A stretch of 64,000 nucleotides of DNA from an uncultured Halieaceae bacterium. GTDB lineage: Bacteria; Pseudomonadota; Gammaproteobacteria; Pseudomonadales; Halieaceae. Positions 1 to 64,000 of the stretch are shown here, piece by piece; position 1 is the first letter of the stretch, and the number at the start of each line of letters is the position of its first letter. The position numbers were made by a program, and so were the translations under genes. The stretch covers positions 56,019 to 120,018 of the forward strand of contig CALJGI010000015.1 in the NCBI GenBank assembly GCA_938074045.1, given 5' to 3'. The notes below the pieces were generated by a model. The model saw only the letters and a program-made list of their open reading frames with translations. It was not told the DNA's origin and did no database searches.

Positions 1-1595
1 TTATCAATTCCGGCGTAGATATTGACGACGAGACACAACTGTATTTCCACGGTAACTACGGCGATACCGAAGGCCGTTACCGCTTCTTTTACCGTAACCC
101 CAGCCATAGCTCTCTGAGCAGCCTGGTAAATGATCACGGCTACGACGGCCGCTTGCTCAACGCCGGTTATACGCCGTTCCTTGATGGCGATCAGAAGGAC
201 ATCAGCCTGGTTGTCGGTATGAAGGGCGTGTTGGGTAACGACTGGTACTACGATGTATCCGGTGGTTATGGTTTGAACGAGCTGGACTATTTTCTGCAAA
301 ACACCACCAACCACAGCCTTGGGCTGGGTAGTGATGGCGAACCACTGCAACGTGACTTTGACGCCGGCGGTTACGAGCAGGAAGAAATCAACTTCAATGC
401 TGATTTCTCCAAGGAAATCAACGATTCGATGAACCTCGCCGTGGGCATGGAGTGGCGCGAAGAAACCTACACAGTTAACGCGGGTGAGCCGAATTCCTAT
501 ATCGGTGCGGGTTCCAATGGTCTGGGCGGTTTCAAGCCCCAGGACGCAGGTTCCTTCGAGCGGGACAACTGGGGTGTCTATGCTGATCTTGAACACGATA
601 TCAGTGAAGACTTCATGCTGCAGTACGCCCTGCGCTATGAGGATTTTTCAGACTTCGGCAACACCACCAACGGTAAAATTGCAGCCAGATACAGCGTGTC
701 AGATGCGGTGACGCTGCGAGCTGCGGTATCAACCGGCTTTCACGCACCTACACCAGGTCAGGCCAATGTGCGTACCACCATCACCACCTTTGACGGCGCT
801 ACAGGTCTACAGGTAGAGGAAGGTCTGGTACCACCCACCAGTCCCGGCGCTATCGCTGTCGGTGGACAGGAGCTGAAGGAAGAAGAGTCTGTCAACTACA
901 GTCTTGGCTTCACTGCAGATTTTGGTGAGGCAACTACCCTGACGGTGGATTTGTTCCAGATTGAAGTGGACGATCGAATCTATCGCACAGGTGATATCGC
1001 GCTGCCAGGATCTTCCACAGGTGCAACGGTGTCCTTTTATACCAATGCTATCGATGTTGAGTCCAGCGGTGTGGACGTTGTCTTGACCACCGGCTTTGAC
1101 TGGAATGATGCTACCAGCACTGACGTGTCCTTCGCGTACAACTACAACGAAGTTGATGTTGTCGGTCAGCGCGCTGTGCAAACACCCACCGGCCCCGTAA
1201 CTCCGGTCAGTGACAGCACCGTTGAAGATATTGAGAACAACTTCCCGAATGAGCGTTGGGTACTTACCGCCAACACCATGTTTGGAGATCAGTGGAGCTA
1301 CATGGTTCGCGCCAATTTCTATGGCAGTCATTACGATGAGCGAGGCACCATTGGTGCAGCGAGCAGCCCCAGCGCCAAGATTGATTCGATTGTCTACGTC
1401 GACATGGAGCTAAACTACGACGTAAACGACAATCTGACGCTGACTTTGGGTGGATCGAATGTCTTTGATGAATTCATCGACAAAATTGGTGAGCCCAACG
1501 CCAATCGCTTGAGTGTTGGTCTGCAATACCCGCGTCGCACCGCCGCGAATTACGAAGGTGGGTCCTGGTATCTGCGTGCCAACTATGCGTTCTAA
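1..1595 (+). CDS. TonB-dependent outer-membrane receptor, C-terminal part (5' end outside window)
   Basis: The frame is open from position 3 with no stop up to the listed 153 start. The sequence has a beta-barrel-like alternating pattern and the typical C-terminal ...GGSWYLRANYAF ending in an aromatic residue. A strong terminator follows. Confidence 0.85.
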   Translation, partial: INSGVDIDDETQLYFHGNYGDTEGRYRFFYRNPSHSSLSSLVNDHGYDGRLLNAGYTPFLDGDQKDISLVVGMKGVLGNDWYYDVSGGYGLNELDYFLQNTTNHSLGLGSDGEPLQRDFDAGGYEQEEINFNADFSKEINDSMNLAVGMEWREETYTVNAGEPNSYIGAGSNGLGGFKPQDAGSFERDNWGVYADLEHDISEDFMLQYALRYEDFSDFGNTTNGKIAARYSVSDAVTLRAAVSTGFHAPTPGQANVRTTITTFDGATGLQVEEGLVPPTSPGAIAVGGQELKEEESVNYSLGFTADFGEATTLTVDLFQIEVDDRIYRTGDIALPGSSTGATVSFYTNAIDVESSGVDVVLTTGFDWNDATSTDVSFAYNYNEVDVVGQRAVQTPTGPVTPVSDSTVEDIENNFPNERWVLTANTMFGDQWSYMVRANFYGSHYDERGTIGAASSPSAKIDSIVYVDMELNYDVNDNLTLTLGGSNVFDEFIDKIGEPNANRLSVGLQYPRRTAANYEGGSWYLRANYAF

Positions 1596-1633
1596 GTGAA
1601 TCGCTTGCCTACTCAGTGGCAGCGATGAACGTG

Positions 1634-1662
1634 AGGCCGGCGCAAGCCGGCCTTTTTTTTTT
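1634..1662 (+). terminator. Rho-independent terminator (GGCCGGC-GCAA-GCCGGCC stem-loop plus T10)
   Basis: A perfect 7-bp GC stem at 1635-1641/1646-1652 with a GCAA loop is followed by ten T (1653-1662). A second small hairpin, AAAAAGGGG-TCAGA-CCCCTTT, lies at 1666-1686, making the region look bidirectional. Confidence 0.85.
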
Positions 1663-1705
1663 CATAAAAAGGGGTCAGACCCCTTTATTGCTATAAGCTA
1701 AAGAC

Positions 1706-2347
1706 ATGATACAGCTTCTCTACCAGGGGCAGATTGCCCTCTTTGTCCTGATCATGATTGCACTGGTGATCTCCCTTACCTTTCATGAGTGGGGTCATGC
1801 CGCGAGTGCACGCTATTACGGGGACAACACCGCGCAGGCTATGGGTCGATTGAGTCTGAACCCGATGGTGCATATTGATCCCATGGGGTTGCTGATGCTG
1901 GTGGTGGTAGGGATTGGGTTCGCGAAACCGGTGCCCACCAATCCACGTAACTTCAACTCGCGCTGGGCACAGATGGTGGTGGCTGCAGCCGGACCGGGCA
2001 TGAATCTCGTCGTTGCAGTAATTGCGGCTAATGTATATGTGCTGGGAAGAAAGTGGGGCTGGAGCGGATTTGAATCCGAGGGCGCGCAGTTTTTCTTTAC
2101 CTATCTGGCGCTGATCAACTTGCTGTTGATGTTGTTTAATCTGATTCCGTTGGGGCCCCTCGATGGCCATTACATTATGCCCTATCTGCTGCCCGCTAAA
2201 CTCTCGGTTCGCTACCAGATACTTAATCAGCGCTACGGGACCTACTTTTTGCTTGGACTGGTAGTACTGGCGATAGTCGGGGTGCCCATTTTCAAAGCGC
2301 TCTGGTCATTGGGTCAATGGATGCTACCGTTCATTGTGTTTGTGTGA
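1706..2347 (+). CDS. M50 family (site-2 protease-like) membrane metalloprotease
   Basis: It has the HEWGH (HExxH) motif in the first TM region and the NLIPLGPLDGHY motif typical of peptidase M50. The protein is polytopic and hydrophobic. Confidence 0.8.
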   Translation: MIQLLYQGQIALFVLIMIALVISLTFHEWGHAASARYYGDNTAQAMGRLSLNPMVHIDPMGLLMLVVVGIGFAKPVPTNPRNFNSRWAQMVVAAAGPGMNLVVAVIAANVYVLGRKWGWSGFESEGAQFFFTYLALINLLLMLFNLIPLGPLDGHYIMPYLLPAKLSVRYQILNQRYGTYFLLGLVVLAIVGVPIFKALWSLGQWMLPFIVFV

Positions 2348-2507
2348 TTTTAGGGTGTAAAGATGGCGTGCGTGCTGTGTGTCTCCGCTCGATACTCATG
2401 TTTGGCGCGAGTGGTTTGTATTCTCGGAATTTTCGAGTTTTGGTACTTAACCCTACATCTGCTACCATCAAGCTCAAACTGGCGAATGACTCAGGGCGCA
2501 GGCATTA

Positions 2508-3530
2508 ATGGCGGATACTTTTACAGGTGTCTCAAGTAACACCCGCATCCAGCAAATATCTGAGCTGGGTAGGGTATATACTCCCACAGAAGCACGATTT
2601 TCTCGTATTACCAAGCTCGCCTGCCAGATTTTTGATGTTCCCATAGCGCGCATATCTCTGTTGGCCCCAATTGGCGAGGAAGGGACTGCATCAACTGTGC
2701 TAACCCCGCGCGAACCCGGATTTTCTGATTATGCTCTGTTGCGTGAGAATCAACTGGTGATTCTGGATGCGCGCCTGAACCCTGAGTTTGCCAGTGATCA
2801 GGAAGTGACTGGTCGACCCTTTGTACGCTTTTACGCCGGCCAGGTGCTGCGCCATGAAGGTCGCAAGGTCGGCGCCCTCAGTGTCATCGATCAGGAATCC
2901 CGTGGCTTTTCCCCCTCAGATTGCGAAACCCTGGCATCGCTGGGTGCCTGGGTCGAAAATGAAATCAGATTAACCGCCCTAGGACAGGCGCAGCATGAAT
3001 TGTTGCAACAGCTGGACGCAGCAGAGCGTGCCAAACTCACTGACGTTGTCACCGGTTGCTGGAATCGACAAGGCCTTGAGCAACTAGCGCCTATCGAGCT
3101 GGACCGCGCTGTGCGACAAGGTGCGCAGATCACCGTTATGGCGATAAAGATGGAGTCTTACGAGAAGCTGCGCGCCTATCACAGCAACGAATTGGCCGAT
3201 GATGTATTACGCGAAGTAGCGCAGAGAATTGTTCTGGGTGTCAGACCCCAGGACGTTGTATGCCGGGATTACAGCGATTCATTTGTGGTGCTACTGGGTG
3301 ATTGTTCAAAGGAAACCGCCGCCCTGGTGGCTGACCGGGTGATCGGGAAGGTGCACGCCGAACCCGTGGTCAGGGAAGGGATCGACGTGCGGGCTTCCAT
3401 CGGCATTGGCGCGGTCTCCAGTCTTTCCCACCGCGGCCTGCAGTTTTCAGACCTGATGGAAGTGGCTACGGATGCCCGGCTCGAAGCCAGTCAACTGGGG
3501 CAGGGACAGGTACGTTTGCGCCAATTCTAG
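2508..3530 (+). CDS. GAF domain protein with degenerate GGDEF domain (YSDSF in place of GGDEF/GGEEF, RxxD I-site retained)
   Basis: The N-terminal part is GAF-like. The C-terminal part has the TGCWNRQG (DxLTGLxNR-like) motif and ...RPQDVVCRDYSDSFVVLLG... aligns to RxxD-x4-R-x-GGEEFvvll. Confidence 0.75.
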   Translation: MADTFTGVSSNTRIQQISELGRVYTPTEARFSRITKLACQIFDVPIARISLLAPIGEEGTASTVLTPREPGFSDYALLRENQLVILDARLNPEFASDQEVTGRPFVRFYAGQVLRHEGRKVGALSVIDQESRGFSPSDCETLASLGAWVENEIRLTALGQAQHELLQQLDAAERAKLTDVVTGCWNRQGLEQLAPIELDRAVRQGAQITVMAIKMESYEKLRAYHSNELADDVLREVAQRIVLGVRPQDVVCRDYSDSFVVLLGDCSKETAALVADRVIGKVHAEPVVREGIDVRASIGIGAVSSLSHRGLQFSDLMEVATDARLEASQLGQGQVRLRQF

Positions 3531-3927
3531 GTTTTCCGGTGGCCGCTTTGCAGAGTTCGTCAGATATCCCTATTCCCACGACCACAGCCCAGTTTGAGCC
3601 CCTGGTTCCCGGCGATGAAATATCCGATCCGTGATGAACTTTTGATCTTGGTCCCCTGGCGGCCCAGGACCATGTTCCCACGATATCCTTCAGGGTGTCA
3701 TTGGATGGGGCCCTGAGCTGGTGGCTGGATCATCTGCCCCAAACATGTACACAGTGCGATGCGATGGTATCTGGGTGTTTAGCATTCCGAGTCCACATCA
3801 AACTTTTTGTTTAGCAAAATCCGAGATTCCGATTTTTTCATTTCGTCGCGTGTAATTACTTGACCGGGAGTCAGCTCAGTACTATAAGCAATTTGCATTT
3901 ACTCCAGTTTCTACTTACGCACAATCT

Positions 3928-4551
3928 ATGAACGCTAAAGCCAACTACCCGGGGTCCATCCGGGTTCGGGGTATCGAAGTCGCGAACTTCCGTCATCCCG
4001 AAATCAGAAGATTGCGGCGACTGGGTTACCAACCCTCGATTCACGGCACCAAGGTATGGCGATCCTGCTACGCCATGATGGCTTACCTCGACCAGTATCC
4101 ACCGCAGCAGGGCGCGGCCATTATGGATGTCGGTTGTGGTTGGGGTGTGCTGGCCGCCTATTTGGCCAAGCATTTCGCTGCCGACGTGCTGGCGGTGGAT
4201 GCCGATGCTGACCTCGAGTATTACGTGGCATTGCACGCCGAAATAAACGACGTTGAACTTGATTTTCTGGCCCTGAAATTCCAGCAACTCAGAATCGCCG
4301 ATTTTGCCTGCTATGACATGGTGGTGGGCACTGATATCTGCTTCTGGGACGAGTTGGTACACCCGCTTTATCTGATGATTGGTCGCGCATTACGGGGAGG
4401 AGTCAAGCGCGTTGTTATCGGTGACCCGGGACGTCCAACCTTTTGGGCACTGACAGAAAAGTGTGCCGATCGATTTTCGGCGCGTACGATTATACAAAAA
4501 ACGACGGACCCGATTGTCACGCAAAAGCACTTGTTGATCGTTGGGCAATAA
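3928..4551 (+). CDS. Class I SAM-dependent methyltransferase (Methyltransf_16 / protein-lysine MTase-like)
   Basis: It has motif I IMDVGCGWGVLAAYLA, preceded by HGTKVWRSCYAMMAYL, which is typical of the FAM86/METTL21-like family. Confidence 0.65.
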   Translation: MNAKANYPGSIRVRGIEVANFRHPEIRRLRRLGYQPSIHGTKVWRSCYAMMAYLDQYPPQQGAAIMDVGCGWGVLAAYLAKHFAADVLAVDADADLEYYVALHAEINDVELDFLALKFQQLRIADFACYDMVVGTDICFWDELVHPLYLMIGRALRGGVKRVVIGDPGRPTFWALTEKCADRFSARTIIQKTTDPIVTQKHLLIVGQ

Positions 4552-5061
4552 CAGACAGTCTGGGTTGTTTGGCAATAATTTCACAAAAATACGCTGCATT
4601 ATTTACTTAGATAGTCATGACCCGCTCTCTAGAATTTGTTCCGTATTCATAGATTTATGACTTGGGTGTGACCATGTTTAGTCAAAGTAATGACACCGTC
4701 AGTTTTGTAGATTTTTTTCGCAGCGTGAACTTTAGTTCTGCGCGCACCAACAGCACGAAAAAAAATACCACTAATAACCAGTTCTATGTGGCTCTGCCGA
4801 TCGCGCCTGTAAGCAACGAAGTTGCCAACGACGATCATAGTTTGATTCGCAGCTATAACTGACAGCGTTCTGGCCCAAGCTCTGCATTCAGCTTTCCTTT
4901 AAATTTCAGCTTGTGGTTCCCGGTGTGCTCTGGTTGGCCGGTTGCAAACCGTTCACCTCACTTGCCTCAAGCCGAGCAGTCGACTACCTTGTGGGCGAGG
5001 TTGAGTCCCGAAAGCATGTAATAATATTGTGGCTCGCCGGTTTGCTAATGGGGAAAACATT

Positions 5062-6102
5062 ATGAGAGTCACTATCCGCGCTTGGTCATGGCTGGTCGTT
5101 CTGTTTGTGTCGTGTGTACCTGTGTCTGTAGTTGTTGGACAAGAAACACAAGCAAGCAAGGTAATTACCGCAGCAGTAATGCATGAGCCCGTAGTTCTCC
5201 GGGTAAGTACCTTTGGCATCTTGTCACCCAAAACTGAAGACTTGTCCTTTCGTATCGGTGGTCGCATAGCAGCCTTCAAGGTAGAGGAGGGCAGTCGGGT
5301 GACCAAGGGGCAATTGCTGGCGCAATTGGAAACACGTGACGCCCAGGACGCCTTGGGCCAACGCAAGGTGGACCTCGATCAGGCCGAGCGTAATTTCAAG
5401 CGGATGGAAACGTTGCACAAACAGGGTTCTATCCAGGCTTCACAGCTTGAGGACGCCAGTGATCGATTGGAACAATCACGTATTGCTCATGAGCAGGCGC
5501 GGCTTAATCTGGATCGCTGTTATCTTCGGGCCAGCAGCGATGGATTAATATTGCGCGAATTTCTGGATTCCCGGACCACGGTCACCGCGGGTCAGGCAAT
5601 ATATTCCTTTCAGAGTAATTCAGAGGAATGGGTAACCCGCGTCGATCTTACTGATCGCAATGCCTTTGCTCTGGGAGAGGGCTCTCCCGCGGAAGTACAG
5701 TTTTCACCTTATCCCGCGGTTAGTTTTAGCGGTGAAATTACCCGCCTGGCGCGGGTGGCAAATCCTGGAGATTCGCTCTACACCGCTGAAATTACTATTA
5801 CCAATCAAGGTAGAGAACTGCGACCAGGAATGGTTGCAGAGGTTGATATCTACCGGGAAACCGAACAGCGATTTACCACCGTCCCACTGGACGCGCTACT
5901 GGATGTTCGTGCTGATAAAGCCACGCTCTTCGTTCTTAGCGAATCACGGGATGCGGTCTCGATGCGCAGCGTCACTATCCAGGCTGTACAGGGGCAGAAG
6001 GTGGCCCTGATTGATGCGCTAGATGAAGGTTCCGAAGTGGTTATTCGGGGTCATGGCGATCTGGTTGACGGTGCACCTGTTGCCGTAATGGGGCAGGAGT
6101 AA
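5062..6102 (+). CDS. RND efflux periplasmic adaptor (membrane fusion protein, HlyD/AcrA family)
   Basis: It has a signal/anchor MRVTIRAWSWLVVLFVSC, a coiled-coil hairpin region (QLETRDAQDALGQRKVDLDQAERNFKRMETL...) and a beta-barrel C-terminus. I preferred ATG 5062 (GGGGA 7 nt upstream) over GTG 5029. Its stop lies 3 nt before the RND permease start. Confidence 0.8.
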   Translation: MRVTIRAWSWLVVLFVSCVPVSVVVGQETQASKVITAAVMHEPVVLRVSTFGILSPKTEDLSFRIGGRIAAFKVEEGSRVTKGQLLAQLETRDAQDALGQRKVDLDQAERNFKRMETLHKQGSIQASQLEDASDRLEQSRIAHEQARLNLDRCYLRASSDGLILREFLDSRTTVTAGQAIYSFQSNSEEWVTRVDLTDRNAFALGEGSPAEVQFSPYPAVSFSGEITRLARVANPGDSLYTAEITITNQGRELRPGMVAEVDIYRETEQRFTTVPLDALLDVRADKATLFVLSESRDAVSMRSVTIQAVQGQKVALIDALDEGSEVVIRGHGDLVDGAPVAVMGQE

Positions 6103-6105
6103 TTC

Positions 6106-9100
6106 GTGGAAGCGCTGGTTCGTTTTGTCGTTAGTAATCGTCTTTTTACAGTGCTTTTTGCGCTCACCATTTGTTTGCTGGCTTGGGTCAAGTTACCTGA
6201 ATTGACGATATCGCAGAATCCCATGATAGAGGTTCCAACGTTGGCGATCAGTGCGGTATTGCCGGGTGCATCGGCCAAGGAGATTGAGGCGCGTGTCGTA
6301 AATAAGTTGGAAGAGAAGTTGGAGAATACGCGCAAGCTGAAGAAATTCACAACGAAGATTCGCAATAGCAGTGCCGCGATCACTATGGAGTATTTATACG
6401 GTGTAGACATCGATGATGCCTATATCGACATAAACTCCAAGGTCAATAATCTGAAAAGTGACCTGCCAGCAGATACTGAAATTACGGTGATCAAGCAAAA
6501 CCCGATTGAACTGATGATTTCCTTTGTGCTGGCCGTGACCGGGGATACCGCTACCGAGGTCGAGCGGTACGCCGCGGCTGAAAGGGTAAAGGATGCCCTT
6601 CGAAGTGTCTCTGCCCTCGAAGAAATCGAGGTCATGGAGCCGGAAGAGGAAATTACCATAGACCTGGATACTGCGCGTATGGCGCGCTACGGTGTTGGCG
6701 TTCAGCAAGTAAGTCAGGCTATTCGAGGTAATAACCAGTTTCTTCCCACAGGTACTTTTACCGTAGGAGAAAAAACGATCGCCGTGGTTCCCTTTGCAGG
6801 GGGATATCAGGATCTGGATGCGCTGCGCGATACGATGCTGATTAGTGCTTCAGGATCAGCGCTGGCTTTGCGGGACATAGCCACAGTTCAGATACGGCGT
6901 CTTCACGATAGCGTTGTCACCAGGCATGCTGGTCAGGCAGCGAGTTGGATCACTTCAAAGCTGAACGCCAATGCCAATGTATTTGAAGTACGCACGCAAA
7001 TGGAAGCTGTGCTGGAGGAGGTTCGCCCGCAGTTGCAGCAAGAGGGTATGCAAATCGACTGGTTGTTTGATGTTGAGCCGGGGGTGGCTTACAAAATGAC
7101 CCAGTTGATCACCAATATTTTGCAGGGTATTGGTATTCTGACCATCGTGCTTTTGTTTGCGGTGGGCTATCGATCTGCCTTCGTGATTGCCATGATGTTA
7201 CCACTGGCACTGGGTCTGTCGGTGGTAGGTTTGTCCTTGACCGGATATGGGCTACAGGGCGTCTCGCTGGCGGGGTTTATTATTTCGCTGGGACTGATAG
7301 TCGATAACGGTATTGTGGTCACGGAAAATGCCTATAAGTTACAGAACTTTCGAGGTATGGACAGGGAACAGGCGGCAATAACCGGTACATCTTCAGTACT
7401 TGCCCCCTTGATCAGCAGTACGCTTACTACGGCGTTGGCTTTTGCTCCCTTGTTTTTATTGACGTCCATGACCGGGCTTTTCCTGCGCAGTCTTGTGGTT
7501 ACTATCTGGTTGTGTTTGGCCGCTTCACTGGTCGTGGCGGTAACCTTTTCCAGCATGATGTTGTCTCGAATAGGTACGGACGCACATGTGTGGAAGTTGC
7601 CGCGTTTGCCCAGCTTTATGATGGCGTTGCGTCCCTTCCGGGATAAGCAGTATGCAACGCTGCTCCGTTGGTTTATCCGCCGCCCCTGGGTTCTGGCCGT
7701 CATGGTGCTGGCTTTGCTATGGGTTACAGCCAAGGTGGCCGCGCTATTGCCGGTTATCGTGTTTCCGCCCAGCGAAGAGCCTTATTTTTCGATCACAGTC
7801 GAGGCCCCGGACGATCGCAGCCAGGACTACACCAGTGAGCTGGCGTTTGAGGCGAGCAGGATCGCGCGTGAATTTTCAGAGGTAGAGCAGTGCAGCACCA
7901 TTGTAGGTGCAGGGTTTCCTTTTGTAGATACGGGCATTGAACTGATGGCCTCGCGGCGCAATCATGCCATGGTATTTTGCGAAGTCGGTTTTCGAGATGC
8001 CAGGCAGTTATCCGAGCTCACCGATCGTATTAATCTCAAGCTAAAGCACATGGATTCACTGGCCCGTGTCAATGCCTCGCCCTTTGCGGTGGGCGGTGAA
8101 TCCGGTGGCGGCGACATAGAGCTGTTGGTGTCCGGGCCGCACATTGAACAGGTTCGGGAATACGCTCGTGAAATTGAAGAGGCGGTTCGTTCCGACGGCA
8201 TTGAAGGTATACGCAGTTTGAATAACCCGGCGCGTTCGCGAGGGTTTGCACTGGAGATCAAATTTCGCGAGCGGGTTGCCAATGCGCTGGGGGTGAGCCG
8301 CGGACAAGTAGATCAGGTGCTGGTGTTACTGACTCATGGTTCCAAGGTCGATGAACTACGCACTCGGCAGGGTGATGAATACGACATTATTCTGCGTGCC
8401 GACCGTGACTTCGAAGATCCCCTGGCCGTTTTTGATCGTCTGTTTGTGACCAATAACGCCGGTAACAATATCCCTCTCAGTCAGTTGATTGAGGCGAAGT
8501 TTGGTGAGGATGAATACGATATTGAACACCGTCAATTCAGACCGACGGTCAAGCTGCTGGTGAATGCTAATCCTGGGGTGAGTGTTCCCGCGTTAACCAC
8601 GGAGGTGGAAAGAGTGGCCTCGGCGGTGGAGTTGGAGCCTGGATACCGATTGAATTTTGAGGGCGAGGCGGCAAAAACGGCGGCGGAGTTTGGCGGGGCA
8701 GGTAAGTACACCGCCATTATCGGCGTGGTTATCCTGGCGATTTTTGTCCTCCAGTTTCGATCCTTTATGCAGCCGCTGGTTGTCTGTGCGGCTATCCCGC
8801 TCAGCTTCTACGGTGCTTTTTTCCTTCTGTATCTGACTGACCAACCGATTTCCTTTCTGGCATTTATCGGGCTGACGAGTCTGATGGGTATCGTGGTCAA
8901 CAACAGTATTTTGCTGGTCGATGAAGGAAATCAGCTGCGAGCGCTTGACCCTGAAAAACCCATTCATGAGGTGGCGGTACAGGCTGGAGTAAATCGCTTC
9001 ATGCCGATCGTGTTGACGTCTATCACCAGTATTTTTGGGCTGCTTCCCCTCGCGGTTGGCAACTCTCTTTTCAAGGCGCTGGCGGTGGTCGTCATCGGCG

Positions 9101-9237
9101 GATTAACCACGTCCACCTTTCTGACGCTGCTCTGTGTACCTGTGCTATATGCCAGATTGACCCAGGGTGATGAATTGACATCCGTTACCGGGGACTGGTC
9201 TGGTCGTTCCTCACTCGGAGAGAAGCGGGACAATTAA
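6106..9237 (+). CDS. RND efflux transporter permease (AcrB/AcrD/AcrF family)
   Basis: The protein is 1043 aa with two large periplasmic loops and 12 predicted TM segments. It has motifs such as GLIVDNGIVVTEN and GIVVNNSILLVD. Confidence 0.9.
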   Translation: MEALVRFVVSNRLFTVLFALTICLLAWVKLPELTISQNPMIEVPTLAISAVLPGASAKEIEARVVNKLEEKLENTRKLKKFTTKIRNSSAAITMEYLYGVDIDDAYIDINSKVNNLKSDLPADTEITVIKQNPIELMISFVLAVTGDTATEVERYAAAERVKDALRSVSALEEIEVMEPEEEITIDLDTARMARYGVGVQQVSQAIRGNNQFLPTGTFTVGEKTIAVVPFAGGYQDLDALRDTMLISASGSALALRDIATVQIRRLHDSVVTRHAGQAASWITSKLNANANVFEVRTQMEAVLEEVRPQLQQEGMQIDWLFDVEPGVAYKMTQLITNILQGIGILTIVLLFAVGYRSAFVIAMMLPLALGLSVVGLSLTGYGLQGVSLAGFIISLGLIVDNGIVVTENAYKLQNFRGMDREQAAITGTSSVLAPLISSTLTTALAFAPLFLLTSMTGLFLRSLVVTIWLCLAASLVVAVTFSSMMLSRIGTDAHVWKLPRLPSFMMALRPFRDKQYATLLRWFIRRPWVLAVMVLALLWVTAKVAALLPVIVFPPSEEPYFSITVEAPDDRSQDYTSELAFEASRIAREFSEVEQCSTIVGAGFPFVDTGIELMASRRNHAMVFCEVGFRDARQLSELTDRINLKLKHMDSLARVNASPFAVGGESGGGDIELLVSGPHIEQVREYAREIEEAVRSDGIEGIRSLNNPARSRGFALEIKFRERVANALGVSRGQVDQVLVLLTHGSKVDELRTRQGDEYDIILRADRDFEDPLAVFDRLFVTNNAGNNIPLSQLIEAKFGEDEYDIEHRQFRPTVKLLVNANPGVSVPALTTEVERVASAVELEPGYRLNFEGEAAKTAAEFGGAGKYTAIIGVVILAIFVLQFRSFMQPLVVCAAIPLSFYGAFFLLYLTDQPISFLAFIGLTSLMGIVVNNSILLVDEGNQLRALDPEKPIHEVAVQAGVNRFMPIVLTSITSIFGLLPLAVGNSLFKALAVVVIGGLTTSTFLTLLCVPVLYARLTQGDELTSVTGDWSGRSSLGEKRDN

Positions 9238-9271
9238 CTGGGCGAAACTTCGGCGCAGCCTAAATCATATG

Positions 9272-10477
9272 TCAGCGAATCGGGTCCGGACCTATTTCCA
9301 GCTGTAACTCGTCGCCGTCATAGGGGAGCGACCGAGCCAGCTCCTCGTTGAGGGTGACTCCGATGCCGGGTGCGGTGGGCGGTATCACGTAACCATCTTC
9401 CCACTGTATGGGGACTTCCAGCAGATCTGCATAAATACCCTCCCAGCGCTCGATGCCTTCGAGGATCAGGAAGTTGGGTATGCAGGTGGCCAGTTGAATA
9501 TTGGCGGCGCCCACGATCGGCCCGCAATAGAGGTGAGGCGCGATCTGGGCGTAGTGAACCTCAGCCAGGGCGGCGATCTTCTTGGCCTCCAGAATGCCGC
9601 CTACTCGGCCCAGATTCGGTTGCAAAATGCGGGCAGCGCCGGCTTCCAGGACACGGGCAAACTCCTGTTTGGTACACAGCCGTTCGCCGGTGGCCACGGG
9701 CACACTGGTACCGGCGGCAACCCTTGCCATCTCGGTTGGGTTCTCCGCGCCGGTCGGCTCTTCAAACCACAGTGGGTCAGCGGATTCCAACCGTCGCGCC
9801 ATGCGCAGAGCGCCGGCGGATGTGAACTGACCGTGGGTGCCAAACAACATGTCCGCTCGATTGCCGATCGCCTGGCGGATGGTATTGACGAAGCGCTCGC
9901 TGCGGTCCAGTTCTTCAAGACTGGGCATACCCGGGTCGTACACCGTATAGGGATCCGCCGGATCAAACTTTATCGCCGTGAAACCCTGGTCAACATAGTG
10001 CAGGGCACGTTCCGCTGCCATATCGGGGTTGATGTAAACATTCTCCGTTTCCAGGTCTGGGTAGGCGTCTCCTGAGGCCGGATACAGGTAGGTGTAGCTG
10101 CGCAGCCGCTCGTGCACGCGCCCCCCCAAAAGTTCATATACCGGTTTGTCACAGGCCTTGCCGATGATGTCCCAGCAGGCAATTTCCAGCGCAGATATGA
10201 CGCCCATTAAACTGATATCGGGGCGCAGCGCATAACCGGTTCCGTAAATGCGGCGCCACATTTGTTCTATGTGAAAAGGATCCTGGCCCAGCACATGGCG
10301 CTCGGCCGTGTCCCTGATCATCTGCGCCACGGTGTGTGGCCCGAAGGTGGCGTTGTAACACTCGCCGTAGCCAACCAGACCGTTATCGGTGGTGAGCTTT
10401 ACAAAAATAAAATAGCGACCTCCGGCCCGGGGTGGGGGGTTGCCGACCACAAAGGTTTCTATGTCTGTAATTTTCAT
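9272..10477 (-). CDS. Enolase-superfamily enzyme (mandelate racemase/muconate lactonizing; galactonate/mannonate dehydratase-like subgroup)
   Basis: The N-terminus MKITDIETFVV...YFIFVKLTTDNGLVGYGE is typical of acid-sugar dehydratases of this superfamily. Its start overlaps the upstream ADH stop by ATGA. Confidence 0.75.
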   Translation of the reverse strand: MKITDIETFVVGNPPPRAGGRYFIFVKLTTDNGLVGYGECYNATFGPHTVAQMIRDTAERHVLGQDPFHIEQMWRRIYGTGYALRPDISLMGVISALEIACWDIIGKACDKPVYELLGGRVHERLRSYTYLYPASGDAYPDLETENVYINPDMAAERALHYVDQGFTAIKFDPADPYTVYDPGMPSLEELDRSERFVNTIRQAIGNRADMLFGTHGQFTSAGALRMARRLESADPLWFEEPTGAENPTEMARVAAGTSVPVATGERLCTKQEFARVLEAGAARILQPNLGRVGGILEAKKIAALAEVHYAQIAPHLYCGPIVGAANIQLATCIPNFLILEGIERWEGIYADLLEVPIQWEDGYVIPPTAPGIGVTLNEELARSLPYDGDELQLEIGPDPIR

Positions 10478-11556
10478 TGGAATATAACCACGTTGCGCAG
10501 GGCTTTGCCGGATTTTACGGAGTCGATAGCGGCGTTGATGTCTTCCAGAGGGTAGCGACCGGATATCAGCTCGTCGAGCTTCAGGGTGCCCTCAAGGTAC
10601 AGGTTCGCCAGCGCCGGGATGTCTCTGTCGACCCGGGCAGAACCCATCTTTGAACCTACTATCCGCTGTCCATATCCCGCGAGGCTGCCGGGATCATACT
10701 CGGCCATGACGCCGGCAGCGGGCATACCGACAATAACGGATGTACCGCCCCGGGCGAGAAGCCCGATGGATTGTTCGATGGCAGAACGCGCGCCAACGGT
10801 GACGAAGACATAATCCACGCCGCGCCCGCCCGTCAGCGCCTGGACTTCCTGCACCAGCGTGTCGCTGCCGCCGTTCAGCCCGTGGGTTGCGCCGAACAAT
10901 TCTGCCGCCGCCAGTTTTTCCGGTTCCAGGTCGATGGCGATTACGGTACTGGCCCTGGTATGGGCCGCCGCCTGCACACTGTTAAGTCCGACACCACCAC
11001 AGCCAATCACCGCAATATTACGGCCGGGTTCTACCGCGACCGTTTGCGTGACGGCGCCATAGCCGGTGATCACCCCGCAAGCCAGCAGCGAGGCCGCGTC
11101 CATGGGAATCGAGCTGTCTATGACACAAAGTTGGCTGGCGTCTACCACAACCTCTTCCGCAAAAGCGCCGGTGCGCAGCCCCTGGATCAGCGCGCTGCCC
11201 TGATCATCTGTCAGTGGGGATTGTGCATCCAGAGGAAACTCGGTTTCGCACAGTGGTGTTTGTCCGCGACTGCAGTAATGGCAACTGCCGCAGGCCCGGA
11301 TCAGCGTGACCACAACGTGGTCACCGGTCTGGCAGTTGCTGACGCCGTCGCCCACGGACACCACCACGCCAGCGGCTTCATGGCCGAATACGGCGGGTAG
11401 TTCGCCACCCCAGTGACCGTCCAGATAATAGATATCGCTATGACAAATAGCGCAGGCCTTGAGTTGTACGTGAACCTCACCGCTTGTGGGTGGGTTTAGC
11501 GTGACCTCTTCAATACTGAGTGGTTCAGCAAACCCTCGACACACAGCAGCTTTCAT
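10474..11556 (-). CDS. Zinc-dependent alcohol dehydrogenase (MDR family, class III-like)
   Basis: It has CAICHSD and GHEAAGVV zinc-ligand motifs, a structural-zinc Cys cluster (CGSCHYCSRGQTPLC) and a GCGGVGL Rossmann motif. Confidence 0.85.
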   Translation of the reverse strand: MKAAVCRGFAEPLSIEEVTLNPPTSGEVHVQLKACAICHSDIYYLDGHWGGELPAVFGHEAAGVVVSVGDGVSNCQTGDHVVVTLIRACGSCHYCSRGQTPLCETEFPLDAQSPLTDDQGSALIQGLRTGAFAEEVVVDASQLCVIDSSIPMDAASLLACGVITGYGAVTQTVAVEPGRNIAVIGCGGVGLNSVQAAAHTRASTVIAIDLEPEKLAAAELFGATHGLNGGSDTLVQEVQALTGGRGVDYVFVTVGARSAIEQSIGLLARGGTSVIVGMPAAGVMAEYDPGSLAGYGQRIVGSKMGSARVDRDIPALANLYLEGTLKLDELISGRYPLEDINAAIDSVKSGKALRNVVIFQ

Positions 11557-11670
11557 TATTCTTCCAACCTTACCTGGTCAGCTGATTAAGGCTGCTAGTA
11601 TTGCGTCGAGGGGCTCCCTTGTCACCTGTTGATGAGTTGTTTTTACCACGCGATACGTGGTGCTAATGGA

Positions 11671-13110
11671 TCAGTGCATGGACATCTTGTCGCCTGCTAC
11701 GCCCAGCAAATCTTTCTTCGAGGCTGTGGCAGAGCTGTGTGCGCCGACCAGGGTGTCGAACTCCCAGTCTTTCACTGCTGCGGCCAGTGCGCGTGCATTG
11801 TTACTCGGTGCTGGCAGAGTTCCGTTGCGCGGCAGTGAGAAGTGATCGGCTTCGAATACGATGCCTTGTTTGGGCAAATACACCACCAGCAGATTTTCAG
11901 TGTGTGGGGTGGGCCCAATATTTCGTATGATCACCGTCTGTGATTTGTCGGCAATGCGATGGCCGTCTGCGACGAATTCTATTTTTGCCTTTTCCCCGGC
12001 CGCGGCGCGAACCACGCCCTCATTCTCGGCCACAGTCAACAGTGTCGCCTCTGCTGCGACAAAGTCGGCGGCCCCCGGCACGTGATCGCTGTGATGATGT
12101 GTGAGCAGCGCCTGTTTTATTGGTTTTTCAGGTACTGACTTGCGCAGCTCTTCGATGCGCGTGCTGACCCCACCAGTGGCGCCTGCTGCAAAAACCGAAT
12201 CTTCCATTTCCACGAACAGGCTGTAGGCGCCGTTGGCGCCGATCAGAAAGACTCCCTCGTCGAGCGTGGTGGTGCTCATGGCATCGGGGCCTACTGGCTC
12301 GTTGACGAGAGCATCCGCCGGCAGGTCTGTGATGTCAGCCTGCGCCTTGTTTACTTTGATATTGGCCAGCTTGCGATCGAGGTTGTGATCGCCATTCAGC
12401 AGTAGTTCGAAATCGGTGTTGAAGGAGGTACCGCCAATATCCTTGTGCCTGCGAAAGCGGTATTCCACCACGCCGAAGGGAGGCAGTATGCGTTCGGCCT
12501 TATTCAGGCGTCGGGATTCCTGATCAAAATACAGGCTCAACCCCGGCCCCACTTCCATGACCAGTGTAATCACGTCGTGGGGTTTGCCATCTACTTCTGC
12601 CACACCCAACCAGTGTGAGGTATGCCGGCGTTCCTGCAGTTGCTTGACCAGCAGCGGAGTGGTGACGCGGACAAAAGGCCCTGAGGCATTGTTGAAGTCC
12701 GGCTGTTCCTGGGGTGTAACGAAACCAGCCAGGTGGTTGATGTTAAAACCTTCGTCACCATTGATGATGTTGCCGACATCAAATTTGTTACCACCGCCGG
12801 TACCAGCGGCTCGAGTGACAAATATTTTTTTCTCATAGTCGATATAGGTGCTGCCCTTTGTTTTGTCGCGATCAAAGGGCGGGCCGGGTTTGCGGCTCTG
12901 ACCGACTGCCGCAGTTTCACTGATATTGTCCATGGAAACGATGTTCAGCCCACTGATCGTTTTCGCTCCGCCGTAAGCTTCAATCACGGCGTCGATAACC
13001 TCATTGGATTTTTTGACCGCCGTTTCGGCGATACTTTGCGCGCTGACCATAGCGCTGCTGGTCAGGCTGACCATTAACGCAACAGCGCCTATTACTGATT
13101 TTCCGTTCAT
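11671..13110 (-). CDS. Secreted MBL-fold metallo-hydrolase
   Basis: It has a signal peptide MNGKSVIGAVALMVSLTSSAMVSAQS and an HHHSDH (HxHxDH) metal-binding motif. Confidence 0.75.
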   Translation of the reverse strand: MNGKSVIGAVALMVSLTSSAMVSAQSIAETAVKKSNEVIDAVIEAYGGAKTISGLNIVSMDNISETAAVGQSRKPGPPFDRDKTKGSTYIDYEKKIFVTRAAGTGGGNKFDVGNIINGDEGFNINHLAGFVTPQEQPDFNNASGPFVRVTTPLLVKQLQERRHTSHWLGVAEVDGKPHDVITLVMEVGPGLSLYFDQESRRLNKAERILPPFGVVEYRFRRHKDIGGTSFNTDFELLLNGDHNLDRKLANIKVNKAQADITDLPADALVNEPVGPDAMSTTTLDEGVFLIGANGAYSLFVEMEDSVFAAGATGGVSTRIEELRKSVPEKPIKQALLTHHHSDHVPGAADFVAAEATLLTVAENEGVVRAAAGEKAKIEFVADGHRIADKSQTVIIRNIGPTPHTENLLVVYLPKQGIVFEADHFSLPRNGTLPAPSNNARALAAAVKDWEFDTLVGAHSSATASKKDLLGVAGDKMSMH

Positions 13111-13500
13111 GATGACTACCCTTTATTTTGTGCAATATTCGAGGAAATCGGTCTAGTGCCGATTGAATACCAGTGAGACTAACAGCACTTGCAGCGTAGC
13201 TCGCCCGTATTACGACCATGTGATCGATGTTTGGGTTAGAACGAGGGTGTAGTGATTACCTGAGGGCGGAACCGACCGGTTTTCAGGCTTGGTGGGGTCT
13301 TGAACTTTTTCGCAAAATAAGCATCATATCTAGCGGGTTTGAAATGGGCGTATGCGCGCCTTTTGTGAGTAGAAAAAGGAGAAATGCAACAATGGTTCCT
13401 GGTCATCAAAAGGGACTTTATTGGGAACGATCGCCTCCACTGTAGAACATTCGTTTTTATGGTTCGTAAGTCAATCAATTACAGTTAATAGGAGTGAAGC

Positions 13501-14457
13501 GTGCTCGAGGTGCAGCAGTTGTCGCGTCGCTATGGCGATTATGTGGCCGTTGATAAGGTCAGTTTCACTATTGGTCACGGTGAGATCTGTGGTTTGTTGG
13601 GACACAACGGAGCGGGTAAGACCACCATCATGAAAATGCTCAGCGGTTATCTGGAACCCGATGCCGGATCGATCACCGTTGACGGGCTGAATCTGGCCCA
13701 GAATCCATTGGCCGTTCAGCGCCAGCTTGGATATCTGCCCGAGAGCATGCCGCTTTATCCGGAATTGTGTGTTGTTGATTACCTCGATTATGCTGCGGAA
13801 CTCAAAGGTTTGCAGGGCGCCGACAAGACCGCGGAAATTCGACGCGTGATAGGTGCCACCAGTATCGCTGATCGCCTGACGCAGCCAGTCGCGACACTAT
13901 CCCGGGGCTATAAGCAGCGCACCGGTGTTGCACAGGCGTTGCTGGGATCACCCCGGCTCTTGATTCTCGATGAACCGACCAACGGTCTTGATCCTGAGCA
14001 GACTGCCCACATGCGGGAATTGATTCGAGAAATATCCCGCTCTGCGACCGTCATTCTGTCGACACATATCATGCAGGAGGTAGAAGCACTCTGTACCCGG
14101 GCATTGATTCTTCGCGATGGCAAAGTGGCTGTTGATCGAGAGCTTGCTGAACTCAGGTGCAGCAATCATTTAAGGCTGGTGGTCTCATTCGATAACGCAG
14201 AGGATGACACCATTCTTTCCGTAGACGGGATAACCGAGTGCGCTGCGGCGGGGTCCACCGAAACGGGGCAGGAGTACCGGCTGACCCTGGCAGAGGGGGC
14301 GAACATGTCTGAGGTCAGTGCCGAGCTGGCACGCCGGGTTGTGAACGCAGGTTATGATTTACGCGCACTACATCCCGAATACCGCGATCTGGAAACGCTG
14401 TTTCGCGAAGTCAGCGAATACCATGCAACCGCGGGGGGCTTCAACGATGCAGCCTGA
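13501..14457 (+). CDS. ABC transporter ATP-binding protein (ABC-2/GldA-like)
   Basis: It has Walker A GHNGAGKTT, signature LSRGYKQR and Walker B LLILDEPTNGLD. The start is GTG. Confidence 0.9.
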   Translation: MLEVQQLSRRYGDYVAVDKVSFTIGHGEICGLLGHNGAGKTTIMKMLSGYLEPDAGSITVDGLNLAQNPLAVQRQLGYLPESMPLYPELCVVDYLDYAAELKGLQGADKTAEIRRVIGATSIADRLTQPVATLSRGYKQRTGVAQALLGSPRLLILDEPTNGLDPEQTAHMRELIREISRSATVILSTHIMQEVEALCTRALILRDGKVAVDRELAELRCSNHLRLVVSFDNAEDDTILSVDGITECAAAGSTETGQEYRLTLAEGANMSEVSAELARRVVNAGYDLRALHPEYRDLETLFREVSEYHATAGGFNDAA

Positions 14458-17356
14458 TATCAGCGCAGGGAATATCATTCGGCGAGTGGCCCGCAAAGAG
14501 ATAACGCTCTTCTTCGCTTCTCCTATCGCCTATTTGTTTCTCATCACGTTTTCCGCCGTAAGCCTGTTTGTTTTTTTCTGGGGCGAGGCGTTTTTCTCTC
14601 GCAACATCGCAGATGTGCGGCCGCTGTTTGAGTGGATGCCGCTGTTGCTTATATTCCTGAGCGCCACCCTGACCATGCGTATGTGGAGTGAGGAGCGTCG
14701 CACCGGTACTTTGGAACATGTAATCACGCAAGCGGTACCGTTGTGGCATTTTGTCATCGGGAAATTTGTCGCCTGTATGGTGCTACTTGTAATGGCTTTG
14801 CTGGTAACAATGCCACTGCCACTGACTGTAGCGATGCTCGGCGAACTAGACTGGGGTCCGGTAGTGGCGGGGTATCTCGCGACGCTGTTGTTAGGCGCAG
14901 CCTATCTTTCAATTGGACTCTGCGTGTCGGCGCGCAGTGACAACCAGATTGTCAGCCTGATTTCAGCGGTTGCTGTGTGCTACCTCTTTTACCTCGTAGG
15001 CACGCCCACCATCACCGACTTCTTCGGTAATCGCCTGGGCGAGACGTTACGCCTGTTGGGTACGGGTTCCCGATTTGAATCGATTACTCGCGGCGTTGTC
15101 GATCTGCGGGATCTCAGCTTTTACCTGAGTCTGGTGGCGGTTTTTCTGGTCTTGAATACCTACCTGCTGGAACGGGAAAGATGGGCTGATACCGGGGAAC
15201 GCAAATACCATCAGCGCTGCGTACGGGTTACCGGACTGCTCATCGTCAACGTGCTGCTGGTTAATGTATGGCTGGGCCAGGTACGGTCATTGCGGGTCGA
15301 TATGACCGCCGGAAATCAATATTCAATATCCCCGGCGACGGAAGGTTATCTGTCGCAGTTGCGCGAGCCGTTGTTACTGCGCGGATATTTCAGTGCAAAA
15401 ACGCACCCTCTGCTTGCGCCGCTGGTTCCCCAGTTGCGTGACTTGATGAGTGAATATGAAATCGCGGGCGGCGATCGGGTTCGGGTGGAGTTTGTTGACC
15501 CCGTGGCCGACCCTGAGCTGGAGCAGGAGGCCAATCAAAAGTACGGAATTCAGCCGGTACCTTTTCAAGTGGCCGATCGCTATCAATCCTCGATTGTCAG
15601 CTCCTACTTCAATGTGCTGGTGCAGTACGGTGATGACTATGAGGTATTGGGATTTCGCGATCTGATTGAAATTCAGGCGCGGGCCGAGGCAGACATCGAT
15701 GTGCAGCTTCGCAACCCGGAGCACGATCTCACGCGGGCTATCAAGAAAGTGTTGCACGGTTACCAGGCCGGTGGAAACCTGTTCGAAACGGTGCAGGGCG
15801 AGCTCGACTTTACCGCCTATATATCGGCGGATGCTCTGCTGCCTGAGCAATTGATTGCGTTCAGACAGACGGTGGAAGACACCGTCGCCGAATTTTCTGA
15901 ACAATCCTCCGGCAGGTTGCGCTTCAATGTCATTGACCCCGACGCTGATCAGGGTGCGGTGGGTGAGCGAATTGCCGAAGAGTTCGGTTTTATGCCTATG
16001 GCCACCAGTCTGTTCAGTCAGCAGCGATTCTATTACTACCTTACATTATCGCGGGATGATCAGGTGATTCAGATTCCGCTTGAAGATATGACTGAGGATG
16101 GCCTTAAGCGCAATATCGAGGCCGCGATCAAGCGCTTCGCCACTGGATTTACCAAAACTGTGGCGCTGGTGCTGCCAGATTCACCGCCCCAGATCTCACC
16201 CTATATTCCAGCATCCGGGCCGGGGTTCGCTCAGTTGGAGGCGGCCCTCAGTGCTGATTTGAACGTGGAGCGAGAGGATATATCCGATGGCACTGTTACG
16301 GGTGCGGCGGATATTCTGGTACTGGCGGCTCCGCGTGAACTCGATGAGCTTGGGTTGTTTGCTGTGGATCAGTTTCTTATGCAGGGCGGTACCGTGCTGG
16401 TTGCGAGCTCACCATTCAGTGCCAGCCTTGCCGGCGGACGCCTGTCCTTGTCTCGACAAGACAGCGGACTGTCGGACTGGTTGGCTCACCACGGGTTTAG
16501 AATTGGCGAGGAACTGGTGCTGGATAGTCAGAACGCAGCCTTCCCGATTCCGGTGACGCGCAATATTGGTGGCTTTCAGTTACAGGAAATGCGGATGCTG
16601 GACTATCCCTATTTTGTTGATGTTCGGGCGCCGGGGTTGAACCAGGACAGCATGATTACCTCGGAGCTGCCACAGGCGACCATGACCTGGGCTTCGCCCA
16701 TAGAAGTGGATTCCCCGGCACAGGGTGATCGGAAACTGACGCGATTGTTACAGAGCTCACCAGACGCCTGGGTTTCCCCATCGACCGACATCATGCCCTC
16801 CATGGATGCCAACGGTCTGAGTCCTTTTACTCCCGCAGCATCCCGCGGCGCCTACCTGCTGGGTGTGGTGTCTGAAGGCCGCTTTAACTCGTACTTCGCC
16901 GGTCAGGACTCGCCCATTCTGAATAGCACGGGGCAGCCCGGTGTCAGCGCAGATGAACCCGGCGCCGAAGCTGAGGAAATAACGCCTGAGGAGCAAATTT
17001 CGGGCGTGATTGAGCGGTCTCCCGAATCCTCCAGGTTGATACTGTTCAGCTCGAATAACTTCCTGGAGGATCAGATTTTGCAATTCGCCGCAGCGGCCAA
17101 CCAGGGGGAGTATCTCAATACGCTGCAGATGATGACCAATGCAGTGGAATGGTCACTGGAGGACGCTGGCCTTCTCAGTATCAGATCGCGCAGCCATTTC
17201 AATCGCACCCTGCCACCCCTGGAACACAACAGTCAGTTATTCTGGGAATACCTCAACTATGCGCTGGCCATTCTGGCCGTCGGGGCTATTGCGTTTCTGG
17301 AACGCAGCTACCGCCGCAAATGGCAGCGACGTCATCTCGCACTGCTGGGACAATAG
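14447..17356 (+). CDS. Fusion of ABC-2 permease (GldF-like) with GldG-like auxiliary domain (ABC_transp_aux)
   Basis: The N-terminal ~250 aa are a 6-TM ABC-2 permease. A large soluble region follows, with the GldG-type start LLLRGYFSAKTHP...VEFVDP, and a C-terminal TM anchor. I chose ATG 14447 (MQPDISAG...), which overlaps the ATPase stop by 11 nt. The listed 14354 start would lie inside the ATPase gene. Confidence 0.75.
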   Translation: MQPDISAGNIIRRVARKEITLFFASPIAYLFLITFSAVSLFVFFWGEAFFSRNIADVRPLFEWMPLLLIFLSATLTMRMWSEERRTGTLEHVITQAVPLWHFVIGKFVACMVLLVMALLVTMPLPLTVAMLGELDWGPVVAGYLATLLLGAAYLSIGLCVSARSDNQIVSLISAVAVCYLFYLVGTPTITDFFGNRLGETLRLLGTGSRFESITRGVVDLRDLSFYLSLVAVFLVLNTYLLERERWADTGERKYHQRCVRVTGLLIVNVLLVNVWLGQVRSLRVDMTAGNQYSISPATEGYLSQLREPLLLRGYFSAKTHPLLAPLVPQLRDLMSEYEIAGGDRVRVEFVDPVADPELEQEANQKYGIQPVPFQVADRYQSSIVSSYFNVLVQYGDDYEVLGFRDLIEIQARAEADIDVQLRNPEHDLTRAIKKVLHGYQAGGNLFETVQGELDFTAYISADALLPEQLIAFRQTVEDTVAEFSEQSSGRLRFNVIDPDADQGAVGERIAEEFGFMPMATSLFSQQRFYYYLTLSRDDQVIQIPLEDMTEDGLKRNIEAAIKRFATGFTKTVALVLPDSPPQISPYIPASGPGFAQLEAALSADLNVEREDISDGTVTGAADILVLAAPRELDELGLFAVDQFLMQGGTVLVASSPFSASLAGGRLSLSRQDSGLSDWLAHHGFRIGEELVLDSQNAAFPIPVTRNIGGFQLQEMRMLDYPYFVDVRAPGLNQDSMITSELPQATMTWASPIEVDSPAQGDRKLTRLLQSSPDAWVSPSTDIMPSMDANGLSPFTPAASRGAYLLGVVSEGRFNSYFAGQDSPILNSTGQPGVSADEPGAEAEEITPEEQISGVIERSPESSRLILFSSNNFLEDQILQFAAAANQGEYLNTLQMMTNAVEWSLEDAGLLSIRSRSHFNRTLPPLEHNSQLFWEYLNYALAILAVGAIAFLERSYRRKWQRRHLALLGQ

Positions 17357-17365
17357 GAGAGCCTG

Positions 17366-18301
17366 ATGGAGAAGCTAGGTCAATATCTTACCGGTCTGTT
17401 AGGCCTGCAGCTGTTGGTGGTGGCACTGATATCTGGGCGCCAGTTCTACATGCCGGAACATACAGCAGATGCACTCGCACTGTCTTTCGACGCGGTGACT
17501 ATAGACCGTGTGGTGATCAGTGATCAGGAGCGCAGTTCGGTGCTGATTCGCGTGGGAGATCACTGGCAGCTGGATACCGCTTATCCGGTGCCCGCGGACA
17601 AGCCCCGAGTTGCTGCGGTGCTGGATTCGCTGTCGGATTTACGCACTACGTGGCCGGTGGCATCTACACCCGGCAGCCACAGCCGTTTTGAAGTGGGTGA
17701 AAACAGTTTCCAGAAGCGCGTTCAGTTGTACGCGGGAGAGGAGTTGTCCGCGGACTTGTTTGTAGGTACCAGCCCTGGGTTTCGCAAGGTTCATGTGCGC
17801 AGTGCTGATCGGGACGAGGTCTACGCGGTAACGCTCAATACCTACGATCTGCCATCGGACGACGACCGCTGGTTGGACAAGACGGTGCTGGCTTTTACCG
17901 AGGTAACGGCCATCGAGGGACCTGACTATTCGCTGGTCCGGCAGGGTGCGCAATGGCGCCTGCAGTCGCCAGCTGCCAGTAGCGAAGCAACAGAGCCGCC
18001 CTTGGACGAAACCAGAGTCAAGCAGTTGCTGGACGCACTGAATACATTCGTTGTATCGGGTTTGGCGGAGGCCGATCTGACGTTGCCACAGCCGGAAACC
18101 ACGCTGTGGGTGACAGGAGCCGGAGACCAGAAGCATCGCTTGAACCTCTATCAGGCGGCGGACAATCTATACGCGACCCGGGATGATGTGGCTGGCGTGT
18201 TTACGGTTCGACAATACGACTATGATCAATTGGCCGGCAAATCCCTGGCCGACTTGCAGCCGGTTGAAAATAAGGCAGCCGCCGACCTCGAAGTAGAGTG
18301 A
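17366..18301 (+). CDS. DUF4340-like protein (usual partner of GldG-type ABC systems)
   Basis: It has an N-terminal TM anchor and sits immediately after the GldG-like gene, which is the typical operon arrangement. The family assignment is from memory of this context only. Confidence 0.55.
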   Translation: MEKLGQYLTGLLGLQLLVVALISGRQFYMPEHTADALALSFDAVTIDRVVISDQERSSVLIRVGDHWQLDTAYPVPADKPRVAAVLDSLSDLRTTWPVASTPGSHSRFEVGENSFQKRVQLYAGEELSADLFVGTSPGFRKVHVRSADRDEVYAVTLNTYDLPSDDDRWLDKTVLAFTEVTAIEGPDYSLVRQGAQWRLQSPAASSEATEPPLDETRVKQLLDALNTFVVSGLAEADLTLPQPETTLWVTGAGDQKHRLNLYQAADNLYATRDDVAGVFTVRQYDYDQLAGKSLADLQPVENKAAADLEVE

Positions 18302-18368
18302 TTGCGGTCTGCTATCTTGGGGAGTAGGATCGCGGTTTTATTTGCGATCGCCTCTTTGCGGAATCACT

Positions 18369-19754
18369 ATGACATTGACAACCGAGGTTCACTCGTCAGT
18401 CCTCGACGAGATTGGCAACACCCCGATGCATGAAATCAGCCGGCTCGATACCGGACTGTGTCGTGTGTTTCTCAAGTTGGAAAATCAGAATCCCGGGGGT
18501 TCCATCAAGGACCGCATCGGCAAGGTGATGATTGAAACCGCAGAGGCCGAGGGAAAGCTCAAACCCGGTGACACCATCGTCGAGGCGACCGCCGGAAATA
18601 CCGGACTGGGACTGGCACTGACAGCTGCGCAAAAAGGGTATCAGTTATTGATCGTAGTGCCCGACAAGATGGCGCAGGAGAAGATATTTCACTTGCGGGC
18701 GATGGGCGCCGAGGTGCGAACTACCCGGTCCGATGTGGTGAAAGGACACCCGGAGTACTATCAGGATATGGCGGAGCGGCTGGCCAATGAAGGCGGTTAC
18801 TTCTACGTCAATCAATTTGGCAACCCCGCCAACCCGCTGGCGCACGAAACTACCACGGGCCCAGAAATCCTGTCCCAGTGTCAGGCCGTCGGTACCACGC
18901 CTGATTTTGTTGTCTGCGGTGTGGGTTCCGGAGGTACCATGACTGGCCTGTCGCGTTATTTTGCCACGGCCAATCCCGACACGCGCATGGTATTGGCAGA
19001 CCCACTCGGGTCCATTCTCGCTGAATATGTAAAAACCGGCGTGTTACCTACCAAGTCGGCGTCCTGGATGGTGGAAGGGATTGGCGAAGACTTTCTGCCC
19101 TCGATTCTTGACCTGTCCAGAGTGGCTGAGGCGTATACCATTCCCGATGCAGAATCGTTTCAGGTGGCCCGTGAGTTGTTGGAGAAGGAAGGTATTTTGG
19201 GTGGTTCCTCCGCCGGCACGCTGCTGGCAGCCACACTCAGACACGCCCGCGCGCAAACCGAGCCCCGTACTCTTGTTACGTTTGTCTGCGACAGCGGCAA
19301 CAAATACCTGTCGAAGATGTTTAATGACTACTGGATGCTGGACAATGGGTTCATCCGCTCACCCTCCAATGGTGATTTGCGCGACCTGGTGTCACGCAAG
19401 CACGCCGAACGACAGACGGTTACATTGAATCCACATACGTCGCTGGAACAAGCTTACAAAAACATGAAGTTGCACTCCATCTCACAGATACCGGTCATGG
19501 ACGACGGTAAGCTGGTGGGATTGTTGGACGAAGAAGACCTGCTGATGCACGTGTATCGCAGCGGCGGATTCTCCGGCACTGCCGAAGACATAATGGCGAG
19601 AGACCTGACGGTGGTAGATGCTGATGAGGATATAGACATGGTTCTCGCCATCCTGAGTCGCGGTATGGTCGTACCGGTGGTTCATGCCGGAGAGTTCCAG
19701 GGGCTGATTACTAAAATCGACGTTTTAAATCATCTGCGGCTCGCGCAGAGCTGA
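18369..19754 (+). CDS. Cystathionine beta-synthase (PLP fold-type II domain plus tandem CBS domains)
   Basis: The N-terminus is CysK/CBS-like (NPGGSIKDR, ATAGNTGLGLA, GVGSGGTMTG). The C-terminus holds a CBS pair (ISQIPVMDDGKLVGLL..., VVPVVHAGEFQGLITKIDVL). I preferred ATG 18369. Confidence 0.8.
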   Translation: MTLTTEVHSSVLDEIGNTPMHEISRLDTGLCRVFLKLENQNPGGSIKDRIGKVMIETAEAEGKLKPGDTIVEATAGNTGLGLALTAAQKGYQLLIVVPDKMAQEKIFHLRAMGAEVRTTRSDVVKGHPEYYQDMAERLANEGGYFYVNQFGNPANPLAHETTTGPEILSQCQAVGTTPDFVVCGVGSGGTMTGLSRYFATANPDTRMVLADPLGSILAEYVKTGVLPTKSASWMVEGIGEDFLPSILDLSRVAEAYTIPDAESFQVARELLEKEGILGGSSAGTLLAATLRHARAQTEPRTLVTFVCDSGNKYLSKMFNDYWMLDNGFIRSPSNGDLRDLVSRKHAERQTVTLNPHTSLEQAYKNMKLHSISQIPVMDDGKLVGLLDEEDLLMHVYRSGGFSGTAEDIMARDLTVVDADEDIDMVLAILSRGMVVPVVHAGEFQGLITKIDVLNHLRLAQS

Positions 19755-19765
19755 ACGGACAAATC

Positions 19766-20938
19766 ATGACCATAAACAAAAAGCATGGCTTTTCTACACG
19801 CGCCATCCACGCCGGGCAATCGCCCGAACCGGTTACTGGCGCTATCATGACGCCCATTTATGCGTCCTCCACCTTTGTTCAGGAAAGTCCCGGGCAGGAC
19901 AAGGGCTATGATTACTCCAGGGGTGGTAACCCTACCCGAAAAGCTCTGGAAGACTGTATCGCGGATCTGGAAAACGGTGCTGCCGGGTTCGCTTTCGCCT
20001 CGGGGATGGCGGCCACCGCCCATATACTGGAGCTACTGGATCATGGCACCCATATCGTTGCCGGCGATGATCTTTACGGCGGCACCTATCGTTTGTTCGA
20101 GAATGTTCGCAGGCGCAGTGCTGGTCAAAAAGCTACCTTTGTAGATTTTTCCGATCCCGCCGCGGTGGAAGCGGCGATACAACCTGAGACCAGAATGTTG
20201 TGGGTGGAGACCCCCACCAACCCCCTCCTGAAAATTGTCGACCTTGCGGCGATTGCAGAAATCGGTAGACGTCACGGCGTGATCACAGTGTGCGACAATA
20301 CCTTTGCCTCACCCTACTGCCAGTTGCCGCTGGATCTTGGCATCGATATCGTGGTTCATTCGGCCACCAAGTACCTGAATGGGCACTCAGACCTGATTGC
20401 CGGGGTTGCGGTGACGTCCGGCGATTCACCCCACGAAGATCTGGCCGAGCGCCTGTCTTACTTATGCATGTCCGTAGGAGGTGTGCTCGGTATTGTCGAC
20501 AGCTATACCCTGCTGCGTTCCCTGAAGACCTTACCCCTGCGTATGGAGCGACACTGTGCCAATGCCATGCAAATCGCCGAGTGGCTGGATGAGCATCCGG
20601 CCATTGATCGCGTTTACTACCCGGGCTTACCTGCACACAAGGGGCATGATATCGCCAGCCGCCAGATGCGTGGGTACGGTGGCGTGGTAACTGCGATACT
20701 GGCTGGCGGACTCGAGCCTGCCCGGCGGTTTCTGGAGAGTACGGAGTTGTTTTCGCTGGCCGAGAGCCTGGGAGGCGTAGAGAGTCTAATCGAGCATCCG
20801 GCCATTATGACCCACGCTTCGATTCCTGCGCATATCCGCCAGGAAATAGGCATTGAAGATGGCCTGGTCCGACTGTCGGTAGGTGTCGAAGACGTTGGTG
20901 ATCTGATCGCTGACCTGGATCAGGCGCTGCAAGCATGA
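19766..20938 (+). CDS. Cystathionine gamma-lyase / Cys-Met metabolism PLP-dependent enzyme
   Basis: Typical family motifs are present (GFSTRAIHAG, YSRGGNPT, HSATKYLNGHSD with the PLP lysine, ESLGGVESL). It lies directly downstream of the CBS gene. Confidence 0.8.
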   Translation: MTINKKHGFSTRAIHAGQSPEPVTGAIMTPIYASSTFVQESPGQDKGYDYSRGGNPTRKALEDCIADLENGAAGFAFASGMAATAHILELLDHGTHIVAGDDLYGGTYRLFENVRRRSAGQKATFVDFSDPAAVEAAIQPETRMLWVETPTNPLLKIVDLAAIAEIGRRHGVITVCDNTFASPYCQLPLDLGIDIVVHSATKYLNGHSDLIAGVAVTSGDSPHEDLAERLSYLCMSVGGVLGIVDSYTLLRSLKTLPLRMERHCANAMQIAEWLDEHPAIDRVYYPGLPAHKGHDIASRQMRGYGGVVTAILAGGLEPARRFLESTELFSLAESLGGVESLIEHPAIMTHASIPAHIRQEIGIEDGLVRLSVGVEDVGDLIADLDQALQA

Positions 20939-20956
20939 TCCATTTGCGCCATTCGT

Positions 20957-21448
20957 TTACTGAGCGATAATCTGCTCGGTCAGTTTCCGCAACTCCGGGT
21001 CATCGGCCTGGGAGATATGGGATTTGGCGTGGATCATGCCGTCGCCGTTGATAAAAAATGTCGTTGGCGTACCGGGAACTTGGTAGGCTTTGGCGACAGC
21101 ATCCCCGCCCACCAGCGTCTTGAAACGGTGCCCCCGTGCTCGCAGAACCTCTTCTGGTTTGACTCCCTCATCTTCGGCAAAACTGATCCCCAGCAGCGAG
21201 ACTGCGTCGGTGTGCTCGTTGGCCAACGCTTGTAGCCCCGGCTGGACACGCTTGCAGGCGGGGCACCAGGTAGCCCAGAAATGGAGGATCAGTGGCTTGC
21301 CGCTGTAGTCTGCCAGCGTGACGCGCTTACCCTGCGCGTCCAGCAGGGCAAAGTCGGGAGCTGGATCTGCAGCGTATACGACACTACTCCACTGTAGTAA
21401 CAACACCAATCCCAGCGTGGCGGCAATAGAATGCGTGATTCTGCTCAT
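20957..21448 (-). CDS. Periplasmic thiol:disulfide oxidoreductase (TlpA/redoxin family)
   Basis: It has a WCPAC active site and a signal peptide MSRITHSIAATLGLVLLLQWSSVVYA. I chose the start at 21448 so that the gene does not overlap the upstream transporter, which ends at 21486. Confidence 0.8.
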   Translation of the reverse strand: MSRITHSIAATLGLVLLLQWSSVVYAADPAPDFALLDAQGKRVTLADYSGKPLILHFWATWCPACKRVQPGLQALANEHTDAVSLLGISFAEDEGVKPEEVLRARGHRFKTLVGGDAVAKAYQVPGTPTTFFINGDGMIHAKSHISQADDPELRKLTEQIIAQ

Positions 21449-21485
21449 GGCGATTTCCTGTTTTAGTGCTGCAGTTTTTTCTGCG

Positions 21486-23201
21486 TTAAGTGTCGATTTC
21501 ACGATAGGAGCGCTCGCTGCCCCGCAGCGCGACCAGGCCGCTTGCCACCATCGCAAAGCCCATTCCCAGCGTCAGTATTGTCACGCCCAGGCCGTCACCG
21601 GTGGCGCGCCAGTAGGGCAGCGCATAGGCCCAGAACATGACGATGGAGAATACAATGCCAGCAGTGATGACCGCGAGGGCCACCAACTTCGTCCTGTCCT
21701 GCCGCTGGTTACTCACTTCTTCAGCGGGCGTGTGGTGGAGGCTCGCGCGCAGGCTGTGCTCTTCTTCGCTGACCTGGCTGCGGGCGATACAGAACTCGAT
21801 CGCCAGGTAGCTGGCGATGGCGCCTATCACCAGAGGATGCAGGTACACCGGCAGTTCGATCCAATCCATAAGCAGCGCAAAACGGGCGGCGGCGTTACCC
21901 ACCAGTCCGGCAATAATGCCCCAAAAGGCAGCACTTTCCGTGAGCCGCTTGCTCCAGACTGACATGATGGCCACCAGGCCCCAGCTGGAGGCGTAAATAG
22001 TGCCGACGAAATATGTGATCCAGAAAATCTTCCCTTCCGGTGTGAGGCTGGCAATGATCAGTGCGGCAACGCTGACACCCAACATCGCATACCGCGAGGA
22101 TTTCAGTTGTTGTTTGTCAGCTGCCCCTTTGTCTGCCAGCACATCGTGACTCAGGCTGAAGCCAACCAGCGAGAGAAAGGTGGAGGCGGAGGACATACCC
22201 GCGGCCATGATGCCGGACATCAGTAACACACCAACAACGGGCGGCATAACGTTCATTGCGGCCCAAATCATGCTTTCCTGGGCGGGTTCGATGTCTGGGT
22301 TCAGCAAATTAATGCTGGCACCCGCGAACATGAGCACGGTATAGAGCACCATAATGATCGCTGCGGTGACCACGGCGCTGCGGATCACTGTGTGTTCATC
22401 CCGGGCCAGCAGGTAGCGGCTGGCCTGCCAGGGGCTGACGGCGACCACTGTACCCCAGGCCAGGCCAAGTATGACCGCGTAGGCGACCACATCCCAGGGG
22501 GTGTTCCAGTCAGAGTTCGGGCCCACCATACTGTGCCAGGCAATGATGCCGGGCTTGGTTTCAAAATGGGCCAGTCTGTCGATCACGTTAAACCAGCCCC
22601 CCGCCGCCTCGACAATGTATGCTAGCCCCGCAAAGGCGACTACTGAAAATAATATGAACATGAGGGTGTCGGTGATTACCACCCCGCGGGAGCCGGAATA
22701 AAGGGTGAACCAGGTGTAGCCCATCCAGGTCAGAAACAGCGCAACCTGGAACGACAGACCGGTCGCCGCGTGCACAATGGTCGCTGTGCCCTGGGTGACG
22801 ACGACGAGATATCCGGTCAGACCCAGAATAATACTGATACCGGCCACTGTTTGAACACGTTGGCTATGGAAGCGATGGCCGAAAAATTCGGCGACCGTCA
22901 ATGCCCTGGACCGCCGCAGGAAACGACCAAAAAATAGCGCGCCCGCGATATAGCCCACGATGTTCATAGCGGTCATGATCAACAGCACGTTGGGGTGACC
23001 GGTGTAGGCAATACCCGTCTCGCCGAGAAAGGCGTTGGTGCTCATAAAGCTCGCGACCAGGGTGCCCACGATCAGCAGCGTTGGCGCATTTCGCCCCGCC
23101 ACAAAGTAGTCTTCCAGATGTTTGACCCTGCGGCCGGCGTAACTGCCTACCCCGAAGTAGAGTGCGATAGAAACCAGCAGGCCAATGGTGTAGATATTCA
23201 A
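21486..23201 (-). CDS. Sodium:solute symporter (SSS) family transporter
   Basis: The protein is 571 aa and polytopic, with an N-terminus typical of SSS (YFVAGRNAP). Confidence 0.8.
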   Translation of the reverse strand: MNIYTIGLLVSIALYFGVGSYAGRRVKHLEDYFVAGRNAPTLLIVGTLVASFMSTNAFLGETGIAYTGHPNVLLIMTAMNIVGYIAGALFFGRFLRRSRALTVAEFFGHRFHSQRVQTVAGISIILGLTGYLVVVTQGTATIVHAATGLSFQVALFLTWMGYTWFTLYSGSRGVVITDTLMFILFSVVAFAGLAYIVEAAGGWFNVIDRLAHFETKPGIIAWHSMVGPNSDWNTPWDVVAYAVILGLAWGTVVAVSPWQASRYLLARDEHTVIRSAVVTAAIIMVLYTVLMFAGASINLLNPDIEPAQESMIWAAMNVMPPVVGVLLMSGIMAAGMSSASTFLSLVGFSLSHDVLADKGAADKQQLKSSRYAMLGVSVAALIIASLTPEGKIFWITYFVGTIYASSWGLVAIMSVWSKRLTESAAFWGIIAGLVGNAAARFALLMDWIELPVYLHPLVIGAIASYLAIEFCIARSQVSEEEHSLRASLHHTPAEEVSNQRQDRTKLVALAVITAGIVFSIVMFWAYALPYWRATGDGLGVTILTLGMGFAMVASGLVALRGSERSYREIDT

Positions 23202-23219
23202 GGCGTCGTTTCCCGGGGG

Positions 23220-24002
23220 TTATTCTTCTTTGCCGTTCTGTCTTGCAAAAACGCCAGGAAGATAGTCATCCACCAGAGAGGGTGAATAGCCAATGATATC
23301 TATCAGTCGTCGCCGGCACTCGTTGATGTCAGCGCCGCGATCCCGCCACACCGGTACCCGCTTTACCAGTGTTTCAACACGCTCTCTGGGTGTGATGATC
23401 CAGGTGTCCTGTGGCGTCTCGCCAAAATAAAAGTCGGCACGACAGGTTTCCAATGCGGCGGGTTTCATATACAACGCCATGTTCAGTACCTTGTGGGCGC
23501 CGGAATCTGACATGTAGCCGGTAAGAAACTTCATGGTACCGCCATAGTCGCCGAGATCATCGATCAGCAGCACGGTTCGACCGCTGATGGGTATGGATAT
23601 TCCATGCTGCACCAGGGGCTTTTCGTGGCGTACGCCGGGGCCTTTGTAAAGCGATACGCCGACTGTTCCAAACTTCAGTTTCGGTGCCTGGGGGTCACGT
23701 CCCTCTACCAGATGATCGTAGAGTAATACCCCCGGCAGCATGCCGCCCATGGTGACAATGATCGCGCGGGATATCTGGTCCCGCGTATCCTGAGATTCCC
23801 GCTGATATTTATGAATCTGCTTGGCCACGTCGGCCACAGCCGCGGCTTCTATGGCGTCAGGTATTAACAGGAATCGCAGTTCATCGTCGGGGACGTGGAC
23901 GCCTTCAGGGTTGCGCCAGTACGCCAGGTCCAGATTGCCATTGTAGGCCGCAAGGTGTTTGGCGTAATCGGAATCTTGGGTGGTCATCAAGTAGGACTGC
24001 AT
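23220..24002 (-). CDS. Type I phosphoribosyltransferase (HPRT-like)
   Basis: It has the PRPP-binding motif VLLIDDLGDYGGTM. The start is uncertain (GTG 24023, ATG 24002 or ATG 23987). Confidence 0.7.
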   Translation of the reverse strand: MQSYLMTTQDSDYAKHLAAYNGNLDLAYWRNPEGVHVPDDELRFLLIPDAIEAAAVADVAKQIHKYQRESQDTRDQISRAIIVTMGGMLPGVLLYDHLVEGRDPQAPKLKFGTVGVSLYKGPGVRHEKPLVQHGISIPISGRTVLLIDDLGDYGGTMKFLTGYMSDSGAHKVLNMALYMKPAALETCRADFYFGETPQDTWIITPRERVETLVKRVPVWRDRGADINECRRRLIDIIGYSPSLVDDYLPGVFARQNGKEE

Positions 24003-24125
24003 TGCTTTTTCACAACTTAGCACATTTGAACCAGTCTGCCATTTTCAATGTTTGAACTGCCCGTTGGAATCAAGCTCCGTTACCATGATGCTGAACTTTC
24101 TCCCAGATAATGTGTTAAGACGACT

Positions 24126-24545
24126 ATGGAACAGTCATCCCGAATCAAACCCCCGATGGGACCGGATAACGGCTGGTGGTGGCAGGAAGTTGCCAATGAT
24201 GTATTACCCATCCAGCGCTGTAAGAACTGTCAGGTCCTGCGTCATCCACCGCGACCCATGTGCGATCAGTGTCGATCGATGGAGTGGGATTTTGTCCGCG
24301 CGGGTGGCGGCGGTGCGGTCTTCAGCTACACCGTGTTGGAGCACCCGCAGTTTCCCGGTTACAGCTACCCCATCATCATCGTGCTGGTTGATCTGGAGGA
24401 AGGTACGCGGATTACTGCGGAACTCGTGGACTGCGATCCCGGCGAGGTGGAGTTTGGCATGGCGGTGACTGTCAGGATTCAGGAGGACTCAGATGGATTC
24501 AAGTTGCCGGTCTTTTACCCTGTGATCGCACAGGAGGGTGAGTGA
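24126..24545 (+). CDS. DUF35 Zn-ribbon/OB-fold protein (thiolase partner)
   Basis: It has a CxxC...CxxC rubredoxin-like ribbon (CKNCQVLRHPPRPMCDQC) followed by an OB-fold-like segment. It overlaps the downstream thiolase-like gene. Confidence 0.75.
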   Translation: MEQSSRIKPPMGPDNGWWWQEVANDVLPIQRCKNCQVLRHPPRPMCDQCRSMEWDFVRAGGGGAVFSYTVLEHPQFPGYSYPIIIVLVDLEEGTRITAELVDCDPGEVEFGMAVTVRIQEDSDGFKLPVFYPVIAQEGE

Positions 24546-25714
24546 TGCCCATCAGTATGAAAAATGAAGCCGCTATCGCCGGGATTGGGCAAACCACCTA
24601 TTCAAAAAACTCCGGTGTGTCCGAACTCGCTCTGGCCTGCGAAGCTGTCAGTCGCTGTATTGATGACGCGGGTATCAGTCCGTCAGAAGTAGATGGGCTG
24701 GTGAGTTACACGCTGGAATCCTCTGATGAAATAGAAGTAGCCCAGAATGTCGGTCTGGGGGATCTCACTATGTACTCCCAGGTTAACTATGGCGGCGGTG
24801 CCGCGGTGGGATTGATACAACAAGCCGTGATGGCGGTTGCCACCGGTGCGGCCAACAATGTGGTTGTATGGCGGGCCATGAACGGTCGTTCCGGGCGGCG
24901 CATGGGTCAGGGAGCCAGTGGGGTGATGATGTCCAGCGACCTCATACACTGGTCCTGGTACCAGGTCTACGGCATGTTGACCCCGGTATCCTGGGTCACC
25001 CTGATAGCCAACAAATACATGCATCACTATGGGGTCACGGCGGAGCACCTGGCGGAAGTCGCCATAGCGCAGCGGGAGTATGCGCTTAATAATCCGGCGG
25101 CTTTTGGGTACGGTAAACCCCTCAGTCTGGATGAATATATGAATGCGCGCATGGTGAGTGCACCCCTGCGTCTCTACGATTGCTGTCAGGAAACCGACGG
25201 TGGCTGCGCGCTGCTTATCACCAGCACCGAGCGGGCACGGGATATGCGTCAGTCGCCCGCCGTGATTCGTGCGGTGAGTCAGGCCTCCACTCGTGGCCAG
25301 GAGCAGATGACCAGTTTTTACCGCGACGATATGCTGTCATTGCCGGAAATGGAATTGGCGGCCCGGCGCGTGTATGACATGAGCGGTCTCGGTCCCGACG
25401 ATATTGATGCCGCCTGCCTGTACGATGCATTCACCACCGAGGTGGTGATGCAGCTTGAATCCTTTGGTTTTTGCCAGCCAGGCGAAGCCAAGGATTTTGT
25501 GGCGGATGGGAATCTACGCCTGGACGGGCGGCTACCCAATAACACCCACGGTGGATTGTTATCCGAGGCTTATATACATGGGATCAACAACATCGCCGAA
25601 GGCGTGCGGCTGGTTCGTGGGCAATCCTTTAATCAGCCCGCCAAGGCAGAACATGTGCTGGTATCCAGCGGGGTGGGCGTGCCCACCGGAGCGCTGATTC
25701 TTGGACGGGATTAA
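24542..25714 (+). CDS. Thiolase-like protein (SCP-x / nonspecific lipid-transfer type)
   Basis: The C-terminal motifs NTHGGLLSEAYIHGIN and LVSSGVG are characteristic of SCPx-type thiolases paired with DUF35. The start is GTG 24542 or ATG 24545. Confidence 0.75.
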   Translation: MMPISMKNEAAIAGIGQTTYSKNSGVSELALACEAVSRCIDDAGISPSEVDGLVSYTLESSDEIEVAQNVGLGDLTMYSQVNYGGGAAVGLIQQAVMAVATGAANNVVVWRAMNGRSGRRMGQGASGVMMSSDLIHWSWYQVYGMLTPVSWVTLIANKYMHHYGVTAEHLAEVAIAQREYALNNPAAFGYGKPLSLDEYMNARMVSAPLRLYDCCQETDGGCALLITSTERARDMRQSPAVIRAVSQASTRGQEQMTSFYRDDMLSLPEMELAARRVYDMSGLGPDDIDAACLYDAFTTEVVMQLESFGFCQPGEAKDFVADGNLRLDGRLPNNTHGGLLSEAYIHGINNIAEGVRLVRGQSFNQPAKAEHVLVSSGVGVPTGALILGRD

Positions 25715-25724
25715 CTCGCGCCCA

Positions 25725-26119
25725 TTACATCATCTGCAGCAGTAGCCAGATTGAGCTGATCAGGATAACGAGTAGCGTTGGGAACATGCCTGAGGGTCGC
25801 AGTACCCCGGGACCTATCTCGGTTATACCCAGATAGTGGAGCACGCGCGCTACCACAAACAGGGCGCCAGGCTGTGTAGCCAGGTATCCGATGTTCCAGA
25901 GAGTTCCATCATGGTGAGCAGGATAAGGGTAATGGGCACGGTTTCGACGAAGTTGCCCTGTCCCCTGATCCGGCGCAGCATTTCGTCGTTGCCGCCATCG
26001 CCGATAAAAATTTTGGAGGAGAGGGGGTAAAAGCCAGCCCGCATTGTGACAACCAAAAACAGCAGACCGAGGACAGCCGCATACAGTGGGACGATACTTA
26101 GAGTGGATGGTAGATCCAT
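25725..26119 (-). pseudogene. MAPEG family (YecN-like) membrane protein gene interrupted by a -1 frameshift near 25860-25885
   Basis: The listed 89-aa ORF ends ...DTWLHSLAPCLW*. Shifting frame gives GALFVVARVLHYLGITEIGPGVLRPSGMFPTLLVILISSIWLLLQMM*, which is the expected MAPEG C-terminus. The total span is 395 nt, one short of a 132-codon frame. Confidence 0.7.
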
Positions 26120-26172
26120 TGTTGTATACCCCTGTGAAGCACCACCGTAGCGTCAGTGGTTTATTGAAACTG

Positions 26173-27234
26173 CTAGGTCGCGCTCGCGCCGTAGGTACGC
26201 TTACAGTATTCTAGGCATCCCACCATACCCTCGGCCACGGACACCCGGGGCTCGTATCCCAAGTCTTTGCGAGCCTTGTCGATACTGGCGTAGTGGGTGA
26301 CAGTCACCTTATCAAGTTCATGGGGTGCCAGCATAGGACGCGACCAGTCGAATTTGAAATAGCCCATCTGCCACAAGTTCATGATGGGACGCAACAAGCC
26401 GGTGGGAAGGGTTCTGTTGGGCACCGTGTAACCCAGGCCATCAATCAACGGCCGAAAAAATTCAAAAGCGTGCATGGGCTCACCGTCGCCGATAAAGTAG
26501 GCCTGCCCACCGGCAACGCCACCGGGGACCAGGTGCTGGGCCGCGAGCAGGTGCCCGTCGATCAGGTTGTCGATGTGGGAATTATCCTGCAGCACATCCT
26601 CAGCGCCGATGCGTGCCTTCAATCGACCCGCAACCAGTTGCTCGGCGAAGCTGTCGACCATGGTGTTTGACTCTGAACCCCAGATGCCGTCGGGTCTGAT
26701 GGCGCAGGTGAGCAGGTCGGGATCTGAATTTGCGGCCAGTACCAGTTTCTCGGCGGCTATTTTTGTTTGAGAGTACACCGATTTGAATCGAGTGGCGTAG
26801 GGCTGGCTTTCATTCATATTGGGCAAGGGTTCACCCTCGAAGCAGACATCAACCGTGCTGGTGTGCACAAACCGTTTCACCCCCCGGGCAATACAGGCAT
26901 CCAGCAGATTGAAGGTGCCATCTACATTTACCTGCCAGGCCTCATCGAAATAGGCCTCGGGAACGTGTTTACCACCCAGCAGGCTGATCTGTGCTGCCGT
27001 ATGGAATACAGTGTTCACGCCGTCGCAGATTCGACTCATGGCGGCTGGCTGGGAGATATCAGCACGGAGACAGCTCAGTTTGTCGTCCTGGATATCAAGG
27101 GGGGTTCGGTGCACCAGTGCGCGCACGGTGAGGCCGTGGCCCAATAGTCGCCGCACGAGGTTGCGGCCCACAAAGCCAGCGGCTCCGGTTACCAGGCATA
27201 TACCAAGGTCTTCTGCACGAAAAGGAGCTGTCAT
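26173..27234 (-). CDS. NAD(P)-dependent 3-beta-hydroxysteroid dehydrogenase/epimerase family protein
   Basis: It has the Rossmann motif VTGAAGFVGRNL and the catalytic YSQTK (YxxxK). Confidence 0.8.
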   Translation of the reverse strand: MTAPFRAEDLGICLVTGAAGFVGRNLVRRLLGHGLTVRALVHRTPLDIQDDKLSCLRADISQPAAMSRICDGVNTVFHTAAQISLLGGKHVPEAYFDEAWQVNVDGTFNLLDACIARGVKRFVHTSTVDVCFEGEPLPNMNESQPYATRFKSVYSQTKIAAEKLVLAANSDPDLLTCAIRPDGIWGSESNTMVDSFAEQLVAGRLKARIGAEDVLQDNSHIDNLIDGHLLAAQHLVPGGVAGGQAYFIGDGEPMHAFEFFRPLIDGLGYTVPNRTLPTGLLRPIMNLWQMGYFKFDWSRPMLAPHELDKVTVTHYASIDKARKDLGYEPRVSVAEGMVGCLEYCKRTYGASAT

Positions 27235-27390
27235 TTGCCTGATAAGTCATACCACATAGACCCTTAATGATACGTCAATCGGTGATAATTTGGCCATATT
27301 ATTGTCTCAGTGGGGGTCGAGGCATGTTGATACTGTGACAACGCTGGTAACATAAGGAGCGTACAATAAATTGGTGTTTGAGCGGGGATT

Positions 27391-29535
27391 ATGAAAACAG
27401 ATGGTAAGATTGTCATGTTGAGAATGGTTGTTGCTGCGATTATTGCTATGGCGCTTTCAGCCTGTCGTATCAGCGTCGAGGTCCCCGAGGGTGGCTACCT
27501 GGTGTCAGCGTCCGGTAATTACGACTGTATCGACCCGGATGGCGCGCCACTACCCGCCGCAGCACCGAATGGGCGGGATCGCCACCTGCACCGCCCCGGC
27601 GAGGTCAGCACCCAGCACGATGAGAATTTTCATTGTGAGATTGATGTCAGCGATACCTCATTTAATGAAACCCTCACCGCCGTGGCATACGATGGATGGC
27701 AATTCAGTCACTGGCGCTCAGCCGAGGGCAGTTTGTACGGTGGCACCTCAGCCAACCCCATTCAACTGTGGACCCTGGGTTTTGATGCTTTTCCGGTGCT
27801 GATGGATGTCCTGGCGTCCAACACGACCTACTACCTGGAGCCCATTTTCAAGCGTGTCAGCGCTGATGGCAACGATTTGGCCTGCGACGATTTCAGCGGC
27901 AGTTTCGAGCGCATCCAATCGATAGTATTTGATGGCTACAACTGCACTAATTCCGCCTGTCATGGCGGTAGCGCCAATGCCGGTGGTCTCGATCTCAGCC
28001 CGGCCGTCGCCTATGACAATTTATTCCGGGTCGATTCCACGGCCAACCTGGCGGAGCCCCGGCAGCGTGTTTATCCCGGCGAGCAGAAACTCAGTTTCCT
28101 CTATCAGAAACTGGAAGCGGGTACATTGGGAACCGCATTGCCCACCGGTGGCGGCCAGGTGATGCCCATCGGTGGCTCTGCGCTCTCCGCCGATCATCTG
28201 GAGGCCCTGCGCTTGTGGATTCGCGGCGGGGCACCAGAATTTCAGGATGTAGATAACGTTGCCACCCTGCTGGGCTGCTCTCAGCCCACCCCATCCCAGG
28301 CGAATAAGATTGAACCACCCGCAGCACCCCCGCTGGGCGAGGGCGTGCAGTTTGTCAGCGGGCCCTGGACGGTGGAAGCTGACAGTGAGAACGAGGTGTG
28401 CTACGCCACCTACTATGATCTGGAGCAGACCCCTGGACTGTTACCCGATTGGGCCAAAACGGAGTGTGAAGGCAGCATCTATGCCGACTATGATGGCACC
28501 TGTATGGCCATCAACTCGCAAATCCTCACGCAGGATCCGCAGTCACATCACAGTATTATCGATGTGTATGTGGGCACCGCGACGCCGCTGGATGAATCCT
28601 GGGGTGAATGGCAGTGCTTGAATGGACCCAGCGCCGGTGCCGCTTGCGACCCTACAAAAATCGGTGTGCCGGTGTCACAGGGCGGAGCAGACTGCGGCGG
28701 TGATTTGTACGTCTGCGGAACGCCAGCGCAAAAATCAACAGCCTGTATTGGCTGGGGTCCAAGAGACAACCGCTTCAAACAGGTGAGCATGGGCGGCAGT
28801 CAGGCACCCATATCGGTCAACAAATTGCGCGAGGGGATTTACTCGGTGCTGCCAACCAAGGGCGTGATTGCATGGAATTCGCATGCTTTCAACCTGAGTG
28901 ATCAGGAAACAACGGTAGAACAGTACAATAATTTTACCTTTGCACCCGCGGACGCCAGGGAACACCGTAATCGGGCAATTTTTGACTCGCGTTGGATTTT
29001 TACCGCCAACGTACCAGTGTTTGAACAGCGGACATACTGTTCCACCTATGTCATCCCACAGGGTGCGCGTCTCACCTCGCTCAGTTCACACGCCCACCAG
29101 CGCGGTGTGCATTGGCAGACCTGGTTGCCGCCGAATGACCCAGCCTGTCGCCCGAATACCGGCTGTGAGCCCAACGAGCGCCCGGAGGACTATGTCAGCC
29201 GCATCTACAATGACCCGTTGGAGATTGAATACGATCCACCGCTGGAATTTGATTCCGCTGACATTACGCAGCGTACATTCAAGTATTGCTCCACCTATGA
29301 CAACGGATTTAACTTTCCTGACCTGCTGAAACGCAACTCCACCTCCGTGGGTTCCACCTGTATTGGCAACGCCTATTGCGTCGGTGGTTCCACTCCGGGT
29401 CTGGCCTGCGGTAGCGATGACAGCCTGTGCGGCGATGGCGGTTCCTGTGATGCCTGCCCCGTGGTGGGTGGCGTAACTACCGAGGATGAAATGTTCATCC
29501 TGCTGGGTAACTACTACTTGCTACCGGTGAATTAA
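27391..29535 (+). CDS. Cysteine-rich lipoprotein: PSCyt1-like motif region plus possible PHM/DBH-type copper-monooxygenase-like region
   Basis: It has a lipobox ...MALSAC. Residues 185-282 (CTNSACHGG..GGLDLS....VMPIGG..LSADHLEALRLWIRGGAPE) resemble the planctomycete cytochrome c domain. Residues HH386/387, H498, H567-A-H569-QRG and TTEDEM701FILLGNYY resemble copper type II monooxygenase ligands. Confidence 0.6.
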   Translation: MKTDGKIVMLRMVVAAIIAMALSACRISVEVPEGGYLVSASGNYDCIDPDGAPLPAAAPNGRDRHLHRPGEVSTQHDENFHCEIDVSDTSFNETLTAVAYDGWQFSHWRSAEGSLYGGTSANPIQLWTLGFDAFPVLMDVLASNTTYYLEPIFKRVSADGNDLACDDFSGSFERIQSIVFDGYNCTNSACHGGSANAGGLDLSPAVAYDNLFRVDSTANLAEPRQRVYPGEQKLSFLYQKLEAGTLGTALPTGGGQVMPIGGSALSADHLEALRLWIRGGAPEFQDVDNVATLLGCSQPTPSQANKIEPPAAPPLGEGVQFVSGPWTVEADSENEVCYATYYDLEQTPGLLPDWAKTECEGSIYADYDGTCMAINSQILTQDPQSHHSIIDVYVGTATPLDESWGEWQCLNGPSAGAACDPTKIGVPVSQGGADCGGDLYVCGTPAQKSTACIGWGPRDNRFKQVSMGGSQAPISVNKLREGIYSVLPTKGVIAWNSHAFNLSDQETTVEQYNNFTFAPADAREHRNRAIFDSRWIFTANVPVFEQRTYCSTYVIPQGARLTSLSSHAHQRGVHWQTWLPPNDPACRPNTGCEPNERPEDYVSRIYNDPLEIEYDPPLEFDSADITQRTFKYCSTYDNGFNFPDLLKRNSTSVGSTCIGNAYCVGGSTPGLACGSDDSLCGDGGSCDACPVVGGVTTEDEMFILLGNYYLLPVN

Positions 29536-29603
29536 CAGACCTCCGGCCCAGGGTGTTCCATATATCGCGCGGGAGGTTTAGCTATCCTCCCTGGCATAGA
29601 GTG

Positions 29604-30449
29604 TCACGCGTCCAGGGCGACCTGCTGCTCCTGGTCGATGTCCTGTCGCCACTCACTGAGGTTGGATTCGATCGCCCAGAAACCACATATCCATAGCATC
29701 TGATCCCAGGCATAGACCCAGTGGCCGGTCCACAGCCACCAGGCGGCGTCCATAAACAAAATGGCGTAAAAAAATCGCCCGGCGTGACTGACCGTCATCA
29801 AACGCCCACCGGAGATATTTTTGTTTTGCAGCCACACCGCCAGTTCGATAGCCCAGATGACTAGCAGCCATACCGAGGCATCGATCATGTCTACCAACAC
29901 ATGTTTCCTCTCCAACGCGTAGCCATCGGTGTCGGTAACCACGGTGGGGTCGAGGTAGTAAAAGGTGGTGTCTGTAGAAATGGTTTTACAGTTGTTACTG
30001 TCGATCAATTCGTAGCGATAATTCTCGCCAAATGAGATGTCCTGATCCGTCAGCTGACACAGGGAACTGATCTCAGTGGCCGGCACAACGGCTTCCGTAT
30101 CGATCAGCGTTGTGGCACGGGCGAACACGGTGTGCGCCAGAAAGATATAGCAGACCAGGCGCATGCCATGAATCGACCATATCAGCGGTTTTGATTCAAA
30201 GGCCTCGTCCTCCAGGGCATAAGTTTCCAGTTCAAGCATGAACAGTAGACCGAACCAGGCGAACTCGTCGATGGTGGTGGCGAAGGCCTGGGTCCACTCC
30301 AAAAAAGTGCCGCCATTGCGCAGGGTGTGTGAGGCGATATAGGCCTCTTCAACAGCGTAGTAACCCCAGTTCAGCAGCAATAGCGAGTACACCGTCCACT
30401 TCAGTACCTGGCTTTTATCGGCGTTTTGCCAGCGTTCAGCGATAGTCAC
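29604..30449 (-). CDS. Hypothetical polytopic membrane protein
   Basis: The ORF is 281 aa with several hydrophobic, Trp-rich segments. I recognised no family. Confidence 0.55.
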   Translation of the reverse strand: MTIAERWQNADKSQVLKWTVYSLLLLNWGYYAVEEAYIASHTLRNGGTFLEWTQAFATTIDEFAWFGLLFMLELETYALEDEAFESKPLIWSIHGMRLVCYIFLAHTVFARATTLIDTEAVVPATEISSLCQLTDQDISFGENYRYELIDSNNCKTISTDTTFYYLDPTVVTDTDGYALERKHVLVDMIDASVWLLVIWAIELAVWLQNKNISGGRLMTVSHAGRFFYAILFMDAAWWLWTGHWVYAWDQMLWICGFWAIESNLSEWRQDIDQEQQVALDA

Positions 30450-30452
30450 TGA

Positions 30453-31811
30453 CTAGACGACACCATAGGCCAGCATGGCATCAGCGACCTTCACAAACCC
30501 CGCAATATTGGCACCACGCACGTAATCGATATGCTCCGTTCCAGCGACGCCGCCATACTCGACACAGCGATCGTGGATGCCTCCCATGATGTCCACCAGC
30601 AGCTTCTGCAGTTCTGCTTCCTTCCAGGAAATGCGCGCCGAGTTCTGGCTCATCTCCAGCCCCGAGACTGCTACCCCGCCGGCGTTGGCCGCCTTACCCG
30701 GGCCGTACAGAATCTGCGCTTCCTTGAACAGGTGTACCCCCTCCAGATTGGTGGGCATGTTGGCGCCTTCTGAAACGCCAATACACCCGTTTTTCAGTAA
30801 GGTGCGGGCGTCATCGCCATCCAGTTCGTTCTGGGTGGCGCAGGGCATGGCAAGATCACAGGGAACTCCCCAGGGGCGTTTATCGGTGTGAAACTCAGAT
30901 CCCGCGAACTCGCCTGCGTAATCGGCGATGCGCCCCCGCCTTGTGGTCTTGTGTTCTTTGACCCAATCAATTTTTTCCTGATCGATACCCGCCGGGTCGT
31001 AAATAAAGCCACCGGAATCAGACAGCGTCAGCACCTTGCCGCCCAGGTGAGTGACTTTCTCAGCGGCGTGGGTGGCCACGTTGCCGGAACCTGAAATAAC
31101 CACAGATTTGCCGTCGATACTGTCCCCGACATGTTGCAGCATGTTTTGCAGAAAGTAAGTGGCGCCATAGCCGGTGGCCTCGGTACGGATAAGACTGCCG
31201 CCGTATTCCAGACCCTTGCCAGTGAGTACGCCGGTGAACTGATTGGTGATGCGCTTGTACTGACCAAACATGTAACCGATTTCCCGGGCACCCACACCGA
31301 TATCACCCGCGGGCACGTCTATATCAGCGCCGACATGTCGGTACAACTCGGTCATAAAAGACTGGCAGAAACGCATGACTTCGTGGTCTGACTTTCCCTT
31401 CGGATTGAAGTTTGATCCGCCCTTGCCGCCGCCCATGGGCAAACCCGTCAGGCTGTTTTTGAAGGTTTGTTCAAAGGCCAGGAACTTCAGCACACTTTCC
31501 GTCACGTCACGGTGAAATCGCAGGCCGCCCTTGTAAGGGCCGATGGCGCTGTTGTTTTGTACGCGCCAGCCGCGTTGGACGCGGATATTGCCGTTATCGT
31601 CCTCCCAGCAGACGCGAAAGCTCACCACCCGATCCGGTTCGGCGATACGGCGCAGAATCTGGTATTCGTGGTACGGGAGTTTGTCCTGTATAAATTCGAA
31701 AATGTCCTCGGATACTTCCTGTACCGCCTGCACAAACTCGGGTTGGCCGGGATTACGGCGTTTGACCCCTGACATGAATTCATCCAGATTAACGTGCTCT
31801 GCTACCGACAT
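30453..31811 (-). CDS. gdhA: NADP-specific glutamate dehydrogenase
   Basis: It has the active-site motif GLPMGGGKGGSNFNPKGKS and the dinucleotide motif ISGSGNVA. ATG 31811 is preceded by AAGGAG, and that start matches the usual GdhA N-terminal length. Confidence 0.9.
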   Translation of the reverse strand: MSVAEHVNLDEFMSGVKRRNPGQPEFVQAVQEVSEDIFEFIQDKLPYHEYQILRRIAEPDRVVSFRVCWEDDNGNIRVQRGWRVQNNSAIGPYKGGLRFHRDVTESVLKFLAFEQTFKNSLTGLPMGGGKGGSNFNPKGKSDHEVMRFCQSFMTELYRHVGADIDVPAGDIGVGAREIGYMFGQYKRITNQFTGVLTGKGLEYGGSLIRTEATGYGATYFLQNMLQHVGDSIDGKSVVISGSGNVATHAAEKVTHLGGKVLTLSDSGGFIYDPAGIDQEKIDWVKEHKTTRRGRIADYAGEFAGSEFHTDKRPWGVPCDLAMPCATQNELDGDDARTLLKNGCIGVSEGANMPTNLEGVHLFKEAQILYGPGKAANAGGVAVSGLEMSQNSARISWKEAELQKLLVDIMGGIHDRCVEYGGVAGTEHIDYVRGANIAGFVKVADAMLAYGVV

Positions 31812-31926
31812 GCCTGTCTCCTTAATCATGGGCGCGGAGATGCTCTCTCCACGCGTGTTATGTTTCCCAGTGTAGAGTAGTTTTCAGCACAATGCATGGC
31901 ATGGGCAGGGGTAGAAATCAGCGGCT

Positions 31927-33111
31927 TTAGAGGCTGAAGTTTCCGTCATGCAGGCCTGGAAATAGCTTCTCCAGAGCGGCCCGGTCCTCGCTACTCAAGG
32001 CCTTCCAGACTTCACAAAGATCGCGCCACACCGCTACCTGAAAAGTTTTAACCACGGCACGGAAGGGGTGGCCCTGCAGCACGCCGTCATACAAGGATTC
32101 ACCGCGATCAAACGCCTCTTCATTAAAAGGGGTCAGATCCCTTTTTTGACTCAGCGAGCGGTAGGCGGCGTCATTTTGTTGCATCAGGGGAACAAAGGTC
32201 TCGCTAATAGCGGCCATAAGCGGTGCGAGATCGGAGTTCAGTGTCAGCTTCCCATCGCTACCTGCCTGCCTGCCGTCGCGAATATTACACAGCCATCGGA
32301 ACGTGAGGGGAGCCAGTTCCTCTATCAACTCGGCGGCGCGACCATCTACTAGATTCATGCTGAGTTGCCCGTAGGCCGATGCATCCGCCAGCGTGAACTG
32401 GTGCCCGAGTAAGAACGGTTGCTGTTGTAGGATGTTTTCCATGGCGGCGAGATATTGGCGCCAGGCGTTATCCAGTAGTTGGTGAGTGGGGGGAAAGCCT
32501 TCTCTGGATGGTGGCGTCAATTGAGGGCTTACTCCCAGGTCCAGCCCCGCGGGTGCCACGCTGAACAGATAGGGGCAGCGCCGCACCTGGCGGTGGGGCA
32601 GTCTTTTAGCCATGATGCGACGCACACCCGGCGGCAGGAGTTTGCGAAACTCCCGGCTGGTCATCCGCCCCATTTGATTGGTGGCCGCGGATGTCACCCA
32701 GCGATTGTGGTGCACCATGTAAAGACCGAATTCATCGAAGGCCTCATCGATCAGGTGGCAGACAAAGTCGAGCTGTGGTGAAGCGGGTAGCAATGGTGTC
32801 GGGGTTGTAGCAAGCGAGTCCAGATGCTCGGCCAACGCCGAGGAATCGTAGTAAAAACTTGAGCCGTCAAAGCTGTAATAGGGAACGGCGGGGTATTCGT
32901 CCAGCTCTGCATCCCGGCCCGTATATTTTTTGACGGAGGCCGATTTTTGCGCAGACTGCAGCCGCCGGAAGGTTGTAAATGCCTGCCTCAGCGTTGCCTG
33001 ATCAGGCCAGCGTTGCCAGGGGACATTGGCATGGTTGGCCAGCGCCTGTACCTTCAATTGAAAAGGTGAGGCGATGACCCCCCAAAATATTAGCTGCTGC
33101 GGGTCACTCAC
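31927..33111 (-). CDS. Glutathione S-transferase-like protein (long form)
   Basis: It has a thioredoxin-like N-terminus (LIFWGVIASPFQLKV...PAVPYY) and a GST C-terminal-type helix (FLLGHQFTLADASAYGQL). I chose GTG 33111, which overlaps the upstream cupin stop by 8 nt. The listed 33249 start would lie inside the cupin gene. Confidence 0.6.
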   Translation of the reverse strand: MSDPQQLIFWGVIASPFQLKVQALANHANVPWQRWPDQATLRQAFTTFRRLQSAQKSASVKKYTGRDAELDEYPAVPYYSFDGSSFYYDSSALAEHLDSLATTPTPLLPASPQLDFVCHLIDEAFDEFGLYMVHHNRWVTSAATNQMGRMTSREFRKLLPPGVRRIMAKRLPHRQVRRCPYLFSVAPAGLDLGVSPQLTPPSREGFPPTHQLLDNAWRQYLAAMENILQQQPFLLGHQFTLADASAYGQLSMNLVDGRAAELIEELAPLTFRWLCNIRDGRQAGSDGKLTLNSDLAPLMAAISETFVPLMQQNDAAYRSLSQKRDLTPFNEEAFDRGESLYDGVLQGHPFRAVVKTFQVAVWRDLCEVWKALSSEDRAALEKLFPGLHDGNFSL

Positions 33112-33631
33112 CGACGATAATAACGCCGTCGCAGTTCTCGCCGTAGAGTTCGCACAGGCCGCGGTAGGCCATGAGAATGCTGCGGGCGTCGACGATGCTG
33201 GTGACGTCACCCTTATCATCGATGTTGATATTGCTGCCAAAAATGGCAAACCACACTACCGCGTCTTCGGTGGCGTCTTGGGCGACGGTGAGGGTGTGCA
33301 GTGAATGCGCCGGTTCATAGAGGTACGATCCCGCCTTGTTGACCTTGTCGGGATACTCCTCGTAAAACCATTCGCCGGATTGAGTAACGGCGAATACCGG
33401 ACCGGTATGGTAGTGGGTGTCGACCTTGAATCCCGGACGGAAGCGATTGCGAACAATCCACAGATTCTGATTCAAATCCACCTGTAGTAATTGCAGCGTG
33501 GACCCATCGGGTAATTCGACATGGGGCAAGTCCTCGTCATGCAGCAGAATTGCTTCGCGACTGTTCTCGCGACTTACTACAGGGCCTTCGGCCATTGCCG
33601 CCAGCATCTCCAGTGCGGTCATCTCACTCAT
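33104..33631 (-). CDS. Cupin domain protein (ChrR-like cupin / 2,4'-dihydroxyacetophenone dioxygenase family)
   Basis: It has an HYHTGPVFAVTQSGEWFYEEY...YLYEPAHSLHTL metal-ligand pattern and is ~175 aa. Confidence 0.6.
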   Translation of the reverse strand: MSEMTALEMLAAMAEGPVVSRENSREAILLHDEDLPHVELPDGSTLQLLQVDLNQNLWIVRNRFRPGFKVDTHYHTGPVFAVTQSGEWFYEEYPDKVNKAGSYLYEPAHSLHTLTVAQDATEDAVVWFAIFGSNINIDDKGDVTSIVDARSILMAYRGLCELYGENCDGVIIVGE

Positions 33632-33676
33632 TCTCGTAGTCCTCGTGAAAATTGAATCATTGGTACCTGTGCCTGC

Positions 33677-33856
33677 TTATTTCTTCTTTTTTGGCGCAGT
33701 CTTCTTTTTGGCTGCCGGCGCTTTTTTTGCGGCTGGTTTTTTCTTTGGTGCAGCTTTTTTCCTGGCCACTGGCTTCTTTTTTGCGGCGGCAGATTTTGTG
33801 CGTGCTTTGGCGGTTGAACGCGGCGCTTTTTCCTTCGCTGTCCCGGCCGGCCCACC
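33677..33856 (-). repeat. Low-complexity coding repeat (AKKK/PAAKK units) encoding a histone-H1/AlgP-like tail
   Basis: The plus strand shows iterated GC(G/T)GC...TTTTTT units. These units also generate three spurious overlapping ORFs in the track. Confidence 0.8.
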
Positions 33857-35263
33857 GGTGGGGATGCCCGCGGCGACTTCCAGCTCAACCAGGGCATCTT
33901 CCATATAGTCGATCAGCCGCTGTACCTGGGGCATGGAGCGTCGGCAGGCGATGATACCGAAATCGACGTTGCGATCGTAGGTCACCAGCGTGATGTTCAG
34001 GGCGATGCCATCGGTAATGATGGACATGGGATAGGAACCCTCCATGCGCGCGCCATTCCAGTACATCTTCTGCCGAATACCTGGTACGTTGGATATGACG
34101 GTGTTAAATGGCGGCATCTTGCTCGCCAGGCCCAGTGGCATCAGCAACATGGCGGGAGACTGAATCAGCATGCTGAACAGTGTTACTTCCTCGGCACTCA
34201 TGCCGCTATAGAAGTCCTTACCGGCCTTTGTAGAGGCCTTGATAGCCTGAATACGCTTCGCCGGGTCGCTGATGTTGGTGGCGAGGTCCGCGCTGATAGA
34301 GGCCACTGCATTGGTGGAATCGACATCGCCTGCCTGCCGCAGCGATACCGGAACCATGGCTTTCAGCGAGTCATCCGGCATCACGCCGTGCCGCTGCAAA
34401 TAGGTTCTGAGCGCGCCGGCGCACATGGCGAGTACGGCGTCGTTAAATGTGCCGTCATATGCTTTGCCGATGGCGTGAATGCGCGCAAAAGGCCAGGACT
34501 GGGCGACAAAGCGACGAGCGCTACCCACCGAGGTATTGATGTGGCTGGTGGGCACCTGCATAAAGGGCAGCATCAAGGCACCACCTTCGCCGCGCCAGGC
34601 ATTGGTAAAACGCTTGAGAGCACCATATAGATTACCGCTGGTGTCATAGACAGCTTTGAGTGCCTCGGATACTGTGCGCAGATTGGAGTCACCCAGACCA
34701 TTTTCCCGCGCCGTTGGCAGGGTGGCCCGGTAGCGCTCCCAGGAGTTCATCGACATGGGGGATTCCAGCATGCGCGAGGTGGGGTCTGCCGACAACATGC
34801 TGCGACTGAGATGTACCGACCGCGCGCCATCAATGGCGGCGTGATGGGTCTTGGTGTACATGGCGAACTGACGCTTCTGTAAACCTTCGATCAGATGGGT
34901 TTCCCACAGCGGGCGGCTGCGATCCAGCAGGGTGGTGTGTAATCTGGAGGCCAGATTGAACAATTCGCGGTAGCGTCCTGGTTCGGGTAGGGCGGAGTGA
35001 CGTATGTGATATTCGATATCCAGCGCTGGATCCGGTTCCCAATAGACGTTGCCCGCCATGCCCAGTAGCCCGGTTTTGATGCGATCGCCAAAGGGCGGTA
35101 GTAACTTGTCAAAGTTGCGCAGGCCATCAGCGGTTTCCCGCAAAAACTCCTGCTCATCTGCGCCCTCGGGCAGTGTGTACAGGCTGACACCTGCCACATG
35201 CATGGGGGTTTCCCGGGTTTCTGCTATCAGAAACCCTTTGTCGACAAAATTAAGTTTTTTCAT
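33677..35263 (-). CDS. Wax ester synthase/diacylglycerol acyltransferase (WS/DGAT) with Lys/Ala/Pro-rich C-terminal tail
   Basis: It has the catalytic HHAAIDG (HHxxxDG) motif and a conserved N-terminus (LNFVDKGFLIAETRETPMHV). The last ~59 aa are ...AKEKAPRSTAKARTKSAAAKKKPVARKKAAPKKKPAAKKAPAAKKKTAPKKKK. Confidence 0.85.
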   Translation of the reverse strand: MKKLNFVDKGFLIAETRETPMHVAGVSLYTLPEGADEQEFLRETADGLRNFDKLLPPFGDRIKTGLLGMAGNVYWEPDPALDIEYHIRHSALPEPGRYRELFNLASRLHTTLLDRSRPLWETHLIEGLQKRQFAMYTKTHHAAIDGARSVHLSRSMLSADPTSRMLESPMSMNSWERYRATLPTARENGLGDSNLRTVSEALKAVYDTSGNLYGALKRFTNAWRGEGGALMLPFMQVPTSHINTSVGSARRFVAQSWPFARIHAIGKAYDGTFNDAVLAMCAGALRTYLQRHGVMPDDSLKAMVPVSLRQAGDVDSTNAVASISADLATNISDPAKRIQAIKASTKAGKDFYSGMSAEEVTLFSMLIQSPAMLLMPLGLASKMPPFNTVISNVPGIRQKMYWNGARMEGSYPMSIITDGIALNITLVTYDRNVDFGIIACRRSMPQVQRLIDYMEDALVELEVAAGIPTGGPAGTAKEKAPRSTAKARTKSAAAKKKPVARKKAAPKKKPAAKKAPAAKKKTAPKKKK

Positions 35264-35527
35264 AGGGTGGTTCTCTGTCCATCTATGCTATCTGCTCACC
35301 GATAGTACATCCCGTGGAGGGGTATCATACCTGCTTGTGTGCCTTTTGACTCCAGATTGCCCCTTAGCTTTTGTGCGTGTCGACGGCGTTTCACGGGTTT
35401 ACAGGATTGACTTATTATGACACTATTTCTGCCAATATAGGAGGAAATACCCGCTGTCGCTGCGTAAATCTGTTTTCCTTCCCGATTCGTATAAAGCCTG
35501 ATGTAACCAAAACGGAGACCCGGCTTC

Positions 35528-36292
35528 ATGCCCACTGATCTATTTGACCTCACCGGCAAGATTGCGCTGGTAACGGGAGCCAGCCGGGGAATCGGCGAGG
35601 AAATCGCCCGGTTGCTGGCGGAGCAGGGGGCCCATGTCATTGTCACCAGTCGCCGTATCGATGGCTGTCAGGCGGTGGCCGACGCCATCACGGCAGCGGG
35701 TGGCAGTGCCGAAGCCTTCGCCTGCCACGTCGGCAATATGGACGACATCACGGCGGTTTTCGCGCACATCAGCGGCACCCACGGCAAACTGGATATTCTG
35801 GTCAACAATGCCGCCACCAACCCGTATTTCGGGGATATTCTGGATACCGATCTGGGCGCTTTTACCAAAACCATTGATGTGAATGTGCGCGGCTACTTTT
35901 TCATGTCGATTGCAGGTGCTAAATTGATGCGCGATGGCGGTGGCGGCGCGATTGTGAACACCGCCTCGATCAATGCCTTGAAGCCGGGGCCTGCGCAGGG
36001 TATTTACTCCATCTCCAAGGCTGCGGTGGTCAATATGACCCAGGCGTTTGCCAAAGAGGTGGCCAGGCACAACATCCGGGTCAATGCCCTGCTGCCTGGT
36101 TTGACCAAGACACAGTTCGCCGGTGCGCTGTTTGAGAATGAGGACATTTACAACGCTGCGATGGTCACCATTCCCATGCACCGACACGCAGAACCCCGCG
36201 AAATGGCGGGCACGGTTCTCTACCTCGTCTCCGACGCCTCCAGCTACACCACGGGAGAGTGTATCGTCGTCGATGGTGGATTAACGATTTAA
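35528..36292 (+). CDS. SDR family oxidoreductase (3-oxoacyl-ACP reductase-like)
   Basis: It has TGASRGIG, NNAA and YSISKAA (YxxxK) motifs. Confidence 0.85.
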   Translation: MPTDLFDLTGKIALVTGASRGIGEEIARLLAEQGAHVIVTSRRIDGCQAVADAITAAGGSAEAFACHVGNMDDITAVFAHISGTHGKLDILVNNAATNPYFGDILDTDLGAFTKTIDVNVRGYFFMSIAGAKLMRDGGGGAIVNTASINALKPGPAQGIYSISKAAVVNMTQAFAKEVARHNIRVNALLPGLTKTQFAGALFENEDIYNAAMVTIPMHRHAEPREMAGTVLYLVSDASSYTTGECIVVDGGLTI

Positions 36293-36308
36293 AGGTTGAG
36301 GAATCACC

Positions 36309-36689
36309 ATGATGAATAAAGTATTCAAAGTTGTTGTCGTATTACCCGCACTGCTGTTCGTGTTTATTGGCCTGCGCTTTTTGTTTGATCCAGCGGGAGC
36401 TGTTGCCGAGCTTGGCATGCCGCTACTCGATGGTATCGGGCGCAGCACCCAGATCGGCGATCTGTCCGCCTTTTTCATCACCGGTGGCCTGTGCGTGCTG
36501 ATAGCGGTTTATACCGGACGCCGTACCTGGTATTACCCGGCTATCATGTTATTGGGCTTGACGGCGATTGGCCGCACGCTGGCCTGGCTGGTGCACGGAG
36601 CCGACTTTGCGACGCAATCCATAGCCGTAGAAGTGATTGTGTCGGCGCTGCTGATAGCCGCTTCTGTCAAGCTGGCAGACAAAGATTGA
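36309..36689 (+). CDS. Small 4-TM membrane protein (DUF4345-like)
   Basis: The protein is 126 aa with four hydrophobic segments. The family call is from memory. Confidence 0.5.
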   Translation: MMNKVFKVVVVLPALLFVFIGLRFLFDPAGAVAELGMPLLDGIGRSTQIGDLSAFFITGGLCVLIAVYTGRRTWYYPAIMLLGLTAIGRTLAWLVHGADFATQSIAVEVIVSALLIAASVKLADKD

Positions 36690-36748
36690 ATCCGGGAAGA
36701 GACAGCAAATAGCTCGGCCCCCTTTTTATAACCGTTGAAATCAGGAGT

Positions 36749-37948
36749 TTGACCTTGGACTTACAATATACAGCAGAGGAACATGCCTTCCGGGAGGAAG
36801 TGCAGCAATTCTTCGCCGAGCAATGGGACGACGAGATGAAGTCCATGCTCGAAAATCGCCGCGGCACGGATGGCATGAAACCCGGCATGATCGAGTGGCA
36901 GAAGCGACTGTACAATAAGGGATGGATGGCGCCAGGTTGGCCGGTTGAGCACGGTGGTGTGGACTGGAGCCCAACCCAGCATCATATCTTCAATTCAGAA
37001 CGAGCCCGTGTCGGAGCACCGGAACGCATACCCTTTGGTGTGACTATGGTTGCCCCGGTGATATACAGCTATGGCACCGAAGAGCAGAAATCGAAGTTTC
37101 TACCCCGCATTCTGGCCAGTGAGGACTGGTGGTGTCAGGGTTATTCAGAGCCCGGATCCGGATCGGATCTCGCCTCCCTGCAATGCAAGGCGGAACTGGA
37201 CGGAGAGGATTATGTCATCAACGGCAGCAAAATCTGGACCACCTATGCCCAGTATGCTGACTGGATATTCTGTCTGGTGCGCACAGATAACAGTGGTCGC
37301 AAGCAGGAAGGTATTACCTTTATGCTGATCGACATGAACTCTCCTGGCGTGACGGTGCGCCCCATCGCTACCATCGACGGCTTTCATCACCTCAATGAAG
37401 TCTTTTTCGAGGACGTTCGTGTACCCGTGGCCAATCGCATCGGCGAGGAAGGCAAGGGTTGGACCTATGCCAAGTCGCTGCTGGTCCACGAGCGCCTGAG
37501 CATAGCCGAGGTTGCTGATTCCCAGGGCATGCTCGCAAAGATTCGCGATCTGGCGCGGCGGGAAATCAATGGCGGCAAGCCGTTGCTGGAAGATGCCCGA
37601 TTTGCCCAGCGCCTCAGCGATGTGGAAATCGAACTGATGGCGTTGGAGTTCACCGAATTGCGGGTACTGGCCGACGCCGCCAAGGGCGTGCAGCCGGGCC
37701 CGGAATCGTCACTGCTGAAATTGCAGGGCACGGAAATTCAACAAACGCTGCAGGAACTGCTGATGGACGTGTCGGGCTACTACAGCCAGACCTTGCAGGG
37801 AGACCTGAGCGACGAGGAATTCGGTAATGATTACGCCGATCTCGCGCGCAAGCTCTACTTCCGGGGACGTGCCTCGACCATCTACGGTGGCTCCAACGAG
37901 GTGCAGAAAAATATTACCGCCAAATACGTACTGGGGTTGGCATCATGA
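36749..37948 (+). CDS. Acyl-CoA dehydrogenase, putative catalytic (alpha) subunit
   Basis: It has ACAD motifs (WCQGYSEPGSGSD, INGSKIWTT). Glu248 in LLVHERL aligns with the IVD/LCAD-type catalytic base. The MCAD-type position is Gly (IYGGSNEVQ). The start is TTG with AGGAG upstream. Confidence 0.8.
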   Translation: MTLDLQYTAEEHAFREEVQQFFAEQWDDEMKSMLENRRGTDGMKPGMIEWQKRLYNKGWMAPGWPVEHGGVDWSPTQHHIFNSERARVGAPERIPFGVTMVAPVIYSYGTEEQKSKFLPRILASEDWWCQGYSEPGSGSDLASLQCKAELDGEDYVINGSKIWTTYAQYADWIFCLVRTDNSGRKQEGITFMLIDMNSPGVTVRPIATIDGFHHLNEVFFEDVRVPVANRIGEEGKGWTYAKSLLVHERLSIAEVADSQGMLAKIRDLARREINGGKPLLEDARFAQRLSDVEIELMALEFTELRVLADAAKGVQPGPESSLLKLQGTEIQQTLQELLMDVSGYYSQTLQGDLSDEEFGNDYADLARKLYFRGRASTIYGGSNEVQKNITAKYVLGLAS

Positions 37949-39114
37949 ATTTTGATTTAACTGAAGAACAGACAATGATCCAGGACAGCCTGGAGCGATT
38001 CGTCAACGAGCACTACACACTGGACCAGCGCAACGCGGTTATCTCGCTACGCGATGGCTTCAGTCCAGCCCACTGGCAACGCTTTGCTGAACTGGGCTGG
38101 TTGTCCATTCCTTTTGCTGAAGATAATGGTGGCTTTGGTGGCGGACCGGTAGACAACATGGTCATTATGCGGGAAATCGGTAAAGGCCTTGTGGCCGAGC
38201 CGTTTCTGCCCACCGTTCTTTTGTTTGGCGGGTTGCTGGAAGCCGGTGGCAGGCAGGAACTGCAGCAAACCTACCTACCACAGATTATTGCTGGTGAATT
38301 ACAGGGTGCTTTTGCCTATCTCGAGAAGCAGAGCCGCTACGAAATGACAGACGTGGTCACCCAGGCGCGTCAGGATGGCGACAATTGGGTAATCGATGGC
38401 GAGAAGATAGTGGTACTGAACGGCGGCGCGGCACAGAAACTGGTGGTGCTGGCGCGCACCTCCGGCGATCAATCCGATGAAAAGGGTCTGACCCTGTTTT
38501 TGGTGGATGCGGACGCCAGTGGTGTGCAGCGCAAAGCCTACCGTATGACGGATGGACGCGACGTCGCCAATATCACCTTCTCCAACGTGGTTGCCGAAGC
38601 GGTAGTGGGCGAAGTTGATCAGGGCGCTGAAGTCATGAACCCGGTGGTAGACAGCGCGCGACTGGCGGTATGCGCCGAGGCCCTGGGCGCCATGGAATCA
38701 CTCAATGCACAAACCCTGGAGTACCTGAAAACCCGTAAACAGTTTGATGTCACCATCGGTTCCTTCCAGGCACTGCAGCATCGGGCTGTTGATATGTTCA
38801 GCGCGACGGAAAATGTACGTTCGTTGTTGTATCGCGCGGTCTGCACCGCCGCGGCGGGTCATGAAGACGCCACCCGCAGTTTGCTGGCACTGAAGGTGAT
38901 GGTGGGCCGCGCCGGTCGGCTGGTCGGCGGTGAATCGATTCAGATGCATGGTGGCATGGGTATGACGGACGAGCTGTCCGTTGGCTTTTACGTCAAGCGC
39001 CTGATGATCATCAACCTGTTGTTTGGCGACGCCGATTATCACCAACAGCAATTTATCGAAGTGGCCAATGCCGAGCAGAGCGAATTGACCCTCGCCGACA
39101 CCGAGGCAGCCTGA
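37945..39114 (+). CDS. Acyl-CoA dehydrogenase family protein, putative non-catalytic (beta) subunit
   Basis: It has an ACAD fold (IDGEKIVVLNG, QMHGGMGMTDE). Both known catalytic-base positions lack Glu (VDSARL, LLFGDADYH). It overlaps the previous ACAD gene by ATGA. Confidence 0.75.
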   Translation: MNFDLTEEQTMIQDSLERFVNEHYTLDQRNAVISLRDGFSPAHWQRFAELGWLSIPFAEDNGGFGGGPVDNMVIMREIGKGLVAEPFLPTVLLFGGLLEAGGRQELQQTYLPQIIAGELQGAFAYLEKQSRYEMTDVVTQARQDGDNWVIDGEKIVVLNGGAAQKLVVLARTSGDQSDEKGLTLFLVDADASGVQRKAYRMTDGRDVANITFSNVVAEAVVGEVDQGAEVMNPVVDSARLAVCAEALGAMESLNAQTLEYLKTRKQFDVTIGSFQALQHRAVDMFSATENVRSLLYRAVCTAAAGHEDATRSLLALKVMVGRAGRLVGGESIQMHGGMGMTDELSVGFYVKRLMIINLLFGDADYHQQQFIEVANAEQSELTLADTEAA

Positions 39115-39120
39115 GCATCC

Positions 39121-40014
39121 ATGACTGAGCAATATGTGGAAGCCAACGGTCTGCGCCTGGCCTATGACGAGTTTGGCACAGAACATGACACTGTCATATT
39201 GCTGATCATGGGTCTGGGGACCCAGATGATCGCCTGGCCGGATGTGTTTTGTGAAGATCTGGCAGCCCGTGGCTACCGGGTTATTCGCTTTGACAACCGG
39301 GACATCGGCTTGTCGCAGAAAATGGAGGGGGCCCAATCGCCGGGGCTTGCCTCGTTGATGCTGCGATCCCGGCTGGGCATGTCCCTGCGTGTTCCCTACA
39401 AACTGCACGATATGGCTGAAGACGCCGTTGATCTGATGAATGCCCTGGGTGTGGGATCTGCCCATCTTGTTGGGGCTTCCATGGGCGGCATGATTGCCCA
39501 GTTGATCGCGGCGCATTATCCCAATCGGGTGCTGTCGCTGACGTCCATCATGTCCACCAGTGGGCGTCGCTCGCTGCCTGGTGCCAACCGCGAAGTGGCG
39601 ATGCATATGCTGCGCCGCCCCCGTAACTCAGATCCGGAAACATTGCTTCAGTACACCATGCGCACCTATCGCTTGATAGGCAGCCCGGCCTATCCACCGT
39701 CGGACGAAATTCTGCGCGGTAAGATCGCCGCGGCATTTAAGCGCTCCTATTACCCCATGGGTTACCGCCGGCAGATGGCGGCCATTGTCGCCAGCGGTGA
39801 TCGCGTGGCGGTGCTGAAACAGGTCAAAGCGCCGACCCTGGTGATTCATGGCACGGCGGACCCGTTGGTGCGCGTGGAGGGTGGCATAGACACCGCGAAA
39901 CTGGTGCCCGGCGCAAGGCTCGAGTTACTGGACGGTATGGGGCATGATCTACCGCAACCCTTGCTGCCGCGCATTGCCGATTTGATCGGTAGCCACGCAA
40001 AAACAGCTGCCTGA
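39121..40014 (+). CDS. Alpha/beta hydrolase
   Basis: It has an HG-type oxyanion region (LLIMGLG), a nucleophile elbow GASMGG and a C-terminal GMGHD histidine motif. Confidence 0.8.
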   Translation: MTEQYVEANGLRLAYDEFGTEHDTVILLIMGLGTQMIAWPDVFCEDLAARGYRVIRFDNRDIGLSQKMEGAQSPGLASLMLRSRLGMSLRVPYKLHDMAEDAVDLMNALGVGSAHLVGASMGGMIAQLIAAHYPNRVLSLTSIMSTSGRRSLPGANREVAMHMLRRPRNSDPETLLQYTMRTYRLIGSPAYPPSDEILRGKIAAAFKRSYYPMGYRRQMAAIVASGDRVAVLKQVKAPTLVIHGTADPLVRVEGGIDTAKLVPGARLELLDGMGHDLPQPLLPRIADLIGSHAKTAA

Positions 40015-40044
40015 TCACATAACGTCACCCATTGGAGACTCACC

Positions 40045-41142
40045 ATGGCTGAGCAAAGCACTCTGGAAGTAAAGAAAGATGACTGGTCCACCACCCGGTT
40101 GGTGAGCACACCTTTGCCGGAAAATCTGGCTGAAAAAGAGGTTTTGCTACGAGTCGCCAGACAGGCTCTGACCGCGAACAATATCAGCTACGCATCGGCG
40201 GGAGACAGTATTGGCTACTGGGGCTTTTTCCCGGCTGAGCAAGACTGGGGGCGCATTCCCGCTATGGGCTGGGCGGATGTGGTGGCATCAAACCATCCTG
40301 AAATTGAACCCGGTGAGCGGGTCTGGGGGTTCTTTCCTTTCAGCACCCATCTGAAAATTCTGGCTGGTAAGGTATCGGCGGGTAATTTTACCGATGTCTC
40401 ACCTCACCGTGCTGACTACGCCCCGGTATATGCGCAGTTCGATCGGGCCTCGGCCAATCCCATCTACGAAGTCGAACGCGAAGATCAGGACAGCCTGTTG
40501 CGGGGTCTGTTTATGACCTCCTGGCTGGTAGAAGACATGATAGACATGAACGATAGCTACGGCGCGACCGCCTGCCTGATTACCAGTGCATCCAGCAAGA
40601 CCAGTATCGCACTGGGCCACTGCGTCAGCGGGCGCGGCAAGCTGAAATCGATAGGGCTGACCTCTGAAGGCAACCGCGCCTTTTGTGAAAGCCTGGGTTG
40701 CTACGATGAAGTGGTGACCTACGACGACATTGCCAGCCTCGATGCGAACCAACCGGTGGTGATGGTGGATATGGCGGGCAGTTCACAATTGCTGACCGAT
40801 CTGCACCATCACTACAACAACAATATGAAATATTCCTGCCGGGTTGGAGCGACTCACTACGAAGGCTTTGGCGAAGTGTCCGGGCTGCCCGGTGCTGTCC
40901 CCGAATTTTTCTTCGCCCCGGGTCATATTCAGGTTCGCAGCCAGCAATTGGGCGCCTCGCAATTGATGATGCAACTCGGTATGGCGTACGTGGCGTTTCG
41001 CCAGTTTTGCGATCGCTGGTTACGGATGGAGCGCAGTTACGGCCCAGACGGCCTCGTTGAGGTTTATCAGAAGGTGCTGGCGGGTTCGGCGGACCCGGCT
41101 ACCGGTCAAATCGTTTCCATGTGGGAGGAGGCTGAGGGATGA
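40045..41142 (+). CDS. DUF2855-like (MDR-superfamily-like) protein
   Basis: The ORF is 365 aa and conserved-looking, within the operon. The family call is from memory and tentative. Confidence 0.5.
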   Translation: MAEQSTLEVKKDDWSTTRLVSTPLPENLAEKEVLLRVARQALTANNISYASAGDSIGYWGFFPAEQDWGRIPAMGWADVVASNHPEIEPGERVWGFFPFSTHLKILAGKVSAGNFTDVSPHRADYAPVYAQFDRASANPIYEVEREDQDSLLRGLFMTSWLVEDMIDMNDSYGATACLITSASSKTSIALGHCVSGRGKLKSIGLTSEGNRAFCESLGCYDEVVTYDDIASLDANQPVVMVDMAGSSQLLTDLHHHYNNNMKYSCRVGATHYEGFGEVSGLPGAVPEFFFAPGHIQVRSQQLGASQLMMQLGMAYVAFRQFCDRWLRMERSYGPDGLVEVYQKVLAGSADPATGQIVSMWEEAEG

Positions 41143-41531
41143 AAGCGCTTCGACTTCACCTGGGCGGCATTTTGCTTATGTTGCTGGCGGCCCAAACCTA
41201 CGCGTCATCGGATGGCCTGGCCGGCATCTGGCAGCATGAGGATGAGCCGGTATGGATACAGATCGATGACAGTGGCGAGCAGATTGCGGGTGTTATTCGC
41301 CGCAACGGTAACAATGCCGAATCCGAAGGCTTTGAACTGATCAGGGGCGTTGAGGCCGACCAGAAAAAGCCCGGTCGCTGGACCGGCGAGATCTATGCCG
41401 AACGCTTTGAAGAATACAAAAACGCGACGTTTACTCTGCCGGAGGCGGATCTGTTACGCGTCAAGGTCAAAGTCGGTTTTTTGAGCAAAACTGTGGAGTG
41501 GAATAGGGTAGAATCCCTACCCTCAGAATAA
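41139..41531 (+). CDS. Small secreted protein (DUF2147-like)
   Basis: It has a signal peptide MKALRLHLGGILLMLLAAQTYA and a GIWQHEDEP...IQI...GVI pattern. It overlaps the previous gene by 4 nt. Confidence 0.5.
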   Translation: MKALRLHLGGILLMLLAAQTYASSDGLAGIWQHEDEPVWIQIDDSGEQIAGVIRRNGNNAESEGFELIRGVEADQKKPGRWTGEIYAERFEEYKNATFTLPEADLLRVKVKVGFLSKTVEWNRVESLPSE

Positions 41532-41582
41532 GACGGGTCGCCCTGACTCGTCGATGGCACCACCACAGATGGAGAATGCTCA

Positions 41583-42143
41583 ATGAGCAATTTGATGTAC
41601 CAAAATTCCGCCCCGGTCTTTACCCACCAACTGAAAAATCTCGCCGCCATGTTGAAAGCAGCAGCGAAGGACGCCAAAGCCCGCGGTATCGACCCAAATG
41701 TAATACTGAATGCCCGTCTGGCACCAGACATGCTGCCGCTTACGAGACAGGTGCAGATTGCCACTGATCACGCCAAGGGCTGCTGTGCGAGATTGGCGGG
41801 AGTAGAGTCCCCTACCTTTGATGACAATGAAGCGACCTTCGCTGAACTGCAGGCGCGCATCAAGAAAACCCTCGCCTTTATCCGCAGCATCAAGGCCGCA
41901 CTGTATGAAGGCAGTGAGAGCCGGGATATCGTACTCACCATTCCCATTGGCAAGCTGACCTTTAACGGCGCGGATTACCTCAACGGTTGGGCGCTGGCCA
42001 ATTTCTATTTCCACTACACCACGGCCTACAGCATTTTGCGGCACAACGGCGTAGCACTTGGCAAGATGGATTTTCTCGGCGTGGTTCCCGGCATGACAGC
42101 CAGCGGCAAGATCGCCAAGATGATCGAGGCCAGTAAAAAGTAG
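41583..42143 (+). CDS. DUF1993-like four-helix-bundle protein
   Basis: The N-terminus ...APVFTHQLKNLAAMLKAAAKDAKARGIDPNVILNARLAPDMLPLTRQVQIATDHAKG is typical of DUF1993. Confidence 0.6.
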   Translation: MSNLMYQNSAPVFTHQLKNLAAMLKAAAKDAKARGIDPNVILNARLAPDMLPLTRQVQIATDHAKGCCARLAGVESPTFDDNEATFAELQARIKKTLAFIRSIKAALYEGSESRDIVLTIPIGKLTFNGADYLNGWALANFYFHYTTAYSILRHNGVALGKMDFLGVVPGMTASGKIAKMIEASKK

Positions 42144-42157
42144 GTAGCGTTTAGCGC

Positions 42158-43069
42158 CTATTCACTTTCCGGGTTTAGTCGCCGGTCGGCACGCAGCCGG
42201 TCGGCGAGTAAATCGATAAACCCCCTTACCCGGGCACTACCCCGACGGTTCTCCCGGTGCAAAATATGCAGCGGGCTCGGCTGTGGTGTGAACTGATCCA
42301 GCAGCACCTCCAGTTCACCTTTGGAAATTGCCTCCGCCAATTGATACGACAACAGACGGGTTATGCCGAGCCCCTCTATGGCTGCCTCAACCGCCGCGTC
42401 GTTGGTACTGGCCGATACGCGTGGTTTTATCGGCACGGTGATCACCTGGCTGTCTTCCAGAAACCGCCACCCTGGAGCAAAGCCGCCGGCGGTGGAGGCG
42501 ACCAGTGCGTGCCCGTTCAGCTCCGATGGATGTTGTGGACGGCCATGCTGATCCAGGTAGGCGGGTGCAGCACAGACTGTGTGGTGTACCGAGCCCACCC
42601 TGAGTGCGCGCATGCTGGAATCCGGTAACGCGCCGATACGCACGGCGACGTCTATGCCTTCCTCAACCAGATTCACCGCTCTATCCAGAAACACCGCCTC
42701 TACGGTGACGGCGGGGTAGCGGCGCAAATACTCATTGATGGCTGGCATCACGTACAGACGACCAAACAACACCGGCGCAGTTACAGTCAGATGACCCGCC
42801 GGTTCGGCGTTAATACCCACCGCGGCCTCATCCGCCTGGGCCAGTAGATCGAGTATACGTTTGGCATCCTCCAGGTAACGCAATCCCGCTTCCGTAGCCC
42901 TGACAAAGCGAGTGGTGCGGGCCAGTAACTGGATACCGAGCCGCGCTTCCAGGGCCGCGACTGATCGGGTTACAGCGGGAGGGGATATGTCCAGCCGGCG
43001 TGCCGCCGCGGCGAAGCCCTGCTCCTCGGCAACCGCGACGTAGGTCTTCAGTTCCTGAAAGCGATCCAC
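42158..43069 (-). CDS. LysR family transcriptional regulator
   Basis: It has an HTH (FAAAARRLDISPPAVTRSVAALEARLG) and a LysR substrate-binding domain. I chose GTG 43069 as the start. It is divergent from the 43188 gene. Confidence 0.85.
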   Translation of the reverse strand: MDRFQELKTYVAVAEEQGFAAAARRLDISPPAVTRSVAALEARLGIQLLARTTRFVRATEAGLRYLEDAKRILDLLAQADEAAVGINAEPAGHLTVTAPVLFGRLYVMPAINEYLRRYPAVTVEAVFLDRAVNLVEEGIDVAVRIGALPDSSMRALRVGSVHHTVCAAPAYLDQHGRPQHPSELNGHALVASTAGGFAPGWRFLEDSQVITVPIKPRVSASTNDAAVEAAIEGLGITRLLSYQLAEAISKGELEVLLDQFTPQPSPLHILHRENRRGSARVRGFIDLLADRLRADRRLNPESE

Positions 43070-43187
43070 ATCATTATTCCTAATTGAGTAATAATATATT
43101 TCCAATATCGCATATTCATTTAAATAATGGAATTAAGCATAGTGTCTCTCAACGCGGCGACAGACGCCGACAGGGGAGTACACAGCG

Positions 43188-44516
43188 ATGGGACACAAAT
43201 TTGCCGAGATCGGATTTACCCCCAGGGTTAAGGCCTTGCAGCTGCTTCACGGTAGCCGCGCCAACTACGAGAATTTTGAGAACAGAGCCGACAGCAACAG
43301 TGAGTTGAGCTCACGCGAAGCAGAATTTATCAGCGAGCGGGATAGTTTCTACGTGGCCAGTGTGTCGGAAAGCGGCTGGCCCTATGTGCAACATCGCGGC
43401 GGTCCCCGCGGCTTTATGAAAGTACTCGATGGCAAGACCATCGGCTTTGCCGACTACTCCGGCAATCGTCAGTACATGACCACCGGCAATGTGCAGGGTG
43501 ACGACAGGGTGTCACTGTTCTTTATGGACTACCCCAATCGCCGTCGCCTGAAAATGTTTGGCCGGGTTGAAATCGTCGGCAACGACCACGGCAACGACAA
43601 CGAGAACGATCACGTATTGAGTCGGCTGGAAGATCCGGAGTATCCCGCCCAGGTGGAGCGGGCATTTTTGATTCGGGTGGAGGGCTTTGACTGGAACTGC
43701 CCCCAGCACATCACACCCCGTTTCACCGAGGATGAAATCTCTGCGACTGTGGAAACGCTGCAATGGGAGAACGCCGTGCTGCGTCAAAGAGCGCCGGAAG
43801 CGGCCCTAAGACCATCGCAAGCTGCCCTGGTCGGCGCCTTGGGTGTCGGCCAACTGGAACTGGTGGTGAGTGGTATCCGTCAATTGACACCGCGGGTTCG
43901 TGGGATTGAATTGCGTCATCCCAGCGGTGATGAATTGCCGGCGGTGACTGCTGGTTCCCACCTTCGTCTGCCGGTACTCCTGGCTGACGGCAGCGTGGGG
44001 GAGCGACACTATTCGATTTGTTCAGATCCGCGCCAGCGCGAACGCTATGAACTGGCGGTTTTGCGTGAAGATGACGGCGCCGGAGGTTCTATCTTTGTGC
44101 ATCGGGATATTCAGATCGGTCAGCGTTTTAACACCGACTACCCGGAAAATCATTTTTCACTCGCTGCCCCCGAGATACCGAAGGTCCTGATAGCCGGCGG
44201 GATCGGTATTACCCCCATCAACGCGATGAGCTATGAACTGAGCAGAACCGAAGCTGACTTTCACCTGCATTACGCGGGTAGCAGCATGCGCGAACTGGCA
44301 TTGCACAGCGAATTGAAAGAGCGGCTCGGGGAGCGGTTGACCACTTACACCAGCGAGGCAGGACAACGGCTGGAACTACTGCAGGTGCTGCGTCAGGCAC
44401 CCGCAGACGCGGAGTTCTATGCCTGTGGCCCCGATCGGCTGATTGCTGGTTTGTTTGCCGCCGCCAGGGAAGCCGGAATCAAGCGCGAGCGAATTCATGT
44501 TGAGCGTTTCAGCTAG
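43188..44516 (+). CDS. Fusion of PNPOx-like FMN-binding split-barrel domain with FNR-type FAD/NAD(P)-binding reductase (no Fe-S domain)
   Basis: The N-terminus is pyridoxamine-5'-phosphate-oxidase-like (FYVASVSESGWPYVQHRGGPRGF). The C-terminus has RHYS (RxYS), GGIGITP and YACGP motifs. The protein ends without a Cys4 ferredoxin module. Confidence 0.7.
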   Translation: MGHKFAEIGFTPRVKALQLLHGSRANYENFENRADSNSELSSREAEFISERDSFYVASVSESGWPYVQHRGGPRGFMKVLDGKTIGFADYSGNRQYMTTGNVQGDDRVSLFFMDYPNRRRLKMFGRVEIVGNDHGNDNENDHVLSRLEDPEYPAQVERAFLIRVEGFDWNCPQHITPRFTEDEISATVETLQWENAVLRQRAPEAALRPSQAALVGALGVGQLELVVSGIRQLTPRVRGIELRHPSGDELPAVTAGSHLRLPVLLADGSVGERHYSICSDPRQRERYELAVLREDDGAGGSIFVHRDIQIGQRFNTDYPENHFSLAAPEIPKVLIAGGIGITPINAMSYELSRTEADFHLHYAGSSMRELALHSELKERLGERLTTYTSEAGQRLELLQVLRQAPADAEFYACGPDRLIAGLFAAAREAGIKRERIHVERFS

Positions 44517-44550
44517 ACCTTTAAAACCATAACCCGAAAGGAGTACCACC

Positions 44551-45174
44551 ATGTCAAACATCAATCTTTATCGTCACGCCCTGTCCGGGCATTCACACCG
44601 CGTCGAGTTGTTCCTGTCTCTGTTGGGGGTGAAAGCCCGACTGGTAGATGTCGATCTGCTCTCCGGGGAACACAAACAACCTGAGTTTCTCAGCCGCAAC
44701 GCCTACGGGCAGGTGCCGGTACTGGAGGACGGTGCGCATGTGATTGCCGACTCCAACGCCATTCTGGTGTATCTCGCCCAGGCGTTTGATCCCAAAGGCA
44801 ATTGGTACCCCAGCGAGCCGGCTCTGGCCGCCGACGTGCAGCGCTATTTGTCACTCGCGGCTGGGCCTATTGCGTCAGGGCCAGCGGCGGCACGTCTGGT
44901 GACCGTATTCGGTGCCGGGTTGGATCACGACAAGGCCAAGCAGGTAGCCGAGGGCGTATTGACCACGTTGGATGCGCATCTGGCTGGACGTGATTGGTTG
45001 GTGGGAGAAACGCCCACCATCGCCGATGTCGCCAACTACGCCTACATTGCCCATGCACCGGAGGGTGAGGTCTCACTGAGTGGTTATGTGAATATACGGA
45101 ACTGGCTGGCACGTATTGAAGCGCTGCCCGGGTTTGTACCCATGCAGATCACGGCGGTCGGACTTGCTGCCTAG
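44551..45174 (+). CDS. Glutathione S-transferase
   Basis: It has an N-terminal thioredoxin-like fold (QVPVLEDGAHVIADSNAILVYL) and a C-terminal GST helix region (LVGETPTIADVANY). Confidence 0.8.
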   Translation: MSNINLYRHALSGHSHRVELFLSLLGVKARLVDVDLLSGEHKQPEFLSRNAYGQVPVLEDGAHVIADSNAILVYLAQAFDPKGNWYPSEPALAADVQRYLSLAAGPIASGPAAARLVTVFGAGLDHDKAKQVAEGVLTTLDAHLAGRDWLVGETPTIADVANYAYIAHAPEGEVSLSGYVNIRNWLARIEALPGFVPMQITAVGLAA

Positions 45175-45216
45175 TCGCTTAACCTGCCTTTCTACGGGCG
45201 TACGAGTGTGCGCCCT

Positions 45217-46164
45217 TTACTTGCTCCCTTTAAACCGCGCAAACCAATCCAGGGTTCGGCGCACGGACTGCTCAAAGTCTTCATCTCTGAGCAGATGCTC
45301 CTTTGAATCGTACAGATGCACTTCGCTGCGTTCACCCAACACACGGGCGATGGCATGCGCATTTTTTACCGGCGTTGTTTCGTCGTGCACACCGTGATGG
45401 ATTTGCACCGGCACCTTAGTCGCAGCCAACATCTCGTCGTTCCACAGCCTGGGTAGCCTTAGCCTCATGATTCGGTAGTACCAACGTTCCGGGTAGGCGG
45501 TGGACCACAGCGCTGCCGCTTTGATCTTCTCATCCACGGCAGTGAGGACGGACAAGGTCATCGCCCCACCCATGGAATGCCCAAACATAAACACCTGGTC
45601 GGTATCGGCATGGGGCAGGGAGTCCAGCGCATTCAAAGCCGCGATCACATCCCGCACATACCAGAAAGGCGCCAACAGATCGGTGGTGAACTCACGACCT
45701 TCAGAAACGTTGTGCCCGCGATAGTCAGGTGCAACGACGATGTAACCCGCTGCCGCAAAGCGTTGCGGTATGCCCCGGTAGTAATCACCGGGGCGATTGT
45801 CATTGCCGTGTTTATCCTGGCCGTGTTCCTCCGGGCGTGGATGGTAGCCGTGATTGTAAATCACCGCCGGCCAGCCAGCGGCGGGCGGCTCACCGGCGGG
45901 CGTTAACACCAGGGCGTACTGCAGAAGATTATCGTTGGTGAAGGACATCACCTGCCGACGTATGCCATCGATGGCCGGGTTTTCTCGTACGATATCGAAT
46001 TCGGTATCAGCGCTTTGCCGGTAGTGGTCGCGCAGGCCTTCGGGATAAATCTTGTTGATGTCGTCCCGGGCATCACCCAACTGCCAGAAAGACCAGGCTG
46101 CACCGACCAGCATCACGATCGCCGCGGTTGCCAGAACAAATTTTGCGATGGTTTTTATTTTCAT
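45217..46164 (-). CDS. Membrane-anchored alpha/beta hydrolase (prolyl oligopeptidase/dienelactone hydrolase-like)
   Basis: It has an N-terminal TM segment, a nucleophile elbow GHSMGG and a C-terminal HHGVHDE motif. Confidence 0.75.
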   Translation of the reverse strand: MKIKTIAKFVLATAAIVMLVGAAWSFWQLGDARDDINKIYPEGLRDHYRQSADTEFDIVRENPAIDGIRRQVMSFTNDNLLQYALVLTPAGEPPAAGWPAVIYNHGYHPRPEEHGQDKHGNDNRPGDYYRGIPQRFAAAGYIVVAPDYRGHNVSEGREFTTDLLAPFWYVRDVIAALNALDSLPHADTDQVFMFGHSMGGAMTLSVLTAVDEKIKAAALWSTAYPERWYYRIMRLRLPRLWNDEMLAATKVPVQIHHGVHDETTPVKNAHAIARVLGERSEVHLYDSKEHLLRDEDFEQSVRRTLDWFARFKGSK

Positions 46165-47321
46165 CGACCAGACCTTAATACATCCTGCACCAGCTGACTT
46201 ACCTGGGCATGATCAGCGCTGCGTGGGTTGGTGCCGGCGGCGGTATCGAGCAGGGCTTTAGCCGCGATGGTGTCAGCACAATCAGGTGGCACGCCAATAT
46301 CCGTCAAGCTACGGGGTATCTGCAACTCATCCAGCAGCGCACATAGATAATCATACAGCGCAGCAAAGGTTGCTTCTTCCAATCCCAGTACCTGATTTAT
46401 TGCAGGGATTTTGTGGGCAATGCTGTCGGCGTTAAATCGCAACACGGTGGGTAGCAGAATGGCATTGGTCAGGCCGTGGTGCGTGTTGTAGTCGGCACCC
46501 ACCATATGACTGATGGCGTGCACCAGCCCCAGCCCCTTAATAAAGGCGACGCCCCCCAGGCAGCTGGCCACCAGCATGCCGCCTCGGGCAGCCATATTGT
46601 CCGGCTCGTTTACTGCGGTGACCAGGTATTCCCGGTTGAGACGCAGGCTCTCCAGCGCTATCCCATCACACAGCGGATGAAAGTCCGGCACACAGTAAGC
46701 CTCCAGCGCATGAATCAGCGCATCGAGACCGGTCCATGCGGTTAGATTGGTCGGCAGTGACAGAGAGAGTGCCGGGTCCAGTAGCGCGATGCGCGGTTTG
46801 TGCTGCGGGTGCCAGGCGCAATATTTGATGCCCCGTTCAGCGTCGGTGAGCATGGCCGTGCTATCGGTTTCTGCACCTGTGCCTGCGGTAGTCGGTATAC
46901 AAATCAAAGGCGGGAAGAGTTTAGCGACAGTGGGTGAATCCAGGTCGTAGTTAAAAGCCGCCGCGGGGTGATTGGAATGAGCGATCAGCGAGATGGCCTT
47001 GCCCCCATCCATACCGCTGCCGCCGCCGATGGCGATGATGCCGTTGTGCCTGCCGCGATGATAAGCATCCTTGCCGGCATAAATTTCCTGCTCAAGCGGG
47101 TTGGGTGAAATATCCGCAAACAGAGCGGCACCTGAAAAAGACGCCCTGAGGTCATCCATCAGGGTGGCCATGTAGGGCAGGTCACAGCTGCCTTTGTCGG
47201 TGACAACCAAGGGGCGGGAGATACCACTTTTTTCACAGAACTGGACAATTTTGCGGGCCCGGCCCGGGCCATAGTGGATATCTACCGGAAATTCCCAATC
47301 CCGGTCGGCAAGCATATCCAT
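46161..47321 (-). CDS. Iron-containing (group III) alcohol dehydrogenase
   Basis: It has a GGGSGMDGGK motif and His-rich metal-ligand motifs (HALEAY, HMVGADYNTHHG). It overlaps the downstream hydrolase gene by 4 nt. Confidence 0.85.
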   Translation of the reverse strand: MDMLADRDWEFPVDIHYGPGRARKIVQFCEKSGISRPLVVTDKGSCDLPYMATLMDDLRASFSGAALFADISPNPLEQEIYAGKDAYHRGRHNGIIAIGGGSGMDGGKAISLIAHSNHPAAAFNYDLDSPTVAKLFPPLICIPTTAGTGAETDSTAMLTDAERGIKYCAWHPQHKPRIALLDPALSLSLPTNLTAWTGLDALIHALEAYCVPDFHPLCDGIALESLRLNREYLVTAVNEPDNMAARGGMLVASCLGGVAFIKGLGLVHAISHMVGADYNTHHGLTNAILLPTVLRFNADSIAHKIPAINQVLGLEEATFAALYDYLCALLDELQIPRSLTDIGVPPDCADTIAAKALLDTAAGTNPRSADHAQVSQLVQDVLRSGR

Positions 47322-47416
47322 GGTTTTTCCGCTCTGTAGTCTTTGTTGCCAGTATTGTGCCCTGTGGAGTGGACCGCTACCAACCCGTCTACTGTGGCTT
47401 TGTCACCAGCTCAGCG

Positions 47417-47659
47417 TTACAGCATCTCAAACTGGCAATCCATCAGAGTTACCAGATCATCAAAGTCCTGCGCTGACAGGCTCATCGCGCGACATATATT
47501 GGAGCGGTTGCTATTCATCGATCGAAGTTGGCAGAAGAGATCAAAGTTCACCTGTGCCAGTTTCAGGGGATGTATCGCCACTTGCGGTCGAATGCTTACG
47601 CCAAATTCCCTGGGGGTGTCAGGGATGGTGGTAATGGACTGTTCGGGTCGATTTTGCAT
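47417..47659 (-). CDS. Hypothetical 80-aa protein
   Basis: This is the only sizeable ORF in the 47322-47978 gap and is co-oriented with the Fe-ADH gene. I recognised no family. Confidence 0.3.
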   Translation of the reverse strand: MQNRPEQSITTIPDTPREFGVSIRPQVAIHPLKLAQVNFDLFCQLRSMNSNRSNICRAMSLSAQDFDDLVTLMDCQFEML

Positions 47660-47840
47660 AACTGACTTCCTTTTTTGATCGAGTGTGTTTCAGTTCATGT
47701 GTTGCAACATATATGCCAGCTTTTTCTGATCCCCGGTTTGGCGCACCTCAACACCAACTCAACCTGTGAAATTTGGCGTCCAAAGGGGTTACGGACGCGA
47801 TATTGATCGACTGTTTCTGCAGAACGAATGCATGGTGAAT

Positions 47841-47852
47841 TGCAAAATGCAA
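47841..47852 (+). promoter_or_regulatory. TGCAAAATGCAA motif (TGCAWWWTGCAA family), candidate regulator/enhancer site upstream of the LruC gene
   Basis: This is one of three near-identical 12-mers that I found in intergenic regions heading the accessory operons. It lies 127 nt upstream of ATG 47979. Confidence 0.35.
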
Positions 47853-47978
47853 AAAGTATCTTTTGATCTTGCAGTCAGAGTCGCGGAGGCCAGTAAAAAC
47901 GGACCGATATGTTCGGTCTGGATTGGCATGAATCTTGAAGGTATTCAGGCAAATTGATTTCGTCAAAGAAGCCTGTTT

Positions 47979-50234
47979 ATGAAGTTCAGTACAGTTTTTA
48001 AGCGTGTCTTGTCGACTCTGGTTTTTCTCATGATCTGCAGCCCCTCCGTGGCTGCGCCGTTTTCTGCATGCCCCAATGAGGCATTTCTGACTCAGGGCAA
48101 ACCAGGGGTGCTCTATGGCGTTAATCTGACCAGTGGGCAGTACGATTTACTGAGCGAACTCAACACCGTGAATAAACTCAATGGTATGGGCTTTAATTAC
48201 CATGATGGCTATTTATACGCCTGGTATTATGAAGGGCAGACCCTCGCCAGAATTCATGCCGACTACTCCATAGAGCCGCTTACCCTGCAGCCGGCTTTGT
48301 CGCTGCAATACTACGTAGGTGACACTTCAGTTGCGGAAAATGCGCACTTCCTGTATCGAAAAAATGGAGATGACGGTGGACTTTGGCGCATAGAGCTTGA
48401 CCCGTCCGGGCAGGATTATCTTGCGGCGACTCGGATAGCCACCACCAGCAACCTCTACCTCAACATATTCGATATGGCTTTTCACCCATCGGACGGCTTT
48501 ATCTACAGCGTGGATAATATCGGTCGCCTGTACCGAATATCACCCGCCAATGGCAGCAGGACCGTGTTAGGAAATGTCGGTGAGTCAGGCACCTTTGGTG
48601 CGGTTTACTTTGATGCGGGTGGTCAGCTTTATATCAGTCGAAATCAGGATGGTCGTATTTTCAGAATTGACCCAAATGACGCGTCACCCACGGCTCAGTT
48701 CTTTTCCTATGGGCCAGCGTCCAGCAACAACGATGGCGCTCGATGCGCTCTGGCACCGGTTGCTGAGCCGGCGACGCCCTCTATGGATTTCGGTGATGCG
48801 CCCATCAGCTACGGCACCCGCATGGCGGAGAATGGCGCTCGCCATGTGGTAGTCAGTGGTATTCGACTGGGTGGCAAGATAGATGCTGAGAACAGGGCTT
48901 TCCTGGCGCCAGACGAGTCCGATGATGCCAAGGATGGCAGCGATGATGAAGATGGCGTGCAGGTTGTGACATCCATTACCCAGGGTGAGCAGGCAATTTT
49001 GCAGGTGGCTACCACTGGCAATGGGTTCCTGAATGTATGGATTGATCTGGACCGTAACGGTACTTTTGATGGCGCTGATCAGTTGGTCACAGATCTGGAG
49101 CTGTCAGGCTCGACACATTTTGTCACCATGGATGTACCTGCGGAATCTGCCATTGGACCAAGCTGGATGCGGGTACGCTACGCCAGCACCGTGGGCCTGT
49201 CTGCAACCGGAGCAGCGAGTGATGGTGAGGTTGAAGACTATCCCATCGAAATCACGCGACCTTCAACTAAGGTAGAGTATTACCCTTCAGAATCCGGGGT
49301 GGTAACCGTCGCCTTTGAGGATCTTTGGCCATCGGTCGGTGACTACGATCTGAATGATCTCGTAGTCTATTTGCGTACCTCCATCACATCAGACACAGAC
49401 GCTGGACAGCGGATCAGACAGATATCGGTTGAAGGTGAGTTTGCCGCGGTTGGGGCGGCATTTCACAGTGGCTTTGCCATTGCCATTCCCGGGCTCAAGA
49501 CTAAAGACGTAGATTATGCCAAGACGGAATTGCTAATAGATGGAAAAATTCCAACCGCTGTATCTGGCGGTACCATTGGGGAATTTCAGCCATTACAGGG
49601 AATAGCTATTGCGCAAAATCAGAATGCGCTGTTTGAGATAACCAGAGATTTGTGGAACGTTGTTGAAAAAGGTGAAGGCTGTGCCTTTTTCCGTTCCGAT
49701 AATAACTGTGGTGCGGCGAACAGAGTGCCGTTCTCGTTGGTGATCCCGGTGGTAGGTAACGTCCCCTTGTCGTCAATCGAGAAAGGAGCGTTTGATCCGT
49801 TTTTATTTGCAACCACGGGCTACGGAAGAAGCAGCATATTTGTGGACAGCCAGGGTAATCCATTGGCGCCCGGAGATGGGCTCGAAATCCACCTCAAAAA
49901 TCAATTGCCAACCTGGCGTGCTGATCAGGCTTTGCTGGGACGGTCTTCTGATCGCTCACAGTCCGCCACGCTTAATGCCGCGGGTAGTCCCGTCAGCTAT
50001 CAGACAGCCAACGGTTTGCCATGGGCAATTGAGGTGCCTGCCAGGTGGTGTTATCCCTCCGAATATCAGGATCTATCAATCGCATATCCTGATTTTCCGT
50101 TGTTTGTGCTCAGTAACGGCACCCAGGCCAGGAACTGGTATGTCGTCGGCAATGCCGCTTCACACCCCACCCGGGGAGCAGCGGGATATCTCTACAAACA
50201 AGACGGTTTGCTTGATGCAAGTTGTGCGCAATAA
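47979..50234 (+). CDS. Secreted LruC-domain protein with GEVED domain and N-terminal repeat (DUF6923-like) region
   Basis: It has a signal peptide ending SVAAP and repeated ...DGxLY... propeller-like units. DFGDAPISYG...DDEDGV...DGEVEDY marks a GEVED domain, and VAFEDLWPSVGDYDLNDLVV is the LruC/DUF4842 signature. Confidence 0.75.
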   Translation: MKFSTVFKRVLSTLVFLMICSPSVAAPFSACPNEAFLTQGKPGVLYGVNLTSGQYDLLSELNTVNKLNGMGFNYHDGYLYAWYYEGQTLARIHADYSIEPLTLQPALSLQYYVGDTSVAENAHFLYRKNGDDGGLWRIELDPSGQDYLAATRIATTSNLYLNIFDMAFHPSDGFIYSVDNIGRLYRISPANGSRTVLGNVGESGTFGAVYFDAGGQLYISRNQDGRIFRIDPNDASPTAQFFSYGPASSNNDGARCALAPVAEPATPSMDFGDAPISYGTRMAENGARHVVVSGIRLGGKIDAENRAFLAPDESDDAKDGSDDEDGVQVVTSITQGEQAILQVATTGNGFLNVWIDLDRNGTFDGADQLVTDLELSGSTHFVTMDVPAESAIGPSWMRVRYASTVGLSATGAASDGEVEDYPIEITRPSTKVEYYPSESGVVTVAFEDLWPSVGDYDLNDLVVYLRTSITSDTDAGQRIRQISVEGEFAAVGAAFHSGFAIAIPGLKTKDVDYAKTELLIDGKIPTAVSGGTIGEFQPLQGIAIAQNQNALFEITRDLWNVVEKGEGCAFFRSDNNCGAANRVPFSLVIPVVGNVPLSSIEKGAFDPFLFATTGYGRSSIFVDSQGNPLAPGDGLEIHLKNQLPTWRADQALLGRSSDRSQSATLNAAGSPVSYQTANGLPWAIEVPARWCYPSEYQDLSIAYPDFPLFVLSNGTQARNWYVVGNAASHPTRGAAGYLYKQDGLLDASCAQ

Positions 50235-50264
50235 CTATTGGATCACCATCGGGAAGAAACCACA

Positions 50265-51203
50265 ATGAAACACGATTATAGACGGAACATTTACATCAGT
50301 GCTGCCTTTGCCATTGGCTTGAATACGTCGGGATGTGTATACACGTCCTTGTCGTCATCCACGCATGCTGAGCTATATCGCTGGGATGATAGCGGCTTGA
50401 CACTCGTTGCCAGTAGAAACGTTATGGAAGACCGTGAATCGAATCGATACTTCAACTTCTCAGACATCCTCATAAAAGACAAAACGCTGGAACAGCTTGG
50501 TGATGCACCTTACGTATTCAGAAGCTGTGATGTGGCTGTATGCCATGAAATAGTACTGTTCCACGACAACGTGGAGGAAGGACCGCACAATCTGCTGATC
50601 GGTGGGTTTGCAGCGTCCGGGTTGTCCACGGCAATGTACCGTGAGGTAGCTGATCTGGACCCAGCTGATGCCCGGCAGGCCCTCAATGAGTTGGCGGCAC
50701 AATTGCTTCGTGAGCCAGGACTGGATAATCACTATACAGAATTTGTGCAGCTCGACCTGAGCGCGGCGCAGGATAATGCGAAACTCAAGAGTGTTGCCTG
50801 GGAAAGTTATGCTCAGGAGGCGATAAGCTCAGGAGAGGAGATGTCGATAAATCAGATCGTACGTTCCAGTGTTACCGCTACGCGAGATCTATCAAGCGAC
50901 GCTGATTTTACGTTCTCCACAGCGCAGAACATTTTTCTGGATATCGATGTATCGGAACGCATGACAGACAATGTTCATTTATCTGTATGCGGAGACTTCC
51001 AGAAGTCAGGTATTGGTTACCTGGTGAACTATGCTGACTGTCAATTGAAAGTGATGATGTTAGATGGCAGCTACCAGGGTAGTTTACGACAATCTCAGGC
51101 AGGGGGAGAGCTCCTGATTACCCTACTGCCGGTCAGCAGCCCGGAAGATATTGAGTATTTTCTGTGGGACAGTGCGGTTGAAAATATATTTTCTGTGCGG
51201 TGA
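50265..51203 (+). CDS. Hypothetical lipoprotein
   Basis: MKHDYRRNIYISAAFAIGLNTSGC has a lipobox-like end. The gene follows the LruC gene by 30 nt. I recognised no family. Confidence 0.55.
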   Translation: MKHDYRRNIYISAAFAIGLNTSGCVYTSLSSSTHAELYRWDDSGLTLVASRNVMEDRESNRYFNFSDILIKDKTLEQLGDAPYVFRSCDVAVCHEIVLFHDNVEEGPHNLLIGGFAASGLSTAMYREVADLDPADARQALNELAAQLLREPGLDNHYTEFVQLDLSAAQDNAKLKSVAWESYAQEAISSGEEMSINQIVRSSVTATRDLSSDADFTFSTAQNIFLDIDVSERMTDNVHLSVCGDFQKSGIGYLVNYADCQLKVMMLDGSYQGSLRQSQAGGELLITLLPVSSPEDIEYFLWDSAVENIFSVR

Positions 51204-51236
51204 CTGGCATAAAGAGTGGAATGTAATAGAGGAAGG

Positions 51237-51254
51237 GCCCCCGCGAGCGGGGGC
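51237..51254. terminator. GC-rich hairpin between convergent genes (GCCCCCG-CGAG-CGGGGGC)
   Basis: It has a 7-bp perfect stem and a 4-nt loop. No clear U-tract is present on either strand. Confidence 0.45.
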
Positions 51255-51318
51255 GTGCTGCTGAACCTGTGGTATGTGTGGGGTTAGCTGGCACTGCAGA
51301 AGAGAGGGGTGGGGGTGA

Positions 51319-51978
51319 TTAGTAAGCGCCTCGCGCTGACAGCACTGCGGGCACTGTGCGGATAAGAATGAGGAGGTCGGTCAATACAGAGCGGTTGTCG
51401 ATATACTCCAGATCCAGTCGTACCTGATCAGTGAAGGGTAGCTCAGATCTTCCGGATATTTGCCAAAGGCAGGTAATCCCCGGTACAACGGCGAGGCGCT
51501 GCATCTCGTAGCTGCTGTATTCGGCAACTTCGGAAGGAATTGGTGGGCGGGGGCCAACCAGCGTCATATCACCAGAAACAACATTCCACAGTTGCGGCAG
51601 CTCGTCGACTGAAAACTTTCTGATCCATTTCCCAAGCCGGGTGATACGTGGATCCTGGCGTATCTTGAAAGTGGGGCCGTCACTGATTTCATTGCTGTCT
51701 GACAGCATGTTTTTAATTGCTTCGGCGTCTACCACCATTGACCTGAACTTCCAGCACGTGAAATGGCTGCCGTCTTTTCCTACCCTCGTCTGTCCGAAAA
51801 GGACTGGCCCTGGACTGTCTAATTTAAGCGCTGCTGCTACCAGCAGTAGGAAGGGTAGGGCTACCAGCAGAGCGATGCCTGCCACAGCTATATCTATGGC
51901 TCGCTTGATCATTTCATAGGTGGTAACAGATTGGATGTGCAGGGTTGAGTAGGCCCACAGGTTTGTTATTCGTTGCAT
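51319..51978 (-). CDS. Polyprenyl-phosphate sugar-phosphate transferase (Bac_transf family; WbaP C-terminal-domain-like priming enzyme)
   Basis: It has the motifs KRAIDIAVAGIALLV, SPGPVLFGQTRVG, FKIRQDPRITRLG, DELPQLWNV..GDMTLVGPRP. I chose ATG 51978 (GGAGA upstream) because ATG 52014 would lie upstream of the predicted sigma-54 transcription start. ATG 51912 is also possible. Confidence 0.85.
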   Translation of the reverse strand: MQRITNLWAYSTLHIQSVTTYEMIKRAIDIAVAGIALLVALPFLLLVAAALKLDSPGPVLFGQTRVGKDGSHFTCWKFRSMVVDAEAIKNMLSDSNEISDGPTFKIRQDPRITRLGKWIRKFSVDELPQLWNVVSGDMTLVGPRPPIPSEVAEYSSYEMQRLAVVPGITCLWQISGRSELPFTDQVRLDLEYIDNRSVLTDLLILIRTVPAVLSARGAY

Positions 51979-52020
51979 TGTAGAGTTCTCCAGAATGTCC
52001 TTGTTGACACTCATCTACGT

Positions 52021-52036
52021 CGCAAACCGCGTGCCA
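52021..52036 (-). promoter_or_regulatory. Sigma-54 (-24/-12) promoter candidate for the priming transferase gene
   Basis: The minus strand reads TTGGCACG-CGGT-TTGCG, a perfect TGGCACG-N4-TTGC core. The predicted +1 is near 52010. Confidence 0.65.
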
Positions 52037-52101
52037 ATCCTACAACTAATTGAAATACATGAAGAAATCTTTGTGATGCTTGAGATGGCGTGTAGATTCA
52101 C

Positions 52102-52113
52102 TGCAATTTGCAA
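52102..52113. promoter_or_regulatory. TGCAATTTGCAA motif (TGCAWWWTGCAA family; inverted repeat TGCAA-T-TTGCA) between the divergent sigma-54 promoters
   Basis: It lies 65 nt from the minus-strand -24 element and 133 nt from the plus-strand -24 element, which is enhancer-like geometry. Confidence 0.4.
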
Positions 52114-52244
52114 AGCCTTCTGCAACTCATGCTGCGCCATGCTAATAAATCCGGTCGCTACGAATTCTGCGTTGCTAGGCTCAGAACCTATAAAAACAGT
52201 AATTTTTGAGTATTTTTTACGGCTTTATTTGGCGTCAGGAAAAC

Positions 52245-52260
52245 TGGCACGAACTCTGCA
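52245..52260 (+). promoter_or_regulatory. Sigma-54 (-24/-12) promoter candidate for the DUF6492-GT4-flippase-sulfotransferase operon
   Basis: The sequence is CTGGCACG-AACT-CTGCA, with invariant GG and GC at the correct spacing and one mismatch to TTGC. The predicted +1 is near 52271, the RBS GGAGAG is at 52283-52288 and the ATG is at 52296. Confidence 0.6.
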
Positions 52261-52295
52261 TTCCCTTGTGTAGATGCCAATTGGAGAGACTAAAA

Positions 52296-53174
52296 ATGCA
52301 GCAAGAGAAGTTGACCGAGACAGATATAGCGCTGGTCACGTGTTCATACGGCCCAGATTTTAAGCGTTGCCAGCGGCTGTGCGCCAGTGTGGACCAGTAT
52401 GTACCTGCGGCGATTGAACATATTCTGGTGGTCCCAGCAGAAGATCAAAAACTATTCAGTCAATTAGGTACTGGCAATCGAGTCATTGTCAGCGTTGAAG
52501 ACACTCTTCCATGTCGCTTCTCCCGAATTCCAATGACGAGAAAGTGGTGGCTGGGACCAAACTTTTGGCCCGTTCGCGGATGGATGTTGCAACAGCTCAC
52601 CAAATTGAGCGCGGACAGGCTGACGGACCGAGAGCTCATCATGTTTGTGGATTCGGACATCGAGTTTATTCGACCGCTGCTGACAGGACTGATTGTGCAA
52701 GGGGAATTGTGCCGACTGCACCGTCATCCTGGAGAGAAAAATACTGGAGAACACCTTAGGTGGCATCACATGGCAGCAGAGGTCCTCGATCTACCTAAAC
52801 AGTACTTCGGTAGTGATTATATTGCGCCTCTGGTCACATGGCGAAGAAGCAATCTGATCAGCTTGAAAAACATTATGCAGATACGTTCACAGCTGCCATG
52901 GCATGAATTATTGCTGCGGCGATTAACTATGTCTGAGTACATTTTATATGGAGTTTATGTTGAACATGTGTTGGGCGAGGACAACAACGGCCATTTCCCG
53001 GACGATGGGACACTTTGTCATTGCTGTTGGTTTGGTGAAGACGCCAATTTGTTGAATCGTGAACAGCGCGTCAGTGATTCTTCCCTTGCGGTTCTCATTC
53101 AATCCAATATCGGCCTGTCTGTTGATCATGTCGATGCCTTGATGCAGCAAGTACGCACCCAACTGGCACGTTAG
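52296..53174 (+). CDS. DUF6492-like protein, putative GT-A-like nucleotide-sugar transferase
   Basis: It has IALVTCSYGPDF... and a DxD-like motif FVDSDIEF. It is the first gene of the plus-strand polysaccharide operon. The family call is from memory. Confidence 0.5.
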   Translation: MQQEKLTETDIALVTCSYGPDFKRCQRLCASVDQYVPAAIEHILVVPAEDQKLFSQLGTGNRVIVSVEDTLPCRFSRIPMTRKWWLGPNFWPVRGWMLQQLTKLSADRLTDRELIMFVDSDIEFIRPLLTGLIVQGELCRLHRHPGEKNTGEHLRWHHMAAEVLDLPKQYFGSDYIAPLVTWRRSNLISLKNIMQIRSQLPWHELLLRRLTMSEYILYGVYVEHVLGEDNNGHFPDDGTLCHCCWFGEDANLLNREQRVSDSSLAVLIQSNIGLSVDHVDALMQQVRTQLAR

Positions 53175-53186
53175 GAGACACCCGTG

Positions 53187-54440
53187 ATGAAGAAAATGCT
53201 GTTTCTAACATCGGAATTACCCTGGCCATTGCATAGTGGTGGTAAATTAAAGACCTTCAAGCTGCTGGAATCACTGGCATCAAAGTATGATGTAACACTC
53301 GTATGCCCTTTGAAAGGTGAAGACGAGCAATATCTCAATGAGTTTTGTCGTCTATCGCCATGCCGAATTCATCTGCATGAGCCCGTTGATCGTGCCAGAA
53401 ATGCGACTAACCTGGTAAAGAGCTATATCGCCGGTGTACCACTGAATGTACTGCGGAGTTATAGCGAGCAGTTGGCGTCGAGGACACGCAAAATAGCTGC
53501 ACACTTCGACGTGATCTTTCTCGATCACTATGAGTTGCATTACTACATACCGCAATCTCAGTTTGGGAAAGTGATTTATCACGCTCACAACACCTACCAC
53601 AAGATTTGGCAAACCTACGCGGCGACGCCAGGCAATATCTTATTTAGAGCGGCTGCATGGCTGGAGTTTAAGCGGGTTAAGACCTGCGAGAAGCGGCTGT
53701 GTAAAAAGGTAAGGTTAGTACTGGCTGCACCTGGCGATATTGAAATCCTGAGTCAGGGTTTGTCAGGCTCCGTGCCATTCCACCCGACATACCACTTGGG
53801 AAACAGCTCTCAGCTGACCATGCCAGATCTGGCGTTTGATCGATCAAAGCATAAGTTGGTCTACGTTGGTTTTCTTGGCTGGGAGCCGAATTCAGCAGGA
53901 CTGTTGTGGTTTATTGAGCGGGTTTGGCCCAGGTTGGTCAATGTGTTTCCCGAGCTTACCTTTGACATTGTAGGCAAAAACCCGGATCAGCGACTGTCTT
54001 CGGCTGTAGCCCAACACCGGGGGATTACGCTCTGTGGCTTTGTTGAAGATCTGGAAACGGTCTACCAGCAAGGGAGTGTTTCTGTTGCCCCTTTGCTGTT
54101 TGGAAGCGGCATGAAAGTTAAGGTATTAGATGCTATGTCCCGCGGATTGCCCGTGGCAACTACCTCGATCGGGGCTGAGAGCATTGCCTGTGACCATGGA
54201 GAGCATCTAATGATCGGCGATACTCCAGAGTTGATGACTGAGAACATTACTCAATTGTTGCGTGATGAAGGGCTATGGAATCGATTGCAGCTCAGTTCTC
54301 GTCAACTTATTCGCGAACACTATACCTGGGAATCCATGTTTTCCGAGATGCACAGGGTGATCGACTGTTTGGATATCTGCGTGACCGACCGCAGAAGTAG
54401 CGACGTGATGTTGCAATTGTCGCTGGTTGGAGAGCGCTAG
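53187..54440 (+). CDS. Glycosyltransferase family 4 (GT-B, Glycos_transf_1)
   Basis: The N-terminus is MKKMLFLTSELPWPLHSGGKL. The C-terminal region LVYVGFLGWEPN...SGMKVKVLDAMSRGLPVATTSIGAE carries an EX7E-like motif. Confidence 0.8.
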   Translation: MKKMLFLTSELPWPLHSGGKLKTFKLLESLASKYDVTLVCPLKGEDEQYLNEFCRLSPCRIHLHEPVDRARNATNLVKSYIAGVPLNVLRSYSEQLASRTRKIAAHFDVIFLDHYELHYYIPQSQFGKVIYHAHNTYHKIWQTYAATPGNILFRAAAWLEFKRVKTCEKRLCKKVRLVLAAPGDIEILSQGLSGSVPFHPTYHLGNSSQLTMPDLAFDRSKHKLVYVGFLGWEPNSAGLLWFIERVWPRLVNVFPELTFDIVGKNPDQRLSSAVAQHRGITLCGFVEDLETVYQQGSVSVAPLLFGSGMKVKVLDAMSRGLPVATTSIGAESIACDHGEHLMIGDTPELMTENITQLLRDEGLWNRLQLSSRQLIREHYTWESMFSEMHRVIDCLDICVTDRRSSDVMLQLSLVGER

Positions 54441-54443
54441 CAC

Positions 54444-55742
54444 ATGACGAGCCTATGCAAAATGAGTGTATTGGCTCTGAGTCGGGGCTTTGCAGTCTGC
54501 GCCCAGTTCGCCGTGCAAATTATAGTGGGTTATGTGGCGGGAGCGGCAGCCCTGGGAAGTTATCAATTGTTTACGGTGTGGTCGGCAATCCTGGGTGAGG
54601 GTATTGGCCGTGGTTTGCCAACCGGTACGATGAAAAAGGTCAGCGTGAATTTTGCAGAGGGAAAGTTATCGTCTATTTCGAATTGGATGGCATGGTCCTG
54701 TCGCGAGATAATCAGAGGTTGCGTGCCTCTCTTTTTACTATTCGTTCTGTTTTCGCTAGCGGCACGGATAGCCGGACTGCAAGTCAGTGATACTGCATTG
54801 GCATTTTGCGGTGGCGTCCTCCTTGCCGCGCCCTTGTTTGCCCTGAGTCGGGTTTATGCTGAAGCATTGAAGGCTATCGAACGACAGGTATTCGCCGTCG
54901 CAGTTGAAAACCTCATGGTCCCTGCATTCATATTGCTGCTGTGTGGTGTCTATGTAATTTTTGGATTGAGCGTCAATGAGGTGGCTCTTTTGATGGCATT
55001 TTCTGCCGCAGTTCTGTCTTCTTATTTGATAATGAGGCGAGCGCTTTTGAGATCCCTTTATGGCCTTTTGAATTCTTCTAAAGGCACAGAGTCTTGCCTG
55101 CCTCATTCTCGGGAGCTTAAGTATTTTTGGTTAATCGGATTACTCAATATTTGTTCATTGCAGATGCCTTTCCTTGTGCTTCCCTTATTCGCAGATTTGG
55201 CGGAGATAGGAGTGTTTGCTTTAGCCTTTAAGTTCATTAATGTGGTCACCACGATTCTCCTACTTTTATCGGCGGTATATAGTCCGCGCATGGCTCGCGC
55301 CGCGGCTATACACGATGTTTCCGGACTCCGCAGTCTGCTGCAGCAGACGCAGCTGATATCTGTGTGCGTATTTGTACCCTTAACCGCGTTTATCTACTTA
55401 AGCAGTGGATATATATCTGAATATCTGGGAGAAGACTTTGTAGGAGTCAAGGCTTTCTATCTTATTCTTGCCGTAGGCTATTTGTTCAATGCGGCGACCG
55501 GGTTACAAGGCGTACTGCTTAACATGGCGGGCGCTGCAAAGTTTGAAACCATTATTTCGGTTATTGTGATGGTAGTGTCTTTTTTTGCAGCGCTGGCATT
55601 CGGTCACCAGTACGGCGTAACTGGCGTTGCCATGGTATTCACCTGTGCTATTGCTTTAAAGAATATAGCGTCATATCTGGTGGCACTGTACTGGTTGAAT
55701 CACCTGGAAGTGGCCTCAAGAGATTTGGTGGTGGCTGTATGA
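54444..55742 (+). CDS. Polysaccharide flippase (Wzx-like, MOP superfamily)
   Basis: The protein is 432 aa with ~12 predicted TM segments and sits inside a glycan locus. It overlaps the sulfotransferase start by ATGA. Confidence 0.7.
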   Translation: MTSLCKMSVLALSRGFAVCAQFAVQIIVGYVAGAAALGSYQLFTVWSAILGEGIGRGLPTGTMKKVSVNFAEGKLSSISNWMAWSCREIIRGCVPLFLLFVLFSLAARIAGLQVSDTALAFCGGVLLAAPLFALSRVYAEALKAIERQVFAVAVENLMVPAFILLLCGVYVIFGLSVNEVALLMAFSAAVLSSYLIMRRALLRSLYGLLNSSKGTESCLPHSRELKYFWLIGLLNICSLQMPFLVLPLFADLAEIGVFALAFKFINVVTTILLLLSAVYSPRMARAAAIHDVSGLRSLLQQTQLISVCVFVPLTAFIYLSSGYISEYLGEDFVGVKAFYLILAVGYLFNAATGLQGVLLNMAGAAKFETIISVIVMVVSFFAALAFGHQYGVTGVAMVFTCAIALKNIASYLVALYWLNHLEVASRDLVVAV

Positions 55743-56689
55743 GAGATACGCGCAGAGAGAACGCTCTGGATTTTGTGATTGTAGGCGCACAAAAATCAGC
55801 AACAACATCTTTGTTTGAAATACTTAAAAACCACCCCCTCATCAGCTTGCCTATTGAAAAGGAAGTGCCGTTTTTTTCTGGTGATGATTTCGACCCCAGG
55901 CTGTGGCCCCGGTTTATGCAGTGTCACTTCGATGCAGCCTCACCCGGACAGATACTGGGAAAAATAAGCCCACAGTACATGTGTGACAGGCGGGTTGCAG
56001 GACGACTGGCCGGGCTGATGCCAGAAGTGCGGGTGATAGCTATATTACGAGATCCCATTGAGCGCAGCTGGTCGCATTTCCAAATGGGTAAGCGGCGGAT
56101 GACTGAGGAGAGGGATTTTTCAGGGGCGGTACGCGAGCTACTGGAGATCGATGCTCAGGAAAAAGCGGTATCACAAACGCCTCCGACCCACGCTGATGGT
56201 TATGAGTCGGAAGGCGATTTTTATCTGGCCTGGAGTGAATATGGTCGCCAGCTTACGGAGTTTTACCAGCACTTCTCCAGCGACCAGATACTGGTGCTTT
56301 TCACAGAAGACCTGAAGCGCGACCCGCAGTTGGTTATTGATCGCGTTCTGGCTTTCATAGGTCTTGCATCCGGTTACTCGCCAGCAAATCTCTCAACCAG
56401 ATCTCACCAGGGCGGGGGCGGTATGAAAATTTCTCACAACGTACGGGAGTGGTTTCGGCAGTGCCCACCCGTAGGTTGGCTGTGGTCACTGGTGCCGCCG
56501 CGTATACAGGGGAGAATCCGGTTCAAATATGAGCAATGGAACATTAGCGGGAGAGACGATCAAATGCCCCTGTGTGATGACCTGCGACAACTCCTTTATT
56601 CGCATTTTGCGAGAGACTTGAATCGCCTGAATGACTATGTCGAGTTGCTGCCGGAATGGAAATCGAGATATCGCCTGGATCTGCAGTAG
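55739..56689 (+). CDS. PAPS-dependent sulfotransferase (heparan-sulfate sulfotransferase-like, Sulfotransfer_1 type)
   Basis: It has the 5'-PSB loop FVIVGAQKSATTSL and the 3'-PB motif ILRDPIERSWSHF. Confidence 0.75.
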   Translation: MRDTRRENALDFVIVGAQKSATTSLFEILKNHPLISLPIEKEVPFFSGDDFDPRLWPRFMQCHFDAASPGQILGKISPQYMCDRRVAGRLAGLMPEVRVIAILRDPIERSWSHFQMGKRRMTEERDFSGAVRELLEIDAQEKAVSQTPPTHADGYESEGDFYLAWSEYGRQLTEFYQHFSSDQILVLFTEDLKRDPQLVIDRVLAFIGLASGYSPANLSTRSHQGGGGMKISHNVREWFRQCPPVGWLWSLVPPRIQGRIRFKYEQWNISGRDDQMPLCDDLRQLLYSHFARDLNRLNDYVELLPEWKSRYRLDLQ

Positions 56690-56695
56690 GCACGT

Positions 56696-56707
56696 TGCAT
56701 AATGCAA
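56696..56707. promoter_or_regulatory. TGCATAATGCAA motif (TGCAWWWTGCAA family; inverted repeat TTGCAT-A-ATGCAA)
   Basis: It lies in the 153-nt gap between the sulfotransferase and exporter genes, ~110 nt upstream of the sigma-54-like element at 56816. Confidence 0.4.
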
Positions 56708-56815
56708 TGCCTCCGGCGACGCCTGCTGATAAATATTCGCAGTAGAAGCTAGTGTTGCTACAGGAATAGCGGTTAAGTTACTGTTATTAAAGCATAAAAG
56801 ATGGGTTGGCCCAAT

Positions 56816-56831
56816 TGGCATTCGCCTTGCA
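56816..56831 (+). promoter_or_regulatory. Sigma-54-like -24/-12 element directly upstream of the exporter gene
   Basis: The sequence is TTGGCAT-TCGCC-TTGCA, with GG and GC at the correct spacing. The predicted +1 (~56842) abuts ATG 56843, so no leader or RBS would exist. Confidence 0.35.
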
Positions 56832-56842
56832 CTACATTGGGT

Positions 56843-59737
56843 ATGAAAACATATATTGCAATTTTCCGAGGGGTTTGTGCCGCCGCACTGGTCGTCTGGA
56901 GCGGGTCTTTGATGGCTTCTACTTATGAACCTTTTGTTGAACCTCTGGCGGCGGAACAACAGCGTCAATACCAGCAAGCAGGTGCGCGGGGTGCGGATGC
57001 TCCCCTGCAACCGCCTCAGGTTCCTCTCACGATAACGGTGCCGTCGGCCGTTGCGTCGACACTCACAGCACTTGACGACTCCGTTACTGATCGTCTGGGT
57101 GCCGTGACGGCGCTGGAGCGGCCGGTTGACCAGAAATTGGACATGCCGTTGCCGCATTTTGGGTATGACCTGTTCAATGTCGTACCGAGCACCTTTGCGC
57201 CGGTTGATAGCATACCAGTGCCGGCTGATTACAAGATCGGCCCTGGTGATACGTTGGTTATCCAACTGTTTGGAAACCGTAATGTTGAATTTACCCTGGT
57301 AGTCACCCGCGATGGTCAGATACTGATCCCTGAATACGGTCCACTGGCGGTAAGTGGGCTAACCTTTGATGAAGCTGAACGGCTGATCGTTGAGGGGTTT
57401 GAGCAGCGGGTTATTGGTGCGAAGGCGGTCGTCTCAATTGGTAAATTGCGCACCATCCAGGTAAGGGTGACTGGTGACGTAAACCAGCCCGGTATCTATA
57501 CCGTGGGCGCTCTGACCACCCTCATCGATGCCCTGATTGTGACGGGCGGAGTAAAGACGACGGGGTCCTTGCGCCGCATTCGGTTATACCGTGGTGATGT
57601 CATGGTCAGTCAGCTCGACTTATACGATCTGCTACTTCGCGGCCACACCAGGGGAGACGCCACACTTCGTCATGGCGACACCATCTTTGTGCCCGCTCTG
57701 GGCCCAGTCGCCTATGTTGCGGGTGAGGTCCAGCGACCCGCTATATACGAGCTGCTAGGCAAAGTTCAGCTGGACTCATTGATCGACATGGCCGGAGGAC
57801 TGCTGCCGGGAGCCTCCCTGACTTCATCTCATATTGAGCGAATCTCAGTTGGTGCAGGCAAGACCATCATTGATCTTGGCTCCATTGGTAAACGTTCTCT
57901 TGAAGATATTACAGTCGTCAATGGTGATCTTCTGCGGGTGCTGCCCAAGGAAGATCGACTGGATAATGTGGTTTTCCTCGAGGGACACGTGCGTCGTCCT
58001 GGTGGTTATCAGTTTCTGGAGCAGATGCGGCTCTCAGAGTTGATCTCAGGTCCAGAGGAATTGCTCCATGGCGCGGATATAGGCTTCGCCGCCATTCGGC
58101 GTGAAAACCCGACCACTCTGCGCACGGAGATAATCTATTTCAAGCCAGAAGAGTTATTTGGAAACCGTGGTGGCGCGCCAGATATTGCGCTCGTTAATCG
58201 CGATGTTGTTATGTTTTTTCGCGCCGCTGAGGCCAGAGAGAAAGTTTTGGCGGGTCTGGTCAAGGAGTTGCGTGAGCAGGCCGGTCACGGCCGACCCCCG
58301 CATACGATCGTTGTCAGTGGCTCGACCAAACATACGGGAACGTTTCCATTGCAAGCGGGAGCGCGATTGCTGGATGTAGTAGCTCTGGCTGGCGGTGTGC
58401 GTAGCGACACCGACCGTGCCTATGTTGTGGTGTCCAGCATGGACGAAGGTGATGACCAACTCTCCATGCGCGCGGTGGATCTTGAAGCGGCTACGCGATT
58501 TCCCGAGCACGATGATAACCTGCTCATTCGCCCGCGAGACAAAATCTATTTCTTTGGCGTGAACTCCGACCGGTCCGCGCTCATGGAGGACGACCTGTAT
58601 ACATTGAGGGAACAAGCAAGGTATGGCGCTGAGGTATTGACTGTGGGTGTGCTGGGTGAGGTATCTGCCCCCGGCACCTATCCTCTTGAGCCCGGCATGC
58701 GGACCAGTGATCTTGTTTGCGCAGCGGGTGGTTTGACCCGAAAGGCTGCTGGACTCAATGCCAGTCTTTCCCGTCACAGCAAGGATGGGCAAAGCCAGAA
58801 GCTGGTAGAGCATATCCAGATCGATATCGTGGCATTACTCAGCTTGTGTGAATATAGATTAGCGGTAAAACGGGGTGATGCCCTTTCGGAGGCACAGCAC
58901 CTCTACATGTCCCGGCTGGCTGAAATGGCTGACGATTATGTGCTGCAACCGATGGATCAGCTGGCGGTTAGTGTCAAGGCAAACTGGGTTGAAAAGTCGG
59001 TCGTGTATCTATCTGGTGAAGTGATTAATCCAGGTTCTTACGTTATTGATCCTGGAGAAACTCTTTGTGAAGTGCTGCAAAGAGCTGGTGGTATTACTAA
59101 TCGCGCTTATCTCCTGGGTGCTGTATTTACCCGTCAATCTGCTCTGGAAATGCAACAAAAAACCATCGAGCAGATACAGGGGCAACTGGATGAGCTAATG
59201 GTTGAGTTGTCGCTTTCTCACTCTGCACGCAACGCAGAAAAGAATGCCGAAAATGTGGGTGACAAGCGGGATTATCTGAACGTCATTAATCAGTTGGAAC
59301 GAGCCAAGCCTACTGGTCGGGTAGTGATTGATCTTGAGGAGCAATTGCGCTGTCGGCGCAAGTCGCAAATGGCGTTGCAAGACGGGGATCGACTGGAAGT
59401 CCCCATTCGACCTGACTTTGTCATGGTTTCCGGACAGGTATACGTGCCGACCAGTCAGCAGTACACGAAGGAAAGAACCGTCGCTGACTATGTAAAGCTC
59501 AGTGGGGGTCACACAGTATTGGGGCGACTTAACGACACATTTGTTATTCAGCCCAATGGTGAAGTATTGAACTATAGCGGAAGACGTCGCTCGTCCTCTA
59601 TTGCGCACAGGCATGTTATGCCCGGCGCCAGAATTTTTGTGCCGCTGAACGTGGATCGAATGAATGCCACTGAGAAGGCGCAGAGCTGGGTTAGCTCGCT
59701 GACGCAGGCAGCTTTGTTGGCGGGGTTGGTGTTGTGA
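56843..59737 (+). CDS. Very large outer-membrane polysaccharide export protein (Wza/OPX family; Poly_export domain plus about seven SLBB repeats)
   Basis: It has a signal peptide MKTYIAIFRGVCAAALVVWSGSLMA and the Poly_export motif YKIGPGDTLVIQLFGN. Iterated G-x-V-x2-PG-x-Y units are present (VTGDVNQPGIYTV, VAGEVQRPAIYEL, LEGHVRRPGGYQF, VSGSTKHTGTFPL, LGEVSAPGTYPL, LSGEVINPGSYVI, VSGQVYVPTSQQY). The C-terminus is hydrophobic (WVSSLTQAALLAGLVL). Confidence 0.8.
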   Translation: MKTYIAIFRGVCAAALVVWSGSLMASTYEPFVEPLAAEQQRQYQQAGARGADAPLQPPQVPLTITVPSAVASTLTALDDSVTDRLGAVTALERPVDQKLDMPLPHFGYDLFNVVPSTFAPVDSIPVPADYKIGPGDTLVIQLFGNRNVEFTLVVTRDGQILIPEYGPLAVSGLTFDEAERLIVEGFEQRVIGAKAVVSIGKLRTIQVRVTGDVNQPGIYTVGALTTLIDALIVTGGVKTTGSLRRIRLYRGDVMVSQLDLYDLLLRGHTRGDATLRHGDTIFVPALGPVAYVAGEVQRPAIYELLGKVQLDSLIDMAGGLLPGASLTSSHIERISVGAGKTIIDLGSIGKRSLEDITVVNGDLLRVLPKEDRLDNVVFLEGHVRRPGGYQFLEQMRLSELISGPEELLHGADIGFAAIRRENPTTLRTEIIYFKPEELFGNRGGAPDIALVNRDVVMFFRAAEAREKVLAGLVKELREQAGHGRPPHTIVVSGSTKHTGTFPLQAGARLLDVVALAGGVRSDTDRAYVVVSSMDEGDDQLSMRAVDLEAATRFPEHDDNLLIRPRDKIYFFGVNSDRSALMEDDLYTLREQARYGAEVLTVGVLGEVSAPGTYPLEPGMRTSDLVCAAGGLTRKAAGLNASLSRHSKDGQSQKLVEHIQIDIVALLSLCEYRLAVKRGDALSEAQHLYMSRLAEMADDYVLQPMDQLAVSVKANWVEKSVVYLSGEVINPGSYVIDPGETLCEVLQRAGGITNRAYLLGAVFTRQSALEMQQKTIEQIQGQLDELMVELSLSHSARNAEKNAENVGDKRDYLNVINQLERAKPTGRVVIDLEEQLRCRRKSQMALQDGDRLEVPIRPDFVMVSGQVYVPTSQQYTKERTVADYVKLSGGHTVLGRLNDTFVIQPNGEVLNYSGRRRSSSIAHRHVMPGARIFVPLNVDRMNATEKAQSWVSSLTQAALLAGLVL

Positions 59738-60678
59738 TGATCAATCACTCAGAGCACTTGGTTGCGCCTCCGACCGCTGCGTTGGAAATAGACCTGTGGC
59801 CCTATGTGGCTGCGCTGTTGGAATCCTGGCGTTTGGTATTGATGGCGGGTGTGCTCGCTGGAGCACTGGCTTATGTTGCTGGACAGATGGCGTCGCCCCT
59901 GTATGAGTCATCAGCGCGAATCAGCGTTGTGGATATCGAGGATCCGGGCGGCGTGTCACCGGATGATCGGCGGGCACCAGAAGTGCTCACCCTGGTGGAG
60001 CATGGATTCATCATGGGTACTACGCGAGATAATTATGACCAGGTGATGTTGGCCCGCTTGCGATCGCGTCAGTTTGCGCAGCTTTTTCTGGACACATTCA
60101 ATATTTATAAGCATATGTTTCCGGAGCATTGGGACAACGTGCAGGACGATTGGAAGAACGGTTTCGAACTGGACCGTGGACTCGCCTTTACAATATTCAG
60201 AGACAGTGTTCGCCTGATCGAGCATGACGAAGAGACCGACATAATCACTGTGAAAATGCAGTGGCCAGATGCGCTCCTGGCAAAAGAATGGGTGAATAAT
60301 TACATCGTTTTATTCAACGACTACATGCGAAAAAAGACTCTTGGCGACGTCGAAAAAAAGCAGAGCTTTCTGATCGAGGAATTGAAGAAGTCGGAGTTGG
60401 TAGATATTGAACGTTCGATATACCGATTGATAGAAGCACAGACTGCGATCGCCATGCTGGCGCATGCGCGCGAGGAATATGTACTGGAAGTCATAGACCC
60501 GGGTGCACTGCCCTACGCGAGCGTGAGTATGTCCCCAAGGAAAAGAGCGCTGTTGGGTTTTATGACCGGCTTGTTGCTGTCTGTTTTCTTCTTGTTTTGC
60601 AAAATCTTATTGATTCGTTTACTGGCGCGTTTTCGCCAACATCAAGAGACCTATCAGGTCGATATTTATGAGAAATGA
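59734..60678 (+). CDS. Wzz-like polysaccharide co-polymerase / chain-length determinant (no kinase domain)
   Basis: It has an N-terminal Wzz motif region with TM1 (WRLVLMAGVLAGALAYVA), a coiled-coil periplasmic region and a C-terminal TM segment (LLGFMTGLLLSVFFLF). It overlaps the exporter stop. Confidence 0.7.
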   Translation: MMINHSEHLVAPPTAALEIDLWPYVAALLESWRLVLMAGVLAGALAYVAGQMASPLYESSARISVVDIEDPGGVSPDDRRAPEVLTLVEHGFIMGTTRDNYDQVMLARLRSRQFAQLFLDTFNIYKHMFPEHWDNVQDDWKNGFELDRGLAFTIFRDSVRLIEHDEETDIITVKMQWPDALLAKEWVNNYIVLFNDYMRKKTLGDVEKKQSFLIEELKKSELVDIERSIYRLIEAQTAIAMLAHAREEYVLEVIDPGALPYASVSMSPRKRALLGFMTGLLLSVFFLFCKILLIRLLARFRQHQETYQVDIYEK

Positions 60679-62254
60679 TATGACACATGCAGCTCTTTAT
60701 GACGAACGTCAGTTTGTTAATTCGCTCGGTATTCCAGTGGATAACCTGACAATGCACGAGGCGGTGGAAGAGGTGATCAAACTCGCCAGACGTAGGGATG
60801 GCAGATCCCGCTGGGTAGCGACTCTGAATGTTGATTTTCTGACCAATTCACTGGGGTTTGGTTTTGCAAAGCCTCGGCACCCCGAACTGCTGGACGTACT
60901 CAGAAACTCGGATCTTGTGACCGCCGACGGATTTCCGATTCTGTGGCTGAGCCGGATGACGGGCCATACCCTCAAACAGCGTGTAACCGGTGCAGATCTT
61001 ATGCCAGCTATCGCAGCGCGTTCCGCTCAAGAAGGCTTGTCTTTGTATTTGTTGGGTGGAGCGCCAGGAAGCGCAGAGGACGCTGCTGCGATTTTGCAGG
61101 AGCAAAATCCCGGCCTGGCGATAGCTGGATGCGCTGCACCATACATTTCAACTTCAGGACCACAGCTGGTCAATTGGTCAGATGATGATGATGCCATAGT
61201 GGAATTGATCAACAGCTCTGGCGCCGATGTTCTCTTTATTGGATTGGGCAATCCCAAGCAGGAACTATGGTTTAGTCGCAACAGGGAACGTTTGAATGTA
61301 CCTGTATCTATGGGTGTGGGTGGCACCTTCGAGTTTATTACCGGGCGGGTAGCTCGAGCGCCCCAGTTGTTGCAACGCTGTAACCTGGAGTGGGCCTATC
61401 GAATAACGAGGGACCCCCAGCGTCTGTGGAAGCGATATGCGGTGGGTGTTGTAAAGCTGACCATACTTGCAGCGCCTCTATTGTGGCTTCGACTTATAGA
61501 TACTTATTACAACCTTGCACATCCGGTGAAAAAGGGTACTGCGGTTTGGAAAACAATCTGGTCTTCGAAAGCCAGATCGATCCAGCTGTGTCGGCTACCT
61601 GCGCAAGTCATTGATGAGCACTTGATGGACATAGTGCGACGCCAGCGTATGCCATTATGTGGAGACAGTCTTTTGTTTATAGACTTTTCGGCGGTTGATC
61701 ATGTCGACCTGGCGGCGCATCATCATTTTTTCCGCCTGGCGGCATTGGCCGGCAGTCCAGGCCGCGATGTGCAATTGTTGGGTGTTTCACCGGATTTACA
61801 GCGTCGATTAGGCGCGAGCCGGTTGATTGATCTGTTTGATTCCTCTGTTGCGGGTGATTCAATTTCCTCGTTGAGAGATCTGAATTCGGCGGATGAATCT
61901 GGTTTTGGATGCTCCAGTTATGTGCTCGAAAGCAGCGCCATCATCTTTCTCAGCGGCAAGGTTACCGGTGCAAGTCTGAACGGGATCGGATTCCAGGAGT
62001 GTTTGTTACAGAACACCAGGCAACGTACATGTGTTCTGGACATGAGGCGGGTTGATGCCGTGGATACGTCGGGGCTGGCTGAGTTGTATGCGGCTTGCGC
62101 AGCTGCAGCCGAGGAAGGCGGCGCCGTGCTAGTTAGTGGGGCTGGAGAACTCACCAGGCAGGCCATGAGAATCTGTGGCCTGGATTGGCCGGTTGAGTTC
62201 ATTGATGATCTGGAAATGTTGTCCTGGATTGTTGGCGAGGCATCTCGTGCCTGA
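60668..62254 (+). CDS. WecB/TagA/CpsF (GT26) glycosyltransferase fused to two C-terminal STAS domains
   Basis: GT26 motifs occupy aa ~20-262 (GIPVDNLTMHEAV, VATLNVDFL, ADGFPILWLSR, YLLGGAPG, GLGNPKQELW, MGVGGTFEFITGRVARAP, EWAYRITRDPQRLWKRY). STAS1 spans aa ~295-395 (LLFIDFSAVDHVDLAA...VQLLGVSPDLQRRL). STAS2 spans aa ~415-520 (CVLDMRRVDAVDTSGLAEL...VLVSGAGELTRQAMRICGL). Confidence 0.75.
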   Translation: MRNDMTHAALYDERQFVNSLGIPVDNLTMHEAVEEVIKLARRRDGRSRWVATLNVDFLTNSLGFGFAKPRHPELLDVLRNSDLVTADGFPILWLSRMTGHTLKQRVTGADLMPAIAARSAQEGLSLYLLGGAPGSAEDAAAILQEQNPGLAIAGCAAPYISTSGPQLVNWSDDDDAIVELINSSGADVLFIGLGNPKQELWFSRNRERLNVPVSMGVGGTFEFITGRVARAPQLLQRCNLEWAYRITRDPQRLWKRYAVGVVKLTILAAPLLWLRLIDTYYNLAHPVKKGTAVWKTIWSSKARSIQLCRLPAQVIDEHLMDIVRRQRMPLCGDSLLFIDFSAVDHVDLAAHHHFFRLAALAGSPGRDVQLLGVSPDLQRRLGASRLIDLFDSSVAGDSISSLRDLNSADESGFGCSSYVLESSAIIFLSGKVTGASLNGIGFQECLLQNTRQRTCVLDMRRVDAVDTSGLAELYAACAAAAEEGGAVLVSGAGELTRQAMRICGLDWPVEFIDDLEMLSWIVGEASRA

Positions 62255-63284
62255 GTCGCTTACTTATGTTGTGCTGCTCAATTACAACAACTGGCGGGAC
62301 ACGGTTGCCTGTTTAAGTTCACTTTTTCACACCTGTGCCGCGAGGATTCGCGTCGTGGTCTGTGACAACGCCTCTAGTGATGGCAGTCTGGCGCGCATTA
62401 AGCAGTGGGCGGATGGGCATTGTGACGTGGCCGACCTGGGTCACCCAAGACTAAATGCGCTGGTTCAGTCGCATGATCAGGGAATCAGGCACGTGGTTCT
62501 GAATAGTGAATTCCTGGCCACTGATAGATCCCGGCATGAAGGCGTACCATTGGTGTTGATTGATAATGGTTGCAACGGTGGTTTTGCCGCCGGATGCAAT
62601 GTGGGCATGCGCTTCGCTCTTCAGCAGCCGGACATGACCCATGTCTGGCTGCTGAACAATGACACCGTGGTGGAACCGGATTGTCTCGCAGCCATGCACC
62701 GACGTCTAGCGCGCAGTGCATCGGACGCCGTGTGTGGTTCCATGATTCATTTTTTCGATCAGCCCGAGATGATTCAGGCCGTGGGTGGAAATCGATTCAA
62801 CCGGTTCACGGGTGCTGCCGCATGCTCGGAAGGCAGGTTTTTGTCGGAGCACCAAGACATTGATATTGAGCGAATAGAGGCAGAGCTGGACTACCTAAGT
62901 GGTTGTTCAATGCTGTTGCCGCGCCGTTTTCTCGATCAGGTCGGATTGATGAGCGAGGACTATTTTCTTTATTACGAGGAAATTGACTGGTTTACCCGCG
63001 CATCCGGGGCCTATGACTGCCGCATTGCCAGAGATGCGCGCCTGTACCATCGTGAGGGTGGTTCCATTGGTTCTCCCGGGTTGGACCGGCCAACCCCTTC
63101 ACTGCTTGCGGACAAACATATTTTTCGCAGCAAGCACATTTTCATGGCACGGTACTACAAACAGCGCCTGATCTGGTGCTACCTGCATACGGCGATAGAG
63201 GGTCTGAAGCGAGTTCTGAAGGGGCAGTTCAGCAATGCCCGGACCGTATTCTCAGTCCTGTCTGAACGTGCCACCGCCGGTTAG
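62247..63284 (+). CDS. Glycosyltransferase family 2 (rhamnosyltransferase-like)
   Basis: It has YVVLLNYNNWRDT, VVCDNASSDGS, NGGFAAGCNVG and LLNNDTVVEPD motifs. I chose GTG 62247, which overlaps the upstream stop by 8 nt. Confidence 0.8.
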   Translation: MPESLTYVVLLNYNNWRDTVACLSSLFHTCAARIRVVVCDNASSDGSLARIKQWADGHCDVADLGHPRLNALVQSHDQGIRHVVLNSEFLATDRSRHEGVPLVLIDNGCNGGFAAGCNVGMRFALQQPDMTHVWLLNNDTVVEPDCLAAMHRRLARSASDAVCGSMIHFFDQPEMIQAVGGNRFNRFTGAAACSEGRFLSEHQDIDIERIEAELDYLSGCSMLLPRRFLDQVGLMSEDYFLYYEEIDWFTRASGAYDCRIARDARLYHREGGSIGSPGLDRPTPSLLADKHIFRSKHIFMARYYKQRLIWCYLHTAIEGLKRVLKGQFSNARTVFSVLSERATAG

Positions 63285-63288
63285 CTCT

Positions 63289-64000
63289 GTGAGCTTTATT
63301 GCGTCAGATGCCGGCCATGCATTACGCGCTTTGAGATTCTCGGTAAGGCTGAGCGAATGGATACCAATGGTGCTTATCTTTCTGTACGTGTTTGCAGGGT
63401 GTCAGGGTGGCAGGTACTACCTGGCAAACCGGCTACAGGAGCTGGGTATATTAAGTGCCATGCTGCTGTTATTGATCGGCGGCTGGCAGGCCATGTACCG
63501 CTTGTCTCTGAGGGAGTGGGCTGCCTGGTGTTTGAAGCCTGTAGCGCTGATGCTGGGCGTGATGGGAATTAGCTCACTGGTGTTTTACTTCAACTACTCG
63601 GGTAATCCGCTGTACAGCTTTTTCTCTGCGCGAGAGGTAATGTTACTGATGGGTGGCCCAGGTATCTATCTGCTGTATCGCAGCGACTTGCCTCTTTCAT
63701 GTATTGAAAGAGCGATATACACCGGGTTGCTGGCGCTCATGCTGAACTACCTGTTCTTCTACTACACCATGGATTTAAAGGCAGCCTTTTTCTCCAGTGA
63801 TCACACCGTGAGCAACTTGGTCACCTACGACGAGTGGCGGGGCTTCCGGCTGAAGCCGCCACTGTTTGCCGTCATGGTCGTGTTACTCAGTGCGCTCATG
63901 GCGATGCTGCAGGGCGGCAAAGGTTGGTTGAGGTGGCTGTCTGTGCTGGCTTTCAGCGCGGCCTGCTACATCTGGTCCATCGTTTTGTTTCGATCGATAT
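63289..64000 (+). CDS. Polytopic membrane protein, probable polysaccharide polymerase (Wzy/O-antigen-ligase-like); 3' end outside window
   Basis: I translated this frame by hand and it is open from 63289 to 64000 with no stop. It is absent from the ORF track because it has no stop in the window. The sequence is highly hydrophobic (VLIFLYVFAG..., LLLLIGGWQAMY..., LMLGVMGISSLVFYF...). The start is GTG 63289, TTG 63331 or ATG 63367. Confidence 0.6.
   Translation, partial: MSFIASDAGHALRALRFSVRLSEWIPMVLIFLYVFAGCQGGRYYLANRLQELGILSAMLLLLIGGWQAMYRLSLREWAAWCLKPVALMLGVMGISSLVFYFNYSGNPLYSFFSAREVMLLMGGPGIYLLYRSDLPLSCIERAIYTGLLALMLNYLFFYYTMDLKAAFFSSDHTVSNLVTYDEWRGFRLKPPLFAVMVVLLSALMAMLQGGKGWLRWLSVLAFSAACYIWSIVLFRSI

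Follow-up and report, generated by a model that had tools for sequence, protein, structure and literature searches.

A conserved Halieaceae polysaccharide locus with predicted sigma-54 promoters, a sulfotransferase and tandem STAS domains on a GT26 enzyme

Gene content and extent of the locus

The window analysed here is a stretch of 64,000 nucleotides from an uncultured Halieaceae bacterium, which contains a Wzx/Wzy-type polysaccharide locus with the following genes and candidate members.

47417..47659, minus strand: small 80-aa ORF with a good Shine-Dalgarno sequence and a sigma-54 element 45 nt upstream of its start
47979..50234, plus strand: secreted DUF6923/GEVED/DUF4842 (LruC-domain) protein (Pfam, TIGR04456, signal peptide)
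50238..51203, plus strand: ORF with a lipoprotein-like N-terminus, without a family match
51319..52014, minus strand: small Bac_transf priming phosphoglycosyl transferase (Pfam E 1e-65; TIGR03025, 298 bits, over cutoff)
52296..53174, plus strand: DUF6492 protein (Pfam, 2e-18; ORF listed from 52206)
53184..54440, plus strand: GT4 glycosyltransferase (Glyco_trans_1_4, 9e-25)
54444..55742, plus strand: Wzx-like MOP flippase (MatE, 27.3 bits against a Pfam cutoff of 24.9)
55739..56689, plus strand: PAPS-type carbohydrate sulfotransferase (Pfam Sulfotransfer_3, 5e-12; Sulfotransfer_1, 7e-10)
56843..59737, plus strand: large OPX exporter (Poly_export and nine SLBB-type stretches)
59734..60678, plus strand: kinase-less polysaccharide co-polymerase, PCP (marginal Wzz match, 25.6 bits against a cutoff of 25.5)
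60668..62254, plus strand: GT26 (WecG/TagA-type) enzyme fused to two STAS domains (Glyco_tran_WecG, 1e-60, full profile), with the GT26 core at aa ~20-257, a hydrophobic helix at aa 250-284, a degenerate STAS1 at aa 294-390 and STAS2 at aa 414-522, the latter with T467 at the phospho-site position
62247..63284, plus strand: GT2 glycosyltransferase (Pfam; longest ORF from 62175)
63367..64000, plus strand: Wzy-like polytopic membrane protein, incomplete at the window end

The domain assignments that a sequence-only reading had made for this locus were all borne out by Pfam, NCBIfam and the structure model, except that the last protein, which has no match in Pfam or NCBIfam, is called Wzy-like only for its position and its numerous hydrophobic segments; it is syntenic in relatives. 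The top NCBIfam match of the GT4 protein, TIGR03087 (stp1), lies under its cutoff, the Wzx-like protein contains about 12 hydrophobic segments, and the PCP has two transmembrane segments (32-50 and 270-300) and no kinase domain. The Bac_transf protein probably starts at the ATG at 51978, since the sigma-54 element at 52022..52036 leaves no room for the upstream start, and the promoter position together with the translation points to ATG 52296 as the probable start of the DUF6492 protein. The OPX ORF, of 978 aa, is listed from 56801, and the start that yields a signal peptide is at 56843.

Two contigs identical to the window in their overlap (L001 and L083) were used to extend the sequence past the window end. 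The GT2 gene is called from 62247 on these contigs, and the Wzy-like protein, 405 aa at full length (L001 4553-5770), is followed there by a bEBP gene, which starts ~760 bp past the window end, and by genes for an H-NOX protein and a hybrid histidine kinase. In about 30 loci of Halieaceae (OM60/NOR5) and related marine gammaproteobacteria, a statistically non-independent sample with a protein identity of ~50%, the genes follow the arrangement BacTransf|DUF6492-GT4-Wzx-SulfoT-OPX-PCP-GT26STAS-GT2-Wzy-bEBP-HNOX-HK, either as such or with rearrangements.

The cluster probably starts near 47.4 kb rather than at 51.3 kb, where it had been placed at first, given the LuxO-type box, sigma-54 element, small ORF and LruC-domain protein upstream of the latter position. 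The 80-aa ORF, which has no Pfam match, is probably a regulon member; its homologs stand behind perfect sigma-54 sites in two related loci (L007 and L022), with more homologs in L005, L010 and L063. The LruC-domain protein is probably a co-regulated matrix or surface protein, and DUF4842 homologs are found next to the cluster in L032 and L033, while one is part of a sigma-54/LuxO-box operon in L005. Membership of the ORF at 50238..51203 is uncertain, its sole relative being a weak partial match in L033. With moderate confidence, we regard the region as the larger part of a ~21-kb conserved locus that spans ~47.4-64.0 kb of the window and at least 4.5 kb beyond it.

The reading that we favour, with similarly moderate confidence, is that the locus would specify an exopolysaccharide, probably sulfated and made in a Wzx/Wzy-dependent manner, with control at two levels and with functions predicted throughout. 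Judging from the protein families, the small Bac_transf enzyme would prime undecaprenyl phosphate, the GT26 enzyme would add the second sugar as the committed step, and the GT4, the GT2 and perhaps the DUF6492 protein would complete the repeat unit. The sulfotransferase would O-sulfate this unit with PAPS as donor, after which it would be flipped by Wzx, polymerised by the Wzy-like protein and exported via the PCP and the large OPX.

Tandem STAS domains on the GT26 enzyme

The fusion of tandem STAS domains to the GT26 enzyme, claimed earlier, was confirmed by the Glyco_tran_WecG match with two STAS stretches and by an AF2 model (pLDDT 77.6), for which Foldseek returned TagA/TarA at TM 0.9 and, for the STAS part, SpoIIAA/RsbV as well as MlaB and SLC26 STAS domains. 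The GT26-STAS-STAS fusion is widespread, occurring in Halieaceae, Geobacteraceae, Desulfobacterales, Nitrospira, Chlamydiales and others; its immediate neighbour on the same strand in Geobacteraceae, Desulfobacterales and Nitrospira is a small Bac_transf gene. The phospho-site column of STAS2 holds Ser/Thr in 132 of 138 fusions (the remaining 6 lack it), and the serine of STAS1 was lost in the Halieaceae-type lineage. The STAS2 motif is E/D-S/T-S-A/G, as compared with the canonical DSSG, and takes the form E-S-S-A in this lineage. More distant fusions possess canonical DSSGLG motifs and adjoining REC-PP2C and RsbW-like genes. Among other gammaproteobacterial loci, REC-SpoIIE and HATPase_c_2 genes lie directly downstream of the fusion in five (L046, L047, L049, L054 and L055), and a sixth (L057) has a REC-SpoIIE gene after the fusion and then the contig end. 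L060, L062, L072 and L080 encode nearby larger proteins that match both the phosphatase and the kinase queries.

Neither an RsbW-like kinase nor a PP2C phosphatase was found in the window, which was searched with four phmmer queries, in the next ~4.5 kb or in the ~30 Halieaceae-type 21-kb loci. The window itself had been correctly described as containing no bEBP, partner-switching kinase/phosphatase or BY-kinase; of the partners sought beyond position 64000, the extension supplied the bEBP and not the RsbW-like kinase or PP2C phosphatase.

We propose that GT26 activity is gated by the two STAS domains at the C-terminus, which would form the enzyme-level layer of control. The Ser/Thr of STAS2 (T467), at a helix cap, would be the switch residue by analogy to All4160 Ser74 and SypA Ser56, set by a serine kinase and a phosphatase whose genes would lie elsewhere in the genome. 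All4160 is a STAS-Bac_transf protein of the Anabaena Hep layer shown in 2026 to be phospho-regulated, in which an RsbW-type kinase phosphorylates the STAS serine, inactivating the protein, and the REC-SpoIIE phosphatase HenR reactivates it (PMC13555669); for the present organism, we infer post-translational control via STAS.

It is possible, though on the unlikely side, that the transcriptional circuit holds and the STAS domains are a constitutive docking or ligand-binding module rather than a phospho-switch, comparable to MlaB on MlaF or to the STAS domains of SLC26 transporters, tethering GT26 to the priming enzyme or export machinery or binding a nucleotide or lipid. Such a role would fit the absence of kinase and phosphatase genes from the window, its extension and the Halieaceae-type loci, the degenerate STAS1, the non-canonical E-S-S-A motif and the MlaB and SLC26 matches, whereas the Ser/Thr retained at the phospho-site column in nearly all fusions and the DSSGLG motifs and partner genes of the distant fusions argue for a switch. 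All4160 points the same way, being a STAS-fused protein that is phospho-regulated by a kinase and a phosphatase studied as separate loci (PMC13555669).

The sulfotransferase

The proposed PAPS-type assignment stands. Besides its Pfam matches, the protein has as its best PDB relative the bacterial sulfotransferase 3RNL (7e-17), followed by heparan-sulfate 3-OST/NDST enzymes, and both PAPS-binding motifs are present (5'-PSB GAQKSATTSL and 3'-PB RDPIERSWS). The gene is syntenic in all related loci that cover its position; PAPS-synthesis genes were not found within the window. The polymer is probably sulfated. We consider it unlikely that the EPS is unsulfated and that the enzyme acts instead on an LPS-bound lipid-linked intermediate, a glycolipid or a small molecule. 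Sulfotransferases known from bacteria other than cyanobacteria do modify Nod factors and glycolipids of mycobacteria (discussed in PMC8205485), but the gene lies between wzx and the OPX gene, in a sigma-54 operon with GT4 and the flippase in all covering loci, and its nearest solved relatives after 3RNL are carbohydrate sulfotransferases.

Sigma-54 promoters, LuxO-type boxes and the regulatory cassette

The following candidate regulatory elements were identified.

47704..47718, minus strand: sigma-54 -24/-12 element TGGCATATATGTTGC, facing the small 80-aa ORF
47840..47852: LuxO-type enhancer box TTGCAAAATGCAA, perfect match in the motif search
47924..47938, plus strand: weak sigma-54-like element TGGCATGAATCTTGA, read from the sequence, with GA instead of GC at -12
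52022..52036, minus strand: sigma-54 -24/-12 element TGGCACGCGGTTTGC, perfect match, at the head of the Bac_transf unit
52101..52113: LuxO-type box CTGCAATTTGCAA, between two divergent sigma-54 promoters
52245..52259, plus strand: sigma-54 -24/-12 element TGGCACGAACTCTGC, at the head of the DUF6492 unit
56695..56707: LuxO-type box TTGCATAATGCAA, a perfect match whose start lies 121 bp ahead of that of the OPX element
56816..56830, plus strand: sigma-54 -24/-12 element TGGCATTCGCCTTGC, at the head of the OPX unit

Sigma-54 matches had been noted at the heads of the transcription units, and comparison of related loci strengthened this claim: sites are kept at the positions of TGGCACGCGGTTTGC, TGGCACGAACTCTGC and TGGCATTCGCCTTGC in 22/25, 17/23 and 28/28 loci, respectively, against ~2.7% expected per locus. 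Within the window alone, the 12 matches are not a significant excess over the 7.3 expected. No sigma-70-like matches occur in the intergenic regions that hold these three elements. The -24/-12 elements at the operon heads are not chance matches and, by their sequence, represent phylogenetically conserved predicted promoters, at which three or four transcription units would begin. The OPX element is just 12 nt ahead of the ATG in this genome, a spacing at which the mRNA would be almost leaderless or the promoter weaker. The element TGGCATGAATCTTGA, 84 bp downstream of the 47840 box and 40 nt ahead of the ATG at 47979, is only tentatively assigned.

The locus boxes follow the palindrome TTGCA-N3-TGCAA, with sigma-54 elements 80-120 bp downstream, and equal the published LuxO UAS, TTGCAWWWTGCAA (PMC10162802). 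The window contains only three such boxes, as against 0.53 expected, all of them at this locus, and a further perfect box precedes the bEBP gene; the SypG-type enhancer TTCTCANNNTGMDWN is not enriched at the locus. Relatives have boxes equivalent to CTGCAATTTGCAA as well as one to three boxes ~90-150 bp upstream of the OPX element. Among 137 sigma-54-like sites of relatives, 62 are preceded by a box at a distance of 40-220 bp (3.6% expected), the distances peaking at 80-120 bp.

The locus does have a bEBP: directly downstream of the window, the conserved cluster continues with genes for the activator, for an H-NOX sensor and for a hybrid kinase. The activator is a REC-AAA+-HTH protein of the LuxO/SypG family with a GAFTGA motif; LuxO is its best match in NCBIfam (622 bits over the full length, under the equivalog cutoff of 800) and in PDB (5EP0, 4e-131). 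The H-NOX protein is of the Nostoc/sGC type, its proximal His and YxSxR motif aligning with Nostoc Alr2278 (1e-38) and sGC beta1. The kinase is a cytoplasmic hybrid with HNOBA-HisKA-HATPase-REC architecture, to which relatives add Hpt. Expression of the locus appears to be activated from sigma-54 promoters through a LuxO-like protein that is linked to a haem gas sensor. In the relay that we propose for this transcriptional layer, a gas ligand, assumed to be NO, would bind H-NOX and alter kinase activity, and His-Asp-His-Asp transfer would yield the phosphorylated activator and a sigma-54 open complex. If the kinase behaves like HqsK, HahK and HnoK, a sign that is assumed here, NO should turn the kinase, hence the polysaccharide, off.

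That the cassette is a general LuxO-like module with main targets elsewhere, e.g., small RNAs, and incidental or secondary adjacency to the cluster is very unlikely. LuxO of the Vibrionaceae works through qrr genes (PMC10162802), and the activator gene here has a box of its own; yet every box of the window belongs to this locus and is spaced from sigma-54 elements as expected, box/promoter pairs are kept at polysaccharide operon heads in relatives, and the cassette remains joined to the cluster even in rearranged loci. The Rfam search of the window revealed no Qrr or other family. An ordinary capsule or O-antigen cluster with -24/-12 matches and palindromes by chance is strongly disfavoured, with hardly any probability left to it: the lack of sigma-54 enrichment inside the window would suit it, but element positions are kept across the ~30 loci despite the low protein identity and are paired with enhancer boxes, and the cluster itself encodes a sigma-54 activator.

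Comparison with known systems

Each part of the arrangement has a precedent, namely syp with HnoX/HahK, All4160/XssP and Caulobacter HfiA-HfsJ. The comparison with Vibrio fischeri syp drawn by the sequence-only reading proved apt at the regulatory level, with a LuxO/SypG-family activator (SypG is ~48% identical to LuxO; PMC10162802) and an H-NOX/kinase pair that we propose feeds it, as HnoX and the hybrid kinase HahK do in NO control of syp (PMC12369376). Both loci are of the Wzx/Wzy type and have several sigma-54 promoters, predicted here, that are each preceded by an enhancer. At the family level they share a Bac_transf priming enzyme, a PCP that lacks a kinase domain and a large OPX, and, as in syp, a STAS element would act here after transcription. 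In contrast to syp, which has a free SypA, the STAS domains here are tandem and fused to GT26, and no SypE-like kinase/phosphatase is present in the locus; the enhancer is LuxO-type rather than SypG-type, the locus itself carries the genes for the H-NOX (Nostoc/sGC type) and a soluble HNOBA kinase, a sulfotransferase and a DUF6492 protein are present, and gene content and order differ.

The GT26 enzyme resembles TagA/TarA, WecG and HfsJ of the WecB/TagA/CpsF family in its full-profile catalytic match and model TM of ~0.9 on TagA/TarA, and behind the core it has a hydrophobic helix that recalls the membrane-association region of TagA. The first committed step is carried out by TagA (PMC8784642), and Caulobacter HfsJ is a regulatory control point inhibited by HfiA (PMC3900383). 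The suggestion of an undescribed variant holds in part: a STAS-sugar transferase linkage was already known from All4160 and XssP, whereas STAS domains on a GT26 enzyme were not encountered in the searchable literature.

XssP, of the Synechocystis sulfated EPS synechan, has the same STAS-Bac_transf architecture as All4160, and the xss cluster includes sulfotransferases (PMC8205485). As in these proteins, STAS is joined covalently to a sugar transferase that acts early in a Wzx/Wzy pathway, at the lipid-carrier level. REC-SpoIIE and RsbW-like genes, the partner types of All4160, flank GT26-STAS fusions in other lineages. Unlike theirs, which is on the priming phosphoglycosyl transferase, the STAS part here is C-terminal, tandem and on the second-step GT26, and the organisms that carry it are heterotrophic Proteobacteria and members of other phyla, not cyanobacteria; the STAS-Bac_transf architecture is rarely found outside cyanobacteria (PMC13555669). 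The predicted transcriptional control by sigma-54 and a LuxO-type activator also differs from that of synechan by XssS/R/Q.

In the NO branch of Vibrio quorum sensing, H-NOX controls HqsK, from which phosphoryl passes to LuxU and LuxO (PMC3759921, PMC6759604, PMC10162802), a sigma-54 activator that binds the UAS given above (PMC10162802). The present locus likewise encodes an H-NOX, a hybrid histidine kinase and a LuxO-type activator, their relay being proposed. The H-NOX is of another subtype and the apparent targets are polysaccharide operons instead of qrr small RNAs, no Qrr having been detected; in relatives Hpt is fused to the kinase, so that no separate LuxU would be needed.

Gene content of the polysaccharide locus

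Profile searches against Pfam and NCBIfam supported each gene assignment of the sequence-only reading, and all of its open reading frames (ORFs) were found where it had placed them. Two genes further upstream probably belong to the same locus (see below).

Genes of the locus within the window (positions, strand where relevant, product and profile match)
47417-47659, minus strand: small ORF of 80 aa with a good ribosome-binding site; no family match
47979-50234: secreted LruC-domain/DUF4842 protein, also with GEVED and DUF6923 domains
51319-52014, minus strand: small Bac_transf priming enzyme (Pfam 1e-65; TIGR03025 above cutoff)
52206-53174: DUF6492 protein (2e-18)
53184-54440: GT4 enzyme (9e-25)
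54444-55742: MatE-like polytopic protein, Wzx (score just over cutoff)
55739-56689: sulfotransferase (5e-12 and 7e-10)
56801-59737: exporter (OPX) of 978 aa, Poly_export plus nine SLBB-type stretches
59734-60678: two-TM co-polymerase (PCP) without kinase (Wzz marginal)
60668-62254: GT26 domain (WecG/TagA-type) followed by two STAS stretches (1e-60, full profile)
62175-63284: GT2 enzyme (4e-13)
from 63367, truncated at the window end: Wzy-like gene (no family match)

The Wzx/Wzy pathway, which had been described as complete-looking, is firm for the priming enzyme (PGT) and the OPX exporter; PCP and Wzx are marginal, barely above the Pfam cutoffs, and the polymerase was named only from its hydrophobic segments and syntenic position. 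Judging from the protein families, the Bac_transf enzyme would prime undecaprenyl phosphate and the GT26 enzyme would make the committed second transfer, as TagA does (PMC8784642). The repeat unit would then be completed by the GT4, GT2 and possibly DUF6492 proteins and sulfated by the sulfotransferase, whereupon flipping, polymerisation and export would proceed via Wzx, the Wzy-like protein, PCP and OPX. A PEP-CTERM/XrtA system, raised by sub-threshold NCBIfam matches to stp1 and EpsE, was rejected, as all scores lie far under cutoff, and the NCBIfam search of the locus revealed no exosortase or PEP-CTERM gene.

The locus probably extends upstream to near 47.4 kb, as indicated by a LuxO box at 47840 that stands between a minus-strand sigma-54 element (47718-47704), which belongs to the 80-aa ORF, and a weak plus-strand element before the LruC-domain gene. 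The 80-aa ORF is conserved: among the loci fetched for encoding relatives of the GT26-STAS protein (handles beginning with L), L007 and L022 have a perfect sigma-54 site ahead of its homolog, and L005, L010 and L063 encode further homologs. Relatives of the LruC/DUF4842 protein likewise adjoin the cluster or occupy a sigma-54/LuxO-box operon elsewhere (L005 16516-20206, L032 1-675, L033 11-517). The separate operon of this kind in L005 encodes an LruC/DUF4842 protein, a CarboxypepD_reg-like protein, a small protein and an Acyl_transf_3 acyltransferase. The LruC/DUF4842 proteins may be matrix proteins, and the acyltransferase may serve O-acylation of the polymer.

Elsewhere in the window, a GAF-GGDEF diguanylate cyclase (2508-3530) is encoded ~45 kb upstream of the locus, with no evident tie to it. 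Three ORFs of 714, 281 and 440 aa (27391-29535, plus strand; 29604-30449 and 31927-33249, minus strand) have no Pfam match at E <= 1e-5 and adjoin a WS/DGAT wax-ester synthase gene (33677-35263).

Sigma-54 promoters and LuxO-type enhancers

With the pattern TGGCAC-N5-TTGC and one mismatch allowed, the window contains 12 sigma-54 matches against 7.3 expected, which is unconvincing by itself. Three of them stand in the correct orientation at operon heads: 52036-52022 on the minus strand, and 52245-52259 and 56816-56830 on the plus strand. We turned to 80 loci encoding GT26-STAS relatives, ~30 of which come from Halieaceae and allied gammaproteobacteria (Halioglobus, Congregibacter, NOR5-3, Litorirhabdus, Haliea and Pseudomaricurvus). 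These ~30 loci retain the entire cluster, with the gene order unchanged or simply rearranged and with proteins that are only ~50% identical. A -24/-12 element is located ahead of the priming-enzyme gene in 22 of 25 loci, ahead of the DUF6492/GT4 operon in 17 of 23 and ahead of the OPX gene in all 28, compared with an expectation of ~2.7% per locus, although the kinship of the loci makes binomial tails exaggerate the significance. Intergenic DNA should be randomised at such protein divergence, and the elements, including those that the sequence-only reading had placed at the heads of the transcription units, can thus safely be considered real on the strength of their conservation, even so. A scan with the sigma-70 consensus gave no promoter-like match in the operon-head intergenic regions, and transcription from the -24/-12 elements would be sigma-54-dependent.

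The promoter positions led us to correct three start codons, to ATG 51978, ATG 52296 and ATG 56843. The OPX element stops 12 nt short of ATG 56843, which opens an ORF with a signal peptide, suggesting a nearly leaderless transcript; the corresponding distance in relatives is 45-60 nt.

The published LuxO upstream activating sequence is TTGCAWWWTGCAA (PMC10162802). The 64-kb window contains only three occurrences of this motif (one mismatch allowed; 0.53 expected), and all three (47840, 52101 and 56695) fall at the locus, among them CTGCAATTTGCAA, which lies between two divergent promoters and differs from TTGCAWWWTGCAA by one mismatch. A fourth, perfect box is located ~165 bp upstream of the activator gene described in the next section. 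In relatives, boxes recur upstream of the same promoters, often paired ~23 bp apart, and of 137 sigma-54-like sites, 62 are preceded by a box at a distance of 40-220 bp (3.6% expected), the distances peaking sharply at 80-120 bp. An upstream activating sequence of the TTGCAWWWTGCAA type is thus present at enhancer distance, and the boxes are predicted to be enhancers for the activator of the locus. The SypG-type enhancer TTCTCANNNTGMDWN is absent from the enhancer positions of the locus, where its pattern is uninformative. A search of the whole window with Rfam at the gathering threshold returned zero RNA families, and hence no Qrr-like small RNA was recognized behind the sigma-54 sites.

A rearranged version of the locus was observed in nine contigs (L003, L005, L007, L009, L010, L011, L013, L022 and L025), in which the cassette of sigma-54 activator (bEBP), H-NOX and kinase genes lies directly 3' of the GT26-STAS gene. 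Where these contigs reach far enough, a PCP-DUF6492-GT2-Wzy block returns 3' of the kinase gene (L011, L013, L025), as does PCP in L005. The PCP gene in L005 and L013 has its own upstream sigma-54 site.

The activator, H-NOX and kinase cassette

Past position 64000 the sequence is continued by two short contigs, L001 and L083, whose overlap with the window is identical to it; L002 is a further short identical contig. L001 and L083 encode, in this order, the Wzy-like protein (405 aa), a 473-aa activator, a 182-aa H-NOX protein and a hybrid histidine kinase. The absence of a bEBP, noted for the window, holds for the window and fails for the locus: following the contig outward reveals, ~760 bp beyond the window end on identical DNA, the gene of a REC-AAA+-HTH activator (L001 5944-7365) with Response_reg, Sigma54_activat and HTH_8 domains and the GAFTGA motif. 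Its best family is NF041946 (LuxO_transreg_Vib), matched over full length at 621.7 bits; as the cutoff of this equivalog is 800 bits, the protein is a LuxO relative and not LuxO itself. The closest solved structure is LuxO 5EP0 (4e-131).

The H-NOX protein (PF07700, 148.5 bits) is closest to Nostoc Alr2278 (1e-38), followed by the sGC beta1 H-NOX domain (4e-25), and is far from the Shewanella type (1e-10). In the alignment with Alr2278 the proximal histidine is kept and the YxSxR motif reads HYSSSR versus HYQSTR. The adjoining soluble hybrid kinase has HNOBA, HisKA, HATPase_c and REC domains, and full-length relatives also carry Hpt. The activator/H-NOX/kinase cassette was found 3' of the cluster in every Halieaceae-type locus that reaches far enough. 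In two relatives that were checked, an AsmA-family protein is encoded 3' of the hybrid kinase (L014 18034-19896, L012 18877-20718); it may concern outer-membrane export, or be unrelated.

In the proposed circuit, H-NOX would modulate the HNOBA kinase, and a four-step phosphorelay would then activate the LuxO-type protein, which would turn on sigma-54-dependent transcription at the boxes. If HqsK, HahK and HnoK are a guide, NO would lower kinase activity and hence polysaccharide output, the sign of the effect being an assumption. The result would be a complete, testable wiring from a haem gas sensor through a LuxO-type sigma-54 activator directly to a polysaccharide locus, without intervening c-di-GMP enzymes or small RNAs. 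The searchable literature yielded no paper linking Halieaceae with H-NOX or with the locus.

The GT26-STAS-STAS fusion

The GT26 domain of the fusion covers the full PF03808 profile (positions 1-168 of 168; 204.7 bits, cutoff 27.4) and also matches TIGR00696 (142.8 bits, cutoff 69). PF01740 and PF13466 each match two stretches behind it. The fusion was modelled with AlphaFold from an alignment of 20 homologs (pLDDT 77.6). In the model, the GT26 core (~20-250) leads into a long helix that is partly hydrophobic (250-284); STAS1 (294-390) follows, and a disordered linker connects it to STAS2 (414-522). With Foldseek, the core matches the TagA/TarA fold (7MPK, 5WFG; E ~1e-17, target TM 0.90-0.92, rmsd 1.8 A) and the C-terminal part matches SpoIIAA (1TID/1TH8), RsbV (6M36) and RsbS (6JHK). 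The fusion of tandem STAS domains to a GT26 enzyme, first noticed in the sequence alone, is thus borne out by both profiles and folds.

More than 500 database proteins match the fusion. The best 120 are ~490-555 aa long, have at least 91% query coverage and are titled only "WecB/TagA/CpsF family glycosyltransferase". Among the GTDB species representatives, which do not include the genome of the window, the best match is at 50% identity. Full-length fusions at 32-41% identity occur in Geobacteraceae, Desulfobacterales, Nitrospira, Contendobacter, Victivallales, Chlamydiales and Phycisphaerales, and in many of these distant lineages a small Bac_transf gene abuts or overlaps the fusion gene on the same strand, an arrangement consistent with two enzymes acting one after the other, at the first and the second step on the lipid carrier. 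This adjacency is only suggestive of sugar transfer by GT26 to an undecaprenyl-PP-linked acceptor. In Geobacteraceae and Nitrospira, the gene 3' of GT26-STAS (L038 11539-12984, L052 11566-13068) encodes an unusual protein that joins NTP_transferase and hexapeptide repeats to a partial Bac_transf domain, and downstream of the Chlamydiales fusion there is a DUF4114 protein with a PEP-CTERM sorting motif (L060 11516-12442).

When the tandem-STAS part alone was searched with phmmer against 1.8 billion representatives, only 38 proteins were retrieved. The longer ones align at the STAS-pair position of ~500-550-aa fusions and the rest are short sequences, so that no further fusion partner of the STAS pair appeared among these 38, save in one 931-aa protein. 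This protein, P0123, has the same module at its C-terminal end (695-929) and may have additional N-terminal domains.

The STAS2 column equivalent to Ser58 of SpoIIAA, a residue that is phosphorylated, holds serine in 124 and threonine in 8 of 138 aligned fusions, and the preceding residue is Asp or Glu across fusions. The window protein has D466-T467 here, and in the model T467 caps helix 467-482. STAS1 carries His345 in the window protein: the serine is lost in the Halieaceae type, and distant lineages have the canonical DSSGLG. In six gammaproteobacterial loci (L046, L047, L049, L054, L055 and L057) a REC-SpoIIE phosphatase gene lies directly 3' of the fusion gene, followed in five of them by a gene for an RsbW-like HATPase_c_2 kinase; the contig of the sixth, L057, ends earlier. 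Larger proteins matching both the phosphatase and the kinase queries are encoded near the fusion in Chlamydiales, Phycisphaerales and Victivallaceae loci.

In agreement with the initial observation for the window, phmmer searches with the L047 and L049 proteins, plus Pfam annotation of the window ORFs, identified neither an RsbW/SpoIIAB-type kinase nor a PP2C phosphatase in the 64 kb, in L001/L083 (~4.5 kb past the window end) or in the Halieaceae-type loci. The matches returned there were cross-hits to receiver domains only. The main rival to a regulatory switch is that the STAS pair in this lineage is a constitutive docking or ligand-binding module. By analogy with All4160 (PMC13555669) and SypA (PMC4517449), the phosphorylation state of STAS2 would instead gate the GT26 enzyme. 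All4160 is a phospho-regulated STAS-Bac_transf protein (PMC13555669), and GT26 enzymes have been described as control points, as with HfsJ, which is inhibited by HfiA (PMC3900383). No paper linking STAS with GT26/WecG/TagA was found in the searchable literature.

Probable sulfation of the polysaccharide

The sulfotransferase scores over the cutoffs of PF13469 (46.9 bits) and PF00685 (39.2 bits). Its best alignment is with the bacterial sulfotransferase 3RNL (7e-17), followed by heparan-sulfate 3-O- and N-sulfotransferases, and its 5'-PSB GAQKSATTSL and 3'-PB RDPIERSWS motifs align with 3RNL and the HS 3-OSTs. Both PAPS-binding motifs and the family profiles therefore uphold the PAPS-type assignment, and the polysaccharide is probably sulfated by a PAPS-dependent carbohydrate sulfotransferase. 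It has been stated that sulfotransferase genes had not been found in other bacterial EPS clusters (PMC8205485), which this locus and its relatives contradict as far as genomes go. Should the polymer be sulfated, the locus would be relevant to the question of where the sulfated polysaccharide that resists degradation in marine organic matter comes from.

Comparison with known polysaccharide systems

The likeness to syp that had been proposed applies to the regulatory working, which resembles Vibrio fischeri syp with its HnoX/HahK input. V. fischeri syp has a free SypA and a bifunctional SypE (RsbW-REC-PP2C), whereas here STAS is present solely in fused form and the locus lacks a SypE-like gene; its enhancer is of the SypG type, whereas the boxes at this locus are of the LuxO type; its 18 genes plainly differ in content from the present set, with its sulfotransferase, DUF6492, GT26-STAS and in-locus H-NOX; and, unlike in syp, the sensor cassette lies inside the locus. 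On these four grounds we conclude that the locus is not syp.

The cyanobacterial xss and Hep systems also couple STAS to an early transferase, and xss includes sulfotransferases as well. The present locus differs from them in the STAS-bearing enzyme, the order and number of domains, the host phyla and the transcriptional control. STAS-fused sugar transferases have been described as essentially cyanobacterial (PMC13555669); the locus and its relatives are genomic-level counter-examples to this lineage restriction.

A possible class of phospho-switched glycosyltransferases

There is precedent for each component of the locus. Its genes, the conservation of its promoters and enhancers, the cassette of regulators, the retained phospho-site residue and the neighbouring kinase/phosphatase genes in other lineages can be read directly from the sequences. 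A joint reading, which we offer tentatively and regard as rather doubtful in its entirety, would be that GT26-STAS-STAS proteins and the REC-PP2C/RsbW-like pairs flanking them in several lineages form a widespread, undescribed class, in which a phospho-switch of the partner-switching type would directly control the glycosyltransferase responsible for the committed step of a lipid-linked polysaccharide pathway. In Halieaceae-type bacteria this switch would lie beneath a self-contained circuit from NO through H-NOX, the HNOBA kinase and the LuxO-type activator to sigma-54, driving a truly sulfated exopolysaccharide, and a glycosyltransferase would be the long-sought kind of target of SypA-type STAS proteins. 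The mechanism of SypA has been reported as unknown (PMC4517449), and the fusion, read as a Rosetta stone, hints that the free STAS proteins encoded in polysaccharide loci, SypA among them, may target a glycosyltransferase.

If this reading were true, the cyanobacterial All4160 paradigm (2026) would extend over Proteobacteria, Nitrospirota, Chlamydiota and PVC phyla, and an abundant coastal clade would provide a genetically defined pathway for sulfated EPS in hosts other than cyanobacteria. Members of the OM60/NOR5 clade, which is abundant in coastal seawater, are among the hosts, several of which are cultured.

Follow-up and report, generated by a model that had tools for sequence, protein, structure and literature searches.

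What controls transcription of a polysaccharide locus in an uncultured member of the Halieaceae? The question is raised by a 317-bp control region that lies between two divergent genes of the locus and carries a pair of sigma-54-like motifs facing away from each other. We analyzed it within a 64-kb window (the whole 64,000-nucleotide stretch of contig CALJGI010000015.1 studied here), and in the corresponding loci of relatives. The explanation that best fits the data, to which we give a probability of about 0.78 on the strength of sequence comparisons, is that both motifs are genuine sigma-54 promoters and part of a polysaccharide regulon of the LuxO/SypG type.

The locus is a Wzx/Wzy-type exopolysaccharide locus. 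On the minus strand, the control region is followed by the gene for a 219-aa polyprenyl-phosphate sugar-phosphate transferase of the Bac_transf family (51319..51978; PF02397, E 1e-65). On the plus strand, a gene for a DUF6492 protein (52296..53174; PF20102) heads an operon that continues with a GT4 glycosyltransferase, a MatE-like flippase and a sulfotransferase, and the exopolysaccharide is probably sulfated. Beyond a gap, the locus codes for a large Poly_export/SLBB protein, a Wzz-like protein, a WecG-family glycosyltransferase fused to a STAS domain (60668..62254, plus strand, from Pfam matches; conserved in three related loci, L011, L085 and L086), and a GT2 glycosyltransferase. A 92-aa ORF spanning the control region has no homologue in orthologous loci and was discarded as a spurious gene call.

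The minus strand reads TTGGCACGCGGTTTGCG at 52037-52021, and a pattern scan places within it, at 52036-52022, the core TGGCACGCGGTTTGC, a TGGCACG-N4-TTGC with 0 mismatches. The corresponding predicted -24/-12 promoter, P(-) (TGGCACGCGGTTTGCG, 52021..52036, minus strand), has its GG at 52035-52034, its GC at 52023-52022 and a predicted +1 at ~52010. On the plus strand, the same scan finds the core TGGCACGAACTCTGC at 52245-52259 with 1 mismatch, a T->C change at -15; the predicted promoter P(+) (TGGCACGAACTCTGCA, 52245..52260) has its GG at 52246-52247, its GC at 52258-52259 and a predicted +1 at ~52271. Scored with an approximate sigma-54 weight matrix, with frequencies after the Barrios et al. 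compilation, P(-) reaches 16.2 bits and P(+) 17.7 bits, the highest value in the window. In both sites exactly 10 bp separate the GG from the GC doublet within TGGCAC-N5-TTGCW, and the sites lie 237 bp from each other, -12 to -12. Each is oriented into a gene, the predicted targets being the transferase gene for P(-) and the DUF6492-GT4-flippase-sulfotransferase operon for P(+). The gap is AT-rich (42.3% GC vs 54.4% in the window), and a consensus scan found no sigma-70 promoter in it. The initial annotation had described this same arrangement, with a perfect minus-strand motif, a plus-strand motif with one mismatch and exact GG/GC spacing, an AT-rich gap, and a gene ahead of each motif, and the sequence agrees with it on every one of these points; the minus-strand string, however, occupies 52037..52021, one base more than the annotated 52036-52021.

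The start codons fit this geometry. On the plus side, GGAGAG at 52283-52288 precedes ATG 52296, as had also been annotated, and on the minus side GGAGA lies 8 nt before ATG 51978, giving predicted 5' UTRs of ~25 nt for P(+) and ~32 nt for P(-), with a ribosome-binding site in each. Among 12 orthologues of the transferase gene, 10 have an in-frame ATG 38-49 nt after the C of the -12 element (42-49 nt in nine of them), usually behind a GGAG-type ribosome-binding site. In the window, ATG 51978 lies 44 nt from this C, and the alternative ATG 52014, 8 nt from it, would precede any predicted +1. The transferase has its 219-aa form in public gene calls, which is why the 231-aa form has no exact sequence record. 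Orthologue spacing and public calls therefore both side with the initial annotation, which had favoured ATG 51978 over ATG 52014. This is one of two start codons corrected here; the other is probably 56912, the likely start of the polysaccharide export gene and the one used in public gene calls.

A homologue search with the single DUF6492 protein as query gave no close relative, and an alignment-based DUF6492 scan gave 80 loci. The nearest relatives belong to the Halieaceae and other Cellvibrionales, with proteins ~45-55% identical, and exact copies of the window proteins occur on metagenome contigs. We found that 12 Halieaceae loci (from Haliea, Halioglobus, Congregibacter, NOR5-3 and others) keep the divergent pair in position, orientation and spacing. 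In these, the DUF6492 gene is preceded at 50-100 nt by a plus-strand -24/-12 site, a minus-strand site lies ~230 nt farther upstream, ahead of the same transferase gene, and the two are separated by 246-258 bp, -12 to -12. In the alignment of the control region (A2), both promoters have invariant GGCA and TGC columns, and most of the spacer is unconserved; over A2 and a second alignment, A3 (13 sequences), the GG and GC columns do not vary. The CTGC variant of the -12 element of P(+), which is the single mismatch noted initially, is conserved across orthologues and is thus a feature of this promoter, not decay. Three further loci (L003, L006 and L008) retain the DUF6492 promoter without a divergent partner, and in another group of relatives promoter and enhancer precede an extra gene ~1.2 kb upstream.

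Between the two promoters of the window lies a TTGCA-W3-TGCAA palindrome with 1 mismatch (CTGCAATTTGCAA, 52101..52113), which forms the conserved central block of A2, with the consensus GAATTGCAATTTGCAATTC, and has a further TGCAA half-site beside it, at 52121-52125. Measured from the centre of the palindrome, the -12 C is 85 nt away for P(-) and 152 nt away for P(+). From this position and its conservation, the palindrome is most likely one upstream activating sequence (UAS) common to both promoters. At up to 1 mismatch, TTGCA-N3-TGCAA occurs four times in the window (52101, 56695, 47840 and 50208) against 3.4 expected. The copy at 50208 lies in coding sequence and is probably a chance match; the other three, with 0 mismatches at 47840, 1 at 52101 and 0 at 56695, sit 85-152 nt upstream of top sigma-54 matches.

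The same association is found in relatives. Across 27 gammaproteobacterial relatives, which are phylogenetically linked so that neither these counts nor the phasing represent independent events, 45 of the 66 sigma-54 matches of at least 14 bits are preceded by a palindrome, 50-190 nt ahead of the -12 element (3.1% expected; 6/245 for weak control matches), and palindrome-promoter distances step at ~11 bp (Rayleigh R 0.57 at 11 bp vs 0.09-0.22 at 9-10 bp). Such clustering fits helical phasing. The motif is also a familiar one: TTGCAWWWTGCAA is the reported LuxO upstream activating sequence in Vibrionaceae, and TTCTCANNNTGMDWN is given for the LuxO paralogue SypG (eLife 2023; PMC10162802). The window sites TTGCAAAATGCAA, CTGCAATTTGCAA and TTGCATAATGCAA match the LuxO form; read by eye as (T/C)TGCA-W3-TGCAA, they do not show the syp enhancer motif, their first half-site being of LuxO and not of SypG type.

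An IHF-like site may lie between P(-) and the palindrome (TTTCAATTAGTTG, 52043..52055, minus strand, 1 mismatch to WATCARNNNNTTR). One-mismatch matches of this kind have a background of 1.4 per kb, so support for IHF comes from the alignment and not from the match: the site falls in a conserved A/T-rich block of A2, and in relatives A/T-rich blocks resembling IHF sites, e.g. TAACCTATTGATTTT, flank the palindrome. On the P(+) side of the focal gap there is no IHF-like match, and we propose an involvement of IHF tentatively.

The combination of promoter and palindrome recurs elsewhere in the locus. Ahead of the polysaccharide export gene, a third predicted sigma-54 promoter, P3 (TGGCATTCGCCTTGCA, 56816..56831, plus strand, 15.6 bits), is preceded by a perfect palindrome (TTGCATAATGCAA, 56695..56707) that would serve as its UAS, centred 129 nt from the -12 C, with an IHF-like block at 56774-56786. 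At least 12 relatives keep P3, ~4.5 kb past the start of DUF6492, and usually have two tandem palindromes 22-23 bp apart at this place. The module points to 56912 as the start of the export gene. A second divergent control region occupies the gap at 47660-47978, where the arrangement spans 237 bp and resembles that of the focal gap. It contains a sigma-54-like promoter on the minus strand (TGGCATATATGTTGCA, 47703..47718, 16.3 bits), a weaker and uncertain plus-strand site (TGGCATGAATCTTGAA, 47924..47939, 13.3 bits, with GA in place of GC at -12) ahead of a LruC/GEVED protein gene at 47979, and a perfect palindrome (TTGCAAAATGCAA, 47840..47852) between the two. The promoter-plus-palindrome module probably flanks this gap near 47.7 kb, and the motifs suggest that the whole locus is probably one regulon, in which sigma-54 promoters number no fewer than three and probably five. 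The initial annotation had noted neither the common LuxO-type site, nor the two additional modules of the window, nor the candidate activator gene just past its end.

Which protein would act at these sites? Within the 64-kb window we found neither an activator signature nor an RpoN box. A contig that matches the last 3.3 kb of the window (3332/3333 identical) extends the locus past the window end, where the order is GT2, a 405-aa membrane protein, a 473-aa regulator, an H-NOX gene, and the start of an HNOBA-like protein. The regulator, ~760 bp past the window (~64758-66179 in extended coordinates), has the domains Response_reg, Sigma54_activat and HTH_8, with an intact GAFTGA. Its best NCBIfam model is LuxO (NF041946; 621.7 bits vs 415 for NtrC), a score below the equivalog cutoff of 800 bits, so that it is LuxO-like without qualifying as a Vibrio LuxO equivalog. 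Among PDB structures, too, LuxO matches it best (5EP0, 54% identity over 383 aa). Orthologues 63-68% identical to it are frequent in Halieaceae, and JGI often labels them LuxO. A perfect copy of the palindrome lies upstream of the regulator gene.

The linkage is conserved. In the complete genome of Congregibacter brevis and in a Halioglobus MAG, the gene order of the window is found again and ends with a bacterial enhancer-binding protein (bEBP), an H-NOX protein and a hybrid kinase, and in two other loci (L006 and L011) regulator, H-NOX and hybrid kinase adjoin the locus in a different arrangement. The hybrid kinase of these relatives combines HisKA, HATPase_c, receiver and Hpt domains. Because of this conserved linkage and the identity of the motif, the locus-encoded regulator is the best candidate, and most likely the activator at the palindrome; its DNA specificity we infer from family resemblance.

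It is unlikely, though the most serious of the alternatives, that sigma-54 does act at these promoters but with a different activator, an enhancer-binding protein whose gene lies elsewhere, such as another NtrC-family or a PrsR-like regulator. The palindrome would then be the site of that protein or of some unrelated factor, and the LuxO-like regulator next to the locus would serve other targets. The position of the regulator below the LuxO equivalog cutoff leaves room for such a protein, as do the good score of the PEP-CTERM regulator model TIGR02915 (382 bits) and the fact that ~72 kb of the genome were examined and the binding specificity of the regulator is a predicted one; other LuxO-like paralogues may also be present elsewhere in the genome. 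However, the palindrome and the published LuxO motif (PMC10162802) are the same, no other model comes near the LuxO score (622 bits vs at most 415), the regulator gene is linked with the locus in every relative examined, and the regulator gene itself has a perfect palindrome upstream. As to an identity with PrsR of PEP-CTERM loci, the TIGR02915 score lies below the cutoff of 503 bits and LuxO fits better.

Enhancer-binding proteins do not always act through sigma-54: the bEBP-like VpsR and FleQ regulate polysaccharide genes at sigma-70 promoters. By this precedent, TGGCAC-N5-TTGC might not be a sigma-54 element at all, and its -24/-12 appearance might be incidental to another binding site, the more so as the TTGCA at -12 resembles a half-site of the UAS; the LuxO-like protein would then be a repressor, or an activator in the manner of VpsR and FleQ, at sigma-70 promoters. 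We regard this as improbable, since every orthologue keeps GG and GC at the exact spacing, with a fixed distance to the start codon, the GAFTGA loop of the regulator is intact, the gap is devoid of a sigma-70 consensus promoter, and activation by looping typically goes with palindrome-promoter distances such as those seen here, 85-160 nt with ~11-bp phasing.

Counting pattern matches does not separate the pair from chance: at up to 1 mismatch, the 64 kb contain 2 matches against 2.31 expected, a count that is not significant alone. As this count is uninformative, weight-matrix simulation, co-occurrence and conservation were used instead. By the weight matrix, the focal sites rank 1st and 4th in the 64 kb. 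Five matches reach at least 15.5 bits against 0.56 expected, a ~10-fold enrichment, and 0/300 first-order Markov simulations reach five; a divergent pair of at least 16 bits, 100-400 nt apart, likewise appeared in 0/300. Four of the five top matches are intergenic and directed towards a gene. The fifth, 60991(-), is antisense inside a gene and was set aside as a chance match, having neither a palindrome nor a counterpart in relatives. The scan proposed with the initial annotation thus found no high density of equal matches in coding DNA (one of the five best), and the earlier view that two such motifs back to back are unlikely to arise by chance holds for the pair in simulations, though not for the simple count. 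That both matches are functionless accidents of an AT-rich spacer, as the count taken by itself would permit, is effectively refuted by conservation, the two sites being kept in 12 diverged loci with invariant doublets amid unconserved DNA and co-occurring with the palindrome, and strong sigma-54 matches being 10 times fewer in 53 distant DUF6492 loci from cyanobacteria, actinobacteria, planctomycetes and others (0.21 per 10 kb vs 2.10 in relatives).

The reading that we prefer, of a LuxO/SypG-type regulon with sigma-54 promoters, suggests the following mechanism, for which rpoN is assumed to be present in the source genome. The phosphorylated LuxO-like regulator would assemble on the palindrome and, through a DNA loop that the IHF-like A/T-rich blocks may help to form, reach the sigma-54 holoenzyme at either of the two promoters, which would be opened with the energy of ATP hydrolysis. 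P(-) would transcribe the priming sugar-phosphate transferase gene from ~52010, and P(+) the operon from DUF6492 to the sulfotransferase from ~52271. The phosphorylation state of the regulator would probably be set by the H-NOX haem sensor and the hybrid kinase with its receiver and Hpt domains, for which precedents exist in V. harveyi (H-NOX/HqsK to LuxU to LuxO; PMC6769237) and in V. fischeri (HnoX/HahK to SypG; PMC12369376). By analogy, NO-bound H-NOX may inhibit the kinase and so turn polysaccharide synthesis off, the sign of this effect being a guess.

The closest known system is syp of V. fischeri, a polysaccharide cluster that has several internal sigma-54 promoters with an enhancer upstream of each (PMC10162802). 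There too, the activator is a response regulator, a LuxO paralogue, encoded in the locus, and it is fed by an H-NOX sensor and its partner kinase (PMC12369376), an input that we propose here from gene linkage. At the domain level, the two loci share a sugar-phosphate transferase, a flippase, Poly_export/SLBB and Wzz-like proteins, GT2 and STAS. They differ in several respects: the enhancer is the symmetric LuxO-type TTGCA-W3-TGCAA here and the SypG motif TTCTCANNNTGMDWN there; H-NOX and a kinase that carries receiver and Hpt domains of its own adjoin the regulator here, whereas hnoX-hahK form a separate operon there (PMC12369376); we saw no SypE-like gene in the present locus, where STAS is fused to the WecG transferase; the divergent promoters with one common enhancer are particular to it, and so are the DUF6492 and sulfotransferase genes.

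The LuxO-Qrr node of Vibrionaceae is similar in its regulator, LuxO being the best family and structure match of ours, and in the 13-bp motif TTGCAWWWTGCAA at ~85-160 nt upstream of sigma-54 promoters. A hybrid kinase controlled by H-NOX serves as phosphorelay input in the H-NOX/HqsK-LuxU-LuxO system of V. harveyi (PMC6769237), as it may here. In contrast to that node, the predicted targets are polysaccharide structural genes and not Qrr small RNAs, Hpt is fused to the kinase whereas LuxU is a separate protein, and the regulator scores below the cutoff for Vibrio LuxO. Rfam gave no match to Qrr or any other structured RNA, even at E<=1, in the 72 kb examined (the window with its gaps, and L083).

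More widely, sigma-54 control of genes for the cell exterior and exopolysaccharides is known (Francke et al., 2011; PMC3162934), and the present locus resembles these systems in having predicted sigma-54 promoters at exopolysaccharide biosynthesis and export genes. PEP-CTERM/XrtA loci have a sigma-54 regulator of their own, PrsK/PrsR (PMC1569441), and several proteins of the window resemble PEP-CTERM-associated families. Membership was rejected because the family-specific models, for EpsB_2, stp1, the export protein and PrsR, all stay below their cutoffs (TIGR03013, 173 vs 393; TIGR03087, 158 vs 317; TIGR03027, 122 vs 180; TIGR02915, 382 vs 503), and no exosortase was seen in the window.

The kind of control proposed is known, that of a sigma-54/bEBP exopolysaccharide locus of LuxO/SypG type, and the Halieaceae would be a new case of it. 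What was an anonymous polysaccharide cluster becomes a defined candidate regulon, built of predicted promoters, a 13-bp enhancer, and candidates for the activator and for the nitric-oxide input. A LuxO-type motif directly at polysaccharide genes outside Vibrionaceae also bears on the diversification of LuxO and SypG. A bolder proposal, which we hold tentatively and at somewhat less than even odds, is that Halieaceae carry a self-contained circuit in which H-NOX, an Hpt-bearing hybrid kinase and a LuxO-family activator in series would act on sigma-54 promoters, and so directly on sulfated-exopolysaccharide genes through LuxO-type enhancers. If true, matrix genes are under direct LuxO-type control in bacteria other than Vibrionaceae, with no Qrr RNAs involved, and aggregation and attachment to particles in Halieaceae would be gated by nitric oxide, whose sources could be phytoplankton or denitrifiers. 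A literature search found no paper linking Halieaceae with LuxO-type control. Cultured relatives with an identical layout, among them Congregibacter brevis IMCC45268, strain NOR5-3 and Halioglobus maricola, make the model experimentally accessible. The Halieaceae, also referred to as the OM60/NOR5 clade, are abundant in coastal seawater.

The plus-strand member of the divergent sigma-54 promoter pair, P(+), carries a T-to-C change at -15 (window position 52255) that makes its -12 element CTGC and is kept in nearly all orthologues in our alignment of orthologous control regions (A2). Since this element is conserved while the minus-strand member P(-) and the promoter P3 (56816-56831, plus strand) retain TTGC, the sequences suggest tuned promoter strength in P(+) rather than decay. 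The distance from the centre of the LuxO-type palindrome, a putative upstream activating sequence, to the last base of the -12 GC doublet groups into discrete classes spaced by about 11 bp (85, 96, 107, 118, 130, 152 and 163) across the related loci L003-L029 and the control regions of the window, with P(+) using only 129-131 or 149-152 in the same set. Such spacing fits a face-of-helix constraint on DNA looping.

The whole focal control region is covered in public assemblies by a 92-aa hypothetical gene (51995-52273, plus strand). This is probably a spurious call, because none of the orthologous loci has a homologue and conservation across the interval is confined to the regulatory motifs.

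A conserved third module, combining a palindrome, an IHF-like block and a sigma-54 promoter, lies upstream of the Poly_export/SLBB gene (56695-56912), and its position implies a start for this gene at 56912 rather than at 56801, where the ORF has its first ATG. A second divergent control region (47660-47978) repeats the geometry of the focal region over a span of 237 bp: a sigma-54-like site on the minus strand (47703-47718), a perfect LuxO-type palindrome (47840-47852) and, preceding an LruC/GEVED secreted-protein gene, a weaker plus-strand sigma-54-like site (47924-47939) whose -12 doublet reads GA, not GC. Its minus side leads into an 80-aa ORF (47417-47659) that matches no Pfam family and lacks a homologue among the related loci compared.

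Four diverged loci share a LuxO-type palindrome and a TGGCAC-N5-TTGA(A/C) motif upstream of the LuxO-like gene, the candidate activator: L083 (5775-5899, which is about 64589-64713 when the window coordinates are extended), where the palindrome is perfect, L086 (9912-9944), L006 (about 85-125) and L011 (about 1588-1625). In Congregibacter brevis the corresponding gap is only 57 nt long and holds no site. The motifs shared by the four loci could reflect autoregulation of the LuxO-like gene, either through a sigma-54 promoter whose -12 element is unusual or through a sigma-70 -35 box, TTGAC, that overlaps the putative site of the regulator.

Among the biosynthetic genes, a WecG/TagA-family glycosyltransferase (60668-62254, plus strand) carries a fused STAS (anti-sigma-antagonist-like) domain at its C-terminus, a fusion conserved in L011, L085 and L086. 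A regulatory domain of the partner-switching type may thus sit on the biosynthetic enzyme itself; SypA of V. fischeri, by comparison, is a free-standing STAS protein. A strong antisense sigma-54-like match within this gene (60991-61006, minus strand; TGGCATAAGATCTGCA, 16.3 bits) probably arose by chance, as it has no upstream palindrome and no counterpart among relatives. The operon read from P(+) holds a sulfotransferase gene (55739-56689, plus strand); its place there and its conservation in the relatives L085 and L086 suggest that the polysaccharide is sulfated.

Follow-up and report, generated by a model that had tools for sequence, protein, structure and literature searches.

Of the relatives that have been studied, the closest to the sulfotransferase described here is XssA (Sll5042), encoded in the synechan (xss) cluster of Synechocystis sp. 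PCC 6803. The two proteins are 25% identical over 265 aa (E 3e-17) and have in common the motifs DF-I-I-G-x-K-x-AT, KE-x-FFS and R-x-P-I-x-R-x-x-S. The xss cluster is also a Wzx/Wzy exopolysaccharide (EPS) cluster, with a priming transferase, a GT4, a GT2, a WecB/TagA/CpsF glycosyltransferase and a flippase, and the sulfation of synechan has been demonstrated chemically (PMC8205485). Deletion of xssA reportedly abolished synechan export, with accumulation of unsulfated Und-PP-units. However, XssA groups elsewhere in the family tree (the "other" clade, 97% support), and xssA does not adjoin the flippase gene. Furthermore, the xss cluster is cyanobacterial, plasmid-borne, equipped with two sulfotransferases and regulated by XssQ/R/S, whereas the cluster examined here has a single sulfotransferase and sigma-54/H-NOX regulation.

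A second comparable system, by description, is the wps-1 cluster of Actinoplanes missouriensis, a Wzx/Wzy cluster whose WpsH has a predicted heparan-sulfate-type sulfotransferase domain, is lettered directly after WpsG (a predicted Wzx) and is genetically required for the cluster's phenotype (PMC13390465). That cluster serves an actinomycete sporangium-matrix polysaccharide and, unlike ours, includes a second sulfotransferase, WpsB. Among marine gammaproteobacteria, the capsule clusters of Vibrio sp. KMM 8419 and Cobetia marina KMM 1449 contain sulfotransferase genes and their capsules are chemically proven to be sulfated (PMC11641403, PMC11766843), but they employ ABC-transporter pathways and in-cluster cysDNC/PAPS genes, whereas the present cluster is of the Wzx/Wzy type and obtains PAPS from elsewhere. 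The gene analyzed here is thus a further, expected example of an already known kind of system, a sulfotransferase within a Wzx/Wzy cluster. Nevertheless, few bacterial producers of sulfated polysaccharides are known outside the cyanobacteria, and biochemical data exist for almost none of the bacterial polysaccharide sulfotransferases (PMC11625862, PMC11641403). Our literature search found no paper on a sulfotransferase in Halieaceae or Congregibacter, and none with chemical evidence of sulfate in a Halieaceae EPS.

Architecture of the Halieaceae cluster

Within the window, i.e., the whole 64-kb stretch of DNA that was analyzed, the sulfotransferase gene lies among the following features:

51319..52014, minus strand: priming polyprenyl-phosphate sugar-phosphate transferase (Bac_transf; Pfam and NCBIfam)
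52206..53174, plus strand: DUF6492 gene, GT-A-fold transferase (Pfam DUF6492; true start probably ATG 52296)
52245..52260, plus strand: sigma-54-like -24/-12 element with one mismatch to TGGCAC-N5-TTGCW, heading the unit DUF6492-GT4-Wzx-sulfotransferase
53184..54440, plus strand: GT4 glycosyltransferase (profile search)
54444..55742, plus strand: Wzx-like flippase gene of the MOP superfamily (432 aa, about 12 hydrophobic segments; Pfam MatE)
55739..55742, plus strand: ATGA overlap between the sulfotransferase start and the Wzx-like stop (TGA at 55740-55742)
55739..56689, plus strand: sulfotransferase gene (soluble protein of 316 aa without hydrophobic segments; ORF, Pfam, AlphaFold model, Foldseek)
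56801..59737, plus strand: long OPX exporter (Poly_export and SLBB repeats; profile search)
59734..60678, plus strand: Wzz/PCP-like protein (weak Wzz match, 25.6 bits vs. cut-off 25.5)
60668..62254, plus strand: GT26 (WecG/TagA/CpsF) glycosyltransferase fused to STAS domains, co-occurring perfectly with the sulfotransferase
62175..63284, plus strand: GT2 glycosyltransferase (profile search)
63235..64000, plus strand: Wzy-like polymerase gene, extending past the end of the window (contig ORF, 449 aa)

The Wzy-like protein has an orthologue in Congregibacter litoralis that matches Wzy_C. The DUF6492 protein, for which we found no sequence relative in the PDB and no mention in the literature search, gave an AlphaFold (AF2) model with pLDDT 90.1 whose best fold match was Mtb CpsY, followed by GT6 and GT8 enzymes. 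The sigma-54 pattern occurs 46 times in the window vs. 43 expected, i.e., without enrichment, and the candidate at 52245..52260 is singled out by its position; between it and 56689 no convincing terminator was found. GC content over the locus is 47.5-54% compared to about 55-58% elsewhere, a modest dip of the sort usual for polysaccharide loci. Profile searches detected no nucleotide-sugar genes in the cluster that might hint at the acceptor sugar. A gene for a LruC/GEVED protein neighbors the cluster, and genes for a sigma-54 regulator, an H-NOX protein and a histidine kinase are located at its end.

Fold and PAPS-binding residues of the sulfotransferase

The sulfotransferase ORF occupies its interval exactly, its ATG being the first start codon of the frame. 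An earlier, sequence-only reading of this DNA had recognized a carbohydrate sulfotransferase with both PAPS-binding signatures and had staked that claim on HMM support for the fold. Pfam provided it, as Sulfotransfer_3 (PF13469; 46.9 bits vs. cut-off 27) and Sulfotransfer_1 (PF00685; 39.2 bits vs. cut-off 22) both scored above threshold, while a search of NCBIfam matched 0 families. Structure prediction gave the same answer. The AlphaFold model (pLDDT 89.2, pTM 0.85) had 106 Foldseek matches in the PDB at E<=1e-3, and the best 50 of the 106 were all sulfotransferases, with the bacterial protein 3rnl first (E 3.3e-12), followed by the heparan sulfate (HS) enzymes NDST1 and 3-OST-1/3/5. Sequence searches of the PDB also put 3rnl, a structural-genomics entry for a sulfotransferase of Alicyclobacillus acidocaldarius, ahead of the HS enzymes, both with the single sequence (6.6e-17 vs. 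~1e-9 for the 3-OSTs) and with a profile (7.8e-26 vs. 1e-17 to 1e-19 for the 3-OSTs and 1e-14 for NDST1). The match to 3rnl, a bacterial protein of similar length, covers the full length, although identity is only ~22%. TAL-effector repeat proteins also surfaced in the profile search, but had zero significant stretches and were set aside as repeat or composition artefacts. Taken together, the ORF, its motifs and its Pfam and PDB matches are far beyond chance, and by fold and motifs we regard 55739-56689 as a genuine sulfotransferase gene.

The sequence-only reading had also called the enzyme "eukaryote-style". NDST1 and 3-OST-1/3/5 are indeed among the fold matches. However, the nearest solved structure is bacterial, relatives are encoded at no fewer than 569 loci in bacterial and archaeal reference genomes, and the substrate-binding residues of the HS enzymes are absent. 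A search of a large protein collection returned 327 homologues at E<=1e-3, all of them (327/327) with both Pfam domains. The closest relatives of the protein are only ~50% identical to it, and its branch in the family tree is long (0.99 vs. a median of 0.35). Because the sulfotransferase belongs to a large bacterial family, the label is misleading.

The residues expected to bind PAPS and to catalyze transfer were located as follows:

55781..55813, plus strand: 5'-phosphosulfate-binding (5'-PSB) loop VGAQKSATTSL, aa 15-25; Lys19, Thr22 and Thr23 invariant
55862..55864, plus strand: Glu42 within K-E-V-P-F-F, putative catalytic base; identical in all 38 family members aligned
55961..55963, plus strand: Lys75 (G-K-x-x-P-Q-Y), invariant; aligned with Lys215 of 3-OST-3
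56048..56080, plus strand: 3'-phosphate-binding (3'-PB) motif RDPIERSWSHF, aa 104-114; Arg104 and Ser112 invariant
56231..56248, plus strand: W-S-E-Y-G-R motif, aa 165-170, family-specific and invariant; absent from the HS enzymes
56405..56416, plus strand: H-x-G-G loop, aa 223-226; H223 and G225 invariant; in a low-confidence part of the model

Conservation was judged on an alignment of 38 family members, in which K19, T22, T23, E42, K75, R104 and S112 were identical in 38/38. With 3-OST-1/3/5 and the N-sulfotransferase domain of NDST1, all of them animal Golgi enzymes acting on heparan sulfate, the protein has in common its fold, the Lys of the 5'-PSB, the Arg and Ser of the 3'-PB, a Glu within (K/N)-E-x-x-F-F and a Lys corresponding to Lys215 of 3-OST-3. 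Specifically, the 5'-PSB loop (G16-A-Q-K19-S-A-T22-T23) comes after the strand at residues 12-16 of the model and its Lys19 aligns with Lys162 of 3-OST-3, while R104-D-P-I-E-R-S-W-S112 aligns with RDPSERVLS of 3-OST-1 and with the 3'-PB of 3-OST-3. Glu42 is matched with the catalytic bases of these two enzymes, Glu90 in 3-OST-1 and Glu184 in 3-OST-3 (residue list for 3-OST-3 in PMC8341778). With all PAPS-binding and catalytic residues intact and invariant across 38 sequences, it is highly improbable that the protein is a catalytically dead, purely structural partner of the flippase, an idea to which the long branch and the poorly modeled H-x-G-G region (pLDDT = 57 at residues 221-230) might otherwise lend some weight. 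That loop, whose His also occurs in 3rnl, could possibly be a flexible element closing over PAPS.

HMMER aligned only residues ~7-113 (about the first 105) with 3-OST-1/3, C-terminal stretches being weak or none, and similarity did not run the full length to take in the C-terminal K-x-R region of 3-OST-3 (Lys368 and Arg370; 3'-phosphate and substrate). Instead, the C-terminal half carries the family-specific motifs WSEYGR, HxGG and RFxYExWN, the first of which is likely an acceptor-side element. Residues R166, H186 and D189 of 3-OST-3, which contact the substrate, are replaced by T23, P44 and S47, of which T23 and P44 are invariant and S47 is variable among the 38 members; consequently, specificity is not transferable from the structural relatives. 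TM-scores against the HS enzymes were 0.5-0.65. Overall, these comparisons indicate a protein that is not of the HS 3-OST/NDST family in the strict sense.

Among the HS enzymes, NDST1 raises the question of whether sulfate is transferred to nitrogen, at the free amine of an amino sugar in the repeat unit, and not to a hydroxyl. The NDST1 domain is among the best fold matches, has the highest query TM-scores (0.59-0.65) and gives the longest sequence alignment of the eukaryotic enzymes (residues 12-211), and the G-x-Q-K form of the 5'-PSB resembles that of NDST. Since a Glu base is common to O- and N-sulfotransferases of this fold, sequence alone cannot decide. However, profile searches found neither a deacetylase (PIG-L, YdjC or polysaccharide-deacetylase type) nor an aminotransferase in the cluster, in contrast to the sulfotransferase cluster on pSymB of S. 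meliloti, which has a PIG-L deacetylase, and we consider N-sulfation improbable.

Linkage to the flippase gene and inheritance with the cluster

The sequence-only reading placed the sulfotransferase inside a polysaccharide operon and coupled it to a Wzx flippase gene through an ATGA overlap. The overlap is as described: the stop codon of the upstream ORF (TGA, 55740-55742) forms the last three letters of the ATGA (55739-55742). The upstream 432-aa protein matched Pfam MatE (27.3 bits vs. cut-off 24.9) and, weakly, NCBIfam WZX_like (17.8 bits vs. cut-off 300), and its C. litoralis orthologue had a weak Polysacc_synt_3 match; with the ~12 hydrophobic segments, these matches are consistent with a Wzx, though weak. 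The arrangement is conserved well beyond this genome. A Wzx-like gene followed directly by the sulfotransferase gene was present in 29/29 gammaproteobacterial loci with >=37% identity, and the pair was kept in Rhabdochromatium, Thiohalomonas, Lysobacterales and Alteromonas lipolytica while other genes were reshuffled. A plain count of ATGA at the start codon (31/31) proved misleading, since most orthologues begin with Met-Lys. When we demanded that a long upstream ORF (mostly >380 codons, or reaching the start of the locus) end in that xTGA, the 4-nt stop/start overlap was real in 25/32 loci. Thus, both embedding and coupling stand, and are conserved across loci.

Within the family, orthologues of the sulfotransferase and of the GT26-STAS protein occurred in exactly the same 18/121 genomes and in 0/103 of the others. 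The cluster is conserved in synteny in C. litoralis and Halioglobus, and its carriers in culture include C. litoralis KT71, C. variabilis IMCC43200 and gamma proteobacterium NOR5-3. In a comparison for horizontal transfer, the flanking Fe-ADH gene was only 39% identical to its counterpart in a "same genus" genome, with many paralogues. As a member of a Wzx/Wzy-type cluster, the sulfotransferase gene is passed on together with the rest of it.

This pattern bears on the acceptor. Position in the cluster could reflect mere co-regulation, and the true acceptor could be, for instance, LPS, a glycolipid or some small metabolite, or else a secreted protein such as the LruC/GEVED one. Bacterial superfamily relatives (NodH, Stf0 and KpsS) do act on glycolipids or lipo-oligosaccharides (PMC11625862), tyrosylprotein sulfotransferases are among the weaker fold matches (E ~1e-5), and a LruC-like gene accompanies the cluster at several loci (L025, L030, L031). 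However, most loci that keep the Wzx-sulfotransferase pair do so without a LruC-like gene, and the adjacency is specific to Wzx and outlasts rearrangement of every other gene. Together with the conserved overlap and the 18/18 vs. 0/103 co-occurrence with the cluster's GT26-STAS gene, this leaves an acceptor other than the cluster polysaccharide with little likelihood. The timing of sulfation may be considered in the same way. The protein has neither a transmembrane segment (maximum 19-residue hydropathy = 1.25) nor a signal peptide, and such a soluble enzyme, lacking a membrane anchor and having nothing in its sequence that demands a lipid-linked acceptor, might act earlier, on a free sugar or nucleotide sugar yet to be incorporated. 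Yet it is coupled to Wzx and not to a glycosyltransferase or sugar-nucleotide enzyme, which points to a late step, and the sulfated tetrasaccharide of an archaeal N-glycan is, in the outline given by PMC11980604, built on a single dolichol-phosphate carrier. Sulfation of a soluble precursor therefore seems decidedly improbable.

PAPS supply and proposed role

The sequence-only reading correctly noted that no PAPS-synthesis genes (cysDNC) occur within the 64-kb window; the only APS-kinase match in the genome is on contig C6 and the only PAPS_reduct-family match on contig C4. Contig C6 carries a cysC-sat-ppa operon encoding APS kinase, a Sat-type ATP sulfurylase and pyrophosphatase, and CysH, encoded in the same genome, is identified as a PAPS reductase by model NF002537 (156.5 bits vs. 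cut-off 154). Since CysH is of the PAPS-reductase type, the PAPS donor is a housekeeping metabolite, and its supply from elsewhere in the genome means that the absence of these genes from the window poses no problem. APS kinase was found in 117/121 family genomes, and this, together with the type of CysH, ruled out a cysC dedicated to sulfation.

We therefore consider it likely that this soluble, cytoplasmic, predicted PAPS-dependent carbohydrate sulfotransferase is a fixed part of a Wzx/Wzy EPS system, in which it would O-sulfate the lipid-linked unit before flipping. In the proposed mechanism, the priming transferase and the GT4, GT26-STAS and GT2 enzymes would assemble the repeat unit at the inner face of the membrane, with undecaprenyl phosphate as its carrier, probably with the participation of the GT-A-fold DUF6492 protein. 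PAPS drawn from the housekeeping cysC-sat-ppa operon would be held through Lys19, Thr22 and Thr23 at its 5'-phosphosulfate and through Arg104 and Ser112 at its 3'-phosphate, and Glu42 would deprotonate a sugar hydroxyl for in-line attack on the sulfate. The Wzx-like protein, whose translation is coupled to that of the sulfotransferase on one message, would then flip the sulfated, lipid-linked unit; Wzy/PCP would polymerize such units, and the polymer would leave through the long OPX protein. What the analysis shows is the fold, the conservation of the PAPS-binding and base residues, a cytoplasmic enzyme, conserved coupling of the genes, perfect co-occurrence with the cluster and a source of PAPS; the identity of the acceptor, sulfation at oxygen and not nitrogen, its occurrence on the lipid-linked unit and the sulfation of the final polymer are inferred. 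Since the sulfotransferase gene always lies directly behind the flippase gene of an export cluster, the EPS exported by cluster-bearing coastal Halieaceae is probably sulfated, as far as gene content can tell.

Sulfated polysaccharides are of interest for their slow degradation, metal binding and biotechnological value, and a compact cluster with a single sulfotransferase in cultivable strains offers a simple system in which to determine the stage and site of sulfation in a Wzx/Wzy pathway. More speculatively, and with a rather modest chance of being correct, sulfation could be an obligatory licensing step for export, in which the flippase takes only the sulfated unit or the sulfotransferase and Wzx form a complex. 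We raise this because no copy of the cluster lacks the sulfotransferase gene, which is tied to Wzx by the 4-nt overlap across several gammaproteobacterial orders. If true, and considering the sigma-54, H-NOX and kinase genes at the cluster's end, nitric oxide would prompt a share of the abundant coastal Halieaceae to produce a sulfated exopolymer, and these bacteria would constitute a heterotrophic bacterial source little counted in the marine sulfated-polysaccharide pool.

Sulfotransferase fold, active site and relatives

The sequence-only reading had described a carbohydrate sulfotransferase with two PAPS-binding motifs, overlapping an upstream flippase gene, and both motifs were found in the translated ORF (VGAQKSATTSL, aa 15-25; RDPIERSWSHF, aa 104-114). 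The two genes are:

55739..56689, + strand: sulfotransferase ORF, 316 aa; ATG 55739 is the earliest start codon in frame
54444..55742, + strand: Wzx-like gene, 432 aa; its TGA stop lies within ATGA 55739-55742

Pfam searches returned Sulfotransfer_3 (5.4e-12) and Sulfotransfer_1 (6.6e-10), both past the curated cut-offs, and a search of NCBIfam gave no matching model. The top PDB sequence match, full-length, was a sulfotransferase of Alicyclobacillus acidocaldarius (3rnl, 6.6e-17), followed by the heparan sulfate (HS) 3-O-sulfotransferases 3-OST-1/3/5 (~1e-9) and the NDST1 sulfotransferase domain (6e-8); with a 38-member family profile, these values improved to 7.8e-26 for 3rnl, ~1e-19 for the 3-OSTs, and 1e-14 for NDST1. 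An AlphaFold2 model from the 38-member family alignment (pLDDT 89.2, pTM 0.85) was compared with the PDB by Foldseek, giving 106 matches at E<=1e-3, of which the top 50 were exclusively sulfotransferases, ranked as 3rnl, NDST1, the 3-OSTs, then curacin ST, TPSTs, and cytosolic SULTs. The protein contains no hydrophobic segment (highest 19-residue hydropathy 1.25), which points to a soluble, cytoplasmic enzyme.

K19, T22, T23, E42, K75, R104, and S112 are invariant in the 38-sequence family alignment. With positions read off the HMMER alignment against 3-OST-3 and the residue list taken from PMC8341778, K19 aligns with Lys162 (5'-phosphosulfate), E42 with Glu184, the catalytic base there (Glu90 in 3-OST-1), and K75 with Lys215, while R104 and S112 constitute the 3'-phosphate motif. 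The HS-like arrangement proposed earlier holds for K19, E42, K75, R104, and S112, but the HS-binding residues of 3-OST-3 are replaced (Arg166 by T23, His186 by P44, Asp189 by S47). The C-terminal half has invariant motifs of its own in the same alignment (PxHxxGYESE, WSEYGR, HxGG, RFxYExWN). Judged by these residues, the enzyme would act in an HS-type manner, yet it lies outside the HS 3-OST and NDST families.

The label "eukaryote-style" proved misleading, since at least 569 loci encoding relatives turned up when prokaryotes were scanned with one genome per species, and the nearest solved structure, 3rnl, is bacterial. These relatives occur in Gammaproteobacteria, Alphaproteobacteria, Actinomycetota (many of them Solirubrobacterales), Chloroflexota, Acidobacteriota, Bacteroidota, and one archaeon. 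A large protein collection held 327 homologues (E<=1e-3), the nearest being 47-54% identical and from Halieaceae (Halioglobus, Congregibacter litoralis, IMCC14734). In a maximum-likelihood tree the protein falls within a clade of 26 rows (99% support) on a long terminal branch (0.99 vs. a median of 0.35); 24 of these rows are Wzx-coupled gammaproteobacterial loci, and the two tagged 'other' are duplicates of Congregibacter variabilis and NOR5-3.

The source genome also encodes a second sulfotransferase paralogue on contig C45:

C45:7014-7973, - strand: sulfotransferase paralogue, 319 aa (region C45:2819-9940)

It is 35% identical to the window's enzyme over the N-terminal 127 aa and ends in ELIGEQYDWD, which we take to resemble the C-terminus of animal 3-OSTs. 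Lying outside any polysaccharide cluster, it neighbors a 533-aa TPR-Sulfotransfer_3 protein, a TonB-dependent receptor-like gene, and a GntR/aminotransferase-type regulator, with an IS21-like istA/istB pair close by.

Coupling to the Wzx-like gene and inheritance of the cluster

The ATGA overlap with the upstream gene is real. The upstream protein is a MOP-superfamily, Wzx-like flippase, judged by position and topology (~12 hydrophobic segments); profile support is weak, its Pfam MatE match being marginal (27.3 bits vs. a cut-off of 24.9) and its C. litoralis orthologue matching Polysacc_synt_3 weakly. When the window's cluster proteins were run by tblastn against 80 related loci, the Wzx-like gene lay immediately upstream of the sulfotransferase gene in all 29 loci whose sulfotransferase was >=37% identical. 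The pair survives rearrangement of the remaining cluster genes: OPX-PCP-Wzx-ST-GT26 in Rhabdochromatium marinum (OPX, exporter; PCP, Wzz-like protein; ST, sulfotransferase), GT4-GT2-Wzy-Wzx-ST-DUF6492 in a Lysobacterales MAG, and OPX-PCP-Wzx-ST followed by inverted Wzy-GT2-GT4-DUF6492 in Alteromonas lipolytica. Simply counting start codons that lie in ATGA (31/31) is biased, since most orthologues begin Met-Lys; under the rule that a long upstream ORF must terminate in that TGA, 25 of 32 loci have a true overlap.

That the gene is embedded in a polysaccharide cluster was confirmed by an order shared with Congregibacter litoralis KT71 and Halioglobus: a priming Bac_transf gene on the minus strand; DUF6492, GT4, Wzx-like, and sulfotransferase genes; then a long OPX, a Wzz-like PCP, GT26-STAS (a WecG/TagA/CpsF-type glycosyltransferase fused to STAS domains), GT2, and Wzy. 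Beyond Wzy, the contig encodes a sigma-54 response regulator, an H-NOX protein, and a histidine kinase, assigned via orthologues in loci L004, L006, and L013. Features bearing on transcription are:

52206-53174: DUF6492 gene, TTG 52206 as called; heads the sulfotransferase's transcription unit
52021-52036, - strand: sigma-54-like -24/-12 element, one mismatch
52245-52260, + strand: sigma-54-like -24/-12 element, one mismatch
56816-56831, + strand: sigma-54-like -24/-12 element, one mismatch

The sigma-54-like pattern is not enriched across the window (46 found, 43 expected), so the three elements are supported by their positions only. Since the site at 52245 lies within the ORF from TTG 52206, the real DUF6492 start is probably ATG 52296. 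No convincing terminator was found between 52260 and 56689; the sulfotransferase gene would then be the last of a four-gene unit, DUF6492-GT4-Wzx-ST.

The DUF6492 protein has no PDB sequence relative, and a literature search returned no paper on DUF6492. Its AF2 model (pLDDT 90.1) adopts a GT-A fold, and its D119-S-D121 motif is invariant. The top fold match is CpsY, a Stealth-type 'exopolysaccharide phosphotransferase' of M. tuberculosis; GlcNAc-1-phosphotransferase and retaining GT6/GT8 enzymes rank next. The modeled protein may add a sugar or sugar-1-phosphate to the cluster's repeat unit.

Sulfotransferase orthologues occur in 18 of 121 family genomes (40 genera), spanning 11 genera, and the GT26-STAS gene has the identical distribution: these 18 genomes have it and the remaining 103 do not. 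The cluster is therefore an accessory unit of patchy distribution, in which the sulfotransferase is a fixed component and not an occasional extra.

Halioglobus MAGs (L006, L013, L015, L019, L027) carry a reduced cluster without DUF6492, PCP, GT2, and Wzy, ordered priming gene (PGT), GT4, Wzx, ST, OPX, and GT26-STAS, then directly the sigma-54 regulator, H-NOX, and kinase genes; the Wzx-ST pair is retained. Beside the window's cluster lies a further gene:

47979-51203: secreted DUF6923/GEVED/DUF4842 (LruC-like) protein

It also adjoins the cluster in three MAGs, one of the K189A clade, one of Pseudomonadales, and one other of Pseudomonadota (L025, L030, L031), and is missing from most Halieaceae loci. 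GC content dips to 47.5-48.5% at 52001-56000, the first half of the locus, vs. ~55-58% upstream (8-46 kb), and the cluster proteins are just 36-66% identical to any orthologue, including one from a genome assigned to the same genus; both observations would fit an old cassette that moved horizontally.

PAPS supply and proposed reaction

The window was reported to lack genes for PAPS synthesis, and this was borne out: the genome's one APS kinase lies on contig C6, in an apparent operon with a divergent LysR-type regulator (region C6:92962-97527), and its only PAPS_reduct-family gene is on contig C4:

C6:94021-94635: cysC (APS kinase), first gene of the apparent operon
C6:94652-95839: Sat-type ATP sulfurylase, same operon
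C6:95914-96540: inorganic pyrophosphatase, same operon
C6:96568-97527: weak DHH-family protein (23.8 bits, under the Pfam cut-off; no NCBIfam match)
C4:468604-469254: CysH

The DHH-family protein could be a PAP phosphatase recycling the sulfotransferase by-product. CysD was not found in a search of the genome. CysH passes the phosphoadenylyl-sulfate reductase equivalog (156.5 vs. a cut-off of 154 bits), falls far under the APS-reductase cut-off (72.9 vs. 235 bits), and ends in ECGLH. Sulfate assimilation in the organism thus passes through PAPS as an ordinary intermediate; of the 121 family genomes, 117 have an APS kinase. With PAPS supplied by housekeeping assimilation, the lack of its genes in the cluster does not count against sulfation.

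Most likely, a lipid-linked repeat unit is O-sulfated in the cytoplasm and then flipped. Undecaprenyl phosphate would carry the growing unit on the cytoplasmic side of the membrane, where the soluble enzyme would O-sulfate one sugar with cytoplasmic PAPS, Glu42 serving as base and Lys19 stabilizing the leaving sulfate; once finished, the unit would be flipped by the Wzx-like protein, translated from the same coupled message. Because the periplasm offers no PAPS, sulfation would have to come before flipping. The lack of a deacetylase in the cluster makes N-sulfation less likely than O-sulfation. For the O-sulfation route, the acceptor, sulfate position, and sulfated product are as we infer them.

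Comparison with other polysaccharide clusters

The closest studied relative is XssA (25% identity, E 3e-17) of the synechan cluster of Synechocystis sp. PCC 6803; XssE of that cluster is far more distant. Synechan is sulfated (rhamnose:mannose:galactose:glucose:sulfate ~1:1:1:5:2), and most xss mutants lose EPS (PMC8205485). However, XssA belongs to another clade and its gene does not adjoin the cluster's flippase gene. In Actinoplanes missouriensis, the predicted HS-type sulfotransferase gene wpsH is lettered next after that of WpsG, a predicted Wzx, and WpsH is required for normal sporangium formation (PMC13390465). Sulfation is chemically proven for the capsules of Vibrio sp. KMM 8419 and Cobetia marina (PMC11641403, PMC11766843), which differ in using ABC-transporter pathways with cysDNC within the cluster. 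An uncharacterized polysaccharide cluster on S. meliloti pSymB encodes three sulfotransferases, one 28% identical to the window's; this cluster (L094/L095, e.g., CP073680.1:769828-790604) also holds a PIG-L deacetylase, OPX, GT4, an O-antigen-ligase-like gene, PCP, and a pectate lyase.

A literature search found no paper tying Halieaceae to a sulfotransferase or sulfated EPS. Sulfotransferase genes within Wzx/Wzy loci are common in genomes; what is noteworthy here is the strict Wzx-sulfotransferase coupling across orders, together with perfect co-occurrence with the cluster. Since the cluster is present in cultivable strains, its chemistry is feasible there.
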